Shown in pieces: positions 1-57,660 of a stretch of DNA of 57,660 nucleotides. Location: contig CANRPK010000006.1 of NCBI GenBank assembly GCA_947632455.1, positions 1 to 57,660 of the forward strand. Reading direction: 5' to 3'. Both the position numbers and the translations under genes were made by a program. Position 1 is the stretch's first letter; each line of letters begins with the position of its first letter. The stretch comes from an uncultured Bacilli bacterium (GTDB lineage Bacteria; Bacillota_I; Bacilli_A; RF39; UBA660). Below the pieces are notes generated by a model. That model ran no database searches. It worked only from the letters and a program-made list of their open reading frames with translations, and had not been told where the DNA came from.

Positions 1-197
1 TTTCTACAATTTTTATTTGGCATTTCTATTATACCACTTTTTTGTTTATCAGTCATAAAGTTTAACACAACATTTTAAAAAAGATATAATTGTTTATTGA
101 CCCTTATATCTTTTATACTTTATAATATTTTTAATTATTTAGTTTTTTTGGTTTTTACCCAATCTCCCCACTTATTCTACACTAACAAAAGCAGTTT

Positions 198-1097
198 TTA
201 TCTTCTGCTTTGCTTAACCCATGTTACAATCGTAATAACCAAAACTAGGCTTCCTACCCCAATTAAAGCTAAACTTATAATTTTTAAAACGCCATCACTT
301 AATTCAAAAGAAAAACTTTTCTTTTCAGCCTTTTTAGGAAAACTAAACTGATAATTAATATTTTCACTTCCAGAAGTATTATATTTCCATATTAATTTTT
401 TTCCATCACTTGCTACTTCTGTAGCATTATTACTAATAGATCCATTAGGTAAACTTACTTCATATTGAAAATCTAAAAAAGAACTTAAATCAATATCCAT
501 ACCATCCATCGTATCAGAAGATGTTATATCCTCTTCATCCCAAGCAAAATTAGCTTTATAAGCATCTCCTACTTTGGCAAAAAAATTATTTTGTTCTCCT
601 ACAAACACATCCCAAAGTTTACATTCCCCATCAACATTAGTTGATATCTCATCAATATTATTAAAATGTTTAGTTATCTTTACTGTATATAAATAATTTT
701 CTTTATCTAAATTTTCTTCAATTTTATACCCATTCTTTTCTATTGCTTCTCTATCTTCAGCATCAAATAATTCACTGGTATCCAATTCTCCAGAATCCAT
801 TGCTTGATCTAAGTTTTCTTTAATTTGATCCTCAGTTAAAGTAGTATTTTTACAAGCATCAAAACAGGCATCATAATTAGCATCACCACTGCAACTTTCA
901 TCACATGTACTATCATCCGGTGTCATTCCCTGAAATAGAGGATTACTCATCATTTTTAAAAAATCTACCTTGTATAATAATCCTACATCAACACTTTTAT
1001 CCGCATTAATACTCATATTAACATTATAGCTTAAACATCCACACATTAATAATGATAAAACAAATAACCCCAATACTTTTAACTTTTTCATACACAC
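198..1097 (-). CDS. Lipoprotein with C-terminal transmembrane helix (LppM-like architecture)
   Basis: N-terminal KK plus hydrophobic stretch and lipobox-like LLMCGC; acidic body with LPNG..SNNAT motif; C-terminal hydrophobic helix ending in basic KQSRR. Confidence 0.55.
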   Translation of the reverse strand: MCMKKLKVLGLFVLSLLMCGCLSYNVNMSINADKSVDVGLLYKVDFLKMMSNPLFQGMTPDDSTCDESCSGDANYDACFDACKNTTLTEDQIKENLDQAMDSGELDTSELFDAEDREAIEKNGYKIEENLDKENYLYTVKITKHFNNIDEISTNVDGECKLWDVFVGEQNNFFAKVGDAYKANFAWDEEDITSSDTMDGMDIDLSSFLDFQYEVSLPNGSISNNATEVASDGKKLIWKYNTSGSENINYQFSFPKKAEKKSFSFELSDGVLKIISLALIGVGSLVLVITIVTWVKQSRR

Positions 1098-1156
1098 ACC
1101 TACTATAATAATGATAACATATATTTCAATTTTTCACAATAAATTCTTCCTATATG

Positions 1157-1185
1157 TTGACTAACATTTGTTCGGGTGTTATAAT
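1157..1185 (+). promoter_or_regulatory. sigmaA promoter of uvrA with overlapping LexA (SOS/Cheo) box
   Basis: TTGACT(1157)-17 nt-TATAAT(1180) with extended -10 TG; CTAACATTTGTTCG at 1161-1174 closely matches the Firmicutes LexA consensus CGAAC-N4-GTTCG. Confidence 0.7.
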
Positions 1186-1246
1186 AAACTTACTTTTGTG
1201 ATAAAATAAATTTAATTATGCACAATAATATTAAAAGGAGTAATAT

Positions 1247-4054
<2,808 letters not shown>

Positions 4055-4135
4055 AGGTGTTATTCTAACATCCTTTTTTATTAATTAAACTTTTCATTAT
4101 TCTTTAAATATAGTATAATTATAATGTGATAATAA

Positions 4136-4474
4136 ATGAATAAAAAAGGATTTACATTAATAGAACTTCTTTGTACTATTGCCATTATGGGTATAATTGC
4201 CACTATTGCAAGTATTAATCTTGTTAAAATATATCAAAATAAAAATAACGAAAAAGTTCAAATACAAAACAATATTATTGAAACCGCCGCTTGTATTTAT
4301 ATTGAATTACAAGAAAATACTAGCTTAAAAGATAATTGTCTTACAAATGGCTGTGATATTTCTACTAATACTTTAATAACTAATGGCTTAATAGATGAAA
4401 AAGATGTTGATAACCCTAAAATTATTCACATATTTAAAGAAAATAACACTAAACAATGTAAAATTAAGGAGTAA
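4136..4474 (+). CDS. Type IV pilin/pseudopilin-like protein
   Basis: Class III signal KKGFTLIELL followed by a hydrophobic helix. Confidence 0.8.
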   Translation: MNKKGFTLIELLCTIAIMGIIATIASINLVKIYQNKNNEKVQIQNNIIETAACIYIELQENTSLKDNCLTNGCDISTNTLITNGLIDEKDVDNPKIIHIFKENNTKQCKIKE

Positions 4475-4477
4475 AAA

Positions 4478-5062
4478 ATGGCAAAATTATATTTTCGATA
4501 TGGCTCAATGAATTGTGGTAAATCTACCGCGATTATTCAAGTCGCACATAATTATGAAGAAAAAGGTTTTAAAATATTATTAATAAAATCCTCATTAGAT
4601 ACTAAAGGTAATAGAAATGTCATGAATAGAACTAATCTAAAACGTGAAGTAGACATCTTGCTTCCCCCAAATACTAGTATAATTCCTTTAATCCCCAAAG
4701 ATATTGCCGCGATACTAGTTGATGAAGCTCAATTTTTAGATCCTAATCAAGTCGATGAATTATATTATATTAGTAAAATTAATAATATTCCTGTTATTTG
4801 TTACGGTCTAAGATGTGATTTCACTATGAAAGGATTCCCTGGAGCTACTCGTTTATTGGAAATCGCCGATTCCATCGAAGAATTAAAAAATATATGTAAA
4901 TGTGGTAAAAAAGCTACTCAAAATTTACGATTAGTAAATAATGTTCCTTCTTTTGAAGGAGAACAAATTCTTATAGATGGTACTAAAAATGTTACTTATG
5001 AAAGTGTATGTGGTTCATGTTATCTAAAATTACGAAAAAAATATGAGGAGGTTAAAAAATGA
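4478..5062 (+). CDS. tdk: Thymidine kinase
   Basis: YGSMNCGKS P-loop, LVDEAQF, YGLRCDF, C-terminal zinc cysteines. Confidence 0.95.
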   Translation: MAKLYFRYGSMNCGKSTAIIQVAHNYEEKGFKILLIKSSLDTKGNRNVMNRTNLKREVDILLPPNTSIIPLIPKDIAAILVDEAQFLDPNQVDELYYISKINNIPVICYGLRCDFTMKGFPGATRLLEIADSIEELKNICKCGKKATQNLRLVNNVPSFEGEQILIDGTKNVTYESVCGSCYLKLRKKYEEVKK

Positions 5063-7173
5063 AAGAGAAAATATTAGACTTATTAAAGAATATCCATGAA
5101 GCTAAAACTTTAATTGAAATTAACGATCTGCTCCAACTAACAACTGTTAAAGAATTACAAGAACTAACTAAAAATCTTGAAGAATTAGTAAATGAATATC
5201 AAGTATTTAAAACTAAAAAAGATAAATATTTACTTTTAGCTAATTGTTCTAATTTAAAAATTGGTCCTATTGCTATTAATAAAAAAGGCTTTGGCTTTGT
5301 AATTTTAAATCAAGAAGATGATATTTATGTTGCCGAACAAGATTTAAACGGAGCCATCCATAATGATGTAGTTTTAGTTGAAGTTTTAACAAAAGGTTTA
5401 AAACCTGAAGGTCGAGTATTAAAAATCGTCAAAAGAAATCTCGAAAATATTGTCGGAGAGATTTATTTTCAAAATAATAAAGTCATGTTAAAACCTGATG
5501 ATGCTAAACTTCGCTTAACTATTTTTATAACTGATGAAACATCTAAAAATTGTGTTGAAGGTCATAAAGTTTTATGTAGTTTACGCAAAAAATTAAATAC
5601 TAATACTTATTTAGCTGATTGTCTTAAAATTCTTGGTCATAAAGATGACGCGGGAATTGATATTTTAAGTATCGCTTGTAAATATGGCATAGTAAATGAA
5701 TTTAGTCCTGAAGCTGTAAAAGAATTAGAAGAAATACCTAATACTGTAAGTGAAAAAGAATTAATAAATCGTCGTGATTTAACTAATGAAATGATTTTTA
5801 CTATTGATGGTGATGATACAAAAGATATTGATGATGCTATAAGCTTAACTTATAAAGATGGTATATATAATCTAGGTGTACATATTGCCGATGTTAGTCA
5901 TTATGTTAAAGATAATACTGCTTTAGGCGATGAAGCTTATAATCGTGGTACTTCTTCTTATTTAGCAGATACTGTAATTCCTATGTTACCTCATAAATTA
6001 TCCAATGGTATATGTTCTTTAAATGAGGGCACTATTCGTTTAGCAATGAGTTGTACAATGGATATTGATACTAACGGAAATGTTCTATCTTATGATATTT
6101 TCCCAAGCTATATAAAATCTCAAAAGAAAATGACTTATAATAAAGTTAATGCTATATTAGAACACAATCAAGTCCCTGAAGGCTATGAACCATTTAAGGA
6201 CACACTAATTAAAATGAATGAACTAGCCCATATATTACGTCATAAAAAAGTAAGTAAGGGTTATATTGAATTTGATATTGATGAAGCTAAAATAATTCAA
6301 GATGAAAATGGTAAAGCAATAGATATTAAAAAAAGAACTCGTGGAGAAGGCGAAAATCTTATTGAAGACTTTATGATTGCCGCGAATGAAACTGTTGCCA
6401 GTCATATATCTAATATGGAACTTCCATTTATTTATCGTGTCCATGCTTTACCAAACGCTGATAAAATTGAAGATTTCCTAAATTTAGTAAAAGCATTAGG
6501 CTATACAATTCATACCAATATTAATGAAATAACTCCTATATCTATGCAAAAAGTTTTAAATGAACTTAAAGATAAACCTGAGTATTTAATATTATCTACT
6601 CTATTATTAAGAAGTATGAAAAAAGCTGAATACTCTAAAACTAATATTGGTCACTTTGGATTAGCAAGTAAAAATTATACTCACTTCACTTCTCCAATTC
6701 GTCGTTTACCTGATTTAATTGTTCATCGTCTATTAAAAACATATTTAATTGATAAAGATTTCTCCATGTCCACGATTAATTATTTAGATAGCTACTTAGT
6801 TAATGCCGCGGAACATGCCAGTGAACGTGAAGTTGCCAGTATAAATGCTGAAAGAGATGTTACTGATATGAAAATGGCTGAATATATGGAAAGCCACATA
6901 GGTGAAGAATATGAAGGAATTATTTCTACTGTTACCAATTTTGGTTTCTTTGTTGAATTAGATAATTTAATTGAAGGCCTAGTTCATGTTAATACTATAA
7001 AAGGTGATTATTATAATTATGTTCCAGAACTTCTTTCACTTGTTGGTAAAAGTACTAAAAAAACTTATCGAGTTGGTGATAAAATTAAAGTCAAAGTCAT
7101 TAATGCTTCTAAAGAATCTGCTTTAATAGATTTTGAAATAGTCGAGGATAAATATGATCGAAATAAAAAATAA
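5059..7173 (+). CDS. rnr: Ribonuclease R
   Basis: TIDGDDTKDIDDA, HFTSPIRR, C-terminal S1 domain; adjacent to smpB. Confidence 0.95.
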   Translation: MKEKILDLLKNIHEAKTLIEINDLLQLTTVKELQELTKNLEELVNEYQVFKTKKDKYLLLANCSNLKIGPIAINKKGFGFVILNQEDDIYVAEQDLNGAIHNDVVLVEVLTKGLKPEGRVLKIVKRNLENIVGEIYFQNNKVMLKPDDAKLRLTIFITDETSKNCVEGHKVLCSLRKKLNTNTYLADCLKILGHKDDAGIDILSIACKYGIVNEFSPEAVKELEEIPNTVSEKELINRRDLTNEMIFTIDGDDTKDIDDAISLTYKDGIYNLGVHIADVSHYVKDNTALGDEAYNRGTSSYLADTVIPMLPHKLSNGICSLNEGTIRLAMSCTMDIDTNGNVLSYDIFPSYIKSQKKMTYNKVNAILEHNQVPEGYEPFKDTLIKMNELAHILRHKKVSKGYIEFDIDEAKIIQDENGKAIDIKKRTRGEGENLIEDFMIAANETVASHISNMELPFIYRVHALPNADKIEDFLNLVKALGYTIHTNINEITPISMQKVLNELKDKPEYLILSTLLLRSMKKAEYSKTNIGHFGLASKNYTHFTSPIRRLPDLIVHRLLKTYLIDKDFSMSTINYLDSYLVNAAEHASEREVASINAERDVTDMKMAEYMESHIGEEYEGIISTVTNFGFFVELDNLIEGLVHVNTIKGDYYNYVPELLSLVGKSTKKTYRVGDKIKVKVINASKESALIDFEIVEDKYDRNKK

Positions 7174-7582
7174 AAAAGCCTACTTTGATTACTTTATCGA
7201 AGATGAATTAGAGGTGGGAATAGCCTTAACTGGTACAGAAATAAAAGCCGTTCGTAAAGGTTCTGTTGATCTAAAAGATAGTTTTGTTCATATTAAAAAT
7301 AATGAAGCTTATATCCTAAATATGTATATAGCCAAATATGAAGAAGGTAATATATTTAATCATGATGAAAGAAGATCAAGAAAACTTTTATTACATAAAA
7401 AAGAAATCTTAAAACTAAAAAATAAAATGCAAACTGAAGGGTATACTCTAATACCTCTAAAATTATATTTTAAAAAAAATCTTGCTAAACTTTTAATTGG
7501 TGTTGCTAAAGGTAAAAAACTTTATGATAAAAGAGCCACATTAAAAGAAAAAGATTTACAAAAAGAAACAAGGTACTATTAA
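7154..7582 (+). CDS. smpB: SsrA-binding protein
   Basis: NKKAYFDY, GIALTGTEIK, RKLLLHKKEI, GKKLYDKR. Confidence 0.96.
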   Translation: MIEIKNKKAYFDYFIEDELEVGIALTGTEIKAVRKGSVDLKDSFVHIKNNEAYILNMYIAKYEEGNIFNHDERRSRKLLLHKKEILKLKNKMQTEGYTLIPLKLYFKKNLAKLLIGVAKGKKLYDKRATLKEKDLQKETRYY

Positions 7583-7590
7583 TACCTTGT

Positions 7591-8115
7591 TTAATTTTTG
7601 AAATAATCCCAAAAGAGTAATAATGCATTAGCAATCAATATCCAACCCACTACCACTAATATCGCATTGGAAACAAATATACTAAATACTCCTAAAATAA
7701 TTAAAACAATATTTGAAAGTAAATTTATATTTAAATAATTATTAAAGCTTATTTGATTTAATATTCTTGTAACTCCAAAGAATATTAAGAAAAATCCTAC
7801 TACAAATCTAATTCCAAGCTCTATACTTTCAGCTAAAACCATTAATAATATTCCAACAATAATGGAAACTATCGCTACACTTAAATTAATTTTCTTATAT
7901 TGAGCTAATTCTTTATATCGCATATAATCTATAAAATTTTTAATACCATAAACTATAATCAATATTCCTAATAAATAAAACATAATTGTTACTGCTTCAT
8001 TACTCTTAAAAGCTAATATAATACCTAATAATAAATATAATACTGGTGTAAATACACTTTTCTTACTACTACTTTTATTAGGTTTAATAATTTCATTTTT
8101 CATTTTTTTCACCAC
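7591..8115 (-). CDS. Multi-pass membrane protein (DUF308/HdeD-like)
   Basis: About six short hydrophobic helices in repeated pairs. Confidence 0.55.
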   Translation of the reverse strand: MVKKMKNEIIKPNKSSSKKSVFTPVLYLLLGIILAFKSNEAVTIMFYLLGILIIVYGIKNFIDYMRYKELAQYKKINLSVAIVSIIVGILLMVLAESIELGIRFVVGFFLIFFGVTRILNQISFNNYLNINLLSNIVLIILGVFSIFVSNAILVVVGWILIANALLLFWDYFKN

Positions 8116-8197
8116 TTTAATTAATTATATAATGTTAATCTCTTTAAAGCAAGACTAAATTATGATATAATAGTAATTAGAATATGGAGGGATTAAT

Positions 8198-9871
8198 GTG
8201 ACAAAAGAAACTATTTTACAAATATTAAATGCTTATAACCTAGATACAAATAAGTATGGTCCATCCCTTTATGAAAAAGATAATAAATATGGTATATGCC
8301 TAGATATTAAAGATACTACTTTTGGTTATCTTACTAGAGCTTTTATGTTTGACGATAAAAATGAATTAGAAGACTTCTTAAAAAAATATATTTGGTATAA
8401 AAATAATCATAAAAATTATGAAGTAACTTTAAGTTTAGATAATTATGAAACTAAAGAAGTAAAAATAAAATATACTTATAAAAATAAAGAACTAACTTAT
8501 GATGATATGTTAAACTTAAATGATATTATTAAAGATACTACCCAAAATATAGTAGATACTAATAAAAAGACTGCCTATTTATTAAATATTGAATCTTTAA
8601 CTAATTATTTAATTAATTTAAAAAATACTAATTTTAATCTAAAAAAAGAAAAGAATAATTTAAAAATAAAAGAAAACGATTTAAAATATGAACTTCTAGA
8701 AAATCTAACTATTTATTATGGTAAAAATAAAACCATTGAAAAAAGAGGTGTATCACTAGATAATATTATTATCCCTAGTAATGATATCAATCTTTTAAAA
8801 AATAATCTAAATAATATTAGAAATAAATCATTAGAAGAAATGCAAACATATTTAAACTCTTTAATTAATCTTGTTAAAGAAGAAGAATTAAATGAAAAAA
8901 ATTTAATTAATATTTATTCTAATGATATATATAAATATAATATTAATATTTTAAATAAACAAATAGAATTTGTTAAATCTAAAATAACCGCGGAAAAAAA
9001 CTTTAACTTAAAAGGCAGTAAAATTCATAATATTGATGAAGAATTAAAATCATTTCTTAAAAATAACCCTGCCCCTACTAAAATAAATGATTACTTAGAA
9101 GAAAGTAAAAGAAGAATTGAAAATAAATATGTTAATTTAACTGATCTAACTACCTCATATACAATAATTACAGGTAAACCATTAGATATTCCTACTTTTA
9201 AATTAGATGAATTTACTAATGAATTTGATCTAAATTATAATTTTAATGAATTAAATCAAAATATTAAAAATAGTTTAATTTTATATAATTCATTTTATAA
9301 AAACATATGTAACTATATTTTAGAAAATAATCCTACTATCGAAGATATTAAAAATAATTTTGATTTTACTTATTATTATCAAGAATTAGACGATATAATT
9401 CATAATGAAAATAATAATCACTATTTATTAAATTATTTTACTGATATTAATTTTAAATCATTAGATACCTATATCCAATCTATTATAAATATTGCCAATA
9501 TATTTAAAGAAACCCAATTTACTTTATATAATCCTATAACTGTATTTTCTATTGCTAAAGATTCTTTATATAAAGAAATGACTTTCCATCCTTTATATAG
9601 TAATGAAACTACTTATATAATAAATATACCAGAAAAAACTGATATAAAGTATATACCTTATAAATTACAAATAGATACTTCTTCAAATGAAATAAATCTT
9701 ATTAAAACTACTAATATATATTATAAAGGAATAATCGAACCAACTAATGAAATAATTACTATTAATAAATATCATAAAGATAGTTATACTAAAGACAATA
9801 TTATCATTACTAAAGATTTAATATTAGATACTAAACAAGAATTTTATCAAGCTAATTTAAAGGAGAATTAA
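8198..9871 (+). CDS. Hypothetical protein, Asn/Lys-rich with coiled-coil character
   Basis: 557-aa ORF with GGAGG RBS before GTG; no recognisable motif. Confidence 0.6.
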   Translation: MTKETILQILNAYNLDTNKYGPSLYEKDNKYGICLDIKDTTFGYLTRAFMFDDKNELEDFLKKYIWYKNNHKNYEVTLSLDNYETKEVKIKYTYKNKELTYDDMLNLNDIIKDTTQNIVDTNKKTAYLLNIESLTNYLINLKNTNFNLKKEKNNLKIKENDLKYELLENLTIYYGKNKTIEKRGVSLDNIIIPSNDINLLKNNLNNIRNKSLEEMQTYLNSLINLVKEEELNEKNLINIYSNDIYKYNINILNKQIEFVKSKITAEKNFNLKGSKIHNIDEELKSFLKNNPAPTKINDYLEESKRRIENKYVNLTDLTTSYTIITGKPLDIPTFKLDEFTNEFDLNYNFNELNQNIKNSLILYNSFYKNICNYILENNPTIEDIKNNFDFTYYYQELDDIIHNENNNHYLLNYFTDINFKSLDTYIQSIINIANIFKETQFTLYNPITVFSIAKDSLYKEMTFHPLYSNETTYIINIPEKTDIKYIPYKLQIDTSSNEINLIKTTNIYYKGIIEPTNEIITINKYHKDSYTKDNIIITKDLILDTKQEFYQANLKEN

Positions 9872-9872
9872 T

Positions 9873-10340
9873 ATGAGTAAAGACCAATTTTTACAAGAAT
9901 TAAAAAAAGATTTAAAATACTTAGATAAAAAAACAAGAAATGAAGAATTAGCTAAATATCAAAACTTAGATAACTATGATATAGATCCTGCTAAAATAGC
10001 TAATGATATATATAATGCTTATAATATCCCTATAAAAAATAATTATACTTTATTTGCTTCTGTTAATATTATTATAAATAAATTACAATCAAAAGATAAA
10101 AAAATAGTAATAAGTGTTATTAAATTTTTTGGTTATTTACTACTTTTACTAATATTAATAAAAATTCCCTTTATATTTATTAGAGATATATTTGGAACTT
10201 TCTTTGAAACAAATTTTGCTAACTCAAATAGCTTTGCTATTTGGAATTTATCTTTTGAAATATTATATGCCATAACAACCATTATCATATTTATTAATTT
10301 AATCAAAAAGAAAGCCCAAGAATTAGACAACAAAAAATAG
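9873..10340 (+). CDS. Membrane protein with HAAS/DUF1700-like N-terminus
   Basis: MSKDQFLQELKKDLKYL N-terminus; two C-terminal transmembrane helices. Confidence 0.55.
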   Translation: MSKDQFLQELKKDLKYLDKKTRNEELAKYQNLDNYDIDPAKIANDIYNAYNIPIKNNYTLFASVNIIINKLQSKDKKIVISVIKFFGYLLLLLILIKIPFIFIRDIFGTFFETNFANSNSFAIWNLSFEILYAITTIIIFINLIKKKAQELDNKK

Positions 10341-10366
10341 GGATAAACCCTATTTGATAAATATAT

Positions 10367-10406
10367 CTTGCCTATACTTAGAATAAGAAGAAGACGCATA
10401 GGCAAG
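10367..10406 (-). repeat. Conserved 3' stem-loop of hypervariable paralog 1
   Basis: Sense strand CTTGCCTATGC...GTATAGGCAAG with loop containing TTCTTATTC; homologous to 12569-12612 and 50887-50930. Confidence 0.7.
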
Positions 10407-10410
10407 TTTT

Positions 10411-11922
10411 TTATATGCTTGTTTTTACTACAAATGGATTATCAGATTTACCAGTACCTCCACTAAATTCAATATCAGCTCTTAAATTAACTACTGGACG
10501 CACACCATGAGTGCCATACATGCCCGCACCGCGAAAGAAGTCATCACTACGCACAAGGAACACGTCAGCCCAACCATCGACATTATAGCGAGAGGGAGAC
10601 ATTGTCCAATAATATTGGTTAGTATATAGCCAGTAGTTAGTTCCTACTGTTCCTCCGAAAGCACCTGTCATTACTACCTCATCACTTGTGATTAAGCCTA
10701 CTGGATTTGTAAGTATTTCATTACCTCTACCTGAACCAGAAGTTGTGAATAAATCTCTTTTGAATGCCTTTGCATCTATTTTATCAAAAGAACTAAATCC
10801 ATCCACATCTGTTGGATCTTCTTCAGGCATTACTACTCCACACTTTAATGTTGGATATTGATTTGTTCTCCAAGCTCCGCCTTTGGCAATCAACCTTGAT
10901 GCTGGCGCATATCCACTTGCAGACTGTCCTGTACCATCGCCATTGTAATTATTCCAATTTCCTTTTACTACTACTCTATCATTACACCATCCTGTACTCC
11001 CACTTAAATATTTAGTATATTCTGACATTGCTCCTGTTTCAGTATACCATCCATGAACAGCTTTTGCTATATCACTAGGAGTAGAGTTGGAATGAGTTTC
11101 TTCATAACTTGGATTTGGTTTTTCATCTGTGTGGGCTGTTCCATAATAATATCCTACATAGGTATTATCACTATATGATGTAGGTTTATAAGCAGAAGTT
11201 AAAGCGTTAGTTTCAATTCCTTCAGTTATCTCGCAATTTGGTTCTGCACATTGGAATATTAACCTTAATGTTCCATCTCCATTTATTCTGATTATTCTCC
11301 ATGTATGATTTGCAAATGTTACCCAATTATTTACATCATTATTATTTCCTCTAAACACATAACTGGTTCCATAATTGTCTGGACTGGTATATAATTTTTC
11401 TTTTCCTTCAGGATTTTCTGTATTTTCATTATATGGACCTGTGATTGGATTTGGCATGGCATCTATTGTATATTTACTTCCTTTTGAAGTTTCCAATTTG
11501 CCTAACATTTCTTTTACTAAACTATCAAAATATATATAACACTTTGTTCCTTTTTCGGTTAAATTTAAAACATTTATAACATTATTTTTATATTCTATTT
11601 CTACTTCTTCTATTGGTTCACCATTTACTTCACAATAACTATCTTCACTTAGTTTATATCCTATTGTAGGTATCTTATTTATACTTACATATTCCTTTTC
11701 TTCTTTAGTACTATCGTCTTTTTCTTGATACATTGCTATTATATTTAAATCTGCCTTATTATAACTTATATTTCCACTTGCTAGTTCTATACTTTCTGTA
11801 TTTCGATATCTTGCTAAACTTGTTATATAGTTTATTACTATTACTAGTCCTATGGTTAGTAATATCCCTATTATTATTCCCTTTACTTTGGAGGTATTAT
11901 CCTCCAACTTTTCTAATTTCAT
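10411..11922 (-). CDS. Secreted hypervariable protein, paralog 1 (putative DGR target with CLec-like C-terminus)
   Basis: N-terminal TM then TSLARY; WRIIRINGDG; YWTMSP-[variable]-GVRPVVNL; three paralogs in the window. Confidence 0.75.
   Translation of the reverse strand: MKLEKLEDNTSKVKGIIIGILLTIGLVIVINYITSLARYRNTESIELASGNISYNKADLNIIAMYQEKDDSTKEEKEYVSINKIPTIGYKLSEDSYCEVNGEPIEEVEIEYKNNVINVLNLTEKGTKCYIYFDSLVKEMLGKLETSKGSKYTIDAMPNPITGPYNENTENPEGKEKLYTSPDNYGTSYVFRGNNNDVNNWVTFANHTWRIIRINGDGTLRLIFQCAEPNCEITEGIETNALTSAYKPTSYSDNTYVGYYYGTAHTDEKPNPSYEETHSNSTPSDIAKAVHGWYTETGAMSEYTKYLSGSTGWCNDRVVVKGNWNNYNGDGTGQSASGYAPASRLIAKGGAWRTNQYPTLKCGVVMPEEDPTDVDGFSSFDKIDAKAFKRDLFTTSGSGRGNEILTNPVGLITSDEVVMTGAFGGTVGTNYWLYTNQYYWTMSPSRYNVDGWADVFLVRSDDFFRGAGMYGTHGVRPVVNLRADIEFSGGTGKSDNPFVVKTSI
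10497..10597 (-). repeat. Variable region VR1
   Basis: GC-rich ~100-nt block; differs from sister copies mainly at codon positions 1-2. Confidence 0.75.
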
Positions 11923-11978
11923 TGCTCTTATTCCCTTTCCATTATCAATATTATTAGAAATTCCTAATTTATATTTAA

Positions 11979-12007
11979 ATTATATACTCTGATATTATTA
12001 AAGTCAA
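11979..12007 (-). promoter_or_regulatory. sigmaA promoter of paralog 1
   Basis: TTGACT-17-TATAAT on the minus strand; intergenic block conserved with 14140-14220. Confidence 0.7.
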
Positions 12008-12078
12008 GAAAAATTCTAATATTTCTCAACTTATAAATTCTATTTATTATTTTATGAGAAAATTTTTTTGGTGATAAA

Positions 12079-12531
12079 ATGCTATATGAACGATTAAGAT
12101 TTATACGAGAACAGCACGAAATGACACAAACAGACTTAGCTAAAAAATTAGGCATTACAAAATCAGGATACTGCCGATATGAAAATGAAACAGATATTAT
12201 ACCTATTAAACACTTAATCATAATATCTGATACTTTTAATGTACCAATAGATTACATTTTTTCTCTTACTAATACCCTTCAATATGAAAATACCAATAAA
12301 GGAATAAACCAACAACTATCAGGCCAAAGATTAAAAACTTTTCGCAAAGATGCAAAATTTACTCAAGAAAAATTAGCTGAAATTTTAAATGTAGCTAGAA
12401 CAATAATATCAAAGTATGAAAAAGGAGAATACCCAATAGCTACACATACCCTATACACAATTTGCAAAAAATATAATATCTCTGCCGATTATCTATTAGG
12501 AAAAATAGACACTCCTAAATATTTAAAATAA
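12079..12531 (+). CDS. Tandem double XRE-HTH transcriptional regulator
   Basis: Two HTH_3-like repeats (RLRFIREQHEMTQTDLAKKLG; RLKTFRKDAKFTQEKLAEIL). Confidence 0.85.
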   Translation: MLYERLRFIREQHEMTQTDLAKKLGITKSGYCRYENETDIIPIKHLIIISDTFNVPIDYIFSLTNTLQYENTNKGINQQLSGQRLKTFRKDAKFTQEKLAEILNVARTIISKYEKGEYPIATHTLYTICKKYNISADYLLGKIDTPKYLK

Positions 12532-12568
12532 TATAAAAAGAATACCAAAAAAGGTATTCAAAAATAAT

Positions 12569-12612
12569 AAATATGCCTATACTTGGAATAAGAAAGCAGT
12601 ATAGGCATATTT
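12569..12612 (-). repeat. Conserved 3' stem-loop of paralog 2
   Basis: 15-bp perfect inverted repeat AAATATGCCTATACT/AGTATAGGCATATTT; sense loop GCTTTCTTATTCCA. Confidence 0.75.
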
Positions 12613-14127
12613 TTATATATTTGTTTTTACTACAAATGGATTATTAGATTTACCAGTACCTCCACTAAATTCAATATCAGCATTTAGATTTATTACTGGA
12701 CGCACACCAGAAAGGCTATGCACACCAGCGGTGTGGATGTTACCAGCTGCAAGCACATCGAACACGGCTGCCCAACCTTCGGGATAATTGTGAACTGGAG
12801 ACATTGACCAATAATATTGGTTTGTGTATAACCAATAATTAGTAGAAGTTGTACCTCCAAAGCCTCCTGCCATCACTACTTCATCAACCATAATTAATCC
12901 TACTGGATTTGGAAGTACTCCGTTACCTCTATTTGAGCCGATAGTCGTAAATAAATCCCTTTTTAAAGCTACTGGATCTATTTCATTAAAACTACTAAAG
13001 CCTTCTTCTTCTGAAGGATTTGTTTCTGGCATTTCTACTCCACATTTTAAAGTTGAATATTGAGTTTTCCTCCAAGAATTCTTTGCAAATAACCTTGCTG
13101 ATGGGGCATATCCTGTTCCACTTTGTCCAGTTCCATCTCCGGTGTAATTATTCATAACGTTTTTAACTACGGTTCGATCATTACACCATCCTGTATTTCC
13201 ACTTAAATATTTAGTATAATTGGTCATTGCCCCTATTCCAGTATACCAACTATCAACAGCTTTGGCTATATCACTAGGAGTGGAATTTGAATGAGTTTCT
13301 TCATATGTTGGATCTTCTTCACCTTTATCTGCTTTGGATGTTCCATAATAATATCCTACATAGGTGTTATCATCATTTGGTACAGACTTATAAGCAATGC
13401 CATCTACAGCGTTTGTGGTTGTTCCTGTTGTTTCTGTACAATTTGGTGTTGCACATTGGAATATCATTCTTAATGTGCCATCTCCATTTATCCTGATTAT
13501 CCTCCATGTATGATTGGCAAATGTTACCCAATTATTTACATCATTATTATTTCCTCTAAATACATAACTTGTTCCATAATTATCTTCGGTTGTATATATC
13601 TTCTCTTTTCCTTCGGGATTTTCTGTACTCTCATCATATGGTCCTGAGAATGAGTTAGGCATAGCTGTTTTTTCATATGTACTTTGTTTTATTGTTTCTA
13701 ATTTTGCTAACATATCTTCGGCTTTATAATCTAAGTCAAAATATATATAACATTTCGTTCCTCTTTTTTTAATATTTCCTACATATATTGCTCCTTCTCT
13801 ATATTCAATTTGAGCATCTTCTACTTTTTGATTACTAACTTCACAATAACTTTTATTACTTAATGTATATTTTTCAGTTGGTACATCATCTATTTGTTTA
13901 TAGCCATTTGTGCTATAACTACTTTCTTGGTACATCGCTATTATATTTAAATCTGCTTTATTATAACTTATATTCCCACTTGCTAGTTCTATACTTTCTG
14001 TATTCCTATATTTTGCTAGGCTTGTTATGTAATTTATTACTATTACTAATATTATTGCTAATATAAATCCTACTACAAATATTGTTTTATTTCTTTTACT
14101 ATCTGTATCTAACCTTTCTATTTTCAT
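12613..14127 (-). CDS. Secreted hypervariable protein, paralog 2 (putative DGR target)
   Basis: Same architecture as paralog 1; YWSMSP-[variable]-GVRPVINL. Confidence 0.75.
   Translation of the reverse strand: MKIERLDTDSKRNKTIFVVGFILAIILVIVINYITSLAKYRNTESIELASGNISYNKADLNIIAMYQESSYSTNGYKQIDDVPTEKYTLSNKSYCEVSNQKVEDAQIEYREGAIYVGNIKKRGTKCYIYFDLDYKAEDMLAKLETIKQSTYEKTAMPNSFSGPYDESTENPEGKEKIYTTEDNYGTSYVFRGNNNDVNNWVTFANHTWRIIRINGDGTLRMIFQCATPNCTETTGTTTNAVDGIAYKSVPNDDNTYVGYYYGTSKADKGEEDPTYEETHSNSTPSDIAKAVDSWYTGIGAMTNYTKYLSGNTGWCNDRTVVKNVMNNYTGDGTGQSGTGYAPSARLFAKNSWRKTQYSTLKCGVEMPETNPSEEEGFSSFNEIDPVALKRDLFTTIGSNRGNGVLPNPVGLIMVDEVVMAGGFGGTTSTNYWLYTNQYYWSMSPVHNYPEGWAAVFDVLAAGNIHTAGVHSLSGVRPVINLNADIEFSGGTGKSNNPFVVKTNI
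12699..12799 (-). repeat. Variable region VR2
   Basis: Aligns with VR1/3/4; shares a 24-nt exact match with the orphan copy at 31709-31812. Confidence 0.7.
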
Positions 14128-14174
14128 TCTTTTCCCTCTCTCAATATTATTAGAAATTCCTAACTTATATTTAA

Positions 14175-14203
14175 ATTATATACTTTGCTATACTCAAAGT
14201 CAA
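14175..14203 (-). promoter_or_regulatory. sigmaA promoter of paralog 2
   Basis: TTGACT-17-TATAAT on the minus strand. Confidence 0.7.
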
Positions 14204-14276
14204 GAAAAAGTTTCTATTATTCAGACTTAATAAAAAGAAAGATAGAAGTAATTTATAATTTAAACGGTGATTAAAA

Positions 14277-14759
14277 GTGGATTTAAGCAATACCTTAAAA
14301 AAGTTTTTTGAAGAAATAAAAGTAGTTCAAAACATAACCGCAACAAGCATTGCCAATTCTTTAAACATTTCCAAAAAAACCTTATCTAATTACATAAATG
14401 GAGATGCTTACATCCCACTTGAACATCTAAATACCATTAGTAACATTTTAAATATCTCTGTTGATTATATATTAGAATTATCTGACATAAAGCTACCCAA
14501 AAAAATCAAAAAAATCGATAATCTAAATGCTATCGATATTGGTACAAGACTAAAAAGTATTAGAAAAGAATTAAAACTAACCCAAGAAGAACTAGCTAAA
14601 ACTATTGGTATCAATAAATCTAGTATTAGCAAATATGAAAGTGGTAAAAATCTTATTCTTACCATATCTCTTTATACAATATGTAAAAAATATAATATCT
14701 CTGCCGATTATTTATTAGGTAAAACCGATAAACCTATTTATTTAAAAGAAACCAATTAG
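14277..14759 (+). CDS. Tandem double XRE-HTH transcriptional regulator
   Basis: Two HTH repeats; C-terminal LYTICKKYNISADYLLGK shared with 12079-12531. Confidence 0.85.
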   Translation: MDLSNTLKKFFEEIKVVQNITATSIANSLNISKKTLSNYINGDAYIPLEHLNTISNILNISVDYILELSDIKLPKKIKKIDNLNAIDIGTRLKSIRKELKLTQEELAKTIGINKSSISKYESGKNLILTISLYTICKKYNISADYLLGKTDKPIYLKETN

Positions 14760-14764
14760 CAAAT

Positions 14765-15817
14765 CTAATTGGCTTTTTTATCAAAATAATTAATACCTAT
14801 AGCGTCTCTTACTTCTTTTAAAGTATTTTGGGCAACTTTTCGAGCCTTCTTACTACCCTCTTCTAACATATTATAAACTAAATCTATATGTTCTTTATAG
14901 TAAGCTCTTCTTTCTCTCATTGGTTCTAATAATTCTTCAATTATAGCTAGTAAAAATTTTTTTACTTTAACATCACCTAATCCCCCTCTTTGGTAATGTT
15001 CTTTAAGCTCATCTAAATTTTTATATTCCGGTAAATATTTTTTAAAATGTTCATCAGTCGCAAACGCATCTAAATAAGTAAAAACTGTATTGCCTTCTAT
15101 TTTTCCTGGATCTTCTACTCTAATATGATTAGGATCAGTATACATACTCATTACTTTATTTTTTACTTCTTCTTTTGTATCAGATAAATATATACAATTA
15201 TTTAAAGACTTACTCATTTTAGCTTTACCATCTATTCCTGGTAATCTCGTACAAGCTTTATTATCCGCTAAAACAGCCTCGGGTTCTTTTAATATATTTC
15301 CATATAAATTATTAAAAGTATGAACTATTTCTTTACATTGTTCAATTAAAGGTAATTGATCATCCCCGACCGGTACTAAATCTGCTTTAAATGCTGTAAT
15401 ATCCGCAGCTTGACTAATTGGATATGTCAAAAAACCTACTGGCACAGCTTCTTTAAATCCTCTTTCATTTATTTCTGTTTTAATAGTCGGATTTCTTTTT
15501 AATCTTGCTAAAGTAACTAAATTCATATAATGAATAGTAAGCTCTGTTAACTCAGGTATTTGTGATTGCACAAAAAATGTTATTTTATTAGGATCTAAAC
15601 CCACGGCTAAATAATCTAATGCTACTTCTAATAAACTATTTCTTATTTTTTCAGGATTTCTCGCATTATCAGTTAAAGCTTGTAAATCAGCAATAAATAC
15701 ATACATATCATAATTACCTGTATTTTGAAACATAACTCTACTTTTAAGACTACCAACATAATGTCCTAAATGTAATTTTCCTGTTGGTCTATCTCCTGTT
15801 AATATTACTTTTTTCAT
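14765..15817 (-). CDS. trpS: Tryptophanyl-tRNA synthetase
   Basis: [13 protein letters not shown] (HIGH motif), VPVGDDQ, KMSKS. Confidence 0.96.
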
Positions 15818-15952
15818 TATATACCACCACCCAAATTATACCATGTCCACTCCAATAAGTAAATTATAAGCCTTAGTAAAAATAAAAATACCTAATGTCA
15901 AATAATTAAATTTCCAATACTATTTTTCAAAAATTTGCTATAATTATAATAG

Positions 15953-17074
15953 GTGGTATATATGGATGATAATAAAGGATTAAAAATAGTCTTAATAGTT
16001 TTAATAGTTTTAACTATTATTGTTTTTGCAGCCATAACATACTTATATGTATTTGATGATAAAGATAATTCTAGTAAATCCAATTATTCTAAGAAAGCTC
16101 AAGAAGTAATGAAAGAATATAATATTTATAATACTATAAATGATAAAGAATATTCTAAAACTTTAGAAGCCATATTAGAAGAAGATTTATATAATAATGC
16201 ATATTTAAATGAATATTATAATATTGATTATAGTTCTATTCCAGATTTTCCTAATATTATAACTAATTTATTAAATAAAGAATATAATAGTAATGAAATA
16301 AACTATATAATTAAGAATTATTCTAAAGATTTAAACATATTATTAGATATGGAACATATAGATATTTTACAATTTAAAGATATAACTAATTTTGATATAA
16401 ATAAATTAGAAAGATATTTACAATATCAAGATAATAATACTGATTATACTTTAGAACAATTAGTAACCTACGTAAATATTGGTCTAGATTTAAAAGGCTA
16501 TTCTAAATATGTAGAATATACCTCTGAAGAAGCTAAAGATTATAGTATATTAGTTAATAAGTATCATAAGTTACCGGATGATTATGAACCTGATGATTTA
16601 GTTTCATTAAGTTACAATTCTACTTATAAGCTAAGAAAAGAAGCAGCTCAAGCTTTTGAAAAGCTTACGGCCGCGGCTGTTTTAGAAAATGTTTATTTCT
16701 ATCCATTTAGCCCTTATCGTTCTTATGAAACCCAGAAAGTTCTTTACAATAGATATGTAGCTCGTGATGGTACTGAAAAAGCTGATACCTATTCTGCTCG
16801 TCCTGGTTTTTCTGAACATCAATTAGGACTTGCCGTAGATGTTCGAAGTTCTACTTTAACCGATAATTTAACTCCTGAACATTATGAATGGATGCTTAAT
16901 AATTCTTATAAATATGGCTTTATAGTTCGTTATCCAAAAGGTAAACAATATATTACCCAATTTATGGAAGAACCATGGCATATTAGATACTTAGGAGTTG
17001 ATCTAGCTACTAAAGTTCATAATTCCGGACTTACCTACGATGAATATTATGATTTATATTTAGAAACTCGTTAA
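15953..17074 (+). CDS. Membrane-anchored M15B D,D-carboxypeptidase (VanY/LdcB-like)
   Basis: N-terminal TM; SPYRSY..Q, SARPGFSEHQLGLAVD, EEPWHIRY. Confidence 0.88.
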   Translation: MVYMDDNKGLKIVLIVLIVLTIIVFAAITYLYVFDDKDNSSKSNYSKKAQEVMKEYNIYNTINDKEYSKTLEAILEEDLYNNAYLNEYYNIDYSSIPDFPNIITNLLNKEYNSNEINYIIKNYSKDLNILLDMEHIDILQFKDITNFDINKLERYLQYQDNNTDYTLEQLVTYVNIGLDLKGYSKYVEYTSEEAKDYSILVNKYHKLPDDYEPDDLVSLSYNSTYKLRKEAAQAFEKLTAAAVLENVYFYPFSPYRSYETQKVLYNRYVARDGTEKADTYSARPGFSEHQLGLAVDVRSSTLTDNLTPEHYEWMLNNSYKYGFIVRYPKGKQYITQFMEEPWHIRYLGVDLATKVHNSGLTYDEYYDLYLETR

Positions 17075-17112
17075 GAGTTTTTTTTATAAAAAAAACTACC
17101 TATTGGTAGTAA

Positions 17113-17370
17113 TTATCTAATTAAATCAGTTGGTAAACTATTTTCTTTGTTTTCTTCTTCTGTCTTAATTTTAGCTGTATCTAAGCTCATTAATTCCATA
17201 GCTCTATTATAAAGTGCTATCGCTTGTGGTTTTTTCTCTGGAGCTTGCATTACCATAAAATTAGCCGCAGATAATAAATTTTGAGCAAAAGTTAAATCTT
17301 GCATACTATCTAACTTATTACTAATTTTACTTAACTGATTAAATAATATATCTAAATTTTCCTCATTCAT
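17113..17370 (-). CDS. Hypothetical protein
   Basis: 85-aa ORF with AGGAGG RBS. Confidence 0.6.
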   Translation of the reverse strand: MNEENLDILFNQLSKISNKLDSMQDLTFAQNLLSAANFMVMQAPEKKPQAIALYNRAMELMSLDTAKIKTEEENKENSLPTDLIR

Positions 17371-17452
17371 TCTATATACCTCCTATAATAATTATAAATT
17401 ATTCATATAAAAAAAGTCTAGTAAAAAACCTTTACTAGACAATTATTTTATA

Positions 17453-17794
17453 TTAAACTAATTCAAGTTTAACAGCTAAAGCATCATCACCAACACGTTC
17501 TTTTAGTTTAATAATTCTAGTATAACCACCATTACGTGTTTCATAACGTTTAGCAAGTTCATTAAATACTTTATTTACTACATCAGCATCATTATATAAA
17601 AATGCTAATGCTTTTCTTCTTGCTACTAAAGTACCTTTCTTTCCATAAGTAATCATTTTATCAACAAATTTTCTTACTTCCTTAGCTCTTGCTTCAGTTG
17701 TAACTACAGATTCATTCATAATTACATCACGAGTAATATTAGCAAGGACGCTTCTTCTTTGTCTTGATTCTCTACTTAATTTTCTATATAACAT
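17453..17794 (-). CDS. rplQ: 50S ribosomal protein L17
   Basis: TTEARAKE, GGYTRIIK; follows rpoA. Confidence 0.97.
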   Translation of the reverse strand: MLYRKLSRESRQRRSVLANITRDVIMNESVVTTEARAKEVRKFVDKMITYGKKGTLVARRKALAFLYNDADVVNKVFNELAKRYETRNGGYTRIIKLKERVGDDALAVKLELV

Positions 17795-17806
17795 AATTTA
17801 GCCTCC

Positions 17807-18751
17807 TTAATCGCGGAACTTAAGTCCCATTTCTGCTACTTTATCTAAAACTTCTTTAAGGGATTTCTTACCTAAATTCCGTATTTTAGTAACTTCCACT
17901 TCTCTTTTTGAAATAAGATCTTGAACTGTATGAATACCAGCTCTCTTTAAGCAGTTATAAGCTCTAACTGAGAACTCAATCTCTTCAATAGGAGTTTCTA
18001 AAGTCTTAGTTATAGTATCAACCTTCTTTTCTTGCATTAAACCAGTAACATCACTTATTGCATTTAAATCAGCAATAATATTAAAATGCTCTATTAAAAT
18101 TCTTGCTGCTAAAGCCATAGCTTCTTCTGGAGTCATACTACCATCAGTATTTATTTCCATTGTTAACTTATCATAATTTTCATTTTGACCTACACGTGTA
18201 GATTCAACTTCATATTTAACAAGTTCAATCGGAGAATAATTAGAATCAATAGCAATTACTCCTACTTTATTTTCTGCAAATAATTTTTTATTTTCTTTAG
18301 CATCAACATAGCCTTTACCATTAAATACGGTAACTTCCATATCAATCTTACCGCCAGCTACTAAGTTACAAATAACTAAATCTGGATTAATAACATCTAC
18401 ATCGGCATTTGCTTCAAAATCTCCAGCTGTAACTGGTCCTTCAGTATCTTTAAATAATCTTAAAGTTTTAACTTCTTCTGTATGATTTTTAACAACCATG
18501 TTTTTTAAAGCTAAAACAATACTTGTTACATCTTCAACTACTCCATCAATTTTTTGGAATTCATGTAAAACACCTTCAATTTTTACAGAAGTAATTGCAC
18601 TTCCTGGTAAACTTGATAACATAACTCTTCTTAGTGCATTTCCAATAGTTGTTCCAAATCCTCTTTCAAGGGGTTCTAATTCAAATTTTCCATAATGATT
18701 GCTTTCTTGATACTCAGCAATCCTATATTCTGGTTTTTCAAAACTAATCAT
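17807..18751 (-). CDS. rpoA: RNA polymerase alpha subunit
   Basis: EPLERGFGTTIGNALRR, SVRAYNCLKRAG. Confidence 0.98.
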   Translation of the reverse strand: MISFEKPEYRIAEYQESNHYGKFELEPLERGFGTTIGNALRRVMLSSLPGSAITSVKIEGVLHEFQKIDGVVEDVTSIVLALKNMVVKNHTEEVKTLRLFKDTEGPVTAGDFEANADVDVINPDLVICNLVAGGKIDMEVTVFNGKGYVDAKENKKLFAENKVGVIAIDSNYSPIELVKYEVESTRVGQNENYDKLTMEINTDGSMTPEEAMALAARILIEHFNIIADLNAISDVTGLMQEKKVDTITKTLETPIEEIEFSVRAYNCLKRAGIHTVQDLISKREVEVTKIRNLGKKSLKEVLDKVAEMGLKFRD

Positions 18752-18778
18752 ATTCTAATAACCCTTTCTTTTTCACAA

Positions 18779-19162
18779 TTATTTTCTAGGACGTTTTGGT
18801 GGACGACAACCATTATGTGGTACTGGTGTCTCATCAGTAATTGATAAGATTTCAAGTCCGGCACTTTGTAAAGATCTGATTGCAGTTTCACGACCAGCAC
18901 CTAAACCTTTAACAACAACATCAACTTTTTTAACACCTTGATCCATAGCAGCTTTACCAGCAGCTTCAGCACTCATACCTGCTGCAAATGGAGTTTTCTT
19001 TTTACTTCCTTTATATCCAATAGTACCACTTGATGCCCAAGCAATAACACTACCATCTTTTTCTGTAATAGTAACAATCGTATTATTGTAAGTAGAATTA
19101 ATATGAGCAACAGCTTCAGGAATATTCTTCTTTACTTTTCTTTTTCTTCTATTATATGCCAT
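18779..19162 (-). CDS. rpsK: 30S ribosomal protein S11
   Basis: [12 protein letters not shown]. Confidence 0.97.
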
Positions 19163-19173
19163 AAATTAACCTC

Positions 19174-19548
19174 CTACTTTCCTACTTTTTTCTTGTTAGC
19201 TACAACTTTTCCTCTACCCTTACGAGTATGAGCGTTGCGGTTAGTTCTTTGTCCCCTTACTGGAAGACCTTTTTTATGTCTAACTCCTTGATAGCAACCA
19301 ATTTCCATTTTATTTTTAATATTCATTTGCACTACTCTACGTAAATCACCTTCAACGACATGATTATCTACTTCTTTTCTTAAACGTGCAATTTCATCTT
19401 CAGTTAAATCTTTAACTTTAGTTGCGGGATTAACTCCGGCAGCTTCACAAATTGTTTTTCCTAAATTATTACCAATACCATAAATTGCAGTAAGTCCTAC
19501 AAATACTTGCTTTTCGCTTGGTAATTCAATATTTTTTATACGTGCCAT
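19174..19548 (-). CDS. rpsM: 30S ribosomal protein S13
   Basis: GLPVRGQRT. Confidence 0.97.
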
Positions 19549-19562
19549 AATTACCTCCTTAA

Positions 19563-19676
19563 TTAGCCTTGAGTTTGTTTGTGTTTAGGATTATCACAAA
19601 TAACCATAACCTTACCTTTTCTTTTAATTATTTTGCACTTTTTACAAATCTTTTTTACTGATGGTCTAACTTTCAT
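19563..19676 (-). CDS. rpmJ: 50S ribosomal protein L36 (37 aa, not in the ORF track)
   Basis: Manual translation [37 protein letters not shown]; GGAGG RBS; lies between infA and rpsM. Confidence 0.95.
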
Positions 19677-19689
19677 TATAATACCTCCA

Positions 19690-19944
19690 TTATCTTTTAT
19701 TCCATGTTATACGCCCACGTGTTAAATCATAAGGCGAAAGTTCTATTGTTACCGTATCACCTGGTAGAATACGAATCATATTTACTCGCATTTTACCAGA
19801 AACGTAGGCTTTTACAGTAAATCCATTTGAAAGTTCTACTAAATAATCAGAACCCTTTAAGACTTCGATTACTTTACCTTCAACTTCAATTTTTTCTTCT
19901 TTATTCTGACTAACATTATTTTTATTCTTATTTTTCGTCATCAC
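19690..19944 (-). CDS. infA: Translation initiation factor IF-1
   Basis: [17 protein letters not shown]. Confidence 0.96.
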
Positions 19945-20692
19945 AAATTTCTCCCGTTAAAATTTTATAACCATCTTTCGTTACCGCAACCGTATGTTCA
20001 AAATGAGCACTAGGAAGTTCATCATCAGTTGAAATAGTCCAATCATCATCATGCATATAAACATATCTTTCCCCTAAATTAAGCATAGGTTCTATTGCTA
20101 TAACCATTCCTGCTTTAAGGGTAACGCCTGTTCCCTCTTTACCATAATTTGGTACATCAGGATCTTCATGAATATCTGTCCCTACTCCATGTCCTACTAA
20201 TTCTTCAACTACTGATAAACCATGAGCATGAGCAAACTTTTCAATAGCCGCTCCTATATCACCTATTTTAGCACCTTCTTTTACTTTACTCAAGCCTATC
20301 ATTAAAGCTTTTTCAGTATTGTTAACTAAATCTCTAACTTCTGGTGCTACCTTTCCAATAATATAAGTTCTAGCCGCATCACTATGATATCCATGTATTT
20401 CTACACCAATATCTATTGATACAATATCACCATTTTTAATTACTCTTGCTCCCGGAATTCCATGTACAACTTCATCATTAATTGAAACACAAATACTTGC
20501 CGGATAACCTTCATAATTTAGAAAAGATGGTCTAGCATTATGTGCGGAAATAAAATCATAAGCAATTTTATCAAGTTCTTTAGTTGTAATTCCAGCTTTT
20601 AAATTCTTTTTAACTTCTTCATGAGTTAAATAATTTAATTTACCAGCTTCTCTCATCAATTCTATTTCTCTCTCACTTTTAATACTAATCAT
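19928..20692 (-). CDS. map: Methionine aminopeptidase type I
   Basis: [27 protein letters not shown]. Confidence 0.96.
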
Positions 20693-21347
20693 TTTTCGCC
20701 TCTTTTATTTTAGATAATATTTCTTTTAATAATATATCTAAATCATCACTAACATTAATTTTACTAAGTAATCCTTTATTTTCATAATAATCAATAATTG
20801 CCTTAGTATTTTCTAAATATGTATTAAACCTAACTCTAAACGTTTCTTCATTATCATCACTTCTTTTTTCTAAAAGAATATGACAATCATCACAAACATT
20901 ATCTTCTTTAGGTCTTAAGTTTATATTATTTAGATTATAAGTTCTTTTACATTTAGGACAAGTTACCCTTCCTAAAACTCTTTTTAAAGCTTGATTTTCT
21001 TCTATATCTAAATATATAACTATATTGTTAGTAACATTATAATTTATCAACATTTCATCAAGACTTTTAGCTTGAGAAAGTGTCCGTGGAAAACCATCTA
21101 AAATAAATGGTTTCCCAACAATACTTCTTAATCTTTCATTAACTAATCTTGTAATAAGCTCATCACTAACTAAAGAACCTTTAGTTATTAAATCATTTAT
21201 TTGATTTCCTAGCTCACTACCACTTTTAATTTCATCTCTTAACAAATCTCCAGTACTTAAATGTTCATATCCAAAATGTTTTACGAGATATTCACTTACT
21301 GTACCCTTACCCGCTGCGGGAGGAGCTATAAAGATGATATTCTTCAT
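20685..21347 (-). CDS. adk: Adenylate kinase
   Basis: APPAAGKGT, STGDLLR, LDGFPR, zinc lid. Confidence 0.96.
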   Translation of the reverse strand: MKNIIFIAPPAAGKGTVSEYLVKHFGYEHLSTGDLLRDEIKSGSELGNQINDLITKGSLVSDELITRLVNERLRSIVGKPFILDGFPRTLSQAKSLDEMLINYNVTNNIVIYLDIEENQALKRVLGRVTCPKCKRTYNLNNINLRPKEDNVCDDCHILLEKRSDDNEETFRVRFNTYLENTKAIIDYYENKGLLSKINVSDDLDILLKEILSKIKEAKND

Positions 21348-22609
21348 TATCTAAACCTCTTTTTACGTTCAGAATAACTTCTAGCTGTTAAGCTACTTTC
21401 AATTTGTTTGTAAGTTTCTATTGCTACTCCAACTACGATTAATATACCAGTACCACCAATAGTTACACTATTAGGTAACTTCGTAAATGATGATATAACA
21501 ACCGGTAAAGCCGCTAATATAACTAAGAATACTGAACCAACCGTTGTAAGTCTAGATAAAGATTTACTAATATATTTACTAGTCTCTTCGCCTGGTCTAA
21601 CGCCTGGTATATATCCTCCATTTTTATTCAAGTTTTTACTCATCTCATCAGGATTCATACTTAAGAATGTATAAAAATATCCAAATACAAATATTAATAT
21701 AATATATAATAATAATCCTGTTGGAGAAGTATAAACTATATAATTATTAACAAAATTTATTGCACTTTCATTTCCAATTACACTAACAATAGTCGCAGGA
21801 ATAGTTGTAAGTACTTGAGCAAATATTACTGGAATTACTCCGGCACTATTAATTTTAATTGGTAAGAATGATTGTTGAGCACCATACGCACTTGTCGTTC
21901 TATTAGAATATTGAATTGGTATTCTTCTTTCTGCTAACTGAATCCATATAATACCTACAATAATTAAGATATATACCAGAATAAATAAAGCAAATAAAGT
22001 AATACCAAGACCAGTTTCCATTGCTCCGCCTAAAAAGGCATTGTAAGCACCTGTAAATATTGATGGCATACTCATTATAATACCAGCCATAATAAGTAAT
22101 GATTGACCATTTCCAATTCCTTTACGTGTCATTTCATCACCCATCCAAAGTAGGAAGGCTGTACCTGCCGTCATAACTAAACTGATCTTTAAGACAACCA
22201 TAACATCTGACTCATGAAGAGTAAATACGCTTATGGCATACGCTTGGATAAAGGCAATTATTATACCTAAATATCTAGTAATTTTGTTAATTTTTTGTCT
22301 ACCAACATAACCTTGTTCTTTTAAATCTTTAAAATACGGAATAATATCCATTTGTAATAATTGAGTAATGATACTAGCTGTAATATATGGACTAACACCT
22401 AATCCAAATATTGAGAAATTTCTTAAAGCTCCACCACTCATTAAATTGAAGATTTCTAAGAAACCAAGTTCACTGGTAATATATTTTGCCCATGGAATAG
22501 TAACACCTGTTCCAACTGCAAAGAAACCTAAACAAAATAATGTAAAGTAAATTCTTTTTCTTAAGTCTTTATTTGACTTACTAAATATTTTGGCAATTCC
22601 TTTAAACAT
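21347..22609 (-). CDS. secY: Preprotein translocase SecY
   Basis: GVSPYITASII, GIGNG, IPGVRPG. Confidence 0.97.
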   Translation of the reverse strand: MFKGIAKIFSKSNKDLRKRIYFTLFCLGFFAVGTGVTIPWAKYITSELGFLEIFNLMSGGALRNFSIFGLGVSPYITASIITQLLQMDIIPYFKDLKEQGYVGRQKINKITRYLGIIIAFIQAYAISVFTLHESDVMVVLKISLVMTAGTAFLLWMGDEMTRKGIGNGQSLLIMAGIIMSMPSIFTGAYNAFLGGAMETGLGITLFALFILVYILIIVGIIWIQLAERRIPIQYSNRTTSAYGAQQSFLPIKINSAGVIPVIFAQVLTTIPATIVSVIGNESAINFVNNYIVYTSPTGLLLYIILIFVFGYFYTFLSMNPDEMSKNLNKNGGYIPGVRPGEETSKYISKSLSRLTTVGSVFLVILAALPVVISSFTKLPNSVTIGGTGILIVVGVAIETYKQIESSLTARSYSERKKRFR

Positions 22610-23053
22610 CTAAATCACCTCAGCTTTACCGCCAGCTTTTTCAATTTTAGTAACTGCTGAAGATGAAAACATATGAGCTTTAACTGTTAATTTTTTAGTT
22701 AAATCTCCATTAGCAAGTACTTTAATACCATTTAATTGTTTTTTAACAATTCCACGTTCTTTAAGTACTTCTGGAGTAATAACATCACCATCGTTAAAAT
22801 GCTTATCTAAAGTACTTAGATTAATAGTCGCATATTTAACTTCAAAGCGAGCATTATTAAATCCTCTTTTGGGAATTCTTCTATATATTGGAGATTGACC
22901 ACCTTGGAACCAAGGACTGATACTAGCACCACTTCTTGATTTTTGACCATTTTCCCCACGTGTTGAAGTTTTACCCATACCACTTCCTGGGCCACGGCCA
23001 ACTCTTTTACGAGCTTTCATTTCATTTGTTTTTGGTAATGATTCTAACTTCAT
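22610..23053 (-). CDS. rplO: 50S ribosomal protein L15 (start at MKLESLP)
   Basis: RVGRGPGSGMGKTS, RIPKRGF. Confidence 0.95.
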   Translation of the reverse strand: MKLESLPKTNEMKARKRVGRGPGSGMGKTSTRGENGQKSRSGASISPWFQGGQSPIYRRIPKRGFNNARFEVKYATINLSTLDKHFNDGDVITPEVLKERGIVKKQLNGIKVLANGDLTKKLTVKAHMFSSSAVTKIEKAGGKAEVI

Positions 23054-23054
23054 A

Positions 23055-23558
23055 TTATAATTCCTCCACGTTTTTGCCACGTAGTGCGGCAACTTTAGCT
23101 GGACTCTTTTGAGATTTTAAAGCTTCAAGTGTCGCTTTAGCAACATTTATCTTTGTATTAGATCCAAGAGATTTCGAAACAATATCCTTAACTCCTGCAA
23201 GCTCTAATACTGCACGAGCTGCACCACCGGCAATAACTCCTGTACCTTTTTTAGCAGGTTTAATCATAACTACTGCTCTTCCGACTTTTGCAGTTGCATC
23301 ATGAGGAATAGTTCTGTTATCAATAAGAGCCACTTTTGTAACATTCTTATTAGCTGCTTGTAAGGCTTTTTTAATTGCTTCAGGTACTTCGTTAGCTTTA
23401 CCATTTCCAATACCAACTAAACCTTTACGATTTCCAACTACAACTGTTGCTGAAAATCTAAAGTGTCTACCACCTTTAGTAACTTTTGTTACTCTACCAA
23501 TAGATATAACTTTTTCTTCTAATAAATTCTTTTTAGGTTCTATATTTTTCTTTGGCAT
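23055..23558 (-). CDS. rpsE: 30S ribosomal protein S5
   Basis: RVTKVTKGGR, GTGVIAGG; start placed at MPKK after GGAGG. Confidence 0.95.
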   Translation of the reverse strand: MPKKNIEPKKNLLEEKVISIGRVTKVTKGGRHFRFSATVVVGNRKGLVGIGNGKANEVPEAIKKALQAANKNVTKVALIDNRTIPHDATAKVGRAVVMIKPAKKGTGVIAGGAARAVLELAGVKDIVSKSLGSNTKINVAKATLEALKSQKSPAKVAALRGKNVEEL

Positions 23559-23574
23559 AACTTTTCCTCCCACT

Positions 23575-23931
23575 TTAGAATTTTAAACCATTCTCACGTG
23601 CAGCTTCAGCTAAAGCTTCAACACGTCCATGGTATAAATAACCGCCCCTATCAAAAGCAACGGTATCTATTTTCTTTGCTTTGCATTTTTTAGCAATATC
23701 GGCACCTACTGCTTGAGCAGCTTCAATATTACCACCATTTTTAATTTTTAGTTCAACAGTTGATGAGCTAACTAAAGTTTTTCCAGTCTCATCATCAATT
23801 ACTTGAACATAAATGCCTTTATTTGAACGGAACACATTTAGTCTTGGAATATCTTTAGTACCACTAATTTTTTCTCTAACCCGAATATGACGTCTCTTAC
23901 GCGCTACCGTTTTAGCTTCTTTTTTAATCAT
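23575..23931 (-). CDS. rplR: 50S ribosomal protein L18
   Basis: [12 protein letters not shown]. Confidence 0.97.
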
Positions 23932-23951
23932 TTTATTCGACCTTCCTAACC

Positions 23952-24491
23952 TTATTTAGCTGCTTTCTTACCTTCTTTACGACGTACATATTCGCCTTTA
24001 TAACGAATACCTTTACCTTTATAAGGTTCAGGTTCTCTTACTTTACGAACATTAGCCGCAAATTCCGCAACTTTTTGTTTATCTATTCCACTAATAGTAA
24101 TTTCAGTATTACTTACTTGTTCTACTTTCATATCACTAGGAACTTCAATAACAACAGGATGAGAGAAACCAGCACTGATGTTTATTTTATTGCCACTAAC
24201 TTGAAATCTGTATCCAACACCAACTGCTTCTAATCCTTTACTAAATCCTTCACTAACACCAATAACCATGTTTTTAATTAAAGAATTCATTGTTCCTACA
24301 CATACATTAGCTTCTCTAGTTTGATTTTTTTCTTTAGTTTCAATAGTTTGTTCTTCAATAACAACTTCTACTAAATCATTAATTGCTTGAGTTAATGAAC
24401 CCTTAGGTCCTTTAACTGTAATAACATTATTTTCTATACTAGCACTAACACCATTAGGCATTGCGATCTTTCTATTACCAATTCTACTCAT
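23952..24491 (-). CDS. rplF: 50S ribosomal protein L6
   Basis: [14 protein letters not shown]. Confidence 0.97.
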
Positions 24492-24500
24492 AGTATTTCC

Positions 24501-24896
24501 TTACCAAACATAGGCAAGTACTTCGCCTCCTAATCCTGCTTCTCTAGCTTCTTTATCAGTCATTAAACCTTTAGAAGTAGAAATAATTGCAATTCCAAGT
24601 CCATTTAGAACACGAGGAATTTCTTCACTTTTAGCATAAACTCTTAAACCAGATTTACTAATTCTTTTAAGTCCAGTAATAACTCTTTCTTTCTTTTCGC
24701 CATATTTTAAAGTAATTGTAAGCTTATTACCAGTTATAGCTTCTTCATTTTTATAATCAGCTATATATCCTTCTCTTTTAAGAATTTCTGCAATTCCTAA
24801 AGTCATCTTTGTTCCAATAACTTCAACTTCTTCATATTTCATTTGATTTGCATTACGAATTCTTGTAAGCATATCAGCAATTTTATCTTGAACCAT
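24501..24896 (-). CDS. rpsH: 30S ribosomal protein S8
   Basis: [20 protein letters not shown]. Confidence 0.97.
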
Positions 24897-24912
24897 TTAA
24901 ATTCCTCCTTCC

Positions 24913-25098
24913 TTACCAACTTGATTTCTTAACGCCTGGTATTTTACCTTCATTTGCAAGTTCTCTAAAGCAAATACGGCAAATTCCAAACTTACGCATT
25001 ACGCCATGAGGTCTACCGCATCTTTCACATCTAGTATAAGCACGAACTTGAAACTTAGGTGTTCTTTTATTTTTAATAATCATACTTTTCTTTGCCAT
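24913..25098 (-). CDS. rpsZ: 30S ribosomal protein S14 (zinc-binding type Z)
   Basis: RCERCGR...CRICFR. Confidence 0.96.
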
Positions 25099-25107
25099 AG
25101 TTACCTC

Positions 25108-25647
25108 CTAATTCTTAAAAGGCATACCAAATGCCTTTAATAAAGCAAATGCTTCTTCGTTAGTTTTAGCAGTTGTAACGAATACAATATCCATACCACG
25201 AACTTTAACAACATTATCATATTCAATTTCTGGGAAAATTAATTGTTCTTTAATTCCTAAAGTATAGTTACCTTTTCCATCAAATGCAGTTTTAGAAACA
25301 CCTCTAAAATCACGAACACGAGGAAGTGCTACTCTGATTAATTTTTCCATAAAATTATACATAGCTTCTCCTCTTAAAGTAACTTTAACTCCTATTGCTT
25401 GTCCTTCACGAACTTTAAAACCAGCAATAGATTTTTTAGCTTTAGTAACTACTGTCTTTTGACCAGTTATAAGCTCTAAATCTTTTTGAGCAGCTTCAAT
25501 AAATTTATGATCATGAGATCCATCTCCACAACCCATATTTATAACGATTTTTTCTAATTTTGGTACTTGCATTATACTTGAATATTTAAATTCATCTTTT
25601 AAACTTTTAACGATTTTTTCATCGTAAATCTTTTTATAGTTACTCAT
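25108..25647 (-). CDS. rplE: 50S ribosomal protein L5
   Basis: [14 protein letters not shown]. Confidence 0.97.
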
Positions 25648-25657
25648 AAATATTCAC

Positions 25658-25933
25658 CTACTTAGTCTTACTTTCTTTTTTAGTTTTTGTTGTAGCTTTT
25701 TTCTCTTCTTTTACTGTAGTTTTTTTAACATTTGATACGTGAATAGGTGCCTCTATATCGAATATTCCACCTTTATCATTTTGATTATTTGGTTTAACGT
25801 GTTTTTTAACCATATTAAGTCCTTCAACAACAACTTTATTTTCTGTTTTTAAAGTTTTAATAACTTTTCCACTTTTACCTTTATCTTTACCGGCAATTAT
25901 CATTACTTCATCGCCAACTTTAATTTTCATCAT
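25658..25933 (-). CDS. rplX: 50S ribosomal protein L24
   Basis: KOW motif [25 protein letters not shown]. Confidence 0.93.
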
Positions 25934-25943
25934 TTAAAGCCTC

Positions 25944-26312
25944 CTAAATAACTTCCTTAGCTAAAGAAACAATCTTCATATAATCATGTTCTCTTAGCTC
26001 TCTTGCAACCGGTCCTAAAACTCTAGTTCCAAGTGGAGTTTTGTCATCTTTAATTAAAACACAAGCGTTGTCATCAAATTTAATATAGCTTCCATCATTT
26101 CTTCTAATACCTTCACGAGTTCTAACAATAACTGCTTTTACAACTTTACCTTTTTTCATATTTGAATTAGGTATCGCTTTTTTAACAGTTCCGACTACTA
26201 CATCTCCGATATTTCCATATTTAACTTTAGAACCACCCATAACTCTTATAACAAGTAATTCTCTAGCTCCGGTATTATCGGCAACTTTTAATACTGTTTC
26301 CTGTTGAACCAT
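25944..26312 (-). CDS. rplN: 50S ribosomal protein L14
   Basis: VADNTGA, FDDNA. Confidence 0.97.
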
Positions 26313-26323
26313 TTTAATACCTC

Positions 26324-26581
26324 CTATAGAATTACAGCTTTAGAAACGATTTCTACTAGTTCATATCTTTTAGTTTTAGATAATGGCTTAGTAGCTCTAA
26401 TTCTAACTGTATCTCCCATTCCAGCTTCATTCTTTTCATCATGAGCAGTATATTTTTTTGAATATTTAACACGTTTACCATATAATGGATGAGTCTTATA
26501 AGTTTCTACTAAAACAGTAATAGTTTTATCATTAGCATTACTAACAACTCTTCCGACTAATTCTTGTTTTCTATTCTCCAT
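26324..26581 (-). CDS. rpsQ: 30S ribosomal protein S17
   Basis: HPLYGK, AHDE, PLSKTK; start placed at MENRK. Confidence 0.93.
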
Positions 26582-26789
26582 CATGAGCCTCCTTAAGTTC
26601 TTTTTCACGCATAACAGTTTTCATTCTCGCTACATCTTTTCTAAGTTCTTTAATTTTTGAAGGCTTCTCTAAAGTACCAGTAGCTTGTTTCATACGAAGA
26701 TTAAATAATTCTTTTTTAGTTTCTCTAATCTTGCCTTCTAATTCTTTGTTAGAAAGTTCTCTTATATCTTTAATTTTCAAGAGTTCCAC
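26571..26789 (-). CDS. rpmC: 50S ribosomal protein L29 (true start probably a few codons downstream)
   Basis: ELFNLR..., [13 protein letters not shown]. Confidence 0.93.
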
Positions 26790-27213
26790 CTTCCTTTACA
26801 TCTTTTTTCACAAATTTTGTTTTAATTGGTAACTTATAACTAGCAAGTCTTAAAGCTTCTCTAGCTGTTGCTTCATCAACGCCACCAATTTCAAACATAA
26901 TCTTTCCTTCTTTAACTACAGCTACCCAATCTTCTACATTACCTTTTCCTGTTCCTTGACGAGTTTCAAGAGGTTTTTTTGTAATGGCTAAGTGTGGGAA
27001 AATATTGATCCAAACTCTACCACCACGTTTCATGTAACGAGTCATTGCGATACGAGCAGCCTCTATTTGACGAGCTGAAATCCAAGCCCCTTGTTTAGCT
27101 TGAAGACCATACTCTCCAAAATGAAGTTCAGTATTTCCTCTAGCATGACCATCATAAGTTAATCTATGTGGTTTTCTATATTTGGTCTTCTTTGGCATTA
27201 ACATGAGCTCCAT
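26770..27213 (-). CDS. rplP: 50S ribosomal protein L16
   Basis: [23 protein letters not shown]. Confidence 0.96.
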
Positions 27214-27859
27214 CTCCTCTCATCATCTTTTTAGCTGGTAGAATTTCATCTTTATAAATCCAAACTTTTACTCCTATTTTTCCATAAGTAGTATCAGCTT
27301 CAGCTATAGCGTAATCTACATCAGCTCTAATTGTATGAAGTGGTACAGTTCCTTCAGTATATCCTTCAGTACGAGCCATTTCTGCTCCACCTAATCTTCC
27401 AGATACACTAGTTTTAATACCTTTAGCTCCAGCTTTCATTGTATTTCTAATTGCTCTTTTTTGTGCACTTCTAAATGGTGCTCTAGCTTCAATTTGTGAA
27501 GCAATATTTTGCGCAACTAATTTAGCATTTAAATCTGGATTTTTAACTTCAACGATATTAACATATACATCTTCATCAACTAATTTTTTAATATCTTTTC
27601 TTAATTTTTCGATGTCTTCTCCGCCTTTACCAATAATTACACCAGGCTTAGCAGTATTAATTGTTACATCAATTCTATTTTTCTTACGTTCAATAACAAT
27701 ACTAGCAACTGCAGCATCTTTTAATTTTTTCTCAAGATATTCTCTAATTTTAATATCTTTATTTAAAGTAGCAGCATAATCTTTATTCGCATACCATTTA
27801 GATTCCCAATCTTTATTAACACCAAGTCTAAAACCTATTGGATTAACTTTTTGTCCCAT
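27176..27859 (-). CDS. rpsC: 30S ribosomal protein S3
   Basis: [21 protein letters not shown]. Confidence 0.97.
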
Positions 27860-28209
27860 TATGCTTCCTCCTTAACTTTACCATCACTAACTTTAATAGT
27901 TATATGACTTGTTCTTTTATCTCTTCTATCAACATTTCCACGGCTAGCAAATTTAATTCTTTTATAAACTTGTCCCGGATTAATATAGCACTCACTAATT
28001 CTTAATTCTTCTTCTTTAGCACCATTATTATTAACTGCATTAGCTATAGCACTGTTAAGAACTTTAAGAATTAATCTTGCTGCTTTAGTATTAGTATTTT
28101 CTAAAATACCTTGAGCAGTTTGTACATCTTTACCACGGATTAAATCTAATGTCATTCTAGCTTTTCTAGGGGCAATCATAGCTCCCTTATGTATTGCATA
28201 AGCTTCCAT
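27859..28209 (-). CDS. rplV: 50S ribosomal protein L22
   Basis: APRKAR, SAIANA, TSHIT. Confidence 0.95.
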
Positions 28210-28220
28210 TTATTTACCTC

Positions 28221-28493
28221 CTACTTTTGTCCTGCATGGCCACCAAACTTACGAGTCATTGAAAACTCTCCAAGTTTATGTCCTACCATATCTTCTGTAA
28301 TATAAACAGGAATAAATTCCTTTCCATTATGAACAGCAATAGTATGTCCTACAAAATCAGGAAAAATAGTTGAACGACGTGACCAAGTTTTAATAACTTC
28401 TTTTTTGCCAGTCTTATTTAATTCTTGAACCTTCTTAAGTAATCTATCGAAAACATAAGGTCCTTTCTTTAAACTTCTTGCCATTTTACTCAC
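28221..28493 (-). CDS. rpsS: 30S ribosomal protein S19
   Basis: [24 protein letters not shown]. Confidence 0.97.
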
Positions 28494-29324
28494 CTATTTG
28501 TTCTTTCTACTAACAATTAACTTGCTAGAAGCTTTTTTATTTTTTCTTGTCTTATAACCAAGTGCTGGTTTACCCCAAGGTGTCATTGGACTCTTACGTC
28601 CTACTGGAGTACGTCCTTCACCACCACCATGAGGGTGATCATTAGGGTTCATAACAGATCCACGGTTTGTAGGTCTAATTCCCATATGACGTTTACGTCC
28701 AGCTTTTCCTAAATTAACAAGTTCGTAATCTTCATTACCAACTACTCCTATAGTAGCCATACATGCTCCAAGAACTTTTCTAGTTTCACCACTTTGAAGA
28801 CGAAGAATAACATATTTACCATCACGGCCTAATATTTGAGCACTAGCTCCCGCACTTCTTGCCATCTCAGCACCTTTACCAGGCTTAAGTTCTATACAAT
28901 GTACTACTGTACCTACTGGAATAACTTCAAGAGGTAAAGCATTACCAACTTTAATATCTGCATCACGACCATTTTCAATGATCATGCCAACTTCTAATCC
29001 TTTAGGAGCTATAATATATCTTTTTTCACCATCTAAATAGTTAATTAAAGCTATATTAGCACTTCTGTTTGGATCGTATTCAATACTTGCTACTCTACCA
29101 GTAACATTTGTTTTGTTTCGCTTATAATCAATTAAACGGTATTTTCTTTTTGCTCCGCCACCAATATGACGAACAGTTAACTTACCTTGATTATTTCTAC
29201 CACCAGTTTTAATTTTAGTTTTTGTTAAACTTTTTGTAGGAGTACTAGTAGTTATCTCTTCATTAACAAGTGTAGTCATTCCCCTACGTCCATTAGTAGT
29301 AGGTTTAAATTTCTTAATAGCCAT
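28494..29324 (-). CDS. rplB: 50S ribosomal protein L2
   Basis: [17 protein letters not shown]. Confidence 0.98.
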
Positions 29325-29337
29325 AACTTACGCCTCC

Positions 29338-29616
29338 TTATAATTCAATATTAGAGTTTTTATCTAAGGTAACAATCGCTTTTTTATAAGTTTTAGTTTT
29401 ACCTGTATATCTTCCAACTCTTCTATCTTTAGCTTTTGTATTTAATGTATTTACACTTAATACTTTAACTCCAAATGCTTTTTCAATCGCTTTTTTAATT
29501 TGTGATTTATTAGCTGTATCAGCTACTTTAAATGTATATACATTATCTTTTTGCATTTTATTTGCACTTTTTTCAGTAATAACTGGTGAATAAATAATAT
29601 CTGTATAATCTTTCAT
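29338..29616 (-). CDS. rplW: 50S ribosomal protein L23
   Basis: PVITEKS, KKAIVTL. Confidence 0.96.
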   Translation of the reverse strand: MKDYTDIIYSPVITEKSANKMQKDNVYTFKVADTANKSQIKKAIEKAFGVKVLSVNTLNTKAKDRRVGRYTGKTKTYKKAIVTLDKNSNIEL

Positions 29617-30236
29617 TATTTAAGCACCTCCTCGATTTTTTGGATAGCTTCTTCGGTAATTACAAGAACATCAGCATTTACGATATCTAAAGCATTGATA
29701 TCTTCACTCATAATATGATAAGCATATCCTAAATTTTTTGTAGCCATATATAAATTTTCATTTTCATCTTTAGTTACAAATAATACTTTTCCTTCAAGTT
29801 TTAAACTTTTAATTAATTCTTTAACTTCTTTAGTTTTTAAACTCTCAAGTTTTAAACTATCTAATACTACTAACTCTTTATCTTGAGCTTTATGTGATAA
29901 AGCACTCTTTAAAGCTAGTACTCTTTCTTTTCTATTAATATCAAAAGTATAATCGCGAGGGCTGATTGCATGAACCATACCGCCGCCTCTCCATTGAGGA
30001 GCACGTGTACTACCTTGACGAGCACGTCCAGTACCTTTTTGTTTCCAAGGCTTTCTTCCTCCTCCAGAAACTTCACCACGATTTTTAGCTTTTGCTGTAC
30101 CTTGACGAGTAGCATCAAGTTGTAATCTAATCATCTTTTTTAAAACTAAATCATTAGCTTCAATATTCCAAACACTGTCTTTTAAAGTTAAATCTTTAAC
30201 TTCTTCACCAGCGATATTTTTAACTTTTACTTTCAT
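29616..30236 (-). CDS. rplD: 50S ribosomal protein L4
   Basis: KPWKQKGTGRARQGS. Confidence 0.97.
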   Translation of the reverse strand: MKVKVKNIAGEEVKDLTLKDSVWNIEANDLVLKKMIRLQLDATRQGTAKAKNRGEVSGGGRKPWKQKGTGRARQGSTRAPQWRGGGMVHAISPRDYTFDINRKERVLALKSALSHKAQDKELVVLDSLKLESLKTKEVKELIKSLKLEGKVLFVTKDENENLYMATKNLGYAYHIMSEDINALDIVNADVLVITEEAIQKIEEVLK

Positions 30237-30258
30237 TTTTCGAATTCCTTTCTAAAAA

Positions 30259-31056
30259 CTAATTGTTTTCTCCTGGATTTTCGGAAGCAGTTTCTGTTTC
30301 TGTAGTCTCTTCAGTTACTTCTTCAACAGTTGTAACTTCTTCATTATTGCTTTCTTCAGTAACTTCACTTGGTGCCTCAACTACTTCATCAACAACAGTC
30401 TCATAAGTTAAAATTTCTTTTGGTGCTTTCTTTTTAGAATTTTTAACTGCTGTTTTAATTAATACTAATGAATTTTTTGCTCCCGGAATATTGCCACTAA
30501 CTAAAATATAGTTTTCATTTTCATTAACTTCAATAACTTCCAAATTTTGAATAGTAACAGTTTCTACACCCATATGTCCAGATAAATGTTTACCTTTTAA
30601 AACTCTTTTTGGAAGCATTGTTCCCATAGATCCTGGTCTTCTGTGATACATTGAACCATGAGTTTCAGGTCCTCTAGATTGATTATAACGTTTAATAACT
30701 CCAGTAAAACCTTTACCTTTGCTAGTACCTGTAACGTCAATAATATCCCCTACTTCAAACAAACTTGCGCCTATTGTATCACCAACGTTATAAGTTCCCT
30801 CATAATCTCTGATTTCCTTTAAGAAGCGCTTAGGAGTTGTGTTTGCTTTCTTAGCTCTACCAATTTCTGCCTTAGTAGCTCTTTTTTCTTTTTTCTCAAA
30901 TACGCCTAATTGAATAGCATTATAGCCATCAGACTCTTTAGTTTTAACTTGCATTACAGTATTAGGAGCAACCTCAACAACTGTAACAGGAATTAACTTA
31001 CCATCTTTAGAAAAAACTTGAGTCATTCCGAGCTTACGCCCTAAGATTCCTTTCAT
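30259..31056 (-). CDS. rplC: 50S ribosomal protein L3 with acidic C-terminal extension
   Basis: [14 protein letters not shown]; ~50-aa Glu/Thr-rich tail. Confidence 0.96.
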
Positions 31057-31075
31057 TTTTTAATCCTCTTTTCTA

Positions 31076-31384
31076 TTATAATTTTATATCAATGTCAACA
31101 CCACTAGGTAAATCTAAATGAGTTAAAGCATCAATAGTTTCTTTACTTGGGTTTTTAATATCTACAAGTCTTTTATGAGTACGCATTTCAAATTGTTCAC
31201 GTGCATCTTTATATTTGTGTACCGCTCTTAAAACAGTATATTTTTGAACTTCTGTTGGAAGTGGTACAGGTCCAGATATTTCCCCACCTGTTCTTTTTAC
31301 AGTTTCTACAATTTTTAAAGCCGCAGTATCAAGAAGTCTATGATCATAAGCTTTTAAATTGATTCTAACTTTTGTATTTGACAT
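31076..31384 (-). CDS. rpsJ: 30S ribosomal protein S10
   Basis: [17 protein letters not shown]. Confidence 0.97.
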
Positions 31385-31548
31385 TATTCATGTCCTCCTT
31401 TCGCCTATATCTAGTATAGACTTGCATCCGTCCGAATTAACCTGATAGTAGATTTGAATGAAACAACCAACCCTAGCGTATCAGCAACCTCGTACATCCA
31501 AGCCAGTCATACGCAATAAATTATATCAATATATTCTATGAACGTCAA
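31385..31548 (-). promoter_or_regulatory. S10 operon promoter and GC-richer 5' leader
   Basis: TTGACG(31548-31543)-17-TATAAT(31525-31520); ~130-nt leader richer in GC than typical intergenic DNA; AAGGAGG RBS. Confidence 0.65.
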
Positions 31549-31567
31549 GTAAAAATTAGCATTTAAA

Positions 31568-31619
31568 TAAAAAAAATGCTGTTATAATCGCAGGTTATCT
31601 AACCTACAATATCAGCATT
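31568..31619 (-). terminator. Rho-independent terminator closing the region downstream of paralog 3
   Basis: Minus strand AATGCTG..TTGTAGGTTA GA TAACCTGCGA..CAGCATT followed by a T-run. Confidence 0.7.
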
Positions 31620-31708
31620 AAATATTAAAGTCTAAAACTAAGGACTAATCTTAGAACCAATTCTAACTATATTTAGTCTTAACCAAATATTTGAGTAAAA
31701 AGGTTATT

Positions 31709-31812
31709 GACGCACACTAAGACCAGTGTTACCCACGTGCGCAGCGCCGAGGATGCCATCATTATACACATCGAACACGGCTGCCCAACCATCGACCCAA
31801 TAGTGAAGCGGA
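31709..31812 (-). repeat. Orphan non-coding VR-like copy
   Basis: 104 nt TCCG...GTGTGCGTC aligning with VR1-4 only across the VR; flanks non-homologous; in-frame stops on both sides. Confidence 0.8.
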
Positions 31813-31844
31813 TCAAAAATACGTGCCTAGATTAACCCTGAAAA

Positions 31845-32081
31845 ATGCTTCCTCACGTGATACAACCCACGTGAAGAAAATGCAAAGTCGACAACAAACG
31901 TTGCCGACTATACCTGTCTTCAAAATATTATCTTGCAAAAATACTTTTGCAAATTTGGATATAATTCTTATATATAACTTTGGTGAGGCAGGTCCAAAAT
32001 GAAGAGTCATTTTGAACCACCAACACTACACTCCTTGAAGTGTCACTTTATTCGTAGTCTCACCTTAATGCGACTACGAAT
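31845..32081 (-). ncRNA. Candidate structured RNA (cluster of about six hairpins)
   Basis: Inverted repeats at 31849-31878, 31886-31909, 31933-31952, 31991-32018, 32028-32043 and 32050-32081; imperfect positions are G.U pairs on the minus strand. Confidence 0.5.
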
Positions 32082-33604
32082 GGACTACTAGATTTACCAT
32101 TACCTCCTGAGAATGTTGTATCAGCCTTCAGATTAACTACTGGACGCACACCATAAGCGGCACCAACGCCCGCACCCCAGAAGCGGCCATCAGTACGCAC
32201 ATCGAACACGCTAGCCGTCTTAACATCGACATCATAGCTCCACGGAGACATTGTCCAATAGTATTGGTTAGTATATAGCCAGTAGTTAGTTCCTACTGTT
32301 CCTCCAAATCCTCCAGCCATAGCAACTTCATCACTTGTAATAAGCCCTACTGGATTTGTAAGTACTTCATTACCTCTGCCTGAGTTTTTTGTTGTGAATA
32401 AATCTCTTTTGAATGCCTTTGCATCTATTTCATCAAAACTAGTAAATCCTTCTTCTTCAGTTGGGTCTGTTTCGGGCATTACAACACCGCACTTTAATGT
32501 TGGATATTGTTTTTTTCTCCAAGCTCCGCCTTTGGCAATCAATCTTGATGCTGGTGCATATCCACTTGCACTTTGACCTGTACCATCGCCATTGTAATTA
32601 TTCCAATTTCCTTTTACTACTACTCGATCATTACACCATCCTGTACTTCCATCTAGATAATCAGTATAATTTGTCATTGCTCCTGTTCCGCTATACCAAT
32701 TATCAACAACCGTAGCTATATTACTAGCAGTAGCATTTGAGTGGACTTCATCATAAGGTGGAGTTGGTTTTTCATCCGAATGCGCTGTTCCATAATAATA
32801 TCCGACATAAGTGTTGTCATCATATGGAGCTGGCTTATAAGCAGTTCCACCTACAGCGTTTGTAGTTGCTCCTTCAGTAGTTGTACAATTTGTAGTTGCA
32901 CATTGGAATATCATTCTTAATGTTCCATCTCCATTTATTCTGATTATTCTCCATGTATGCCCAGCAAAATTGACCCAGTTATTTACATCTTCATTGTTAC
33001 CTCTAAAGACATAACTAACTCCATAATTATCTGGGCTGGTATATAATTTCTCTTTTTTTTCGGGATTTTCTACATCTGCATTATATTGTCCAGTTATTGG
33101 GCTTGGCATTTTATCTATGGTATAGTTACTTTTCTTCACAGCCTCAAGTTTAGCAAGCATATCCTTAGCTGGAGCAAATTCATCAAGATAAATATAGCAT
33201 TTTGTATTGCTCTTGTTAACACCACTAAATGTTAAACTAAAACCATTATAATCTACACTTACTGTATTATCGCTATCAGAACCATAAACTTTTTGCTGTC
33301 CAACCTCACAATATGATTGGCCATTAATTTTATAATTACCGATTGGTACATCTTCTCTACCATAATCTCCTGTAAGCGTTCCATATTCATCTACATGCTT
33401 AACATTAACAGCAAGTAAATTAAAATCAGCTAGTGAAAAATTTACAGTACCTGATGCTAACTCAATACTTTCTGTATTTCTATACTTAGCATAGGAAAAA
33501 CATAAAGTAAGAACACCAACTAGAACAACGGCAAACAAGGAAATACCTAGGCTTAAACGTTTCCAAAACCTTTTTTTCCCTGACGATAATGTTTCAAATT
33601 TCAT
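32060..33604 (-). CDS. Secreted hypervariable protein, paralog 3 (putative DGR target)
   Basis: TM then SYAKYRNTESIELASG; YWTMSP-[variable]-GVRPVVNL; divergent N-terminal domain. Confidence 0.75.
   Translation of the reverse strand: MKFETLSSGKKRFWKRLSLGISLFAVVLVGVLTLCFSYAKYRNTESIELASGTVNFSLADFNLLAVNVKHVDEYGTLTGDYGREDVPIGNYKINGQSYCEVGQQKVYGSDSDNTVSVDYNGFSLTFSGVNKSNTKCYIYLDEFAPAKDMLAKLEAVKKSNYTIDKMPSPITGQYNADVENPEKKEKLYTSPDNYGVSYVFRGNNEDVNNWVNFAGHTWRIIRINGDGTLRMIFQCATTNCTTTEGATTNAVGGTAYKPAPYDDNTYVGYYYGTAHSDEKPTPPYDEVHSNATASNIATVVDNWYSGTGAMTNYTDYLDGSTGWCNDRVVVKGNWNNYNGDGTGQSASGYAPASRLIAKGGAWRKKQYPTLKCGVVMPETDPTEEEGFTSFDEIDAKAFKRDLFTTKNSGRGNEVLTNPVGLITSDEVAMAGGFGGTVGTNYWLYTNQYYWTMSPWSYDVDVKTASVFDVRTDGRFWGAGVGAAYGVRPVVNLKADTTFSGGNGKSSSPFVVALR
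32143..32246 (-). repeat. Variable region VR3
   Basis: Aligns with the other VRs; one extra codon. Confidence 0.72.
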
Positions 33605-33664
33605 TTATTTTTAACTCCTTTCTTTAAAACACTTACTTCCTTATTCTTCCTAAATATATCATAA

Positions 33665-33671
33665 TTCGACA
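33665..33671 (-). promoter_or_regulatory. Candidate Spo0A box
   Basis: TGTCGAA on the minus strand, ~60 nt upstream of the paralog 3 start. Confidence 0.4.
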
Positions 33672-33776
33672 AAAAAGTCTACTATTTATAGAACTTTTTT
33701 TAAAAGTTCTATTATTTGTGTTAGTAACTTTAAAACGATTGGGAATTATAATTAAAATGTAGTAGGTGGTAGTATC

Positions 33777-34220
33777 ATGAGGTTTAATCGAAACGACGAA
33801 AACTACGTTTACGGTTTTGTTGGAAAAAATATAAAAAAATACCGTAAAATGCAAGGTTTAACCCAGGATGAACTTGCGTCATTAGTAAATTATTCGCCTT
33901 CTTTTATAGCCAATATTGAGTCATCCACACACCAAACTTTTTCCTTAGGAGCCTTATGGCGCATTGCCACTGCCCTAGGTGTTAGCCTTCATGAAATATG
34001 TTATGATAACAACAAATTAGGAAGTGCAAATAATATGAATAGTGTCCTATATATCTGTGATAGTTGTTCCAATACTATCGATATGCCTATAGAAGTAGTC
34101 GATGTTTTCGAATTTATTTACGCAGTTGGTAAAAGTAAAGAACTATACCCAACATTTACTTGCCCCAAATGTGGTGGAAAACTTATTCCTAAAAAAAATG
34201 ATCCCCTCGACAAAATGTGA
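33777..34220 (+). CDS. XRE-HTH regulator with C-terminal zinc ribbon
   Basis: NIKKYRKMQGLTQDELA; CDSC...CPKC. Confidence 0.8.
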   Translation: MRFNRNDENYVYGFVGKNIKKYRKMQGLTQDELASLVNYSPSFIANIESSTHQTFSLGALWRIATALGVSLHEICYDNNKLGSANNMNSVLYICDSCSNTIDMPIEVVDVFEFIYAVGKSKELYPTFTCPKCGGKLIPKKNDPLDKM

Positions 34221-34265
34221 CAAAATATTCCTCTTTAATATGTTAGTATTAAATTGTGATGAATT

Positions 34266-34649
34266 ATGAACGACATACAATTATATAATGAAATAGGAAA
34301 AAATATTAAAAAAGCTCGCCGAAGTCTCGGAATTACGCAAGAAAAATTAGCCGAAATAACTAATTATTCTTTATCTTTTATAGCCAATATTGAAAGTAAT
34401 ACTTACCAAACTTTTTCTGTAAGTGCCATAAATAATATTGCTAAAGCCCTAAATACTAGCATTACTAACTTATTACCAAAAAATCCCATCATAGATGAAC
34501 CTTTAGTAATTAAATGTTTAAAATGTAATTACAATATAACTTTACCAACTGAATTAGATAAATTACTTAATAATATTCAAGAAATGACCAATAAAAAAAT
34601 AAGACTTACATGTCCTATTTGTCATCAAAAAATAAATGTTGATATCTAA
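34266..34649 (+). CDS. XRE-HTH regulator with C-terminal zinc ribbon
   Basis: NIKKARRSLGITQEKLAE; CLKC...CPIC; paralog of the preceding gene. Confidence 0.8.
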   Translation: MNDIQLYNEIGKNIKKARRSLGITQEKLAEITNYSLSFIANIESNTYQTFSVSAINNIAKALNTSITNLLPKNPIIDEPLVIKCLKCNYNITLPTELDKLLNNIQEMTNKKIRLTCPICHQKINVDI

Positions 34650-35718
34650 TTATTTTAAATTCAAAACACTTTTTATTAAAGGTAAAATATCTCCATCTAA
34701 AACCTTTAATGGATCAGCATCTTCATATTTACTGCGATGATCTTTTACTAATTTATAAGGTTCCAGTATATAACTTCTAATTTGACTTCCAAAATTAATA
34801 TTACTTACATCTCCAGTAATATTTTTTATTTCATTATTTTTAGCTTCTTCTAATTGTTGATAAAGTTTATTACGTAAAAGTTCCATAGCTATTTCTTTAT
34901 TTCTAAGTTGACTTCTTTCTGTTTGACAGGTAACAACCGTTTTCGTTGGCAAATGTGTTATTCTAACCGCCGAATTTGACGTATTTACTGATTGTCCACC
35001 CGCGCCACTAGAATGATATACATCAATTTTTAAATCTTCATCTCTAATTTCAATATTAGCCGTTTCACTAAATTCTGGTGTAACATTTACTGAGGCAAAA
35101 GATGTATGTCTTCTTTTATTAGCATCAAAAGGCGAAATTCTTACTAATCTATGAACTCCATGTTCTGTTTTTAAATAACCATAAGGATTATCTCCCGTAA
35201 TATATAAAGTTACACTTTTTATTCCTGCTTCTTCCCCAGCTTGTTTATCTATAACCTTATATATATATCCATTTTGTGTTAAAAATCTTTCATACATTCT
35301 AAGTAACATGCTTGCCCAATCACAAGACTCTGTTCCACCCGCCCCAGGATGAATTTCTAAATAACAATTATTACTATCGTATTTTCCCTTTAATAAAGTC
35401 TTAATTTCTAAATCTTCTATTTGTTTTTTAACTTTTAAAATTTCATCATCATTTATATCTTCAATGTTAATAAGTTCTAAAAGTAAAGAAACACTATCTA
35501 CAATATCATTATAAGTTGTAATTTCTTTAATAATATTTTTATATTGTTGATAAGTATTATTAGCTAAGGATAAATCATTCCAAAAATCTGGTTTATTAAC
35601 TATTTCTTCTAATCTCTTTTTTTCTAGTATTTTATTATCTATGTCAAAGAGACCTCCCAATATCTTTTACTCTTTTATTTAAATCATTAAGTAAACTTAG
35701 TTTTTCTTTTTGATCCAT
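34650..35718 (-). CDS. prfB: Peptide chain release factor 2, programmed +1 frameshift
   Basis: ATG at 35718 reads MDQKEK...IGRSL then CTT TGA C (35649-35643), preceded by internal SD GGGAGG; downstream frame has SPF and GGQ motifs. Confidence 0.96.
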
Positions 35719-35771
35719 ATTTATCTCTCCAAATTTTATATTCTAATTATATCATACAATACTTAATTATC

Positions 35772-36380
35772 CTATAATTTTCTTGATCTTATCTTAAGTT
35801 TATTATTAAATTTATTTTTTATTTCTTCTATATCTATTCCCATATCATATAATTCATATCCTGTATCTATATTAAAAACAAAATAAGAACTATATGCTAT
35901 TCTCGGTAAAATTACATAAGAACTATTATTTATATTTAATAATACATTAGGAATATTTGCTTCTTCTAAAGATATATTATCTAATACTTGATAAAAATTA
36001 GTTCCCGCCTCAAACTTTAAAACAATCGGCATATATTTTTCACCACGATAATTTTTAGCATAAGGATTTCCTAAATAAAAATGCATTACCACATATACAT
36101 CTTCTCCATCTAAACTTTCCCATTGTTCAAAAGCAAAATCATCAAGTATTTGACCTTCTTCTTCATAAGTATTTCCTTTAAAACTTAAAGCCAAATTCTC
36201 TTTTCTTAACCAATCTTTAACTCCATATATTCCATCTTTAATATATTCTTTAGGTATACCTATTTCATAATCTTCTAAATAATCTAAAATTATATTTGTT
36301 GGTACTATCAAAGTATCTAAACTTTTTCTATCCAAATCCAAATGTTCTCTTACTATATTTAAAGTTTTAATGTTTTCCAT
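35772..36380 (-). CDS. Hypothetical protein
   Basis: 202-aa ORF closely coupled to the upstream ORF. Confidence 0.6.
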   Translation of the reverse strand: MENIKTLNIVREHLDLDRKSLDTLIVPTNIILDYLEDYEIGIPKEYIKDGIYGVKDWLRKENLALSFKGNTYEEEGQILDDFAFEQWESLDGEDVYVVMHFYLGNPYAKNYRGEKYMPIVLKFEAGTNFYQVLDNISLEEANIPNVLLNINNSSYVILPRIAYSSYFVFNIDTGYELYDMGIDIEEIKNKFNNKLKIRSRKL

Positions 36381-36382
36381 CT

Positions 36383-37156
36383 TTAGTTTCTCTCTCTTTT
36401 TAATAATCGCGTATAATTATCCCAACTATCATCAAACTTCATTGTTCCATAATCATGAATATATTCTACTAATTGCCCACTTATGGTAGTTAAACTTTCC
36501 CATTTATCTGGTTCACATGCTATCTTAATAGAAATATCTTTATTAATTCTTGAACCCAATAAATTATTTATTACTTTTGTTGAAAATATTGATATATCTT
36601 CTTTTTTATCAAATAAAAATGTTATATGCCCATTATTATTAATTGCTTTTTTAAAAAGATCTACAAACATTTTTATATTTGCAAATATAATTGGCATATC
36701 TTTTATATCCTTTTCTATTCCAAATTTTACATAATTCATATAATAATCATAATAATAATTTATAGCTTCTTCTATTAATAATTTAAGTGCTTTTATTGAC
36801 TTAACATCACTATCTTTTTTCCCTTTAAAAAGATTAATATATTTAAAAATATCTTTAAATCTTTCATTTAATTCTAAATTATTTTCATCTACTTGTTTTA
36901 TAAGACTATAAATCATATTAAAAGTTAAATAATTTTCAGCCATTAAAAATAATTTGTTAGTATCTAAGTCTTTATTAACATCTATTTTAGGTAACCCAAT
37001 ATACTCTAAATATATAACTATTGGTCTATTAAAATCTACTTTTACGGCATTTAAATCTGCTAACCTTCTTAAAAAGTTAGTTCTCTTTTCATTATTATAA
37101 CCATATATAAAATAATGTCTATTATCACTTATAATTAAATGTTCTAAATAAGCCAT
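36383..37156 (-). CDS. Hypothetical protein, possibly a degenerate P-loop NTPase fold
   Basis: HYFIYGYNNEKRT at a Walker A-like position, TFLFD at a Walker B-like position; AGGAGG RBS. Confidence 0.4.
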   Translation of the reverse strand: MAYLEHLIISDNRHYFIYGYNNEKRTNFLRRLADLNAVKVDFNRPIVIYLEYIGLPKIDVNKDLDTNKLFLMAENYLTFNMIYSLIKQVDENNLELNERFKDIFKYINLFKGKKDSDVKSIKALKLLIEEAINYYYDYYMNYVKFGIEKDIKDMPIIFANIKMFVDLFKKAINNNGHITFLFDKKEDISIFSTKVINNLLGSRINKDISIKIACEPDKWESLTTISGQLVEYIHDYGTMKFDDSWDNYTRLLKRERN

Positions 37157-37178
37157 AAAACCTCCTAATTAAATATAT

Positions 37179-37514
37179 TTATTTACTCATACCCTTTGCT
37201 TGCGACATTTCTTCAATTAATCTAGCTAAAACATCCCTATTATTTAATAAATATCTATGTACATCAAATGGTATAACATTTAGAGCTTCTCCTGCCGCAT
37301 CATATAACCCTCTTTTATCTTCTTCATTTAAATCTAAAGCCCTAATTATTCTTTCTACTACATTTTCTGTTGGTAATCTAAAACCTTGTTGCAAATCACA
37401 AACGTATGGGGAAGAAAAACCTATCATTAATGCAAAATCTTTTAAAGATAAATTATACTTAGCTCTTAAATATTTTATATATCTTGAAAATTCATTTTCT
37501 TTATTATTATACAT
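37179..37514 (-). CDS. XRE-family HTH regulator
   Basis: YLRAKYNLSLKDFALMIGFSSPYVCDLQQG. Confidence 0.82.
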   Translation of the reverse strand: MYNNKENEFSRYIKYLRAKYNLSLKDFALMIGFSSPYVCDLQQGFRLPTENVVERIIRALDLNEEDKRGLYDAAGEALNVIPFDVHRYLLNNRDVLARLIEEMSQAKGMSK

Positions 37515-37525
37515 TTTTATTCTCC

Positions 37526-38467
37526 TTATCTTTTACTAAAATCCATTTGTGGTTTTTTTAAAGCTCTAGGCATATAACCTAATCTTGATACATCTTCATA
37601 TGCCGTTTGATAATCTTTACCATTTAAAAAATTTTTATAATCTTCACTAGTATATAATGTCGTATAAGAAAAATCATCTGTTTCTTCATAATATAAGTCA
37701 TTTCTAAAAAACAATGTAAAACCATCTAAATAATTTTTTAAATTCTCTTTATTAAGTTCAATATATCCATCTCTTAATATTTTTTCAGCTAGCTTTTTGC
37801 GTTTTTCTTCCATTACCATATATGCCCCAACTTTAGGACTTGGTATTTTAGGAATTCCCATTCTTTCAATTAAATTATTCCCTAAATGAAAAAATTGACT
37901 ATAAGTACAATCAACTATATACTTCTTATTGTTAACCTCTACAATACAAAAACAATGACAACCAGAACCTTCGTATAACCTCGAATGATTTATATAACCC
38001 GGTTCAATTTTTATAAACCAACACCAAATATTATTCTTTTGACAATACTCGAGAATATATTTACTAGTATTTAAACAATGATTAACTAAATCACATTGTT
38101 CCAAAGTTATCTTTCGTGCTAAAAAAATATTAATACTTAATAATAAATATTTTCTAGCTTCACTTACAATTTTATCTAAAACAACTTCATTTTCTTTTAT
38201 TTGATCTAATCTTCCATTAATCTGAATATCCGCCATTTTTGGCTTATTATCTATTATAAAATTTAAGGGAATAGCTCTTTCACATTCTAAAATAGCTTGG
38301 GCAATATCACTAAAACCATAAAAACCCGCGGCTTCTTCATAAGCAGGAGCAATACTTTTGGCAAAAGCATATGCTTCTTTTAAAAGTTTTAGTTTTTCTT
38401 CAATCGTTGGGGCTTCATATATTGCCATTCGATATTTTATCATTTTCCAACGATTTTCATCAACCAT
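37526..38467 (-). CDS. Hypothetical protein with transglutaminase/papain-like Cys-His-Asp motif
   Basis: NHC...HCFCIV...YIVDCTYSQF ordering. Confidence 0.45.
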   Translation of the reverse strand: MVDENRWKMIKYRMAIYEAPTIEEKLKLLKEAYAFAKSIAPAYEEAAGFYGFSDIAQAILECERAIPLNFIIDNKPKMADIQINGRLDQIKENEVVLDKIVSEARKYLLLSINIFLARKITLEQCDLVNHCLNTSKYILEYCQKNNIWCWFIKIEPGYINHSRLYEGSGCHCFCIVEVNNKKYIVDCTYSQFFHLGNNLIERMGIPKIPSPKVGAYMVMEEKRKKLAEKILRDGYIELNKENLKNYLDGFTLFFRNDLYYEETDDFSYTTLYTSEDYKNFLNGKDYQTAYEDVSRLGYMPRALKKPQMDFSKR

Positions 38468-38530
38468 ACTTATTCCCCCCTTTTTTTCGCTATATTATAA
38501 CCATTTTTTATTTAAATTTCAAGCCTATAC

Positions 38531-39139
38531 TTAATCTAAGTATTGTTTCAAATAATTATCAAAATGTTTTAATAAAAGATCTCCCTTCTGATTTGGTTGC
38601 CACATAAAAAAATTCATATAATAACGATCAAACCAAAACGTTATTTCTCTTACTCTTTTAGGATCTCTAGTTATATCGCCTTCAAATACTACCCAAAAAG
38701 GTAAAATATCATCAGTATCTATCCCACCAACTTTTTTGTATAAGTTTAATAATCCCGGAGTAAATAATTTGCATAATCTTTCATGGGCATTTCCTCTCCC
38801 TGCACTAGGAGCTTTACCTTCAACCCATCCATCTTGTCTCTTAATTTCGCCAAACAATATTTTCCCTGTTTTTGTATTTTCGATTGCAAAATCTGGCAAA
38901 ATACCCCATGAAACATTATCATAATCAATATTAGGATTAAAAATACTATTTAATGTATCTTCACTTAACTTTACAGATGCATATAAATTTTTAAAGTGCT
39001 TAGGTTTTTCATGTAATTTATAGACAGTACCTTCAAAAGCTTTATTAAAAACATCATATAAATCTTGCTCAGCATTTTGAGCCTTTTTTCCACTAAAATT
39101 TTCCCAATTAAGTCTATTACTTAATTCTTTTTTTCCCAT
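38531..39139 (-). CDS. Type II restriction endonuclease, MunI-like (predicted site CAATTG)
   Basis: PDFAIEN...GEIKRQDGWVEGK..SAGRGNAHER and WVVFEGDITRDPKRVREITFW match my recollection of R.MunI; 202 aa. Confidence 0.85.
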   Translation of the reverse strand: MGKKELSNRLNWENFSGKKAQNAEQDLYDVFNKAFEGTVYKLHEKPKHFKNLYASVKLSEDTLNSIFNPNIDYDNVSWGILPDFAIENTKTGKILFGEIKRQDGWVEGKAPSAGRGNAHERLCKLFTPGLLNLYKKVGGIDTDDILPFWVVFEGDITRDPKRVREITFWFDRYYMNFFMWQPNQKGDLLLKHFDNYLKQYLD

Positions 39140-39233
39140 ATAAAACTAACCTTCCAAGAAGCAAGTCAATAATACCAATATAATCAGTATCATATTCTCC
39201 CTTCTTTTATTATTATAACACCCAATAATCTTT

Positions 39234-40556
39234 TTACTCTACGCTTTCTTTCTTCTTTTTTGTAACAATTTCACTTATAAATAAATTATTTATTATTTTA
39301 ATACTAATATTTGCCTCATTATCTCTAATAATCGAAAAAAGTCCCAACCCTCTTCTATATCCTTTAGTTGAATAACCCTTATTACCTAAATCACTCATAT
39401 TAATTTCATTTGCAAAAGTATTTTTAATTTGAACAATTAAACTATCATCTGATTCTTCTAAATTAATTATTAATAATTTTTCTTTACTCTTTAAACTTGC
39501 TTCTATAGCATTATCTAAAGAAACCATCAATTTTTCCACTAAAACATTGTACCTTCGTGGTTTTAAAAATCCAAAAATATCATTAGCAATATGATTATCT
39601 AATTTTATTTCTAACTTATCTAAGTATGGATATATTTTTTCATAAATAATCCCATTTAAACCATACGGAATATCTTTAATATTACCAGTTACACTAATAT
39701 TTTTATTATTTTCCAATAATAAATCATTTAATAACAATTTAGACTTATTATTTGAAACTGATTTAATACTATAAAGTTTTGCATTCAAATTATGTCTAAA
39801 TATTCTATTTTCATCATTCATCTTAATATAAAAATCATTATTTTCTTTTAAAGTTTTTAAAAATAGATTATTTTCCTTGGCATCTAACTTGTACTTAATT
39901 AATAAAATAAAACAAATAATCATTTGACATACAATTATAAAAATTAAAAATCCTATTGTTAAATGAGTTAAATTAAAAAATATTACTACACTCATTGATA
40001 AAGTAAACATTGAAAATATAGTAAAAACTATATCAATGTTTTTTAAATTTCCTATTTTCTTATATAAAAATGTTGTAAATTTTTTAAGTTTTTTACTATT
40101 ACCAATAATTATAAGTAAAACAAAGATAGCAAAACTAAGAGCACATTCAAAATATAAACTATAAACATCAAAAGTATAATAATTATTTAAAATTGAAACT
40201 AAAAGCATTGCTATTAAATCTAAAATCGTTCCATAAAACCAAATAATAAAAACGTAAAAAAATAATTTTTTTAATGGCATCCTTTTCATCAAGTAAAACA
40301 AAATTGGATAAAAAATAAAGAACATAATATTGCCTAAATATTCAATTCTAAAATATTGTACTAAATTAATAAATATAACCCCTAAAGCAAATATAATAAA
40401 AGACTTTTTCTGAAATTTATCTTCAACATCAACAAATTTATAAAATACATAAGCAACACCCAAAGTAGATATAATACTAAATATACTCCAAATCAATAAT
40501 TCCATTTTAAACATCCTTCTTAAATTTTTTCGAAAGCATATATACTTTATCTCCAT
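39234..40556 (-). CDS. AgrC-like membrane sensor histidine kinase (GHKL)
   Basis: 6-7 TM helices, FRHNL H-box, LDNAIEA N-box, STKG..RGLGL; true start likely near 40506. Confidence 0.85.
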   Translation of the reverse strand: MEIKYICFRKNLRRMFKMELLIWSIFSIISTLGVAYVFYKFVDVEDKFQKKSFIIFALGVIFINLVQYFRIEYLGNIMFFIFYPILFYLMKRMPLKKLFFYVFIIWFYGTILDLIAMLLVSILNNYYTFDVYSLYFECALSFAIFVLLIIIGNSKKLKKFTTFLYKKIGNLKNIDIVFTIFSMFTLSMSVVIFFNLTHLTIGFLIFIIVCQMIICFILLIKYKLDAKENNLFLKTLKENNDFYIKMNDENRIFRHNLNAKLYSIKSVSNNKSKLLLNDLLLENNKNISVTGNIKDIPYGLNGIIYEKIYPYLDKLEIKLDNHIANDIFGFLKPRRYNVLVEKLMVSLDNAIEASLKSKEKLLIINLEESDDSLIVQIKNTFANEINMSDLGNKGYSTKGYRRGLGLFSIIRDNEANISIKIINNLFISEIVTKKKKESVE

Positions 40557-41199
40557 TATCTAATGTAAAATATCCATCTTTATAATTTTTCTCTTGAATC
40601 TTATCTTTATTAACTATACAAGATCTATGACATTGAACAAATCTATCATCTAATAAACTTAGTATTTCTTTAATACTTAATACCACCATATATCTATTAC
40701 TATCAGTAACAATAACTAGTTTTCTTTCCTCAGTATCCCTAAATATATATAAAATATTTCGATAATAAATACTTAATTCAGCATTATTAGCTTTATAAAC
40801 AAACATTTTATTATCAAAATTTCTTTTAAGGATTTCTTTAATATCCTTTTTTAATCTCTTGTCAAAATCATGAAATTTTTCAATAAAATCAAATACTTCA
40901 TATACACTTCGATGAACTGATTCAAACATTTTATCATGATTAGTAATAAATATTATTTCACTTTCAAAATCAACATCTCTAATCAATTTTGCGACATTAA
41001 TTCCACTAACCTTATTACCAAGTTCAATATCTAATATATATATTTTGCGAATATCTGTGTCTTTTATTTCCTCTTTTAATTCTTGATTAAGCTTGGTATA
41101 AGTTTTTATTTCATAATTAGCAATTAACATACTATTGATAATTTCTTTAGTTCGATTAATTTCTTGGACATCATCATCTACAATAATAAATCTTACCAT
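40507..41199 (-). CDS. AgrA-like LytTR response regulator
   Basis: IVDDD, ILDIEL, IIFIT, FVQCHRSCIVN. Confidence 0.9.
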   Translation of the reverse strand: MVRFIIVDDDVQEINRTKEIINSMLIANYEIKTYTKLNQELKEEIKDTDIRKIYILDIELGNKVSGINVAKLIRDVDFESEIIFITNHDKMFESVHRSVYEVFDFIEKFHDFDKRLKKDIKEILKRNFDNKMFVYKANNAELSIYYRNILYIFRDTEERKLVIVTDSNRYMVVLSIKEILSLLDDRFVQCHRSCIVNKDKIQEKNYKDGYFTLDNGDKVYMLSKKFKKDV

Positions 41200-41305
41200 A
41201 AAAGTTCAACTCCATACCTATGCCTATTGTTTACTCATAGTAATTATATTATAAATTTTACCTAAAGTCAAAAAAAACATGATGTTAAACATCACATTTA
41301 TTTAC

Positions 41306-41836
41306 TTATAGTAAACAATCGATCATATAACTTTCCTTATTTTGTAAGTAATATACTCTCCCACTATTAAAGTCTAAATTAGCTATTTTCCCATTTACTC
41401 CAAACAAAATAAGATCATTATCTACTACATTTTCAAAATATTTAATAACTTCTTCTACTTTAAAGTATTCTAGATCTAAATATATACCCATATCTAAATT
41501 AATAACCATATATGTATTATTAATCTCTATATAAGTTCTATTTTTATTAAAATAATCTTTTATATTCTTAAAAACAATTTTAATAAATCCTAACTCTATA
41601 AATATATTTTCAATTAAATATTTATCACTGAACTTAAAATAAGAATTATCTATAATTTCAATTTTATTTCCTAAAAACTTATTTTTTATTTTCTCTTTAT
41701 TAACAAGATTTAAAAATTCTTCCATAAATTTTTCTTTGTTAGTAATATACCCTTTACTAACACTTTTAAATTTTTCTTTAATAACCCGTTTTTTATATAT
41801 TAAATTTACTATATCATCAATAATATATAATATCAT
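41306..41836 (-). CDS. Hypothetical protein
   Basis: 176-aa ORF 5 nt downstream of the M23 gene. Confidence 0.55.
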   Translation of the reverse strand: MILYIIDDIVNLIYKKRVIKEKFKSVSKGYITNKEKFMEEFLNLVNKEKIKNKFLGNKIEIIDNSYFKFSDKYLIENIFIELGFIKIVFKNIKDYFNKNRTYIEINNTYMVINLDMGIYLDLEYFKVEEVIKYFENVVDNDLILFGVNGKIANLDFNSGRVYYLQNKESYMIDCLL

Positions 41837-41841
41837 AGATC

Positions 41842-42471
41842 TTAATAAAGAGCATTTATATCCATATTATAAAATTCTTCCGGATTAATTAAAGTTCCAT
41901 TATAATAAACCTCAATTAATAAATTATATTTACTATCACTTATTTTATTAGTACTTGATTTTCCTATTACTTCCCCTTGACTTAAATAGTCTCCAACTTT
42001 TAAATCTGTTTTAATACTATAATAAATTGTTTTTAAATTAGCATTATGTTCTATTTCCACGACTTGTCCTAAAAATTCATCATTTTTAATGTTGGTAATT
42101 GTTCCATCTAGTACTGTAACTACATCAAATTCTTCTTTACAATTATATAAAACACCTGTATTTTTCATATATGTATTTTGAAATGTAATTAAAGAATTTT
42201 GTTGTTCCGCTTCACTTGCTTCATTATCATAAAAAGTCTTATCAATAGTGACATTCTTATCCATAAATGGTTTAATAATCCCTGTAATAATACCCCCATC
42301 TGTATCCACGACACTTGTTGTATTATCCTCACCTAAAACATCTACCGCGTATAAATATTTTGGAGTTTCTCTCATAAAACTACTAATTAAACTAACTACA
42401 CCGAACACTACCATTAAAATAATGACATATAAAGTTGGTAACACATAACTTCTAAGTTTCTTTTGCTTCAT
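41842..42471 (-). CDS. SpoIIQ-like membrane-anchored degenerate M23 protein
   Basis: N-terminal TM; FYD..ASEAEQQNSL..FQNTY..NTG; M23 fold with metal-ligand motifs lost; follows spoIID. Confidence 0.72.
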   Translation of the reverse strand: MKQKKLRSYVLPTLYVIILMVVFGVVSLISSFMRETPKYLYAVDVLGEDNTTSVVDTDGGIITGIIKPFMDKNVTIDKTFYDNEASEAEQQNSLITFQNTYMKNTGVLYNCKEEFDVVTVLDGTITNIKNDEFLGQVVEIEHNANLKTIYYSIKTDLKVGDYLSQGEVIGKSSTNKISDSKYNLLIEVYYNGTLINPEEFYNMDINALY

Positions 42472-42522
42472 TACTTTCTCACCTTTCCTAATATTAAAGT
42501 GAGCAAGTTTTGATAATTTATA

Positions 42523-43467
42523 CTAAATTTTAGTTACTTCCGTATTTTTATAATAATGTTTTAATATTTCTTGATAATTATATCCTTTCTGAGCCATACC
42601 TTGAGCTCCATATTGACTCATACCCACTCCATGACCAAACCCATAAGTAGTAATTGTTACATTTTTATCATCAACGCTAATTTTAAAATCAGTTGACTTT
42701 AACGCTAACTTATTAAATATATCTAACCCGGTAAATTTAACATTATTAATATTAATACTTCTAACATAATTATTATCCGCTCTTACAATATTACTTATAT
42801 TTATTGTACCACAACTAATATTTAGTTTATTGCAAAAAGTATTTCTATCCATTACTCTTTTTGAAGTATAACTTTGATAAGCTTTATCCCAACTAGAATC
42901 TACACTAACTAAATAATCTCTATCTTCCTTAAAAACTGCTGAGGCTGAATCTGTATAACCATTCGAAATAGCAAAATAATAAGCTATAATAATATCTCCA
43001 TTATATGTAACTACTTCTCCCTCTGTTGCAATAACTGCTTCTTTTACCCGGTTGTAGTAATGTTCAAAATCATTCCCCCACTTTTTTTGCATATCTAAAA
43101 TACTTAAATAAACTTGATCATTTATTGTTGTACTAAGTACATAATTAGTATTATTCTTACTTTTATACATAGCAAATGTTCTTGCCGCGACTGCTTGCGC
43201 TTTTAATGCTTCCATATTAAAAGATGCTGGCATTTCGCCTGCAACTACTCCTATTACATAATCTTCTAAATCCATATAAAAAGGATCAGACTTATCTTTA
43301 TTATTGCTTATTAATACTTGTGCTTTTTCTTCTTTTTCCTCTTCTCTTACTGCCAATTCTAAATTATATTTGTCTAAAACTAGGCCTGCTACTTCTTCAG
43401 TTTTATTATTAACAACAAACGTTACCGGAATTAAAATAACCACTACTAATGCTAAAAATTTGTTCAT
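42523..43467 (-). CDS. spoIID: Stage II sporulation protein D
   Basis: LEDYVIGVVAGEMPASF.EALKAQAVAART, GFGHGVGMSQYGA, ILKHYY. Confidence 0.9.
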   Translation of the reverse strand: MNKFLALVVVILIPVTFVVNNKTEEVAGLVLDKYNLELAVREEEKEEKAQVLISNNKDKSDPFYMDLEDYVIGVVAGEMPASFNMEALKAQAVAARTFAMYKSKNNTNYVLSTTINDQVYLSILDMQKKWGNDFEHYYNRVKEAVIATEGEVVTYNGDIIIAYYFAISNGYTDSASAVFKEDRDYLVSVDSSWDKAYQSYTSKRVMDRNTFCNKLNISCGTINISNIVRADNNYVRSININNVKFTGLDIFNKLALKSTDFKISVDDKNVTITTYGFGHGVGMSQYGAQGMAQKGYNYQEILKHYYKNTEVTKI

Positions 43468-43521
43468 TTAGCCTCCTATATCTAATAATATGAAGAGCGA
43501 GTGGAAAAAATTATATTCAAA

Positions 43522-44532
43522 TTATATACTTAAAAATTTTTTTAATATTCTTTTTATTTTATTATCCCGATTACTAATTTCTTCTTTTCTTTGTTTTAAA
43601 AATTCTTTATTAAGCCATAAAGGTAATTCATTATAATCAAAATATATTCCATCTAAAAGAGTATTTAAATCTATTTCTTCTCTTAAAGCTAAATGTAAAT
43701 CTTTCCAACTAGTAATTTCAAAATTATCTGAATTAGCACTATAATTATAAGCAAATAATTCTTTATCATCTCTATCTTTTAAATAAATCTTAAACTCCAT
43801 AAAATTACCTTTTAAATAAAATTTAGAATTAGTTGATTTAACATTCATTTCACTTAAATAAAAACTGCTATAACTGGTATATAATTTCTTAATCTTTAAT
43901 ATAGTATCATCTAAATAAGGTATAGGACTATTAATTACTACATCACTAACTAATTCAAAATTAATTTTATAAGATCTATCTAATTCAATAGTTACAACAT
44001 CAGTTTTATAATTATAAAATATATTTGATACAAAATGATTTTGACCACTTAGTTTTATTAAGTATTCTATTTCTTCTTTAATACTTAACTTAGCCATCTT
44101 AAATTCTCTGGCATATTTATCATATATTTCTTTAATTTGAAAAGCATTTACTTCTTTTATATTAGCAACTCTTAAGTTTAATAATAAACTTTTTAAATAT
44201 TTTAAAAAACTATTATCCCCCGTAATAGTTAAACAATTAGCCATTTTTTTATTCCAATCTTCACATTTTAATTTTTTAGAAGCTTCCACAATTAACAACT
44301 TCTTTTTAGTTATATAATAAATTTGATAAATTATTGCATGCTTATTTTCTTCAATAATCATTTTACTAATTTTATTTATATCTGCTATTCTTACATTATC
44401 TATAATGGTTAACTCTTTTAATTTTTTACAAGTAGGTAAAGTATCTACAATTAAAACTTCCCGATTTTTTAAATTATTATAAAATGTATCTATTACTTTC
44501 CTCATAAACATCACGGTAAAATAGTATAACAA
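43522..44532 (-). CDS. Hypothetical protein
   Basis: Long ORF, no recognisable motif; start uncertain. Confidence 0.5.
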   Translation of the reverse strand: MLYYFTVMFMRKVIDTFYNNLKNREVLIVDTLPTCKKLKELTIIDNVRIADINKISKMIIEENKHAIIYQIYYITKKKLLIVEASKKLKCEDWNKKMANCLTITGDNSFLKYLKSLLLNLRVANIKEVNAFQIKEIYDKYAREFKMAKLSIKEEIEYLIKLSGQNHFVSNIFYNYKTDVVTIELDRSYKINFELVSDVVINSPIPYLDDTILKIKKLYTSYSSFYLSEMNVKSTNSKFYLKGNFMEFKIYLKDRDDKELFAYNYSANSDNFEITSWKDLHLALREEIDLNTLLDGIYFDYNELPLWLNKEFLKQRKEEISNRDNKIKRILKKFLSI

Positions 44533-44611
44533 AGTTTAAAAAAAAAGTACACATTTTTCTTGTCAATTTAATCTTTAAAAGATATAATAATAAATAGAAT
44601 AGAGGGTAAAT

Positions 44612-45826
44612 ATGAAACAAACTTTAAAAAAAATGCCAATTAATAATAAACGTATACTCCTCCGCTGTGACTTTAATGTTCCTATCTCTAATGGTAATGT
44701 TTTAGATGAAACAAAAATCGTTAAAAGCTTAGAAACCATTAATTACCTATTAGAACATAATTGTAAAATTATTATAATGAGCCATTTAGGCCGGGTAAAA
44801 ACTGAAGAAGATAAAGCTAAATATTCTTTAGAACCAGTAAAAGCTGTTTTAGAAAAATATTTAAATCGTCCTATAATATTTGCTAAAGATATATTATCCG
44901 AAGAAACTAAAAATATAGCTCTAAATCTTAAACCTCAAGAAATACTTTTATTAGAAAATACTAGATTTTTAGATATCCCTAATAAATTGGAAAGTAATAT
45001 AAATGATGATACTGCTAAAGCTATTGCTTCTCTAGGTGAAATATTTGTTTTAGATGCCTTTGCTTCTGCCCATCGAGCTCATACATCTGTTGTTGGTATT
45101 GCTAAATATTTGCCTAATTGTATTGGTTTCTTATTTGAAAAAGAATTAACTATGCTTGAAAAATGTTTTTCTAATCCCCAAAAACCCTTTACTGTTATTA
45201 TGGGAGGCGCTAAAGTTGATGATAAATTAAACATCATTAAAAGTCTTTTGCCAAAATGTGATAATCTTTTAGTAAGTGGAGGTATTGCTAATTCCTTTTT
45301 AAGTGCCTTAGGTCTTAATGTAGGTTCTTCTCTTAAAACTGAAGATCATAATATAATTGAACAATTAAAAACTTTAATGTTGCAAAATAAAGAAAAATTT
45401 GCTTTTCCCCTAGATGCTGTTGTTGAAACTACTTTTGATAATGTTAAAGATCCTACTATAAAAAATATTAATCGTATTTCTTCTAATGATATTATCAAAG
45501 ACATTGGTCCTAAAACTATTAGCAAATATCACGAAATAATTAATAATAGTAAAACCATCTTCATTAATGGTACTATGGGTATTTATGAAGAAAAGCCTTA
45601 TAAAAATGGTACTACTGAAATATTTAATGCCCTAAAAAACTCTCCCGCTACTACTATTATTGGGGGAGGAGATACTATTTCAGCTCTAAATAATTTAGGC
45701 TTTGCAAATGCTTTTGAAAATATCTCTAGTGGAGGGGGAGCTACCCTAGAATATATTGCTAATGGTACTTTACCAGGCATTGAAGCTATAAATGAGGAAG
45801 AAAACATTGAAATACTTGATTTGTAA
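44612..45826 (+). CDS. pgk: Phosphoglycerate kinase
   Basis: RCDFNVP, SHLGR, LLENTRF, GGAKV, GGGD, SGGGA. Confidence 0.96.
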   Translation: MKQTLKKMPINNKRILLRCDFNVPISNGNVLDETKIVKSLETINYLLEHNCKIIIMSHLGRVKTEEDKAKYSLEPVKAVLEKYLNRPIIFAKDILSEETKNIALNLKPQEILLLENTRFLDIPNKLESNINDDTAKAIASLGEIFVLDAFASAHRAHTSVVGIAKYLPNCIGFLFEKELTMLEKCFSNPQKPFTVIMGGAKVDDKLNIIKSLLPKCDNLLVSGGIANSFLSALGLNVGSSLKTEDHNIIEQLKTLMLQNKEKFAFPLDAVVETTFDNVKDPTIKNINRISSNDIIKDIGPKTISKYHEIINNSKTIFINGTMGIYEEKPYKNGTTEIFNALKNSPATTIIGGGDTISALNNLGFANAFENISSGGGATLEYIANGTLPGIEAINEEENIEILDL

Positions 45827-46538
45827 TTTAAAAGCTAATAAAACTTATTATGAAATGGTTTTATATAAAGACTATTTACAAAATATTAATAATCAAAATA
45901 TTACTTTAATATTAGCTCCTAGTAATATTTATTTAAGCCTTTTTAAAGATGAAAATATTACTCTTTGTACTCAAGATTTATCTTTAAATGAAAACTTAAA
46001 CTTAACTGGTGATATTAATATTAATCAATTAAAAAGTTTAAATGTTAAATATAGTATTATTGGTCATTATGAACGTCGTAAATATTATCATGAAACAGCT
46101 AATAATATTGTAAGTAAAATTAAAATTGCTCTCAATAATGATTTAAAAGTTATTTATTGTATTGGTGAAACTATTGAAGAATTAAATCGTAAAATTGAAT
46201 ATCAAGTATTAGAAAAACAATTAGCTTGTGTTTTAAATAATATCCCCACTTCCGAGTTTTCTAATATTATTATTGCTTATGAACCCACTTATTTAATTGG
46301 TACCAATACTAATTATGATCTTGATAAAATTAAAACTACTATCAATTTTATTAAAAGTTTAGTTTATAATTACTATCATGAAAATATTAAAGTAGTCTAT
46401 GGTGGTAATTTAAATATCGATAATATTCAAGATTTTAATACTATATCAGAATTAGATGGCTATATTATTGGTAACTCTTCACTAAATCCTGCAAATATCC
46501 AAAAAATCTTAGAAAACATGACTTATAGAAACGAATAG
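45792..46538 (+). CDS. tpiA: Triosephosphate isomerase (divergent)
   Basis: NLK, IGHYERR, CIGE, AYEP, YGG; follows pgk. Confidence 0.88.
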   Translation: MRKKTLKYLICNLKANKTYYEMVLYKDYLQNINNQNITLILAPSNIYLSLFKDENITLCTQDLSLNENLNLTGDININQLKSLNVKYSIIGHYERRKYYHETANNIVSKIKIALNNDLKVIYCIGETIEELNRKIEYQVLEKQLACVLNNIPTSEFSNIIIAYEPTYLIGTNTNYDLDKIKTTINFIKSLVYNYYHENIKVVYGGNLNIDNIQDFNTISELDGYIIGNSSLNPANIQKILENMTYRNE

Positions 46539-46557
46539 TTTCTTTTTTTTACCCCAT

Positions 46558-46564
46558 TTCGACA
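46558..46564 (-). promoter_or_regulatory. Candidate Spo0A box upstream of spo0A
   Basis: TTCGACA (reverse complement TGTCGAA); near-match TGTCAAA at ~46590. Confidence 0.5.
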
Positions 46565-46678
46565 TCAATTTACAATAATTTACAAAACTTGTCAAAGTAT
46601 TTACTTGATACTACAATCTCTATGTGCTACAATAATCTTGCGTGTAGTAAATAAGTAACTGAATAAAAGGAGAAAAAA

Positions 46679-47452
46679 ATGGAAAACACAGTTAGAGTTC
46701 TAGTCGTGGATAATAATGAAAAAACCACTTCTAAAATTAAAGAACAATTTAGTAGTCACGCAGTAATCAAAGTAGTAAACACATTAACCAACGGAGAGGA
46801 AGCTTTGAATTACATTTTAAATAATCGTAATGATTTTGATCTTATCATTATGGATTTAATCCTTCCAGAAATAGATGGATTAACCATTCTCGAAAAGATG
46901 AAACAAGAAAATATAAAGAAAAAAGTAATAATAATAACTAGTCTAAAAAAAGATTATACCATTAATATGGCTAATAATTATGGTGTTAACTATTATATGT
47001 TAAAACCATTTAGTATGTTAGCCCTAGAAACTAGAATTTTAGATTTAACAAATAAAGATTTAATGAAATCTAAAGAATTAAATGAAACAGAAAAAGAAGT
47101 CCATGTTGCCATATCTAAATTATTACATCAATTAGGTATTCCAAGTCATATAAAAGGCTACACCTATATTCGCGAAAGCGTATTTCTATTTTATCAAAAT
47201 AGTGATGCTTATAGTGGTATCACTAAAGAAATATATCCCGAAGTTGCCCTTAGATATGCCACTACTGCTTCTCGTGTAGAGCGAGCAATTAGGCATGCTA
47301 TTGAAGTAAGTTGGACACGTGGGGATTATGATTTAATGGAAGAAATATTTGGCAATTCAGTCGCATTCGATCGTGCTAAACCAACTAATTCTGAATTTAT
47401 TGCTACTATTGCCGATCGTTTAAGATTTGATCGCAAACTCTTACATGTTTAA
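46679..47452 (+). CDS. spo0A: Sporulation master regulator Spo0A
   Basis: Receiver domain plus GIPSHIKGY, ITKEIYP, TTASRVERAIRHAIEVSW, KPTNSEFIA. Confidence 0.95.
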   Translation: MENTVRVLVVDNNEKTTSKIKEQFSSHAVIKVVNTLTNGEEALNYILNNRNDFDLIIMDLILPEIDGLTILEKMKQENIKKKVIIITSLKKDYTINMANNYGVNYYMLKPFSMLALETRILDLTNKDLMKSKELNETEKEVHVAISKLLHQLGIPSHIKGYTYIRESVFLFYQNSDAYSGITKEIYPEVALRYATTASRVERAIRHAIEVSWTRGDYDLMEEIFGNSVAFDRAKPTNSEFIATIADRLRFDRKLLHV

Positions 47453-47469
47453 GGCTTAAAGCCTTTTTT
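47451..47469 (+). terminator. Short terminator after spo0A
   Basis: AAGGCT TAA AGCCTT followed by a T-run. Confidence 0.5.
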
Positions 47470-47519
47470 AAATTGTTTTTTTCATATATTTATGTTATTA
47501 TGAATAGGAAGGTGAACTT

Positions 47520-49016
47520 ATGCGCAAAATCCTAACAGTAATATTAGATGGCTTTGGCTATCGCGAAGAAGAATATGGTAATGCTATTAAATTAGCAGAT
47601 ACTAAAAACTTCGATCGCCTTTGGGAAATGTTTCCTCATACCACTCTTTATGCTTCTGAAGAATATGTAGGACTAAATCCTAAAGAATTTGGTAATAGTG
47701 AAATAGGTCATATGACTATTGGCGCTGGTAGATTAATTAAACAGCATGGTCCTCGTATTACTGATTTTCTTAAAAACTATACTAGCAATGAAACATTTAT
47801 GGATATGCTAACTCAAGCTAAAATTCGTAAAGTTCATATAATGGGTTTATATAGTGATGGTAAAGTTCATGCTAATCTTGACCATTTTTTAAGTCTTTAT
47901 AATATATTACAAGAAAATAATGCTAAAGAAATTCATTTTCATTTAATAACTGATGGTCGTGATACTAAAGTAAATGCCGCGGTTAATTTCATCAAAGACT
48001 TAGAAGAAAAAATAAAAGAAAGTCCAAACGCTGATATTGCCAGTATATGTGGCCGTTTTTATGCTATGGATCGTGATACTAATTATAATAGAACCAAAGT
48101 ATATTATGATTTAATAACTAAAGGTATAGGTATTCCAGCTAAATCTGCTACTGATGGTATTTTAAATTTATATAAAAAAGATCAAACTGATGAATTTATC
48201 TATCCTATTATTGTTAATCCTAATGCTACTATTAAAAATGAAGATATAATAATTTGGATGAATTATCGAAGTGATCGTAGTAAACAAATTATGCGAGCAC
48301 TTACAAAACCTGATTTTAATGACTTTGCAACTTATAGATATACTAATTTAAAAGCATATTCTTTCTTTCCTATCGATAATGATATTCCAACTAAAAATTT
48401 CTTACAAGATATTGAAGTTAATAATTCTTTAGGAAGATATTTAAGTTCTTTAGGTATCACTCAAGCAAGAATTGCCGAAACTGAAAAATATGCTCATGTT
48501 ACTTATTTCTTTGATGGTATGTATAATAATAAAATTGATAAATGTGACAAAATATTAATACCATCCCCAAAAGTAGAAACATATGATTTAGCCCCAGAAA
48601 TGAGTGCCACCGAGATAACAAAAAAAACCATCACCGCGATGGAAAAAGATACAGATTTTATTTTAGTTAATTTTGCTAACCCAGATATGGTTGGTCATAC
48701 TGGCAATCTTGATGCTACCATGAAAGCTGTTACAACTGTTGACGTATGTTTAGGTCGCTTATATGAAGTTGCCAAAGATAATTTTTATACAATGGTTATT
48801 CTAGCAGATCATGGAAATGCGGATATAATGCTAGATGAATTTAATAACCCCGTAACTACTCATACAACAAGCAAAGTTCCATTTATTATAACTGATCCTA
48901 ATGTAACCCTTAAAAAAAGTGGGGATTTAACAAATGTTGCCCCAACTATTCTTGAATATATGGATATTGCCCTACCTCCAGAAATGGAAGATACCCAAAG
49001 CTTACTAACTAATTAA
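47520..49016 (+). CDS. gpmI: 2,3-BPG-independent phosphoglycerate mutase
   Basis: ILDGFG, GNSEIGH, GRFYAMDRD, ETEKYAHVT, DMVGHTG, ADHGN. Confidence 0.97.
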   Translation: MRKILTVILDGFGYREEEYGNAIKLADTKNFDRLWEMFPHTTLYASEEYVGLNPKEFGNSEIGHMTIGAGRLIKQHGPRITDFLKNYTSNETFMDMLTQAKIRKVHIMGLYSDGKVHANLDHFLSLYNILQENNAKEIHFHLITDGRDTKVNAAVNFIKDLEEKIKESPNADIASICGRFYAMDRDTNYNRTKVYYDLITKGIGIPAKSATDGILNLYKKDQTDEFIYPIIVNPNATIKNEDIIIWMNYRSDRSKQIMRALTKPDFNDFATYRYTNLKAYSFFPIDNDIPTKNFLQDIEVNNSLGRYLSSLGITQARIAETEKYAHVTYFFDGMYNNKIDKCDKILIPSPKVETYDLAPEMSATEITKKTITAMEKDTDFILVNFANPDMVGHTGNLDATMKAVTTVDVCLGRLYEVAKDNFYTMVILADHGNADIMLDEFNNPVTTHTTSKVPFIITDPNVTLKKSGDLTNVAPTILEYMDIALPPEMEDTQSLLTN

Positions 49017-49028
49017 TAGTTAGTTTTT

Positions 49029-49292
49029 TTATTTTAAAATACTTTTAGGATAAGGCCTTCTCTCATCAGTTCTACCCACTAAATAATCAATACTTGTATT
49101 ATAAAAATCAGCTAATATATTTATCTTTTCTAAAGGAATAATTCTCACTCCCAGTTCATATTCACTATAATATTGCTGAGTTGTATTTAATAATTTAGCA
49201 ATATCTTTTTGGTATAAATCATGGTCTTCTCTAATCTCTCTTAACCGTTCCACTTTCATACGTACCACCACAATTATTTTCTCATACATCAT
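49029..49292 (-). CDS. XRE-family HTH regulator (likely start MKVER near 49259)
   Basis: RLREIREDHDLYQKDIAKLL...YSEYELG...IDYLVG. Confidence 0.85.
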   Translation of the reverse strand: MMYEKIIVVVRMKVERLREIREDHDLYQKDIAKLLNTTQQYYSEYELGVRIIPLEKINILADFYNTSIDYLVGRTDERRPYPKSILK

Positions 49293-49302
49293 TTATAATG
49301 TC

Positions 49303-49357
49303 TTGACATACACAAAATTTAATGTATAATAAAAATATATACACGATATATAATGTA
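49303..49357 (+). promoter_or_regulatory. sigmaA promoter of paralog 4 with two operator-like repeats
   Basis: TTGACA-16-TATAAT; TACACAAAATTTAATGTA (49309-49326) and TACACGATATATAATGTA (49340-49357). Confidence 0.65.
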
Positions 49358-49368
49358 GGAGGAAAAGA

Positions 49369-50886
49369 ATGAAAATAGAAAGATTAGATACAGATAGTAA
49401 AAGAAATAAAACAATATTTGTAGTAGGATTTATATTAGCAATAATATTAGTAATAGTAATAAACTATATAACTAGTTTAGCAAGATATAGGAATACAGAG
49501 AGTATAGAACTGGCAAGTGGAAATATAAGTTATAATAAAGTAGATTTAAATATAATCGCAATGTATCAAGAAAGTAGTTATAGCACAAATGGTTATAAAC
49601 AAATAGATGATGTACCAACCGAAAAATATACATTGAGTAATAAAAGTTATTGTGAAGTAAATGGCGAACCCATAGAAGATGTAAATATAAATTATGAAGA
49701 AGGTTCATTAGGTGTAACAAATATCAAAAAAAGAGGAACAAAATGTTATATATATTTTGACTTAGATTATAAAGCAGATGATATGTTAGCAAAATTAGAA
49801 GCAATAAAACAAAGTGAATATACCATAGATGAAATGCCAAACCCAATTACTGGAATGTACAACGAACAAGAAGAAAACCCAGAAGGAAAAGAAAAATTAT
49901 ATATCAGTCCAGATAATTATGGAACCAGTTATGTGTTTAGAGGCAACAATGATGATGTAAATAACTGGATAACATTTGCCAATCATACATGGAGAATAAT
50001 CAGAATAAATGGCGATGGCACATTAAGATTAATATTTCAATGTGATAAACCAAATTGTGAAATAACAGAAGGGGCAGAAACTAATGCTTTAACTTCTACA
50101 TATAAATCAGAACCATATGACGATAATACCTATGTCGGCTACTATTATGGAACAGCCAAAGCAGATAAAGGAGATACTGGAGATCCAACATATAGCGAAG
50201 CACATTCCAACTCTACACCTAGTAATGTAGCAAAAGCTGTCGATGGCTGGTATACTGGAACAGGAGCCATGACAAATTATACAAACTATCTAGATGGAAG
50301 TACAGGATGGTGTAATGATAGAGTAGTAGTTACTAAAGTCTGGAATGGATATGAAAGCGATGGTACAGGACAGTCTGCAAGTGGATATGCCTCAGCTTCA
50401 AGGTTGATTGCCAAAGGTGGAGTTTATAGAACAAAACAATATCCAACATTAAAATGTGGGGTTGTAATGCCTGAAGAAGATCCAACAGATGTAGAAGGAT
50501 TTAGCAATTTTGATGAAATAGATACTAATGCTTTAAAAAGAGATTTATTTACTACCAAAAACTCAGGTAGAGGTAACGAAATACTTACAAATCCAGTAGG
50601 TTTAATTACTAGTGATGAAGTCGCTATGGCTGGAGGCTTTGCAGGAACAGCAGGAACTAGCTATTGGTTATATACTAACCAATATTATTGGACAATGTCT
50701 CCGTATCACTATTATCTCGATGGTTGGTCAAGCGTGTTCGATGTGTATGGTGATGGCGGCCTCTGGGGTGCGCGCGTGTATTACCCTCTTGGTGTGCGTC
50801 CAGTAGTTAATCTGAAGGCTGATATTGAATTTACAAGTGGAACAGGAGCATCTTCTAATCCATTCGTAGTAAAAACAAACATATAA
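49369..50886 (+). CDS. Secreted hypervariable protein, paralog 4 (putative DGR target)
   Basis: N-terminus nearly identical to paralog 2; YWTMSP-[variable]-GVRPVVNL. Confidence 0.75.
   Translation: MKIERLDTDSKRNKTIFVVGFILAIILVIVINYITSLARYRNTESIELASGNISYNKVDLNIIAMYQESSYSTNGYKQIDDVPTEKYTLSNKSYCEVNGEPIEDVNINYEEGSLGVTNIKKRGTKCYIYFDLDYKADDMLAKLEAIKQSEYTIDEMPNPITGMYNEQEENPEGKEKLYISPDNYGTSYVFRGNNDDVNNWITFANHTWRIIRINGDGTLRLIFQCDKPNCEITEGAETNALTSTYKSEPYDDNTYVGYYYGTAKADKGDTGDPTYSEAHSNSTPSNVAKAVDGWYTGTGAMTNYTNYLDGSTGWCNDRVVVTKVWNGYESDGTGQSASGYASASRLIAKGGVYRTKQYPTLKCGVVMPEEDPTDVEGFSNFDEIDTNALKRDLFTTKNSGRGNEILTNPVGLITSDEVAMAGGFAGTAGTSYWLYTNQYYWTMSPYHYYLDGWSSVFDVYGDGGLWGARVYYPLGVRPVVNLKADIEFTSGTGASSNPFVVKTNI
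50700..50800 (+). repeat. Variable region VR4
   Basis: 101 nt, ~54% GC by manual count; aligns with the other VRs. Confidence 0.75.
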
Positions 50887-50930
50887 AAACATGCCTGTAC
50901 TGCTTTCTTATTCCAAGTATAGGCATGTTT
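50887..50930 (+). repeat. Conserved 3' stem-loop of paralog 4
   Basis: AAACATGCCTGTACT/AGTATAGGCATGTTT with loop GCTTTCTTATTCCA. Confidence 0.75.
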
Positions 50931-50947
50931 ACATAAAAGGTAGATTT

Positions 50948-52927
50948 CTACCTTTTTTTATCTTTACTTTCTTGCTCTTCAAAAACCATTTCCGTATTAG
51001 TAAAAGTGTTTTCTGTACCTTTCAAAAAATAAAATAATGTAGCTTTACTCGTATCATTTGTGGGTTCTCCAGTCGTAGCGTTCAGTACTACTCCAACCAC
51101 ATTATTAGGCATTTCATACCATTGAGCCTCTTTGTCTTTTTCTAAAGCTTCCACTGTATCAGCCCATATTTTTTTAGAAATAGTTGAATACTTACTGCTA
51201 ACATCACTATTATCATCATAGCCAACCCATGTAACCATAAGAATATCCGGATTAAACCCAGCTATCCAGAAATCCGAGTTAGTTGTCCCTGTTTTAATCG
51301 CATATTTTCTTGAAAGTTGTGAAGCAATAACTAAAGCGGTAGGATTAGCATAATCTCTAAATTGACTATTAGTTGAACCTGTTAATAACTCATTTAAAAT
51401 ATATGTGTAATTTATATTCAAAACTAAATCTTTTTTATCATCTTTTTCATATAATACATTTCCATCTTTATCTTCTACTCTCTTAATAAGCCCTACGTCT
51501 TCTTTAAAACCTCCTGTAGCAAGGGTATTATATCCTCTAGCTAAATCAAGTGGCGAAATTCCATATGTTCCTAAAGCTAAAGAAGTTACTGCCTCTAATT
51601 TTGCTTGTATTCCCACTCTTTTTGCTGTATCTACTAACTTTTCTGGTCCCAAAAACATATTTGTTTTAACCGCATAAACATTATCAGATACTGCAATAGC
51701 TTGAGCCATTGTAATTGGTTTATTCGCGTATATAGAGCCATAATTTTTTGGCGAATAAACCTTTCCATTACTTAAAGAAAATGTTGTAAATTGACTATTA
51801 AATGTTGAAGAAGAAGTCATTCCTTCCTCCAAGGCTCCATAATATAAAAATGGCTTCATTGTAGAGCCTACTTGTCTACCACTACTAATAGCTCTATTAT
51901 ATTGACTTTGAGCATAATTTATCCCCCCAGATAAAGCTATAACTCCCCCACTTTTTGGATCAATAATTACACTTGCTGATTGTAAGCCACTATCTCCAAT
52001 ATTTTTAATAATATTTTGTTCAAGTACTTCTTGAGCATTTAAATCTAAATAAGTATAAACTTTAATTCCCCCGGCTTGAACTAATTCAGAAGGAATAGTT
52101 TTAATATTTTTTAGTTCTTGCATTACTGCGTCCTGATAATACATAAGCATATCTAAATTTTCTTCTGAACCTTTACCATAAATCGGAATTTCTTCTTTAA
52201 AAATATTTTCTAGTTCTTCTTCTTTAAGCATTCCATTATTAACCATTGCTTGTCCTACTAATTTTGCTCTTTTTATTGCCAAATCATAATTAGCGATTGG
52301 ATTATAATATCCTGGACTATTAGGAATACCTGCTAAAATTAAACTTTCCTCTAATGTTAAATCAATCGGTTCTTTATTAAAATAATATCGACTAGCATTT
52401 GCTATTCCAAAATTTCCTTGCCCATAATTTATGGTATTTAAATAACCTTCTAAAATCTCATCTTTTGAATAATGCGCTTCTAATTCTAAAGTTAAAAATG
52501 CCTCTTCTATTTTTCTTGACCATGTTGAATCAAAATTTAAATATATATTTTTTACATATTGTTGAGAAATAGTTGATGCTCCCTGTGTAATCTTTTTATT
52601 TTTAATATTTGTATACATTGCTTTAGCAATTCTTAAATAATCAAATCCATGATGTTTATAAAAATTTTTATCTTCTACACTTATTACTGCATTTATTAAA
52701 TTATAATTAATATCTTCTAAATCAACCCATTTACTAGTACTACTACCCTGATATAATAATTCATCATTATTATCATAAATATAATATTGACCAGCCGTTC
52801 TAAGTTCTAATTTAGGACTTAAAAAAGCATAAGTATATAAACCTATAATAATAATTACAAAACTAATAAACATAAATATCGCTGATTTCATTAAAAACTT
52901 TAATACTCTCAAAAACGCTTCACCCAA
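50948..52927 (-). CDS. Class A penicillin-binding protein (transglycosylase/transpeptidase)
   Basis: EDKNFYKHHG, GASTISQQYVK, RKIEE, STMK, SDN, KTGT. Confidence 0.93.
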   Translation of the reverse strand: MGEAFLRVLKFLMKSAIFMFISFVIIIIGLYTYAFLSPKLELRTAGQYYIYDNNDELLYQGSSTSKWVDLEDINYNLINAVISVEDKNFYKHHGFDYLRIAKAMYTNIKNKKITQGASTISQQYVKNIYLNFDSTWSRKIEEAFLTLELEAHYSKDEILEGYLNTINYGQGNFGIANASRYYFNKEPIDLTLEESLILAGIPNSPGYYNPIANYDLAIKRAKLVGQAMVNNGMLKEEELENIFKEEIPIYGKGSEENLDMLMYYQDAVMQELKNIKTIPSELVQAGGIKVYTYLDLNAQEVLEQNIIKNIGDSGLQSASVIIDPKSGGVIALSGGINYAQSQYNRAISSGRQVGSTMKPFLYYGALEEGMTSSSTFNSQFTTFSLSNGKVYSPKNYGSIYANKPITMAQAIAVSDNVYAVKTNMFLGPEKLVDTAKRVGIQAKLEAVTSLALGTYGISPLDLARGYNTLATGGFKEDVGLIKRVEDKDGNVLYEKDDKKDLVLNINYTYILNELLTGSTNSQFRDYANPTALVIASQLSRKYAIKTGTTNSDFWIAGFNPDILMVTWVGYDDNSDVSSKYSTISKKIWADTVEALEKDKEAQWYEMPNNVVGVVLNATTGEPTNDTSKATLFYFLKGTENTFTNTEMVFEEQESKDKKR

Positions 52928-53043
52928 TATTATTATGAAATTATTTTTTAAAACTATAACTAATATTGAGAAAAATGTATTTTATGCAAAAAATTTGCAT
53001 AAAACTATAAAAATGTGCTATAATTTTAACGGAGGAACCAAAT

Positions 53044-54258
53044 ATGATTCAAAAAATATATTTAGAAAACTATCATGCTTTTAGTAATTTAGTAGAGTTA
53101 AACTTACAAGCAGATAATCATATAAAAAAATTCCCAGATAATATAACTAAAAATAATTTATTAAAATCAGTTATTATATATGGTCCTAATAATACTGGTA
53201 AAACCGGTTTTATTAATGGTATAAGCACTATAAAAGAAGTTATTTTAAATGAAACTAATGTAGTGCTAAACAATTTTTTTAGTGGTGAAAAATATAGTAC
53301 TTTAGGTATAACATTTAATTACAATAATAAATGTTATACCTATGAATTTAAAGCTACTATTGGCAAAAAAATACCATATGAAAAATTTTCCATTTTAAAA
53401 AACAATTCTGAAGAAATTATCTATCTAAAAGATCGTTTCACTAAAACATATAAATGTAAAGATAAAAAATTAAAAAATATCCTAGAATTAACTTCTGATG
53501 ATAATATTTTAATTTACACTTTAAATTCTGAAAATTTTTCTACTTTACAAGAAGCCAAAAAAATATTAACTAATTTTGCTAAAAAAATTGAAGTAGTTGA
53601 TATGAATAATATATCTGATCATAAGACTATTGAATTGCTAAAAATTAAAAATAATATAAGTAATAAAATAGTGTCATTTATTAAAAAAGCCGATTTATTT
53701 TTAGACGACTTTTACTATGATGAAAAAGGTCTAATAAATGATAAAATGCTTAATTTAGTAGATGAAAAATTTATGAAAAATAAACACTTTTTAGATCAAA
53801 TTAAATTAATTAGTGTATATAAAGGATGTAAAGTACCTAGTATTTTGTTTGATTCAGTTGGTACAAGAAAAATTGTTGCTTTAGCTAGCTTTATAATTGA
53901 TGCTTTAGAAAATGGTAAAATTTTAGTCGTAGATGAATTAGATAGTAGTCTCCATTTTAAATTAACTAGGGCTATTATTAGTTTATTTAATAATGAATTA
54001 AATACTAAAGCCCAAATTATTTGTACTGTACATGATACTGATTTATTAAGTATTAAAACTTTATTCCGTAAAGATCAAATATGGTTTACTGATAAAGATA
54101 ATAAAGGTATTAAATTATATCCTTTAAAAAATTTTACTTATTCTGAAACTGGCATTCGCGATACTACTGATGTTTATGATAAATATAGTAAAGGACTTTT
54201 AGGAGCTATCCCGAGCCCTGATTTATTAGCTTCATTACTTGATGATGATAACTCATAG
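53044..54258 (+). CDS. AAA_21-type ATPase (RloA/AbiLi-like)
   Basis: IYGPNNTGKT, SVGTRK, VVDELDSSLH, QIICTVHD, RKDQIWF, YSKGLLGAIP. Confidence 0.8.
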   Translation: MIQKIYLENYHAFSNLVELNLQADNHIKKFPDNITKNNLLKSVIIYGPNNTGKTGFINGISTIKEVILNETNVVLNNFFSGEKYSTLGITFNYNNKCYTYEFKATIGKKIPYEKFSILKNNSEEIIYLKDRFTKTYKCKDKKLKNILELTSDDNILIYTLNSENFSTLQEAKKILTNFAKKIEVVDMNNISDHKTIELLKIKNNISNKIVSFIKKADLFLDDFYYDEKGLINDKMLNLVDEKFMKNKHFLDQIKLISVYKGCKVPSILFDSVGTRKIVALASFIIDALENGKILVVDELDSSLHFKLTRAIISLFNNELNTKAQIICTVHDTDLLSIKTLFRKDQIWFTDKDNKGIKLYPLKNFTYSETGIRDTTDVYDKYSKGLLGAIPSPDLLASLLDDDNS

Positions 54259-54841
54259 TATAGGTATCTTATGTGAAGGCTATGAAGAATTTGATTATTT
54301 AACTTGTCTTAAAGAACTACGTATTTTTAGTAATAAATATCGTATTGATTTATATAATGTTAAATCATTAACTAGCCTTTATCCACGTTATACAGATATG
54401 TATAACCAAAACAAATATCATTTAATCATCATATTTTGCGATACTGAACGTTACTCCCAAGAATACCAACAATTAAAATTAAAAATAGATAATTTTCATA
54501 ACAATACGGTTAGTGATAAAATTATTTTCTATGGTTCACCTAATACTATGCAAATAATATTATCACACTTTGCCCAAGTAAAATTAGAAAAAGCTAATAA
54601 AGCTAAAAACCAAAATTTAATTGAAGAATTAACTAACATACCTCATTATAAAGCAAGCGCTACTCAACGAACAGAATTAATGAAAAAAATAAATCGTGAT
54701 AACTATCAAGTCATGAAAAATAATCTAAAAAATATACCTAATCAAGATTATGAAATTCCTAGTACTAACTTTTTAGAATTATTAAATAACCTAGAAAACG
54801 ATGATACTTCCTGGATAGATACTATTCAAAAATTATTATAA
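54239..54841 (+). CDS. RloB/AbiLii-like TOPRIM-fold partner protein
   Basis: ILCEG.EE..Y, IFCDTE, ILSHF, PSTN; overlaps the ATPase stop. Confidence 0.6.
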   Translation: MMMITHSIGILCEGYEEFDYLTCLKELRIFSNKYRIDLYNVKSLTSLYPRYTDMYNQNKYHLIIIFCDTERYSQEYQQLKLKIDNFHNNTVSDKIIFYGSPNTMQIILSHFAQVKLEKANKAKNQNLIEELTNIPHYKASATQRTELMKKINRDNYQVMKNNLKNIPNQDYEIPSTNFLELLNNLENDDTSWIDTIQKLL

Positions 54842-54889
54842 CTTGTCAATAGCCATAATATTTAGTATAATCTAACTTGTGATGAACTT

Positions 54890-55243
54890 ATGAATCGAAA
54901 TATAACATTAAGTACCTACGAAAATAATGTATTATTATTCAAAAATATAACTACCGCCTTATTTGAAGATAATTTTCTTACCTATCATACTGATAATGAT
55001 ACAATTAAAATTAATCTCCAAACTTTTTCATTTACCAAAGAAAATAATGATACTTTTCTAAAAATAACAAAAAACAAATGTTACCTTAATGTTAAAGAAC
55101 TAAATAAAACCCTTGAAATTCCCATCGAATATTTAGATTTTATCTATAATAATGATGAAATAATTATAGAATATAAACTAATAAGTCAAGAAAATAATCT
55201 TAAAATAGTAATAGAAATAGGAAGTGAAATAAATGAATTATAA
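54890..55243 (+). CDS. Small beta-rich protein, possibly YwiB/DUF1934-like
   Basis: Position immediately upstream of argS as in Bacilli; beta-strand pattern. Confidence 0.4.
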   Translation: MNRNITLSTYENNVLLFKNITTALFEDNFLTYHTDNDTIKINLQTFSFTKENNDTFLKITKNKCYLNVKELNKTLEIPIEYLDFIYNNDEIIIEYKLISQENNLKIVIEIGSEINEL

Positions 55244-56966
55244 AATTGCTGAATTAGAACATAAAATTGCTATAGCTCTAAAATCTTTAGGTTATGATGA
55301 AGAAGTTACAATATGCCCATCTAATCGCCCTGATTTAGGTGATTATCAATATAATGGAATTATGCCTATCGCTAAAAAAAATGGTTTAAATCCTCAAACT
55401 CTAGCCCAAGATTTAGTTAATCTTATTAAAGATGAACCAGAATTAAAAGATGTAAATATTGCTGGTCCAGGTTTTATTAATTTAAAGTTTAGTGATGAAT
55501 TTTTATTAGATTTCATGAATGCTTCCAATGAAAACTTAAATATTAATTATAATCAAGATATCAATAAAACTATCTTTTTAGATTATGGTGGTCCTAATGT
55601 TGCTAAAGTTCTTCATGTAGGCCACTTACGTAGTGCTAATATTGGTGAAGCCTTAAAAAGATTATGCGAAAAAGTCGGTTGTAAAACTATATCTGATGTT
55701 CATTTAGGCGATTGGGGTCGACCTATGGGCATGGTAATATTAGAAATTAAAACTAGATATCCCGATTTAGCTTATTTTAAAGAAGATTATCATGGCGAAA
55801 AAGTTAATTTTACTCTTACTAATGAAGATTTATTAGAATTATATCCTATCGCTACTACTAAAGCTAAAGAAGATCCTAACATAATGGAAGAAGCTCGTAA
55901 AATCAATTATGAATTACAAAATAAACATCCCGGATATTATGCTTTATGGCAAAAAATAGTCGAGGTAAGTGTTAATGAAGTAAAAAGATTATATCAAGAT
56001 TTAAATGTTAACTTTACTCTATGGGAAGGAGAATCTGATAATTTTTATTATATTGATGAAATGCTTGACTATTTATATTCTAAAAATATGATTATCGAAA
56101 GTGATGGGGCTAAAATAATTCCTGTCAAAGAAGATGCTGATACTAAAGAAATGCCTCCTTTAATATTAATTAAAAGTAATGGTGCTGTTTCTTACGAAGC
56201 CACTGATTTAGCAGCTATTTGGGAAAGAACTCATAAATTTTCTTTAGATGAAATATGGTATTTAACAGATAAACGTCAAGAACTTCATTTTACTCAAGTA
56301 TTTAGAGTGGCCCAAAAAAGTAATATGGTTGATCCAAATTTAAAATTAATTTTTAATGGCTTTGGAACTATGAACGGCCCTGATGGTAAACCTTTTAAAA
56401 CTCGTGATGGTGGAGTTATGCCCCTTTCTGAACTTCTAGATAATGTGACTATAGAATGCGAAAAAAGATTACTACCAACTATTACTGAAAATCGTGCTAA
56501 AATTGCTCGAACTATTGCAGTCGCCGCCATTAAATATGCTGATTTATTACCATTTAGAACTACTGACTATAATTTTGATATTGATAAATTTACTGACTTA
56601 AATGGTAAAACTGGAACTTATCTTTTATATTCTACTATTAGAATGCGTTCACTTTTAAATAAATCTATGACTAAATTTAATAAAATGGATGTAATTTCTA
56701 CCGATATTGAAAGACAAATCATTGTTACTATGCTTGATTTAAAACGTATTATAAAACGTAGTTATGAAAATTATTCTTTAAATGAAATATGTGAATACTT
56801 ATATAAAATAACTAATTTATATAACAATTTTTATGCTGAAAATAAAGTTTTAACTGAAGAAGATAATATCAAAAAAAATTCTTGGTTAACTCTTACAAAA
56901 ATTATTTATGATAATAATGTTGAACTTCTAAACATTTTAGGTATAAATATTCCTGAAAAAATGTAA
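55233..56966 (+). CDS. argS: Arginyl-tRNA synthetase
   Basis: AGPGFIN, PNVAKVLHVGHLRS, HLGDWG, FKTRDG. Confidence 0.96.
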   Translation: MNYKIAELEHKIAIALKSLGYDEEVTICPSNRPDLGDYQYNGIMPIAKKNGLNPQTLAQDLVNLIKDEPELKDVNIAGPGFINLKFSDEFLLDFMNASNENLNINYNQDINKTIFLDYGGPNVAKVLHVGHLRSANIGEALKRLCEKVGCKTISDVHLGDWGRPMGMVILEIKTRYPDLAYFKEDYHGEKVNFTLTNEDLLELYPIATTKAKEDPNIMEEARKINYELQNKHPGYYALWQKIVEVSVNEVKRLYQDLNVNFTLWEGESDNFYYIDEMLDYLYSKNMIIESDGAKIIPVKEDADTKEMPPLILIKSNGAVSYEATDLAAIWERTHKFSLDEIWYLTDKRQELHFTQVFRVAQKSNMVDPNLKLIFNGFGTMNGPDGKPFKTRDGGVMPLSELLDNVTIECEKRLLPTITENRAKIARTIAVAAIKYADLLPFRTTDYNFDIDKFTDLNGKTGTYLLYSTIRMRSLLNKSMTKFNKMDVISTDIERQIIVTMLDLKRIIKRSYENYSLNEICEYLYKITNLYNNFYAENKVLTEEDNIKKNSWLTLTKIIYDNNVELLNILGINIPEKM

Positions 56967-57080
56967 ATTAAGAATTGACAAATATATATTTTAATATTAC
57001 AATTACAAAAGTTAGAAATGTACTTACATTTTTTAGTACTCTAACATATAATGTTTTAGTATAATTAAAGGAGACATAAA

Positions 57081-57533
57081 ATGAAACTAAATAATATAAG
57101 CAAAGAAGAATTAGAAACTATGAATTATGATGATATAGCTTATTTAATTCTTAAAGAAGAAAAAACTAAAATGAAAATCAATCTTTTATTTCAAAAAGTA
57201 TGTGAAGTATTAGAATTAAATGAAAATGCTTATATAGATAAAATAACTGATTTCTTTGAATTATTAACTACCGATAAAAGATTTATAATGTTAGAAGATG
57301 GTTCATGGGATTTAAAAGAATTACATAATACTAAAGTTGTAGTCGATGATGAAGATGATGATACACTTACTAGTGAAGTTGAAGACGATGAAGACTCCCT
57401 TGAAGATAAAACTGATGAAGAAGAAGATAATGATAATTTATTCTATGATTCAGATAGTGATGATGACTTACCTGATGATGATTTAGATGATTTAGTTGTC
57501 ATAGATGTTGATGAAGAAGAAGCAAACAGTTAA
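57081..57533 (+). CDS. rpoE: RNA polymerase delta subunit
   Basis: LTTDKRF...WDLKE N-domain and highly acidic tail; follows argS. Confidence 0.9.
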   Translation: MKLNNISKEELETMNYDDIAYLILKEEKTKMKINLLFQKVCEVLELNENAYIDKITDFFELLTTDKRFIMLEDGSWDLKELHNTKVVVDDEDDDTLTSEVEDDEDSLEDKTDEEEDNDNLFYDSDSDDDLPDDDLDDLVVIDVDEEEANS

Positions 57534-57660
57534 CTGTTTGTTTTTTTGTTAAATAAATAGTTAATACTAAAAATAACTAGCAATAATAATTAAAAAGTCA
57601 AGTGCAACAAAAGAATAATCAAATATTATTAACAACTTCTTGTAATTTATAAATTTTGTT

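Follow-up and report, generated by a model that had tools for sequence, protein, structure and literature searches.

Target genes and their variable repeats

The window, a 57,660-nt stretch of DNA from an uncultured Bacilli bacterium, contains four related target genes (P1 to P4), each with a C-terminal variable repeat (VR), and a non-coding template-like cassette about 220 nt downstream of P3 (Table 1). The four ORFs encode proteins of 503–514 amino acids, and P2–P4 are 65–73% identical to P1 in the protein alignment. As a first-pass annotation had described for four ~505-residue paralogs, the alignment shows conservation that runs to YW(T/S)MSP, breaks off over a divergent block and resumes at GVRPV; the coordinates proposed for the blocks fall within a few bases of the template-homologous stretches. 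The family itself is much larger than the four members then recognized. The host genome is a fragmented bin (126 contigs, 1.6% contamination, ~28% GC, 1.5 Mb), and a whole-genome tblastn search returned 42 rows, 40 of which are family genes or fragments; complete VR-bearing C-termini number 38, giving at least 38 such genes.

Table 1. Features of the window and related loci on other contigs of the genome
Feature	Location	Strand	Basis
P1, target gene, 503 aa	10411..11922	-	ORF and alignment
VR of P1, TCTCC...GGTGTGCGTCCA	10495..10599	-	template-homologous stretch
P2, target gene, 504 aa	12613..14127	-	ORF and alignment
VR of P2	12697..12801	-	template-homologous stretch
Template cassette (putative TR RNA gene), non-coding	~31571..31838	-	sequence, nhmmer, alignment and fold
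Cassette, structured 3' domain, two helices	31638..31721	-	covariance model R1, E 1.7e-13
Cassette, 3' stem strand, AGATTAGTCC	31642-31651	-	
Cassette, TR-like segment	31707..31812	-	VR homology in codon register
Cassette, 5' stem strand, GGGTTAATCT	31829-31838	-	
P3, target gene, 514 aa	32060..33604	-	ORF and alignment
VR of P3	32141..32248	-	template-homologous stretch
P4, target gene, 505 aa	49369..50886	+	ORF and alignment
VR of P4	50698..50802	+	template-homologous stretch
DGR-class RT, Avd and MutS-like genes	C29:4398-6322		
Cassette array, 12 units	C20:22541-26118		
Cassette array, 6 units	C35		
Cassette array, 3 units	C9		
Cassette array	C37		
Single cassettes	C10, C38, window		

P1 is composed of an N-terminal hydrophobic helix, a beta domain and a large DUF6273-like domain bearing the VR C-terminally. 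The AF2 model of P4 (pLDDT 88.9) shows a helix (residues 10–38), a disordered segment (39–60), a beta domain (62–132) and a large domain (~150–505). A CLec fold carrying the VR (Mtd/TvpA type), which the first-pass annotation had suggested testing for in the C-terminal domain, was not recovered. Three of the four window proteins match Pfam DUF6273 (PF19789) with 15.4, 13.3 and 19.1 bits, all below the gathering threshold of 23.5. These sub-threshold matches (E 0.0013–0.078; 0.017 for P1) cover the last ~45 positions of the profile, at the VR, and a precomputed PF19789 match is present on some homologs. In Foldseek searches of BFVD the fold was matched by phage proteins with DUF6273, at E values from 2.8e-5 to 3e-3, but the TM-scores are so low (about 0.2) that any kinship is distant at most.

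The VRs show the codon pattern that had been proposed for them, with variation concentrated at positions 1 and 2. For the 21 VRs in the genome that are GC-rich, column-mean entropies are 1.18, 1.09 and 0.86 bits at positions 1, 2 and 3, and single codons reach 1.87, 2.00 and 0.00 bits, whereas the 69 conserved codons just upstream give the ordinary pattern of 0.62, 0.61 and 0.95 bits. The remaining 17 of the 38 VRs are AT-rich. Across 703 paralog pairs the mean identity is 0.73 upstream of the VR, 0.54 within it and 0.77 downstream, the VR being less identical than the upstream flank in 699 pairs; in the comparison of P3 with the paralog C47_413, a VR of only 59% identity lies between near-identical flanks (96% upstream and 90%). 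Both VRs and cassette templates end in the GC-rich GGTGTGCGTCCA, where their homology stops and which, judged from its sequence, is IMH-like. In Logan contigs (four runs of one sample, ~5x depth), paralogs and congeners cross-map.

An enzyme operon on another contig

The first-pass annotation had correctly reported that the window holds no RT and had placed one elsewhere, acting in trans; a DGR-class RT is indeed found with Avd and a MutS-like gene (MSL) on contig C29. RTs of the DGR clade carry motif 4 as [LIV]GxxxSQ together with YxDD. The 374-residue RT on C29 (RVT_1, E 2.6e-20; phrog_1423, E 1.4e-81) contains IGNMSSQ and YMDD, with IGNM[ST]SQ present in all nine RT orthologs, and it is assigned to the clade by this motif and by its neighbor Avd, since the libraries searched include no DGR-specific RT model. 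Avd is a 119-residue ORF that overlaps the RT start and is 89–95% conserved in nine of nine relatives. It matches phrog_3206, "Avd protein of DGR" (E 3.5e-13), as well as bAvd (E 3.2e-9) and DivGenRetAVD (E 8.6e-9), the last two scores (37.7 and 35.7 bits) falling under the curated Pfam and NCBIfam cut-offs of 40 and 80. The third gene, MSL, has a MutS_I match, in line with the MSL class of accessory genes described by Wu et al. 2018 (PMC5758913). All three frames are intact, the MSL-Avd-RT operon is conserved at the loci of all nine relatives, and an RT dN/dS of 0.06–0.14 indicates purifying selection. The operon has the hallmarks of a DGR, and this reading is supported. A TR in cis beside the RT is usual in DGRs, though not obligatory; no VR-like sequence was seen around the RT on C29, and none of the nine relatives has a cassette at its RT locus. 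Several RT-bearing contigs of the bin have 38–52% GC and are probably foreign.

Template cassettes as separate units

The window had also been thought to lack a template, and the single template inferred for the family was placed outside it. Instead, the genome carries at least 26 non-coding cassettes of ~270 nt, detected with a covariance model of the 3' domain, in arrays on six contigs other than C29, one cassette lying within the window. Each follows a common plan in which a -10 box is followed by a segment of ~105 nt homologous to the VRs and by a structured, conserved domain on the 3' side; a long-range stem closes the fold, and a terminator completes the unit. In an alignment of 27 sequences from 12 species, the 22 base pairs of the fold are 97.6% paired, compared with 22–50% in slid controls; compensatory change occurs in eight cassette base pairs, a level reached by none of 500 shuffles, and the terminator stems covary. 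TATAAT with at most one mismatch precedes the stem by 6–8 nt in 19 of 24 cassettes of this genome and in 26 of 27 of the multi-species set. A generic promoter and terminator scan of the C20 array gave 23 promoter-like sites against 22.0 expected, which is not above chance. The cassettes are probably independently transcribed small RNA genes. More templates are probably missing from the count, since the arrays touch contig ends in the 126-contig assembly; the repeats may also be mis-assembled.

The window copy (nhmmer match 31574-31839, E 3.8e-34) ends in a terminator hairpin with a T run, and pair counts show compensatory changes within its two 3' domain helices. It has two defects: its -10 box is degenerate, and the 3' end of its TR has lost one nucleotide. 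The AAY-rich template reconstructed in the first-pass annotation closely resembles the genus-consensus template obtained from the cassettes of relatives, ...GCT AAC GTG TTC nnT GTG AAT ... GAT GGC AAC CTC AAC AAC nAC AAC GTG AAT AAC ACT AnT GGT GTG CG...

The protein family is present in 24 of 24 congeners (17–73 matches each) and cassette DNA in 39 of 43. The arrangement is vertically inherited through this genus of uncultured, small-genome gut Bacilli, and the idea of a chromosomal multi-target network is borne out by the family count both here and in congeners. The evidence supports a family of ~38–40 membrane-anchored or secreted proteins whose C-terminal ~100-nt VRs are targets of one chromosomal DGR.

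The adenine rule in relatives and in this genome

TR/VR differences fall overwhelmingly at template adenines in two relatives, while the strict adenine-only rule is not followed in this genome. In congener G002, 18 GC-rich VRs show 421 mismatches, 310 of them at a template A (a mismatch rate of 0.56, compared with 0.11 elsewhere) and only 32 with A in the VR; in G220, from a sister genus, all core TR/VR differences fall at TR adenines. Here, the best whole-length VR/cassette identity is 50–89%, and the 1113 mismatches of the best-identity pairs comprise 285 with A in the cassette, 340 with A in the VR and 488 with neither. Choosing the template with the fewest non-A mismatches, a procedure that favors the DGR hypothesis, gives rates of 0.56 at A and 0.25 elsewhere, and a mosaic-copying model gives A in the cassette at 164 mismatches and in the VR at 75. 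The cassettes are nonetheless richer than the VRs in A at codon positions 1 and 2 (0.318 vs 0.246, Wilcoxon p 0.002) and in AAY codons (18% vs 8%). Each cassette of this genome has 0–9 AAY codons, compared with 7–15 in relatives, and the rule holds only weakly here, with mismatches that are not confined to adenines, because the templates are A-depleted and diverse.

Proposed mechanism and alternatives

We consider it very probable that the VRs are targets of one DGR of split architecture, with the enzyme operon alone on C29 and at least 26 separate template RNA genes. The MSL-Avd-RT module would work in trans on templates supplied by cassettes, some of them solitary and others in tandem arrays, the largest of at least 12 units, with a separate terminator for every cassette. 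RT-Avd is predicted to bind the cassette RNA via its 3' domain, the RNA would be copied with misincorporation opposite adenines, and the cDNA would replace the VR by way of homology on the 5' side and, on the 3' side, the GC-rich boundary GGTGTGCGTCCA common to template and VR. Acting with many templates on many targets, the system would rewrite the ligand-binding tips of a large set of surface proteins.

It is unlikely, though the best placed of the alternatives, that the system is a fossil that diversified its targets in the past and no longer does so; templates poor in A and the 17 AT-rich VRs would then be products of decay, and the present differences would be inherited. The low AAY content relative to relatives is in keeping with this, as are the drift of those 17 VRs toward the AT-rich composition of the genome, with the exact GTGCGTCCA boundary kept in only four of them (compared with 13 of the 21 GC-rich VRs), the two defects of the window cassette, and congeners such as G014, G049 and G012, in which the RT is pseudogenised or none was found and dozens of paralogs are kept. 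Decay is harder to reconcile with an intact enzyme operon under purifying selection, with 21 VRs that are still GC-rich and fixed at position 3 in a ~28% GC genome, with the divergent VR between near-identical flanks of P3 and C47_413, and with compensatory changes that maintain the cassette RNA helices, including those of the window copy.

Donor-cassette antigenic variation exists in some pathogens, and a system of that kind would use the non-coding units as silent donors, the VRs changing by segmental gene conversion without reverse transcription. VRs and cassettes do have exact mosaic blocks in common (the first ~38 nt of the P4 VR, including seven adenines, are identical to cassette C20:25952), the P3 VR is 89% identical to cassette C20:23302 and has unusual stretches in common with it, the tandem arrays look like silent-cassette loci, and mismatches here are not adenine-only. 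We nevertheless regard this explanation as very improbable: a -10 box, a terminator and a covarying structured 3' RNA domain are superfluous for silent donors, the adenine rule is followed in G002 and G220, the RT-Avd-MSL operon is conserved together with the cassettes across the genus, and G220 has, as the homologous unit, a canonical TR next to its RT. Some of the VR mosaicism may nevertheless come from recombination.

The paralogs might simply have diverged under diversifying selection, or a repeated family might have been misassembled in a fragmented, slightly contaminated bin with probably foreign RT contigs. This reading can be set aside, being contradicted by a codon pattern (fixed third positions, randomized first two) that is not what selection produces, by the adenine-mismatch rates, by the existence of the variable block as non-coding copies and by dozens of congeners, each assembled independently, in which the target genes, the cassettes and the RT operon recur.

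Returning to the split DGR, the templates have lost many adenines by adenine-biased change, which suggests that they are occasionally overwritten too. We tentatively propose, as somewhat less probable than its opposite, that the cassettes are a heritable, evolving library into which mutagenised cDNA or VR sequence is occasionally written back. A two-tier system would then combine slow adenine-biased evolution and duplication of ~26 or more templates with fast rewriting of ~40 targets; each target may draw on any template, somewhat like a germline segment repertoire, and template choice with partial-length cDNA integration would yield mosaic VRs. In relation to write-back, we observe that the cassettes share the 3' boundary of the VRs.

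Comparison with known DGRs

The DGR of Bordetella phage BPP-1 is a single cis cassette comprising RT, Avd and a TR RNA that is structured in its 3' part; mutagenesis is at adenines, TR and VR have a GC-rich 3' boundary in common, and the VR is C-terminal in a binding protein. All of these elements except the single phage-borne cassette have counterparts here, with the adenine rule holding only weakly in this genome; TR/VR homology in our system stops at the 12-nt GC-rich boundary, with no run into a longer shared IMH, and no similarity was seen between the cassette RNA and the BPP-1 RNA or Rfam. The closest relative is the G220 system (L137; same family, sister genus), which has a homologous RT (49% identity), the same MSL-Avd-RT operon, the same target C-terminus (YWTMSP...GVRPVVNL) and the same TR RNA closing stem (GGTTGATCT...ACAAGATTGACC). 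It differs in having the canonical order target-TR-MSL-Avd-RT in a single cis cassette with one target and one TR, whereas the genome studied here has ~38–40 targets and 26 TR units, all on other contigs than the RT.

The Legionella pneumophila DGR of the MSL class, described by Wu et al. 2018 (PMC5758913), is likewise chromosomal with a MutS-like, Avd and RT accessory set, and differs in its target domain and in that no TR lies at the RT locus of this genome or of the nine relatives. Trans action on remote, chromosomally scattered targets is shared with Treponema denticola (seven remote targets) and Thiohalocapsa PB-PSB1 (15 targets in nine loci), for which the passages considered of PMC5758913 and PMC10907252 describe a single TR at each functional RT locus. 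The present 1.5-Mb genome combines a single RT operon with several-fold more targets and with dozens of tandemly arrayed TR genes that differ in sequence. Among DUF6273 phage targets, the tentaclins (PMC10743442) and those of Faecalibacterium prophages (PMC11792537) are described with the VR at the DUF6273 C-terminus, in keeping with the weak DUF6273 match at the VR-bearing C-terminus and the Foldseek matches found here. The proteins of this genome are instead cellular and membrane-anchored, ~505 amino acids long, and have an extra N-terminal beta domain.

Implications

In the excerpts of PMC5758913 and PMC10907252 considered, DGRs are compact, with one template per RT and at most about 15 targets. 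Dozens of putative small RNA genes as templates, remote from the single RT locus, make a new DGR architecture, in which the same conserved enzyme operon would serve all these template RNAs and about 40 targets. DGR-finding pipelines, as outlined in PMC8144416, seek TR/VR repeats near the RT, and detached templates expose a blind spot of such RT-proximal searches. If active, the system would be a natural multiplexed DGR in which it becomes testable how RT-Avd recognizes a template RNA that comes in trans, what shields templates from self-targeting or exposes them to it, and how the choice of template relates to the target. If the two-tier view is true, targets and templates would make up the largest known DGR share of a genome, ~4% of 1.5 Mb; these reduced genomes devote several percent of their DNA to a variable surface repertoire.

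A dispersed gene family with hypervariable 3′ ends

The four window paralogs (P1–P4, numbered by position) are 503–514 aa long and 65–73% identical to P1. They are conserved as far as YW(T/S)MSP and again from GVRPV, and the block between these anchors, the variable repeat (VR), is a GC-rich stretch of ~100 nt in a window of ~28% GC overall; its coordinates in the first-pass annotation were right to within a few bases. That annotation had described a four-member family. Searching the window's own 1.54-Mb, 126-contig genome by tblastn with the P4 protein returned 42 rows, 40 of which are family genes or fragments, the others being one 57-aa local match and one template cassette. Complete VR-bearing C-termini were extracted for 38 genes, which together occupy ~57 kb, or ~4% of the genome.

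Variation in the VR falls mainly on the first two codon positions, as had been noted for the four window genes. Mean column entropy for the 21 GC-rich VRs (at least 45% GC) is 1.18, 1.09 and 0.86 bits at positions 1, 2 and 3, and individual codons are as high as 1.87, 2.00 and 0.00 bits, compared with an ordinary pattern of 0.62, 0.61 and 0.95 bits in the 69 conserved codons directly upstream. Mean paralog identity (703 pairs) falls from 0.73 upstream to 0.54 in the VR and rises again to 0.77 downstream, with the VR below the upstream flank in 699 pairs; P3 and its closest paralog, on contig C47, share 96% and 90% identity in the flanks and 59% in the VR. This pattern exceeds chance. The other 17 VRs have drifted toward the AT-rich composition of the genome. 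Because the exact 3′ boundary GTGCGTCCA is kept in 13/21 GC-rich versus 4/17 AT-rich VRs, the family is suggested to contain both live and decayed targets.

A single MSL-Avd-RT operon outside the window

The reverse transcriptase (RT), predicted earlier to lie outside the window, and the accessory protein Avd are both present on contig C29, where they and a MutS-like (MSL) gene form three overlapping ORFs. MSL accessory genes, always found alongside avd, mark a known class of diversity-generating retroelements (DGRs; PMC5758913). A Pfam RVT_1 profile search of the genome matched six places, the native one being that on C29. Matches on C64, C36, C42, C90 and C40 (loci L001 and L003–L006) were set aside, since these contigs are 38–52% GC compared with ~28% for the genome; they probably represent foreign mobile elements, or contamination of the bin, and would lie outside this system. 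The idea of a single TR adjoining the RT was dropped, as BLASTN with the VRs and inspection of the C29 intergenic regions yielded neither a TR nor any VR-like sequence near the RT. Two family genes lie close upstream of the operon, with a small ORF between them that reads as helix-turn-helix-like (C29:1138–1623, minus strand), and the contig breaks off within a 16S rRNA gene, of which it carries the 5′ 914 positions (C29:10995–11949).

Target genes, operon ORFs and template cassettes of the genome
Feature	Location	Strand	Remarks
P1 ORF	window 10411–11922	−	ORF listing
P2 ORF	window 12613–14127	−	ORF listing
P3 ORF	window 32060–33604	−	ORF listing
P4 ORF	window 49369–50886	+	ORF listing
MSL ORF	C29:4398–4883		162 aa; MutS_I match
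Avd ORF	C29:4864–5220		119 aa; bAvd E 3.2e-9; DivGenRetAVD 8.6e-9; PHROG 'Avd protein of DGR' 3.5e-13
RT ORF	C29:5201–6322		374 aa; motifs IGNMSSQ and YMDD
Cassettes	C20		12 units; array reaches contig end
Cassettes	C35		6 units
Cassettes	C9		3 units
Cassettes	C37		2 units, one split by a 1.58-kb insertion
Cassette	C10		1 unit
Cassette	C38		1 unit
Cassette	window 31571–31838	−	1 unit; ~220 nt downstream of P3

Arrays of stand-alone template cassettes

BLASTN of the VRs against the whole genome, a check named in the first-pass annotation, found template-like copies outside the family genes. The matches are confined to the variable block, lack the gene flanks and form tandem arrays with a spacing of ~300 nt. 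On reading the sequence, the units of the C20 array are non-coding, and each is composed of a TGnTATAAT-like box, GGTTAATCT, a short spacer, a segment of ~105 nt in the VR codon register that ends in GGTGTGCGTCCA, a conserved stretch of ~70 nt that ends in ACAAGATTAAYC, and an AT-rich hairpin followed by a T run. Searches by nhmmer and with a 3′-domain covariance model located 26 cassettes genome-wide. One is in the window, which had been reported to hold no template; its −10 box is degenerate, and it may depend on read-through from P3 or be decaying. The interval between the P3 stop and this cassette holds an inverted repeat (cttcacgtg...cacgtgagg aag) at 31851–31875 (minus strand). In the split cassette on C37 (L011), model positions 1–142 are found at C37:46–185 and positions 136–298 at C37:1768–1942, and the opposite strand of the ~1.58-kb insert (C37:185–1768) holds an ORF of 145 aa.

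Fold and transcription signals of the cassette RNA

RNAalifold analysis of 24 units predicted a long-range closing stem, formed by the GGTTAATCT strand and AGATTAAYC, a pair of helices within the 3′ domain, and a terminator stem in which compensatory changes are numerous. Across 27 aligned sequences representing 12 species of the genus, pairing in the three named helices (22 pairs) is 97.6%, compared with 22–50% for slid controls; eight of the pairs have changed on both sides, and 0/500 shuffles reach the observed values. The fold is thus supported by covariation. A TATAAT box (at most one mismatch) is positioned 6–8 nt upstream of the stem in 19/24 of the genome's own units and in 26/27 of the multi-species set. 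A generic promoter and terminator scan of the C20 array, which is AT-rich DNA, was not above shuffled expectation, so the promoter claim rests on this positional conservation, and the sole Rfam matches on the C20 array and C29 were the 16S rRNA and an sRNA at chance level, with no family for the cassette. Transcription of the cassettes is thus putative.

The codons that follow GVRP (V-V/I-N-L) often read GTTAATCT (window 10474–10494, 32120–32140 and 50803–50823, and other VR 3′ flanks). This 8-mer just 3′ of many VRs is also the 5′ stem strand of the cassette RNA, so target DNA immediately beyond the VR could pair with the 3′ strand of the cassette. Target recognition through GTTAATCT was dropped as a candidate, as AATCT is found at 15/21 GC-rich versus 9/17 AT-rich VRs by hand count, which is not significant.

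The adenine rule in congeners

The protein family was found in 24/24 congeners searched, with 17–73 matches each, and in 0/16 genomes of other genera from the same draw. Cassette DNA is present in 39/43 congeners. An orthologous RT, mostly 72–83% identical, is present in 36/43 and was not found in the other 7; it is pseudogenised in several. At the nine congener RT loci examined, the MSL-Avd-RT operon is intact in every case and none has a cassette beside the RT; RT dN/dS is 0.06–0.14. The orthologous RT loci derive from gut metagenome-assembled genomes, with labels including uncultured Bacilli, Tenericutes or Mycoplasmatota, 'Mycoplasma sp. CAG:776' and 'Candidatus Caccenecus avistercoris'.

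Cassettes of these relatives carry 7–15 AAY codons per template, compared with 0–9 in the window's genome, and are classical AAY-rich templates; their consensus closely resembles the template that the first-pass annotation had reconstructed from the VRs. The congener G002 has 7 cassettes and 29 VRs, 18 of them GC-rich. When these 18 were compared with their best templates, 310 of the 421 mismatches fell at template adenines (rate 0.56, versus 0.11 elsewhere), with an adenine on the VR side in only 32. Between one G002 VR and the cassette that opens the array just downstream of it, nearly all differences are A-to-N changes; a single boundary codon is the exception. The relatives indicate that the units are DGR templates.

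The RT ortholog is undetected or stop-riddled in G014, G004, G015, G016, G052, G011 and G058, and in G049, G009, G012 and G047. Several species without a detectable or intact RT still keep dozens of target paralogs, which suggests that the enzyme has been lost repeatedly and the target repertoire has persisted; incomplete assemblies could account for some of the absences.

Departures from the adenine rule in the window's genome

In the window's own genome, no VR has an adenine-only relation to any assembled cassette, best identities being 50–89%, and the codons at which the cassettes differ among themselves are the ones that also vary in the VRs. The 1113 VR/cassette mismatches comprise 285 with A in the cassette, 340 with A in the VR and 488 with neither. 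Adenine frequency at positions 1–2 is 0.318 in cassettes versus 0.246 in VRs (p 0.002), and AAY codons make up 18% versus 8%. Under a mosaic-copying model, A is in the cassette at 164 mismatches and in the VR at 75, and with templates chosen for fewest non-A mismatches the mismatch rate is 0.56 at A versus 0.25 elsewhere. A directional adenine signal remains. Templates missing from the incomplete assembly could explain part of the mismatch noise.

Compared with the genus-consensus template, the cassettes of this genome have changed at 54% of consensus-A sites and at 9–33% of sites with other bases, while the adjacent 3′ domain has changed by 8–13% at all bases, so the template segments themselves bear an adenine-biased footprint. 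The same bias recurs, more weakly, in the cassettes of relatives (0.20 versus 0.02–0.13). The P4 VR is a mosaic, in which the first ~38 nt are identical to one cassette and the 3′ half is similar to a second one, from which it differs mostly by A-to-N changes. In the mechanism that we propose, partial cDNAs would rewrite VRs over repeated rounds and, less often, would rewrite cassettes too; homologous recombination may contribute to the mosaicism.

Six public runs were listed, none of them RNA. Four, all from a single sample with the label rabbit gut metagenome, contain most of the window. These four are assembled contigs at ~5x depth, in which variant letters stem largely from cross-mapping paralogs and relatives. 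Two VRs are covered by ~5x contigs with none of the best-supported variants listed inside them, a result that, given the cross-mapping, has no bearing on VR heterogeneity either way.

Predicted structure of the target proteins

The AlphaFold2 model of P4, built with 48 homologs, is confident (pLDDT 88.9) and is composed of an N-terminal helix (residues 10–38), a disordered segment (39–60), a β domain (62–132) and one large domain (~150–505), with the VR mapping to the last strands. The earlier proposal of a CLec fold for the C-terminal domain was not confirmed. Foldseek gave no match to the model in the PDB (best E 0.14). Foldseek matches in BFVD are DUF6273 phage proteins (E 2.8e-5 to 3e-3) with low TM-scores, Pfam DUF6273 matches at the VR fall below threshold, and look-alikes in the ESM Atlas consist of hypothetical proteins from Bacillota and of DUF6273 clusters. 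Homologs number more than 1,000, essentially all unnamed. The disordered segment contains an invariant A-[KR]-Y-R-x-T-E-S motif; in its longer form, A-[KR]-Y-R-N-T-E-S-I-E-L-A-S-G (residues ~38–52, in a low-confidence linker after the hydrophobic helix), it is almost invariant in P4 and all its paralogs and is conserved genus-wide. The longer motif has no family match and could act as a signal for processing or for anchoring.

Distribution in sister genera

Related RTs were found in 25/60 sampled genera of the family. The sister-genus genome G220, with an RT 49% identical to that of the window's genome, has a canonical layout of one 717-aa target followed by TR, MSL, Avd and RT, whereas the templates of the window's genome lie away from the RT. 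The G220 TR is 302 nt downstream of the VR and has its own closing stem, GGTTGATCT...ACAAGATTGACC, and all core TR/VR differences fall at TR adenines. The layout, the stem and the adenine-only differences together argue that the cassette is the DGR RNA of the lineage, which has multiplied and moved off from the RT in the window's genus. The 3′-domain model, scored on 150 class-wide genomes, matched only two, both of the window's genus, and found nothing in 12 other genera of the family. Target copies in five sister genera number 1, 2, 2, 5 and 30, the last being G206 (locus L138), in which TR/VR repeats of at least 40 nt are absent within 6 kb of the RT. Multiple origins, or an origin that predates the genus, are therefore possible for the split and expanded architecture.

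Discussion

The window genes are a real DGR target family, and their present-day activity in this genome is putative. The mechanism proposed in the first-pass annotation appears to be right, given the RT and Avd on C29, the templates and the adenine rule in relatives. Neither TR arrays nor a DGR of this lineage were described in the full-text literature searched; supplementary tables of the DGR surveys might list these RTs. According to the sources consulted, TRs usually adjoin the RT, and the largest target sets comprise 8 targets in tandem or 7 at remote sites (PMC5758913) and 15 spread over 9 loci (PMC10907252), compared with ~40 targets and templates in arrays away from the RT here. What appears to be new is the architecture, in which one trans-acting MSL-Avd-RT operon would serve ~40 targets through dozens of arrayed template RNA genes, each standing alone, structured and with its own terminator. 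The templates also bear marks of having been diversified themselves.

Follow-up and report, generated by a model that had tools for sequence, protein, structure and literature searches.

Multicopy template RNA cassettes of a putative trans-acting DGR in an uncultured Bacilli bacterium

On the minus strand of a contig from an uncultured Bacilli bacterium, positions 31569-31838 are probably (we put it at about 80%, judging from sequence) a stand-alone DGR template RNA gene, on which an RT-Avd complex and a MutS-like protein would act in trans. This is a known system in altered form, namely a multi-template, trans-acting DGR. The unit belongs to a family of cassettes that share an RNA fold, and most of these carry promoter and terminator signals. 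Furthermore, an adenine signature is present in a relative, the RT operon of this genome is template-less, and the canonical arrangement is found in a sister genus.

Two modules downstream of paralog 3

The stretch analysed here (the window) comprises 57,660 nt of contig CANRPK010000006.1 from GenBank assembly GCA_947632455.1, an uncultured Bacilli bacterium of the GTDB lineage Bacteria; Bacillota_I; Bacilli_A; RF39; UBA660. The region under study covers positions 31568..32081 (514 nt) and is read on the minus strand. The original prediction held it to be one hairpin-dense, undescribed structured RNA which replaces the usual end of the neighboring gene, paralog 3, and carries a VR-like cargo. 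Its structural observations hold: all stem-loops that it named lie on the minus strand where it had put them, six of them between paralog 3 and the VR-like segment, and both the nested stems at ~31642-31690 and the terminator hairpin with its T-run (31569-31619) are present. Folded as minus-strand RNA, the 514 nt reach an MFE of -165.6 kcal/mol versus -121.3 +/- 5.5 in 100 dinucleotide shuffles (z = -8.06, with 0 of 100 shuffles as good), and the plus strand gives -118.6 kcal/mol (z = -6.0). The resulting minus-strand advantage of 47 kcal/mol agrees with the earlier argument that G.U pairs betray the folding strand; read by eye, the lone imperfect position in each of three quoted stems is G.U or U.G on the minus strand. 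Paralog 3 also parts from its siblings directly after CCATTCGTAGT, within the first hairpin arm, and lacks their common GCCTATAC...GTATAGGC stem-loop, both as described before.

The 514 nt are, however, two separate modules with different distributions and not one element. While a structured minus-strand RNA with a VR-like cargo and a relation to DGRs was rightly foreseen, the single 514-nt element has to be abandoned: the cassette is multi-copy (26 in this genome), whereas the hairpin block upstream of it is single-copy and locus-specific. In a BLAST comparison, only 31605-31812 was repeated elsewhere in the genome and the remainder of the 514 nt was single-copy. Module B (31569-31838, minus strand) is probably a complete DGR template RNA gene that carries the segment formerly called an "orphan VR", in the order 5' box, template repeat (TR), conserved scaffold (~110 nt) and terminator. 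Module A (~31849-32081, ~230 nt), distinct from it, lies where paralog 3 ends and is a conserved block of non-coding hairpins. Paralog 3 and module A comprise the following features:

32060..33604, minus strand: paralog 3, ORF of a membrane-anchored protein of 514 aa whose C-terminal part is putatively C-type-lectin-like, predicted DGR target gene
32142..32251, minus strand: VR of paralog 3, from ATGTCTCCG to GGTGTGCGTCC
32050-32081, minus strand: hairpin 0, ATTCGTAGTC/GACTACGAAT, overlapping the paralog 3 stop codon
31886..32049, minus strand: module A core, conserved non-coding block
32028-32043, minus strand: module A hairpin ACACT/AGTGT
31991-32018, minus strand: module A hairpin GGTTCAAAATGA-CTCT-TCATTTTGGACC
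31933-31952, minus strand: module A hairpin TTGCAAAA/TTTTGCAA
31925-31952, minus strand: promoter-like TTGCAA-N16-TAATAT in the module A core
31886-31909, minus strand: T1, terminator-like hairpin AGTCGGCAAC-GTTT-GTTGTCGACT
31849-31878, minus strand: T2, hairpin TTCTTCACGTG...CACGTGAGGAA, directly upstream of the cassette 5' box

In 16 relatives, the core of module A is 80-90% identical over 140 nt or more, and the module is syntenic: it follows the 3' end of a paralog and precedes cassettes that stand upstream of rpsJ. Since the odd 3' end of paralog 3, its stop-codon hairpin and the hairpin block are likewise syntenic in other species, nothing was "replaced" here. The stem of hairpin 0 is kept with different sequences in the relatives G002, G006, G066 and G021 (compensatory changes read by eye), and the T1 stem covaries from U-A to C-G. 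T2 occupies the site at which the -10 box stands in most cassettes. Hairpins of other sequence are found at this site in G002 (CTCACGG/CCGTGAG) and G013 (CGCAG/CTGCG), and in G006 it is taken by a TGaTATAAT promoter between module A and the cassette. A coding reading, based on a 65-aa ORF (31813-32010, minus strand) and a shorter SD-preceded frame, was rejected: because relatives carry 1-2 nt indels inside, module A is considered non-coding. Most likely it is a 3'-UTR/terminator cluster or a leader for the first cassette.

Could the whole 514 nt still be one RNA, for example if paralog 3 had a long, structured 3' UTR by which the VR-like cargo is delivered? All parts share a strand and follow immediately upon the paralog 3 stop codon, the window cassette lacks a promoter of its own, and the order paralog, module A, cassette is kept in several species. 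However, two terminator-like hairpins separate the parts, and the cassette occurs 25 more times without module A, mostly with its own promoter and often in arrays far from paralogs, while module A is single-copy. In G006, moreover, the promoter stands right between both modules. We regard a single RNA as improbable and treat module B as a separate template gene.

Positions 31396-32006 are reproduced without differences by contigs from four runs of one rabbit-gut DNA sample, possibly the assembly's own source; these runs are uninformative on transcription or DGR activity. A search for RNA runs that cover 27000-36000 gave none. Over the paralog body, the rabbit-gut contigs show many differences and joints, arising from paralogs and relatives.

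The cassette family and its fold

Module B and its downstream neighbor comprise the following features:

31829..31838, minus strand: 5' box GGGTTAATCT, 5' strand of the long-range helix P1, closing the template
31708..31812, minus strand: TR-like segment (the former "orphan VR"), ~105 nt, in frame and stop-free
31625..31707, minus strand: spacer-like scaffold with P2, P3, the P1 3' strand, a weak P4 and A-rich sequence
31702-31707 with 31653-31658, minus strand: P2, scaffold helix
31672-31687, minus strand: P3 hairpin of the scaffold
31642-31651, minus strand: P1 3' strand AGATTAGTCC, within the scaffold
31625-31642, minus strand: weak P4 region followed by A-rich sequence, within the scaffold
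31569..31619, minus strand: two-tier intrinsic terminator, outer stem AATGCTG/CAGCATT, inner stem GTAGGTTA/TAACCTGC, then T8
31385..31548, minus strand: promoter TTGACG-17-TATAAT (31520-31548) and leader of the S10 ribosomal-protein operon, outside the element

The S10 promoter and leader, 78-88% conserved across the genus, form the downstream boundary of the element; a match of 31401-31508 to the Rfam S10-Clostridia leader is weak and below gathering (15.2 bits, E 2.3). The whole window contains no tRNA or tmRNA and gave 0 Rfam matches at the gathering threshold. A permissive Rfam scan of 31380-32200 returned chance-level matches (E up to 5; NBR2, WLE3), none of them on the cassette, so that the search for a known unrelated element yielded no Rfam family for it.

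With CM R1, 26 cassettes were detected in the own genome, many of them in tandem with a period of ~300 nt. According to BLAST, the repeats form arrays on contigs C20 (12 matches, 22610-26016), C35 (6) and C9 (3), with further copies on C37, C38 and C10. No ORF of at least 80 aa was found in the cassette arrays, three of which are cut off by the end of a contig. A TATAAT-type -10 box lies just upstream of the 5' box in 19 of 25 units (14 with TGn), and 20 of the 25 end in a terminator T-run.

The family fold comprises 52 pairs in 8 helices, with 91.8% of cells paired compared to 38-47% in slid controls. Changes on both sides affect 23 pairs and 100 cells, versus 9-15 pairs and 17-31 cells in the slid controls; 23 of the 52 pairs thus show compensatory change, and none of 500 shuffles reached the observed values. 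Covariation supports P1, P2, P3, P4 and the terminator, in which 15 of 16 pairs changed on both sides within the family. The long-range helix P1 is paired in 92.9% of cells, with 3 pairs changed on both sides. Among 33 units of relatives it is paired in 316 of 330 cells, and its first pair varies (GC 12, UA 14, AU 3).

Homologs of the cassette exist not only in the own genome but widely in the genus: R1 matches, more than 250 in all, occur in 33 of the 36 other species-representative genomes of the genus, compared with 0 of 24 genomes of other genera, and in 2 of 149 other genera of the family. Eleven of 30 loci have cassettes within 1.5 kb upstream of rpsJ. The suggestion of an undescribed RNA class has to be withdrawn, as the architecture of upstream segment, TR and spacer is that of a known DGR RNA.

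The copy in the window

The window copy matches R1 over the full model length, with 116.9 bits (E 1e-22), a score below that of all 22 own-genome copies listed (each at least 140.6 bits). When the isolated unit is folded, the MFE structure includes P1 (pair probabilities 0.39-0.62), P2, the P3 hairpin and the terminator; P4 is absent from it, and 3 of its 5 pairs are kept as read from the alignment. The TR contains ~15-16% A, 2 AAY codons and 1 A at codon position 3. One base is missing at the TR/scaffold junction (GCGTC-AATAACC versus GCGTCCAATATCC), and the 5' homology is altered from GTCTCCG to GATCCG. There is no -10 box of its own, and two terminator-like hairpins (T1 and T2) lie just upstream. 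No gene VR with the window copy as its best match was found in this genome.

Given the absent -10 box, the missing base and the few adenines, the activity of the window copy is uncertain. It might be a decaying relic of a template gene, no longer transcribed or used, that survives only because of its place, with a terminator cluster on one side and the essential S10 operon on the other. The lowest score versus the copies listed, the hairpins upstream, the altered 5' homology and the reduced P4 point this way, and G013, a genome without an RT ortholog, has a truncated syntenic copy with a stop codon in frame. However, all 10 pairs of P1 and the P3 hairpin are intact, and the template frame is open. 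P2 has changed on both strands (ATAACC/GGTTCT versus ATATCC/GGATAC), a change that is partly common to the C10 copy, and the inner terminator stem, wholly different in sequence from that of the family, still pairs. Furthermore, the first cassette behind module A in G002, a genome with an intact RT and A-rich templates, also has T2 in place of the -10 box. Because G002 has the same T2 layout, the promoter-less layout is a conserved arrangement and not a defect of the own genome. We take decay of this one copy as a serious, yet tentative possibility, while the reading of the family as template genes is preferred below.

Adenine signature of the templates

The cargo had been described as a variable repeat, but it is probably a template repeat instead: the cassettes of relatives are rich in AAY codons, and those of the relative G002 show a directional adenine signature toward gene VRs. 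The VRs of 24 paralogs can be aligned, between GTCTCCG and GGTGTGCGTCC, with the window unit and with 24 further cassettes. In 38 cassettes of 16 relatives, adenine makes up 29.7% of the bases and falls on codon positions 1, 2 and 3 in 50, 47 and 3% of cases (frame-corrected). AAY codons account for 7-14 of 34 codons in 37 of these 38 cassettes and for 4 in one truncated copy (G013). The signature was measured in G002, whose cassettes are Asn-codon-rich. Across its 7 cassettes and 23 VRs, 378 of 729 template adenines are mismatched (52%), while the rate is 13% for C, 17% for G and 9% for T; by direction, there are 378 template-adenine sites versus 80 in reverse.

The own genome presents a different picture. 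Its cassettes contain 22% A, of which 9% falls on codon position 3, and have 0-8 AAY codons, and adenine mismatches are near-symmetrical (50% of cassette A versus 49% of VR A; counts 246 versus 207). The best cassette-VR pairs share 55-83% identity. As the adenine signature is weak and adenines are few, the present VRs are poorly predicted from the own cassettes. Some VRs resemble mosaics of more than one cassette, sharing with them exact stretches as long as 45 nt whose adenines are unaltered. The VR of paralog 3, for instance, has its best own-genome template in cassette C20:23294 (83% identity; mismatches 13 at template A, 3 at VR A and 3 other), while its 5' end matches C20:24723. The VR of paralog 4 opens with 45 nt that match C20:25944 exactly, 7 unchanged adenines among them. 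Long exact runs of this kind, found among ~600 cassette-VR pairs compared, are not clearly beyond chance.

Mosaic VRs with unchanged adenines would also fit plain recombination. In silent-cassette antigenic variation, as known from Borrelia vls, Neisseria pilS and Mycoplasma genitalium MgPar, donors act as DNA via recombination, and such systems resemble ours in their arrays of non-coding, promoter-distal partial copies of the variable part of a surface gene and in their mosaic expressed copies. One might suppose that the cassettes are silent donors as well, whose DNA is copied into the expressed paralogs by gene conversion and without reverse transcription. The mosaics (paralog 3 from C20:24723 and C20:23294, paralog 4 from C20:25944) and the near-symmetrical adenine pattern of the own genome speak for it. 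However, DNA donors need neither a -10 box nor a terminator or an RNA fold, while 19 and 20 of the 25 units have a -10 box and a T-run, respectively, and compensatory changes preserve the fold along with the long-range helix that surrounds the cargo. The mismatches in G002 are directional and adenine-specific (378 versus 80), the adenines in relatives' cassettes avoid codon position 3, and the same scaffold stands beside Avd-RT in the sister-genus genome G161. Finally, the three genomes without cassettes are also without RT. Unlike silent cassettes, the units described here possess transcription signals, an RNA fold, adenine-rich codons and a cognate RT-Avd. As the sole explanation recombination seems very unlikely, while it may be an additional contributor in this genome.

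Comparison among the cassettes themselves revealed that adenine is involved in 59-68% of the differences, an enrichment relative to composition that is suggestive only, because transitions may confound it and the scaffold control differs in base composition. One might speculate about a "template library" DGR, in which dozens of independently transcribed template RNAs, one RT-Avd-MSL and up to 51 targets are combined, adenine mutagenesis would be multiplied by the choice of template, and the own-genome templates are themselves being rewritten, information flowing back from the diversified copies. This idea is based on the adenine depletion (22 versus 30% A), the adenine-involving differences between cassettes and the long exact cassette-VR runs. 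We consider this reading, back-flow included, rather doubtful; if true, the template repertoire would be heritable and evolving, unlike the invariant TR of the textbook DGR.

A candidate RT-Avd operon in trans

The candidate enzyme is encoded on another contig. C29:4398-6322 harbors ORFs with similarity to MutS_I (E 5.9e-5), bAvd (3.2e-9) and RVT_1 (2.6e-20); against NCBIfam DivGenRetAVD, the Avd reaches 8.6e-9, which is below the family cut-off. The RT carries the motif LPIGNMSSQ...YMDD, and (I/L)GxxxSQ is what we take to be the DGR RT signature. Its putative assignment to the DGR clade rests on this motif and the Avd neighbor. A local TR near the RT on C29 was considered and rejected, as there is none. 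Likewise, neither cassettes nor VR-like sequences were found up to 1.5 kb from the RT at 10 RT loci, including that of the own genome, or up to ~5-10 kb from it in 4 genomes, apart from one gene VR near one RT locus.

Of 43 other genomes of the genus that were searched, 23 contain an intact RT ortholog (72-82% identity). Cassettes without a detected RT occur in G011, G014, G016 and G035, and cassettes together with an RT that is a mere fragment or has internal stops in G032, G009, G012, G028, G024 and G036. It had been proposed to look for homologs next to an RT, and such a case exists in the sister genus: G161 has the canonical order of target-VR, 5' box with A-rich TR and scaffold, Avd and RT, the scaffold being the same as in our cassettes.

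Transcription, binding, priming and homing of the cassette RNA are inferred, and the following mechanism is a proposal. Through pairing of its 5' box with the scaffold (P1), the RNA would fold around the template, in analogy to the Bordetella-phage DGR RNA. The RT-Avd complex and the MutS-like accessory protein, supplied from another contig, would bind the scaffold. The complex might then prime in cis and copy the template up to P1, with misincorporation at adenines, and the cDNA would replace the VR of any paralog with the same flanks, GTCTCCG ... GGTGTGCGTCC. Many templates, adenine mutagenesis and 24-51 target genes could together generate combinatorial diversity.

Comparison with known systems

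In the usual description, a DGR has one RT and, next to it, one invariant template. Another stand-alone structured RNA used by an RT is the retron msr-msd, in which 5'/3' inverted repeats close the reverse-transcribed part; it differs from the cassettes in belonging to another RT clade and in lacking Avd, target homing and adenine mutagenesis.

A close comparison is the DGR RNA of Bordetella phage BPP-1, reported to consist of the avd 3' end, the TR and a spacer of 140 nt, Sp (Handa et al. 2018, PMC6182149). A "cPRT Stop" duplex, 13 bp on average, is described as joining the sequences on either side of the TR (Handa et al. 2024, bioRxiv 10.1101/2023.10.23.563531). Both systems place the template between required upstream and downstream RNA, with a duplex across the TR (P1 here has 10 bp) and stem-loops just downstream of it. 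An Avd-type accessory protein is common to both, as is an RT that bears the (I/L)GxxxSQ motif. Whereas the BPP-1 RNA belongs to an avd-TR-RT transcript, the RNA described here has an independent gene (~270 nt), mostly with a -10 box and a terminator. Up to 26 non-identical copies of it exist, many in tandem and far from the TR-less RT operon; the comparison of the two systems is one of architecture.

In Trichodesmium erythraeum, the TR accumulates as a discrete sRNA of 265 nt (Pfreundt et al. 2014, as described in PMC6596454), and the DGR serves at least 12 proteins and is described with a single template RNA (PMC6596454). The predicted unit size and the combination of one DGR with many targets are similar here, whereas many different templates per genome and 24-51 targets set our system apart. 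The MSL-type DGRs of "architecture D" combine a small MutS-like ORF, avd and RT in one operon (Wu et al. 2018, PMC5758913), which corresponds to the MutS_I-like, bAvd and RVT_1 ORFs on C29. However, the TR is described as lying beside the RT there and is remote here.

Detection pipelines seek repeats around the RT (Roux et al. 2021, PMC8144416), and such RT-centered pipelines would probably miss templates like these. Within the articles covered, our literature search on several templates per DGR or template arrays gave, besides unrelated papers, one remark only; several TRs are mentioned within human oral metagenome samples of Treponema denticola (PMC4891356).

Across this genus of gut bacteria with small genomes (1-1.5 Mb), template and RT have become separated. 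The template now forms a small RNA gene complete in itself, promoter and terminator included, and such templates are amplified into arrays of non-identical copies for 24-51 surface-protein genes. If active, the system would diversify proteins on a second, combinatorial level as well, by choice of template and by mosaics, and the mosaic-looking surface-protein families of these genomes would be explained. Similarly, if the cassettes are active, template-less DGR RTs in surveys may have remote templates, and an RT in trans with portable template cassettes would be a compact design for engineered targeted mutagenesis. The adenine-poor templates of the own genome raise the question of how templates escape, or undergo, their own mutagenesis.

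The target protein family

By tblastn, the paralog family comprises 38 loci in this genome. Paralog 3 gave no Pfam or NCBIfam match at E <= 0.01, and Foldseek found no match to its AF2 model (pLDDT 86.5) in the PDB at E <= 0.001. With VIA-align, residues ~208-493 of paralog 3 align to many C-type lectin domains (Z 4-6.5, a range the tool calls common), and the DGR protein TvpA (2y3c) aligns with Z 4.5 and an rmsd of 5.3 over 132 residues, again in the range called common. With Z 12.9, the T. ramosa IgA peptidase (N-terminal domain) is the top VIA-align match of the model.

Genomic setting

The 514-nt region treated here lies on the minus strand of the window, with the paralog 3 stop codon on one side and the S10 ribosomal-protein operon on the other. 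The source genome is AT-rich and comprises 1.54 Mb on 126 contigs (94.5% complete), the window being its contig C6. It harbors 38 loci of the paralog family, four of them in the window, each of about 505 aa with a hypervariable C-terminal segment. The relevant features are:

10411-11922 (-), 12613-14127 (-) and 49369-50886 (+), paralogs
32060-33604 (-), paralog 3, coding sequence
31520-31548 (-), S10 promoter TTGACG-17-TATAAT
31076-31384 (-), rpsJ, S10 ribosomal-protein operon
12079-12531, 14277-14759, 33777-34220 and 34266-34649 (all +), HTH (XRE-like) regulator genes

The AF2 model of paralog 3 is confident (pLDDT 86.5). Structural comparison ranks the N-terminal domain of the Thomasclavelia ramosa IgA peptidase first (Z 12.9); C-type lectin domains, among them the DGR protein TvpA, come next (Z 4-6.5). 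Relatives with genomes of 1.1-1.5 Mb gave 30 (G002), 51 (G006), 38 (G017) and 40 (G014) paralog matches, a very large family for such small genomes that takes up several percent of coding capacity. Divergently oriented HTH regulator genes flank each paralog; beside paralog 3 they form a tandem pair, both members of which carry a zinc-ribbon-like tail (CxxC...CxxC) at the C-terminus. For the neighboring prfB (release factor 2) ORF at 34650-35660 (-), the sole start listed is a TTG that looks internal, and the usual programmed +1 frameshift may be present close to its 5' end.

Two modules instead of one element

All stem-loops named in the original prediction are present, and as minus-strand RNA the 514 nt fold strongly (-165.6 kcal/mol, z = -8.06, equaled by 0 of 100 shuffles; plus strand -118.6 kcal/mol, z = -6.0). 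Paralog 3 indeed departs from its siblings within the first hairpin arm and does not have the terminator common to those siblings. What had been taken for one element, though, consists of two modules: a BLAST comparison of the 514 nt with the genome found about 25 further copies of 31605-31812, i.e., the VR-like segment and its 3' flank, while no other part recurs and the upstream part, 31849-32081, is single-copy. Furthermore, the "orphan VR" is very probably a template repeat (TR) inside a DGR RNA gene (the cassette, 31569-31838) and not a variable repeat. The original prediction thus concerned something real and non-trivial and pointed in the right direction, but erred on the single element and, very probably, on the identity of the cargo.

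In the source genome, cassettes are arrayed with a repeat length of about 300 nt on three contigs, and others occur singly or doubly:

C20:22610-26016, array running into the contig end
C35:131-1648, array at the contig start
C9:30501-31281, array
C37, C38 and C10, single or double cassettes

No ORF of at least 80 aa was found in the arrays. Two neighboring units (C20:24939-25111 and 25243-25415) carry cargo segments that are identical over 115 nt (100%), which points to recent tandem duplication within the array. Cassettes also adjoin core translation operons, with an array downstream of tuf/fusA (C35:1-4685) and one cassette upstream of S10 (C6:31076-31850).

Anatomy and fold of the cassette RNA

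Alignment of 25 units of the source genome revealed the following order of elements:

1, TATAAT-type -10 box (19 of 25 units, 14 of these with a TGn extension)
2, 5' box GGGTTAATCT, 5-7 nt after the -10 box
3, variable leader, about 15 nt
4, GTCTCCG
5, VR-like segment, 105-115 nt
6, GGTGTGCGTCCAATATCC
7, conserved scaffold, about 110 nt
8, two-tier terminator hairpin and T-run (20 of 25 units)

RNAalifold predicted a long-range helix P1 of 10 bp that joins the 5' box to AGATTAATCC of the scaffold and thereby encloses the cargo. Further predictions were a hairpin at the cargo 3' end (P2, TATCCT/AGGATA), hairpin P3 and the terminator; P4, a short hairpin adjoining P1, was added by hand and is the weakest helix (74% of cells paired). 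Over eight helices 91.8% of cells are paired, compared with 38-47% when partners were slid, and both sides have changed in 23 of 52 pairs (100 cells; slid controls 9-15 pairs, 17-31 cells). None of 500 shuffles equaled any of these measures. In units of relatives, 316 of 330 P1 cells are paired (33 units counted, two of them mis-assigned, while five of 38 were skipped). These seven units constitute a variant class with box GGGAATATCT and partner AGATATTTCC, by eye a multi-position compensatory swap.

The window cassette is a divergent member of this family. It matches R1, the covariance model of the scaffold, over the full model length (116.9 bits, E 1e-22), and the minimum free energy structure of the isolated unit contains P1 (pair probabilities 0.39-0.62), P2, P3 and the terminator. 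It lacks the -10 box, whose position is occupied by hairpin T2, and a single base at GCGTC-AATAACC. Both strands of P2 are changed, the inner terminator stem differs in sequence with pairing kept, and P4 is weak. Its composition is about 15-16% A, with two AAY codons.

According to Handa et al. (2024, bioRxiv 10.1101/2023.10.23.563531), the Bordetella template requires RNA upstream and downstream, and this flanking RNA envelops RT-Avd. The same study reports that 207 of 278 Avd-type DGRs combine a stem-loop directly after the TR with a duplex between sequences on either side of the TR (13 bp on average), and that some have a further adjacent stem-loop, then adenosines. In architecture, which alone was compared, the P1, P2/P3 and P4 with AAATAA of the cassettes resemble such RNAs. 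A TR as a discrete 265-nt sRNA is known from Trichodesmium (PMC6596454).

The cargo as probable template

The cargo of 38 cassettes from 16 relatives contains 29.7% A, nearly all at codon positions 1 and 2, with 3% at position 3 after frame-offset correction. In 37 of the 38, 7-14 of 34 codons are AAY (e.g., ...LNNNNVNNTNGVR), while one truncated copy (G013) has four. In composition, this cargo is a textbook template repeat. In relative G002 we compared 23 of about 30 VRs, each with its best match among all seven cassettes. Template A was mismatched at 378 of 729 positions (52%), C at 13%, G at 17% and T at 9%; 378 sites had A only in the template, and 80 had A only in the VR. At the sequence level, this pattern is that expected of DGR adenine mutagenesis. 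The best matches were distributed over six of the seven cassettes, a sign of several templates in use. The picture is incomplete, since non-A mismatches amount to 9-17% and some VR variants lack a template in this 91%-complete assembly.

The 25 cassettes of the source genome contain 22% A and 0-8 AAY codons, near the VRs (19% A). Here, A is mismatched symmetrically in cassettes and VRs (50% and 49%), and direction is weak (246 vs. 207). The best pair, the paralog 3 VR with C20:23294, leans as expected (13:3), as do others (13:4, 12:6, 11:4), while two lean the opposite way (4:8 and 6:8). Some VRs look like cassette mosaics, with shared exact runs of up to 45 nt. Four explanations are possible: the system may have rewritten its own templates, VRs and cassettes may have recombined, templates may be missing through collapsed arrays, or the system may be old and now slow.

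Reverse transcriptases and distribution

The source genome contains five RVT_1 matches (C64, C42, C36, C90 and C29), with those on C64 and C42 resembling RTs of group II introns:

C64:610-2322, group II intron-type RT/maturase, 571 aa, QGGIISP motif
C42:3-1112, second such copy, truncated at the contig start, one in-frame TGA
C36:2822-4572 (L003), DGR-type RT, LGFYTSQ
C90:740-3013 (L005), DGR-type RT, LGVEPSQ

The RTs on C36 and C90 have their own self-contained TR/VR pairs, unrelated to the paralog family (105 nt at 84.8% and 128 nt at 84.4% identity, respectively). By eye, C90 has a higher GC content and might be a phage or contaminant contig. On C29, a MutS_I-like ORF and a bAvd ORF accompany a 374-aa RT with LPIGNMSSQ; the only VR-like sequence near it is a paralog gene end 1.9 kb upstream. 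Of 43 other genus genomes searched, 23 carry an intact ortholog of this RT (72-82% identity, no stops), six have only stop-containing copies or fragments, and in seven nothing matched at E <= 1e-20. At the 10 RT loci searched, source genome included, cassettes are absent from the 1.5 kb around the RT, and in four genomes from about 5-10 kb around it.

Among other species-representative genomes of the genus, 33 of 36 contain R1 matches (2-23 copies each); none of 24 genomes of other genera does. Across the family, with one genome per genus, two of 149 other genera matched: G161 once and G214 with seven weak matches. The three cassette-free genus genomes (G004, G015, G025; 92-95% complete) also lack the RT and retain 9-17 paralogs. 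Speaking against a strict cassette-RT link, 2-8 cassettes persist in four genomes without a found RT and in several with only a broken one, and G019 (71% complete) has 16 cassettes; as the genomes are kin and not independent, these counts are descriptive only.

The sister-genus genome G161 presents the components in one place, in the canonical DGR arrangement:

G161:C66, target gene with VR, 5' box GGGATTATCT, A-rich TR, scaffold with partner AGGTAATTCC, Avd (127 aa), RT (374 aa, LPIGNMTSQ)

The scaffold is therefore the DGR RNA of this RT clade, an RNA that the window's genus has detached and amplified. Taken together, the system is a new form of the known DGR organization, in which many non-identical, independently signaled template genes in arrays go along with a template-less RT operon and dozens of targets. 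No earlier description of such a multi-template organization was found in the literature searched. G214 may represent a second, diverged multi-template lineage. Its matches (E 5e-9 to 1e-5) are dispersed on seven contigs (L126 and six further places); the one inspected has a 5' box-like TGATTAATCT following a TGATAAAAT box, and its cargo is not obviously AAY-rich.

Module A

Module A, the hairpin block at about 31849-32081 that overlaps the paralog 3 stop codon and precedes the window cassette, is conserved in 16 relatives (80-90% identity across 140 nt or more). Wherever contigs extend far enough, it is bordered on one side by the 3' end of a paralog 3-type gene and on the other by cassettes that sit upstream of rpsJ, as read from coordinates in G002, G006, G017, G021, G023 and G030. 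At 11 of 30 loci, 1-4 cassettes occur at most 1.5 kb upstream of rpsJ, in either orientation; the site is a recurrent array location across the genus. Module A is non-coding, because indels break the frame. Its stems are mostly invariant, with double changes in five of 55 predicted pairs. By eye, the hairpin at the stop codon and hairpin T2 are preserved as structures in other species with differing sequences. It holds a promoter-like TTGCAA-N16-TAATAT that a promoter consensus scan did not report. Possible roles of module A are those of a terminator cluster and 3' UTR for paralog 3, or of a leader or attenuator for the first cassette. Its first ~50 nt (the ACACT/AGTGT hairpin and the start of the GGTTCAAAATGA hairpin) have extra short copies elsewhere in several relatives at 82-98% identity, for example:

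G013:C25:7368-7417
G023:C2:39215-39253
G066:C4, two copies

Follow-up and report, generated by a model that had tools for sequence, protein, structure and literature searches.

The 104-nt non-coding segment that lies upstream of rpsJ in an uncultured Bacilli bacterium of the gut is very probably the template part of a DGR template-RNA gene. The segment occupies positions 31709-31812, on the minus strand, of the window, that is, the whole 57,660-nt stretch (contig C6) that was analyzed. This copy is one of a family of template units in the same genome, and the evidence favors, with moderate confidence, reading it as a retired template cassette of a multi-template DGR, overwritten by mutagenized cDNA or by gene conversion.

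These positions are the exact location of a 104-nt sequence quoted in an earlier note on this DNA, where it was described as a non-coding, adenine-poor copy of the variable region (VR) of the neighboring genes, bounded exactly at the VR edges. The description was borne out. The best BLAST match of the segment lies at 50700-50800 (76.9% over 104 nt, 21 mismatches, one gap, E 2e-17), in agreement with the approximately 21 mismatches counted in the note against its fourth VR, at 50698, and shorter matches lie at 12794-12754, 10581-10525, and 32210-32162. A five-copy nhmmer profile finds the segment at E 3.9e-24, and at the level of sequence chance is ruled out as the source of its likeness to VRs. 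In a MAFFT alignment that includes the gene flanks, homology between the segment and the gene VRs is confined to the stretch from TCCG to GTGTGCGTC. The sequences on either side of the segment do not align to the flanks of the paralog genes; they are conserved and belong to a unit that is repeated in the genome. As also claimed, a TAG stands six codons before the CCG and a CAA-TAA follows the CGT in that frame. The segment itself is open in the VR frame, with 16% A (measured over 100 nt, alignment columns 49-157) and only two AAY triplets. A mini-ORF was considered here and rejected, as there are stops on both sides, the upstream frame is not conserved and no start codon is seen. The patches that the note had found in common with three different VRs are all visible in the MAFFT alignment, namely 24 nt with the VR at 12801, GTCGATGGTTGGGC with that at 10599, and GTGTTCGATGTGTAT with that at 50698. 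The best local match to the 50698 VR contains 14 mismatches in 79 columns, only four of them at adenines of the segment, so that mismatches to the VRs are not concentrated at its own adenines; none of the four VRs in the window appears to have been written from it.

The genome of the window (G000) is a MAG of 1.54 Mb with 126 contigs and 30% GC. Genome-wide, 52 VR-like segments were detected by nhmmer (E<=0.01), of which 26 are in paralog genes, 25 in orphan units, and one is truncated; the segment is therefore a “fifth copy,” as the note had it, within the window but not in the genome. In the 26 gene copies, the VR runs on as a ...RPV(I/V)NL coding sequence, and in the 25 non-coding copies the VR-like part runs on as AATATCC or ATAACC. 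The genome-wide count of orphan copies proposed in the note thus yields 25 units besides the gene copies. These are units of ~300 bp that occur singly or as tandem arrays, the largest with 12 members (Table 1). Since the C20 and C35 arrays run to contig ends, the genome probably has more units than were counted. On C20, the neighboring units at 24937 and 25241 have the same sequence. Each unit is built from a TGnTATAAT promoter (in most units), GGTTAATCT, a leader of ~15 nt, the TR-like segment, 70 nt of conserved tail, and two hairpins, the first small and the second long with a T-run; the two strands of the stop duplex (see below) are ~200 nt apart. The window copy has the leader, the tail, and the terminator in common with the other units. 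A motif at the TR/spacer junction has 24 matches in this genome and is found in 38 of the 44 genomes of the genus, with 1–24 matches each and the highest number in G000; the reversed control gave no match. Because the arrays sit at contig ends of a MAG in 126 contigs, an A-rich master TR may be located there and be unassembled, and some units may be chimeric assemblies. At C37:103-176, with the complete C37 unit following 1.9 kb downstream, there is also a truncated unit in which the leader and the first ~74 nt of the TR-like segment are followed by unrelated sequence.

Table 1. Features of the template unit in the window, of its surroundings, and of the other units in the genome (positions without a contig name are those of the window).
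Feature	Position	Strand	Remarks
P1 5′ strand (GGTTAATCT)	31829..31837	-	Pairs with 31643-31651; upstream strand, equivalent of the “cPRT stop” duplex
P1 3′ strand (AGATTAGTC)	31643..31651	-	Alignment and MFE fold
TR-like segment	31709..31812	-	BLAST, MAFFT, nhmmer
P2 5′ strand (TAACC)	31702..31706	-	Directly after the TR end; template side, candidate template:primer duplex
P2 3′ strand (GGTTC)	31654..31658	-	Primer side of the candidate duplex
P3 hairpin, ATATTTGGT-TAAG-ACTAAATAT	31669..31690	-	9-bp stem and tetraloop; candidate Avd-binding stem-loop
Unit terminator, long hairpin with T-run	31569..31619	-	Position and shape conserved in all units
Two intrinsic-terminator-like hairpins	31848..31909	-	Directly upstream of the unit; 2 sites against 0.4 expected
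Conserved non-coding element	31910..32042	-	Between target gene and unit; cross-species comparison
Target paralog, 514 aa	32060..33604	-	Immediately upstream of the unit; VR 32142-32248
Target paralog, 505 aa	49369..50886	+	VR 50698-50801
Target paralog, 504 aa	12613..14127	-	VR 12698-12801
Target paralog, 503 aa	10411..11922	-	VR 10496-10599
Tandem array, 12 units	C20:22587-26118		Contig end
Tandem array, 6 units	C35:230-1685		Contig start
Tandem array, 3 units	C9:30437-31252		
Single units	C10, C37, C38		One each, plus the window copy on C6

Covariation argues that the units act as RNA. Three helices were tested in an alignment of 34 units from ten genomes (23 from G000 and 11 from nine sister species): P1, in which the leader GGTTAATCT pairs with AGATTAAYC; P2, in which TATCCT after the TR pairs with AGGATA; and P3, a 9-bp stem with a tetraloop. 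Pairing is found in 96.4% of 812 cells, compared with 32-44% when the partners are slid, and 8 of the 24 pairs change on both sides, a figure reached by none of 500 shuffles. P1 is 99.0% paired in the alignment, with two of its nine pairs changing on both sides, and four of nine do so in P3. P2 occurs as TAACC/GGTTA in the window copy and the C10 unit and as TATCC/GGATA elsewhere, again a change on both sides; the tail of the window copy is also most like that of the C10 unit. The MFE fold of the window copy contains P1, P3, most of P2, and the terminator hairpin. According to the portion of Handa et al. (bioRxiv 10.1101/2023.10.23.563531) drawn on here, DGR RNAs harbor three elements: a template:primer duplex, in which the priming A is the last base of the primer strand; a stem-loop immediately after the TR that usually has 9 bp and a tetraloop; and a duplex formed by sequences on the two sides of the TR. 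Counterparts of all three, i.e., priming duplex, stem-loop, and stop duplex, are present in the units, as judged from covariation and from the fold computed for the window copy. This accounts for the exact boundaries of the copy at the VR edges, with its 3′ edge adjoining the priming duplex and its 5′ edge falling immediately within the stop duplex.

An intact RT is encoded on C29, a low-GC contig (ORF at 5201-6322, 374 aa, PF00078 at 75 bits), with IGNMSSQ at residue 231 and YMDD at residue 263. DGR-type RTs are characterized by [I/L]GxxxSQ in motif 4 and by YxDD, and we take the two C29 motifs to be of this type; NCBIfam is without a DGR-RT model, and the best matches of the C29 RT there are generic. 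A 119-aa ORF overlaps the start of the RT gene, and its sole match is NF033474 DivGenRetAVD (E 8.6e-9, profile positions 3-98 of 104) at 35.7 bits, below the curated cut-off of 80. Two paralog genes adjoin the pair. Within the genus, the RT has a match at E<=1e-20 in 33 of the 40 other genomes searched and is full-length without stops in ~24 of them; it is broken in a few genomes, for example G048, G009, and G012, and G013 is without an orthologue (best match 39% identity). The canonical layout, a single TR beside avd and RT, is not what is found here. The units are on C6, C9, C10, C20, C35, C37, and C38, and on C29 nhmmer gave no VR-like or TR-like match except for a gene flank at 3055-3097. 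RTs on C64, C36, C42, and C90 were rejected as partners, as these contigs have 42-53% GC against 30% for the genome and give group-II-like or foreign matches. On C90 (3308 bp, 53% GC), a 451-aa RT is preceded by an ORF ending in ...GYSYGVAPAFRV, and this contig may carry another DGR, of foreign origin, that belongs to a contaminating organism.

The targets are about 26 paralog genes for proteins of ~505 aa with the VR at the C-terminal end. The products are membrane-anchored surface proteins, DUF6273-like on weak evidence. At the default threshold, Pfam gave no match for the four paralogs in the window; DUF6273 scores were 19.3 bits for the paralog at 49369..50886 and 15.2 bits, against a cut-off of 23.5. 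An Atlas score of 0.97 links the paralog at 49369..50886 to DUF6273 clusters, in which 19 of 30 matches fall. A PDB sequence search gave no match, and an AlphaFold2 model of the C-terminal domain from an 18-paralog alignment was unusable (pLDDT 42.8). Divergent from the paralog next to the window unit are two HTH (XRE-type) genes on the plus strand, at 33777-34220 and 34266-34649.

The comparison of the locus upstream of rpsJ in related genomes, which the note had proposed, separates the window copy from its counterparts. The same order is kept in other species, with the target gene followed by a conserved non-coding element of ~190 nt, one or more units, and the rpsJ leader. At this locus, G006, G023, G002, and G046 harbor promoter-bearing, AAC-rich units, whose TRs have 29-35% A and 10–15 AAY triplets where measured, against the adenine-poor copy of the window. 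In G002, the neighboring VR differs from the TR of the first unit by 16 substitutions, 13 at adenines of the template and none at adenines of the VR; the genus therefore runs an ordinary, adenine-specific DGR. The mechanism without adenine restriction that had been suggested for the window copy is thus not needed, given this signature and an RT with IGNMSSQ and YMDD. Between G006 and G023 only three TR positions differ, so the template is stable there.

The ~190-nt element is more conserved across species than the neighboring coding sequence (also in L007, L008, L024-L029, and L046). In the window, it contains a 29-mer that is exact in six species records, a promoter-like stretch, and a palindrome, TTGCAAAAG..TTTTTGCAA (TTGCAAA..TTTGCAA). 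It further contains a hairpin, a terminator-like hairpin, and, in relatives, a promoter-like TTGGAC..TGTATAAT. The element could be a regulated leader for template expression. Rfam detected no family at E<=1 in 31400-32100 except for a spurious lncRNA match. The G013 locus (L029; the same sequence in L014:695-855) has a hairpin instead of a promoter before the first unit, whose TR is 5′-truncated and degenerate, in the genome without an RT orthologue.

The whole template set of G000 is eroded at adenines. Its own units have 14–27% A. Columns that are A in the sister TRs are hypervariable among the 23 G000 units in 24 of 27 cases, compared with 13 of 54 non-A columns (Mann-Whitney p 4e-11), and A columns in the unit flanks are not variable. 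Over 253 unit pairs, the TR has a mean identity of 68%, compared with 86% for the flanks; A accounts for 20% of TR composition but is involved in 61% of the TR mismatches between units, and mismatches in the flanks are as composition predicts. The window segment can be composed as a mosaic of C20_25548 (5′) and C37_2008 (3′) with 14 mismatches, 10 of them at donor adenines, and against the C37 unit alone 15 of 23 mismatches are at donor adenines. In canonical TR/VR pairs, more than 90% of the mismatches are at adenines of the template. The signal between units and genes in G000 is weaker: 31–39% of mismatches are at unit adenines (composition 19–21%), with the best pair being the C34 gene and unit C20_24060, in which eight of nine are. 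The four VRs of the window are mosaics of two to three unit segments, with 19 of 47 mismatches at donor adenines. There is also a case that points elsewhere: the 50698 VR shares 51 columns with unit C20_25850 with one mismatch and all seven adenines unchanged, a pattern that fits plain gene conversion better. Ordinary gene conversion, templates missing at contig ends, and the assembly of a mixed population into a consensus are all possible contributors to the weak signal in this genome.

Besides its lack of adenines, the window copy carries several lesions. The stretch that reads GGTGTATAATATAATT in the nearest relative, G046, reads AGCATTTTTCA in the window copy, with the -10 box lost, and a promoter scan found no promoter-like site for this unit. 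The second of the two terminator-like hairpins upstream is located directly before the stretch that corresponds in position to the TGTATAAT promoter of this relative and is not promoter-like in the window. At the TR/spacer junction, one C of the usual GTGCGTCC is missing. The candidate priming A at the 3′ end of the primer strand, kept in 33 of the 34 aligned units (pair 160-218, UA), is C in this copy.

Strain variation was assessed on assembled Logan contigs, i.e., at consensus level, and runs from at least three studies yielded contigs with the locus; of 11 runs considered, none is on record as RNA. One X1 contig shows no difference from the window and may not be an independent sample. The X3 contig differs over 31450-32099 by 16 changes in 650 nt, at least nine of which are in the 104-nt TR-like part (binomial p 2.7e-4), so that at contig level the copy does not have the invariance of a template. 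Ten strain differences were mapped by hand, four of them at non-A columns in the 5′ part. Contigs X5 and X6 are broken inside the segment, and these breaks may simply reflect the repeat. An exact-pattern scan of metagenome contigs with a G000-specific 27-mer and the conserved 29-mer returned no stretches. Because the segment looks like an adenine-mutagenized mosaic of sibling units and differs much more between strains than its flanks do, the window copy behaves as a non-coding target, or sink, either of retrohoming by this system or of gene conversion from the sibling units. Probably, it has been retired as a template and is being overwritten. For the overwriting, cDNA from sibling units is an even-odds explanation, and recombination is a possible but rather doubtful one.

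The following scheme would account for these observations. At least 25 units would serve the one putative Avd-RT pair of C29 and about 26 paralog genes. Each unit would be transcribed from its own TGnTATAAT promoter, Avd-RT would prime on the duplex just 3′ of the TR, copy the TR with errors opposite adenines, and stop at the leader duplex. The cDNA would then replace the whole VR or its 3′ part, which would give rise to the mosaics seen. The window copy, having lost the -10 box, one junction base, and the A at the primer end, would no longer be a source, and its TR-like part would still be replaced. A tentative extension is that templates are unprotected from their own enzyme, the cassettes being substrates as well as the source of mutagenic retrohoming. 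In that case, the set of templates would evolve through the adenine mutagenesis that also acts on the targets, and the system would be a two-tier diversity generator, in which a choice among about 25 evolving scaffolds is combined with point mutagenesis, and the rpsJ-proximal copy would be a cassette without template function that still has target function.

Several other readings were weighed. Units might be silent donors of DNA for segmental conversion of the RecA type, as in pilS/pilE and vls, without involvement of the RT. The two- to three-segment mosaics of the VRs and the 51-column stretch with its seven unmutated adenines would suit this reading, as would the open VR frame that each of the 25 unit TRs keeps throughout its homologous part. 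However, a DNA donor needs no promoter, terminator, or covarying RNA helices, and yet these are kept: what the genome contains is not promoter-less DNA without an RNA function, for most units have TGnTATAAT, a terminator, and covarying helices, and it is the window copy alone that is without the promoter. Furthermore, the putative Avd-RT pair is conserved and intact across the genus, the adenine signature in G002 is clean, and variation among units tracks the template-adenine columns, which recombination alone does not predict. The silent donor cassette, one of the options of the earlier note, is thus retained as a minority reading and is quite unlikely. An unlikely reading, too, is that the window copy is a template still at work, an adenine-poor but active TR. 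Read-through from the upstream element would supply its transcript, and ordinary exchange between units would account for the differences between strains. P1, P3, and most of P2 do form in it, the terminator is intact, the element offers a promoter-like stretch and the palindrome, and the first unit of G013 is likewise fronted by a hairpin. Against this, any upstream promoter is separated from the window unit by two terminator-like hairpins, the nearly universal primer-end A and one junction base are gone, and no VR of the window looks written from the copy; the other hairpin-fronted case, that of G013, is without an orthologous RT and has a degenerate TR.

That the segment might be the decayed 3′ end of a fifth full-length paralog, or an assembly artifact, was named in the note as what would overturn its reading, and this is hardly credible. 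The copy does follow a same-strand paralog directly, and the MAG is fragmented. However, homology beyond the VR is to template units and not to genes, contigs from the different studies contain the locus, and it is syntenic in other species, so that both alternatives are refuted, unless all assemblies share one error. Two of the options in the note agree with the data, a template that was itself mutagenized and a diversified non-coding target. Both are supported by the template-RNA architecture, by the AAC-rich templates at the sister loci, and by a TR-like part that is adenine-poor and variable among strains, and they are probably one and the same thing.

In the textbook view of DGRs, one invariant template serves one or a few targets and is shielded from rewriting. 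Here, a 1.5-Mb genome devotes dozens of loci to alternative, predicted separately transcribed templates that bear the signature of adenine mutagenesis. If the templates are really rewritten, the rule that distinguishes donor from recipient (IMH vs. IMH*) would be leaky or absent in this template family, the reachable sequence space would be far larger than adenine positions alone allow, and search tools designed around one A-rich TR next to an RT would overlook or misinterpret systems of this kind. Being compact and self-contained, the unit would also be a natural design for multiplexed DGR engineering.

Silent-cassette systems (Neisseria pilS, Borrelia vls, Mycoplasma MgPa repeats) hold unexpressed partial copies that give rise to mosaic variable regions. 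They have no promoters, RNA structure, or RT, whereas the units described here are RNA genes of an RT system. Parallels are also found among DGRs, as far as the portions of the following reports drawn on here go. As in the BPP-1 DGR RNA, with its layout of avd 3′ end, TR, and spacer (10.1101/2023.10.23.563531), RNA on both sides encloses the template, with a short duplex 3′ of the template ending in A, a 9-bp tetraloop stem, and an upstream/downstream duplex; a candidate Avd and an RT with DGR motifs are present, and differences within the genus fall at adenines. Unlike in BPP-1, the unit is an RNA gene in its own right, complete with promoter and terminator and not linked to avd-RT, and the genome has at least 25 copies of it. 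The templates are not alike and have been depleted of adenines, and the window copy has neither the promoter nor the conserved A. More than one template per element is known from a survey in which 55 of 271 multi-VR DGRs had more than one TR, with examples of two and six TRs (Yan et al., 2019, PMC6642488); that portion of the survey makes no mention of unit arrays, templates remote from the RT, or mutagenized templates. In the literature searched, no published arrays of complete template units or mutagenized templates were found, and survey supplements might list such cases. DUF6273 (C-type-lectin-like) domains are DGR targets in the tentaclins of phages (PMC10743442); among domain families, DUF6273 also comes nearest by score to the C-terminal domain of the paralogs, which has the VR at its end, but the paralogs are cellular, membrane-anchored, and about 26 in number, with a Pfam score below cut-off. 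The DGR of Trichodesmium erythraeum, with a stand-alone template-repeat sRNA of ~265 nt and at least 12 target genes (PMC6596454), likewise employs an independent small template RNA for many dispersed targets in trans; unlike that system with its one template, dozens of alternative templates in arrays are found here.
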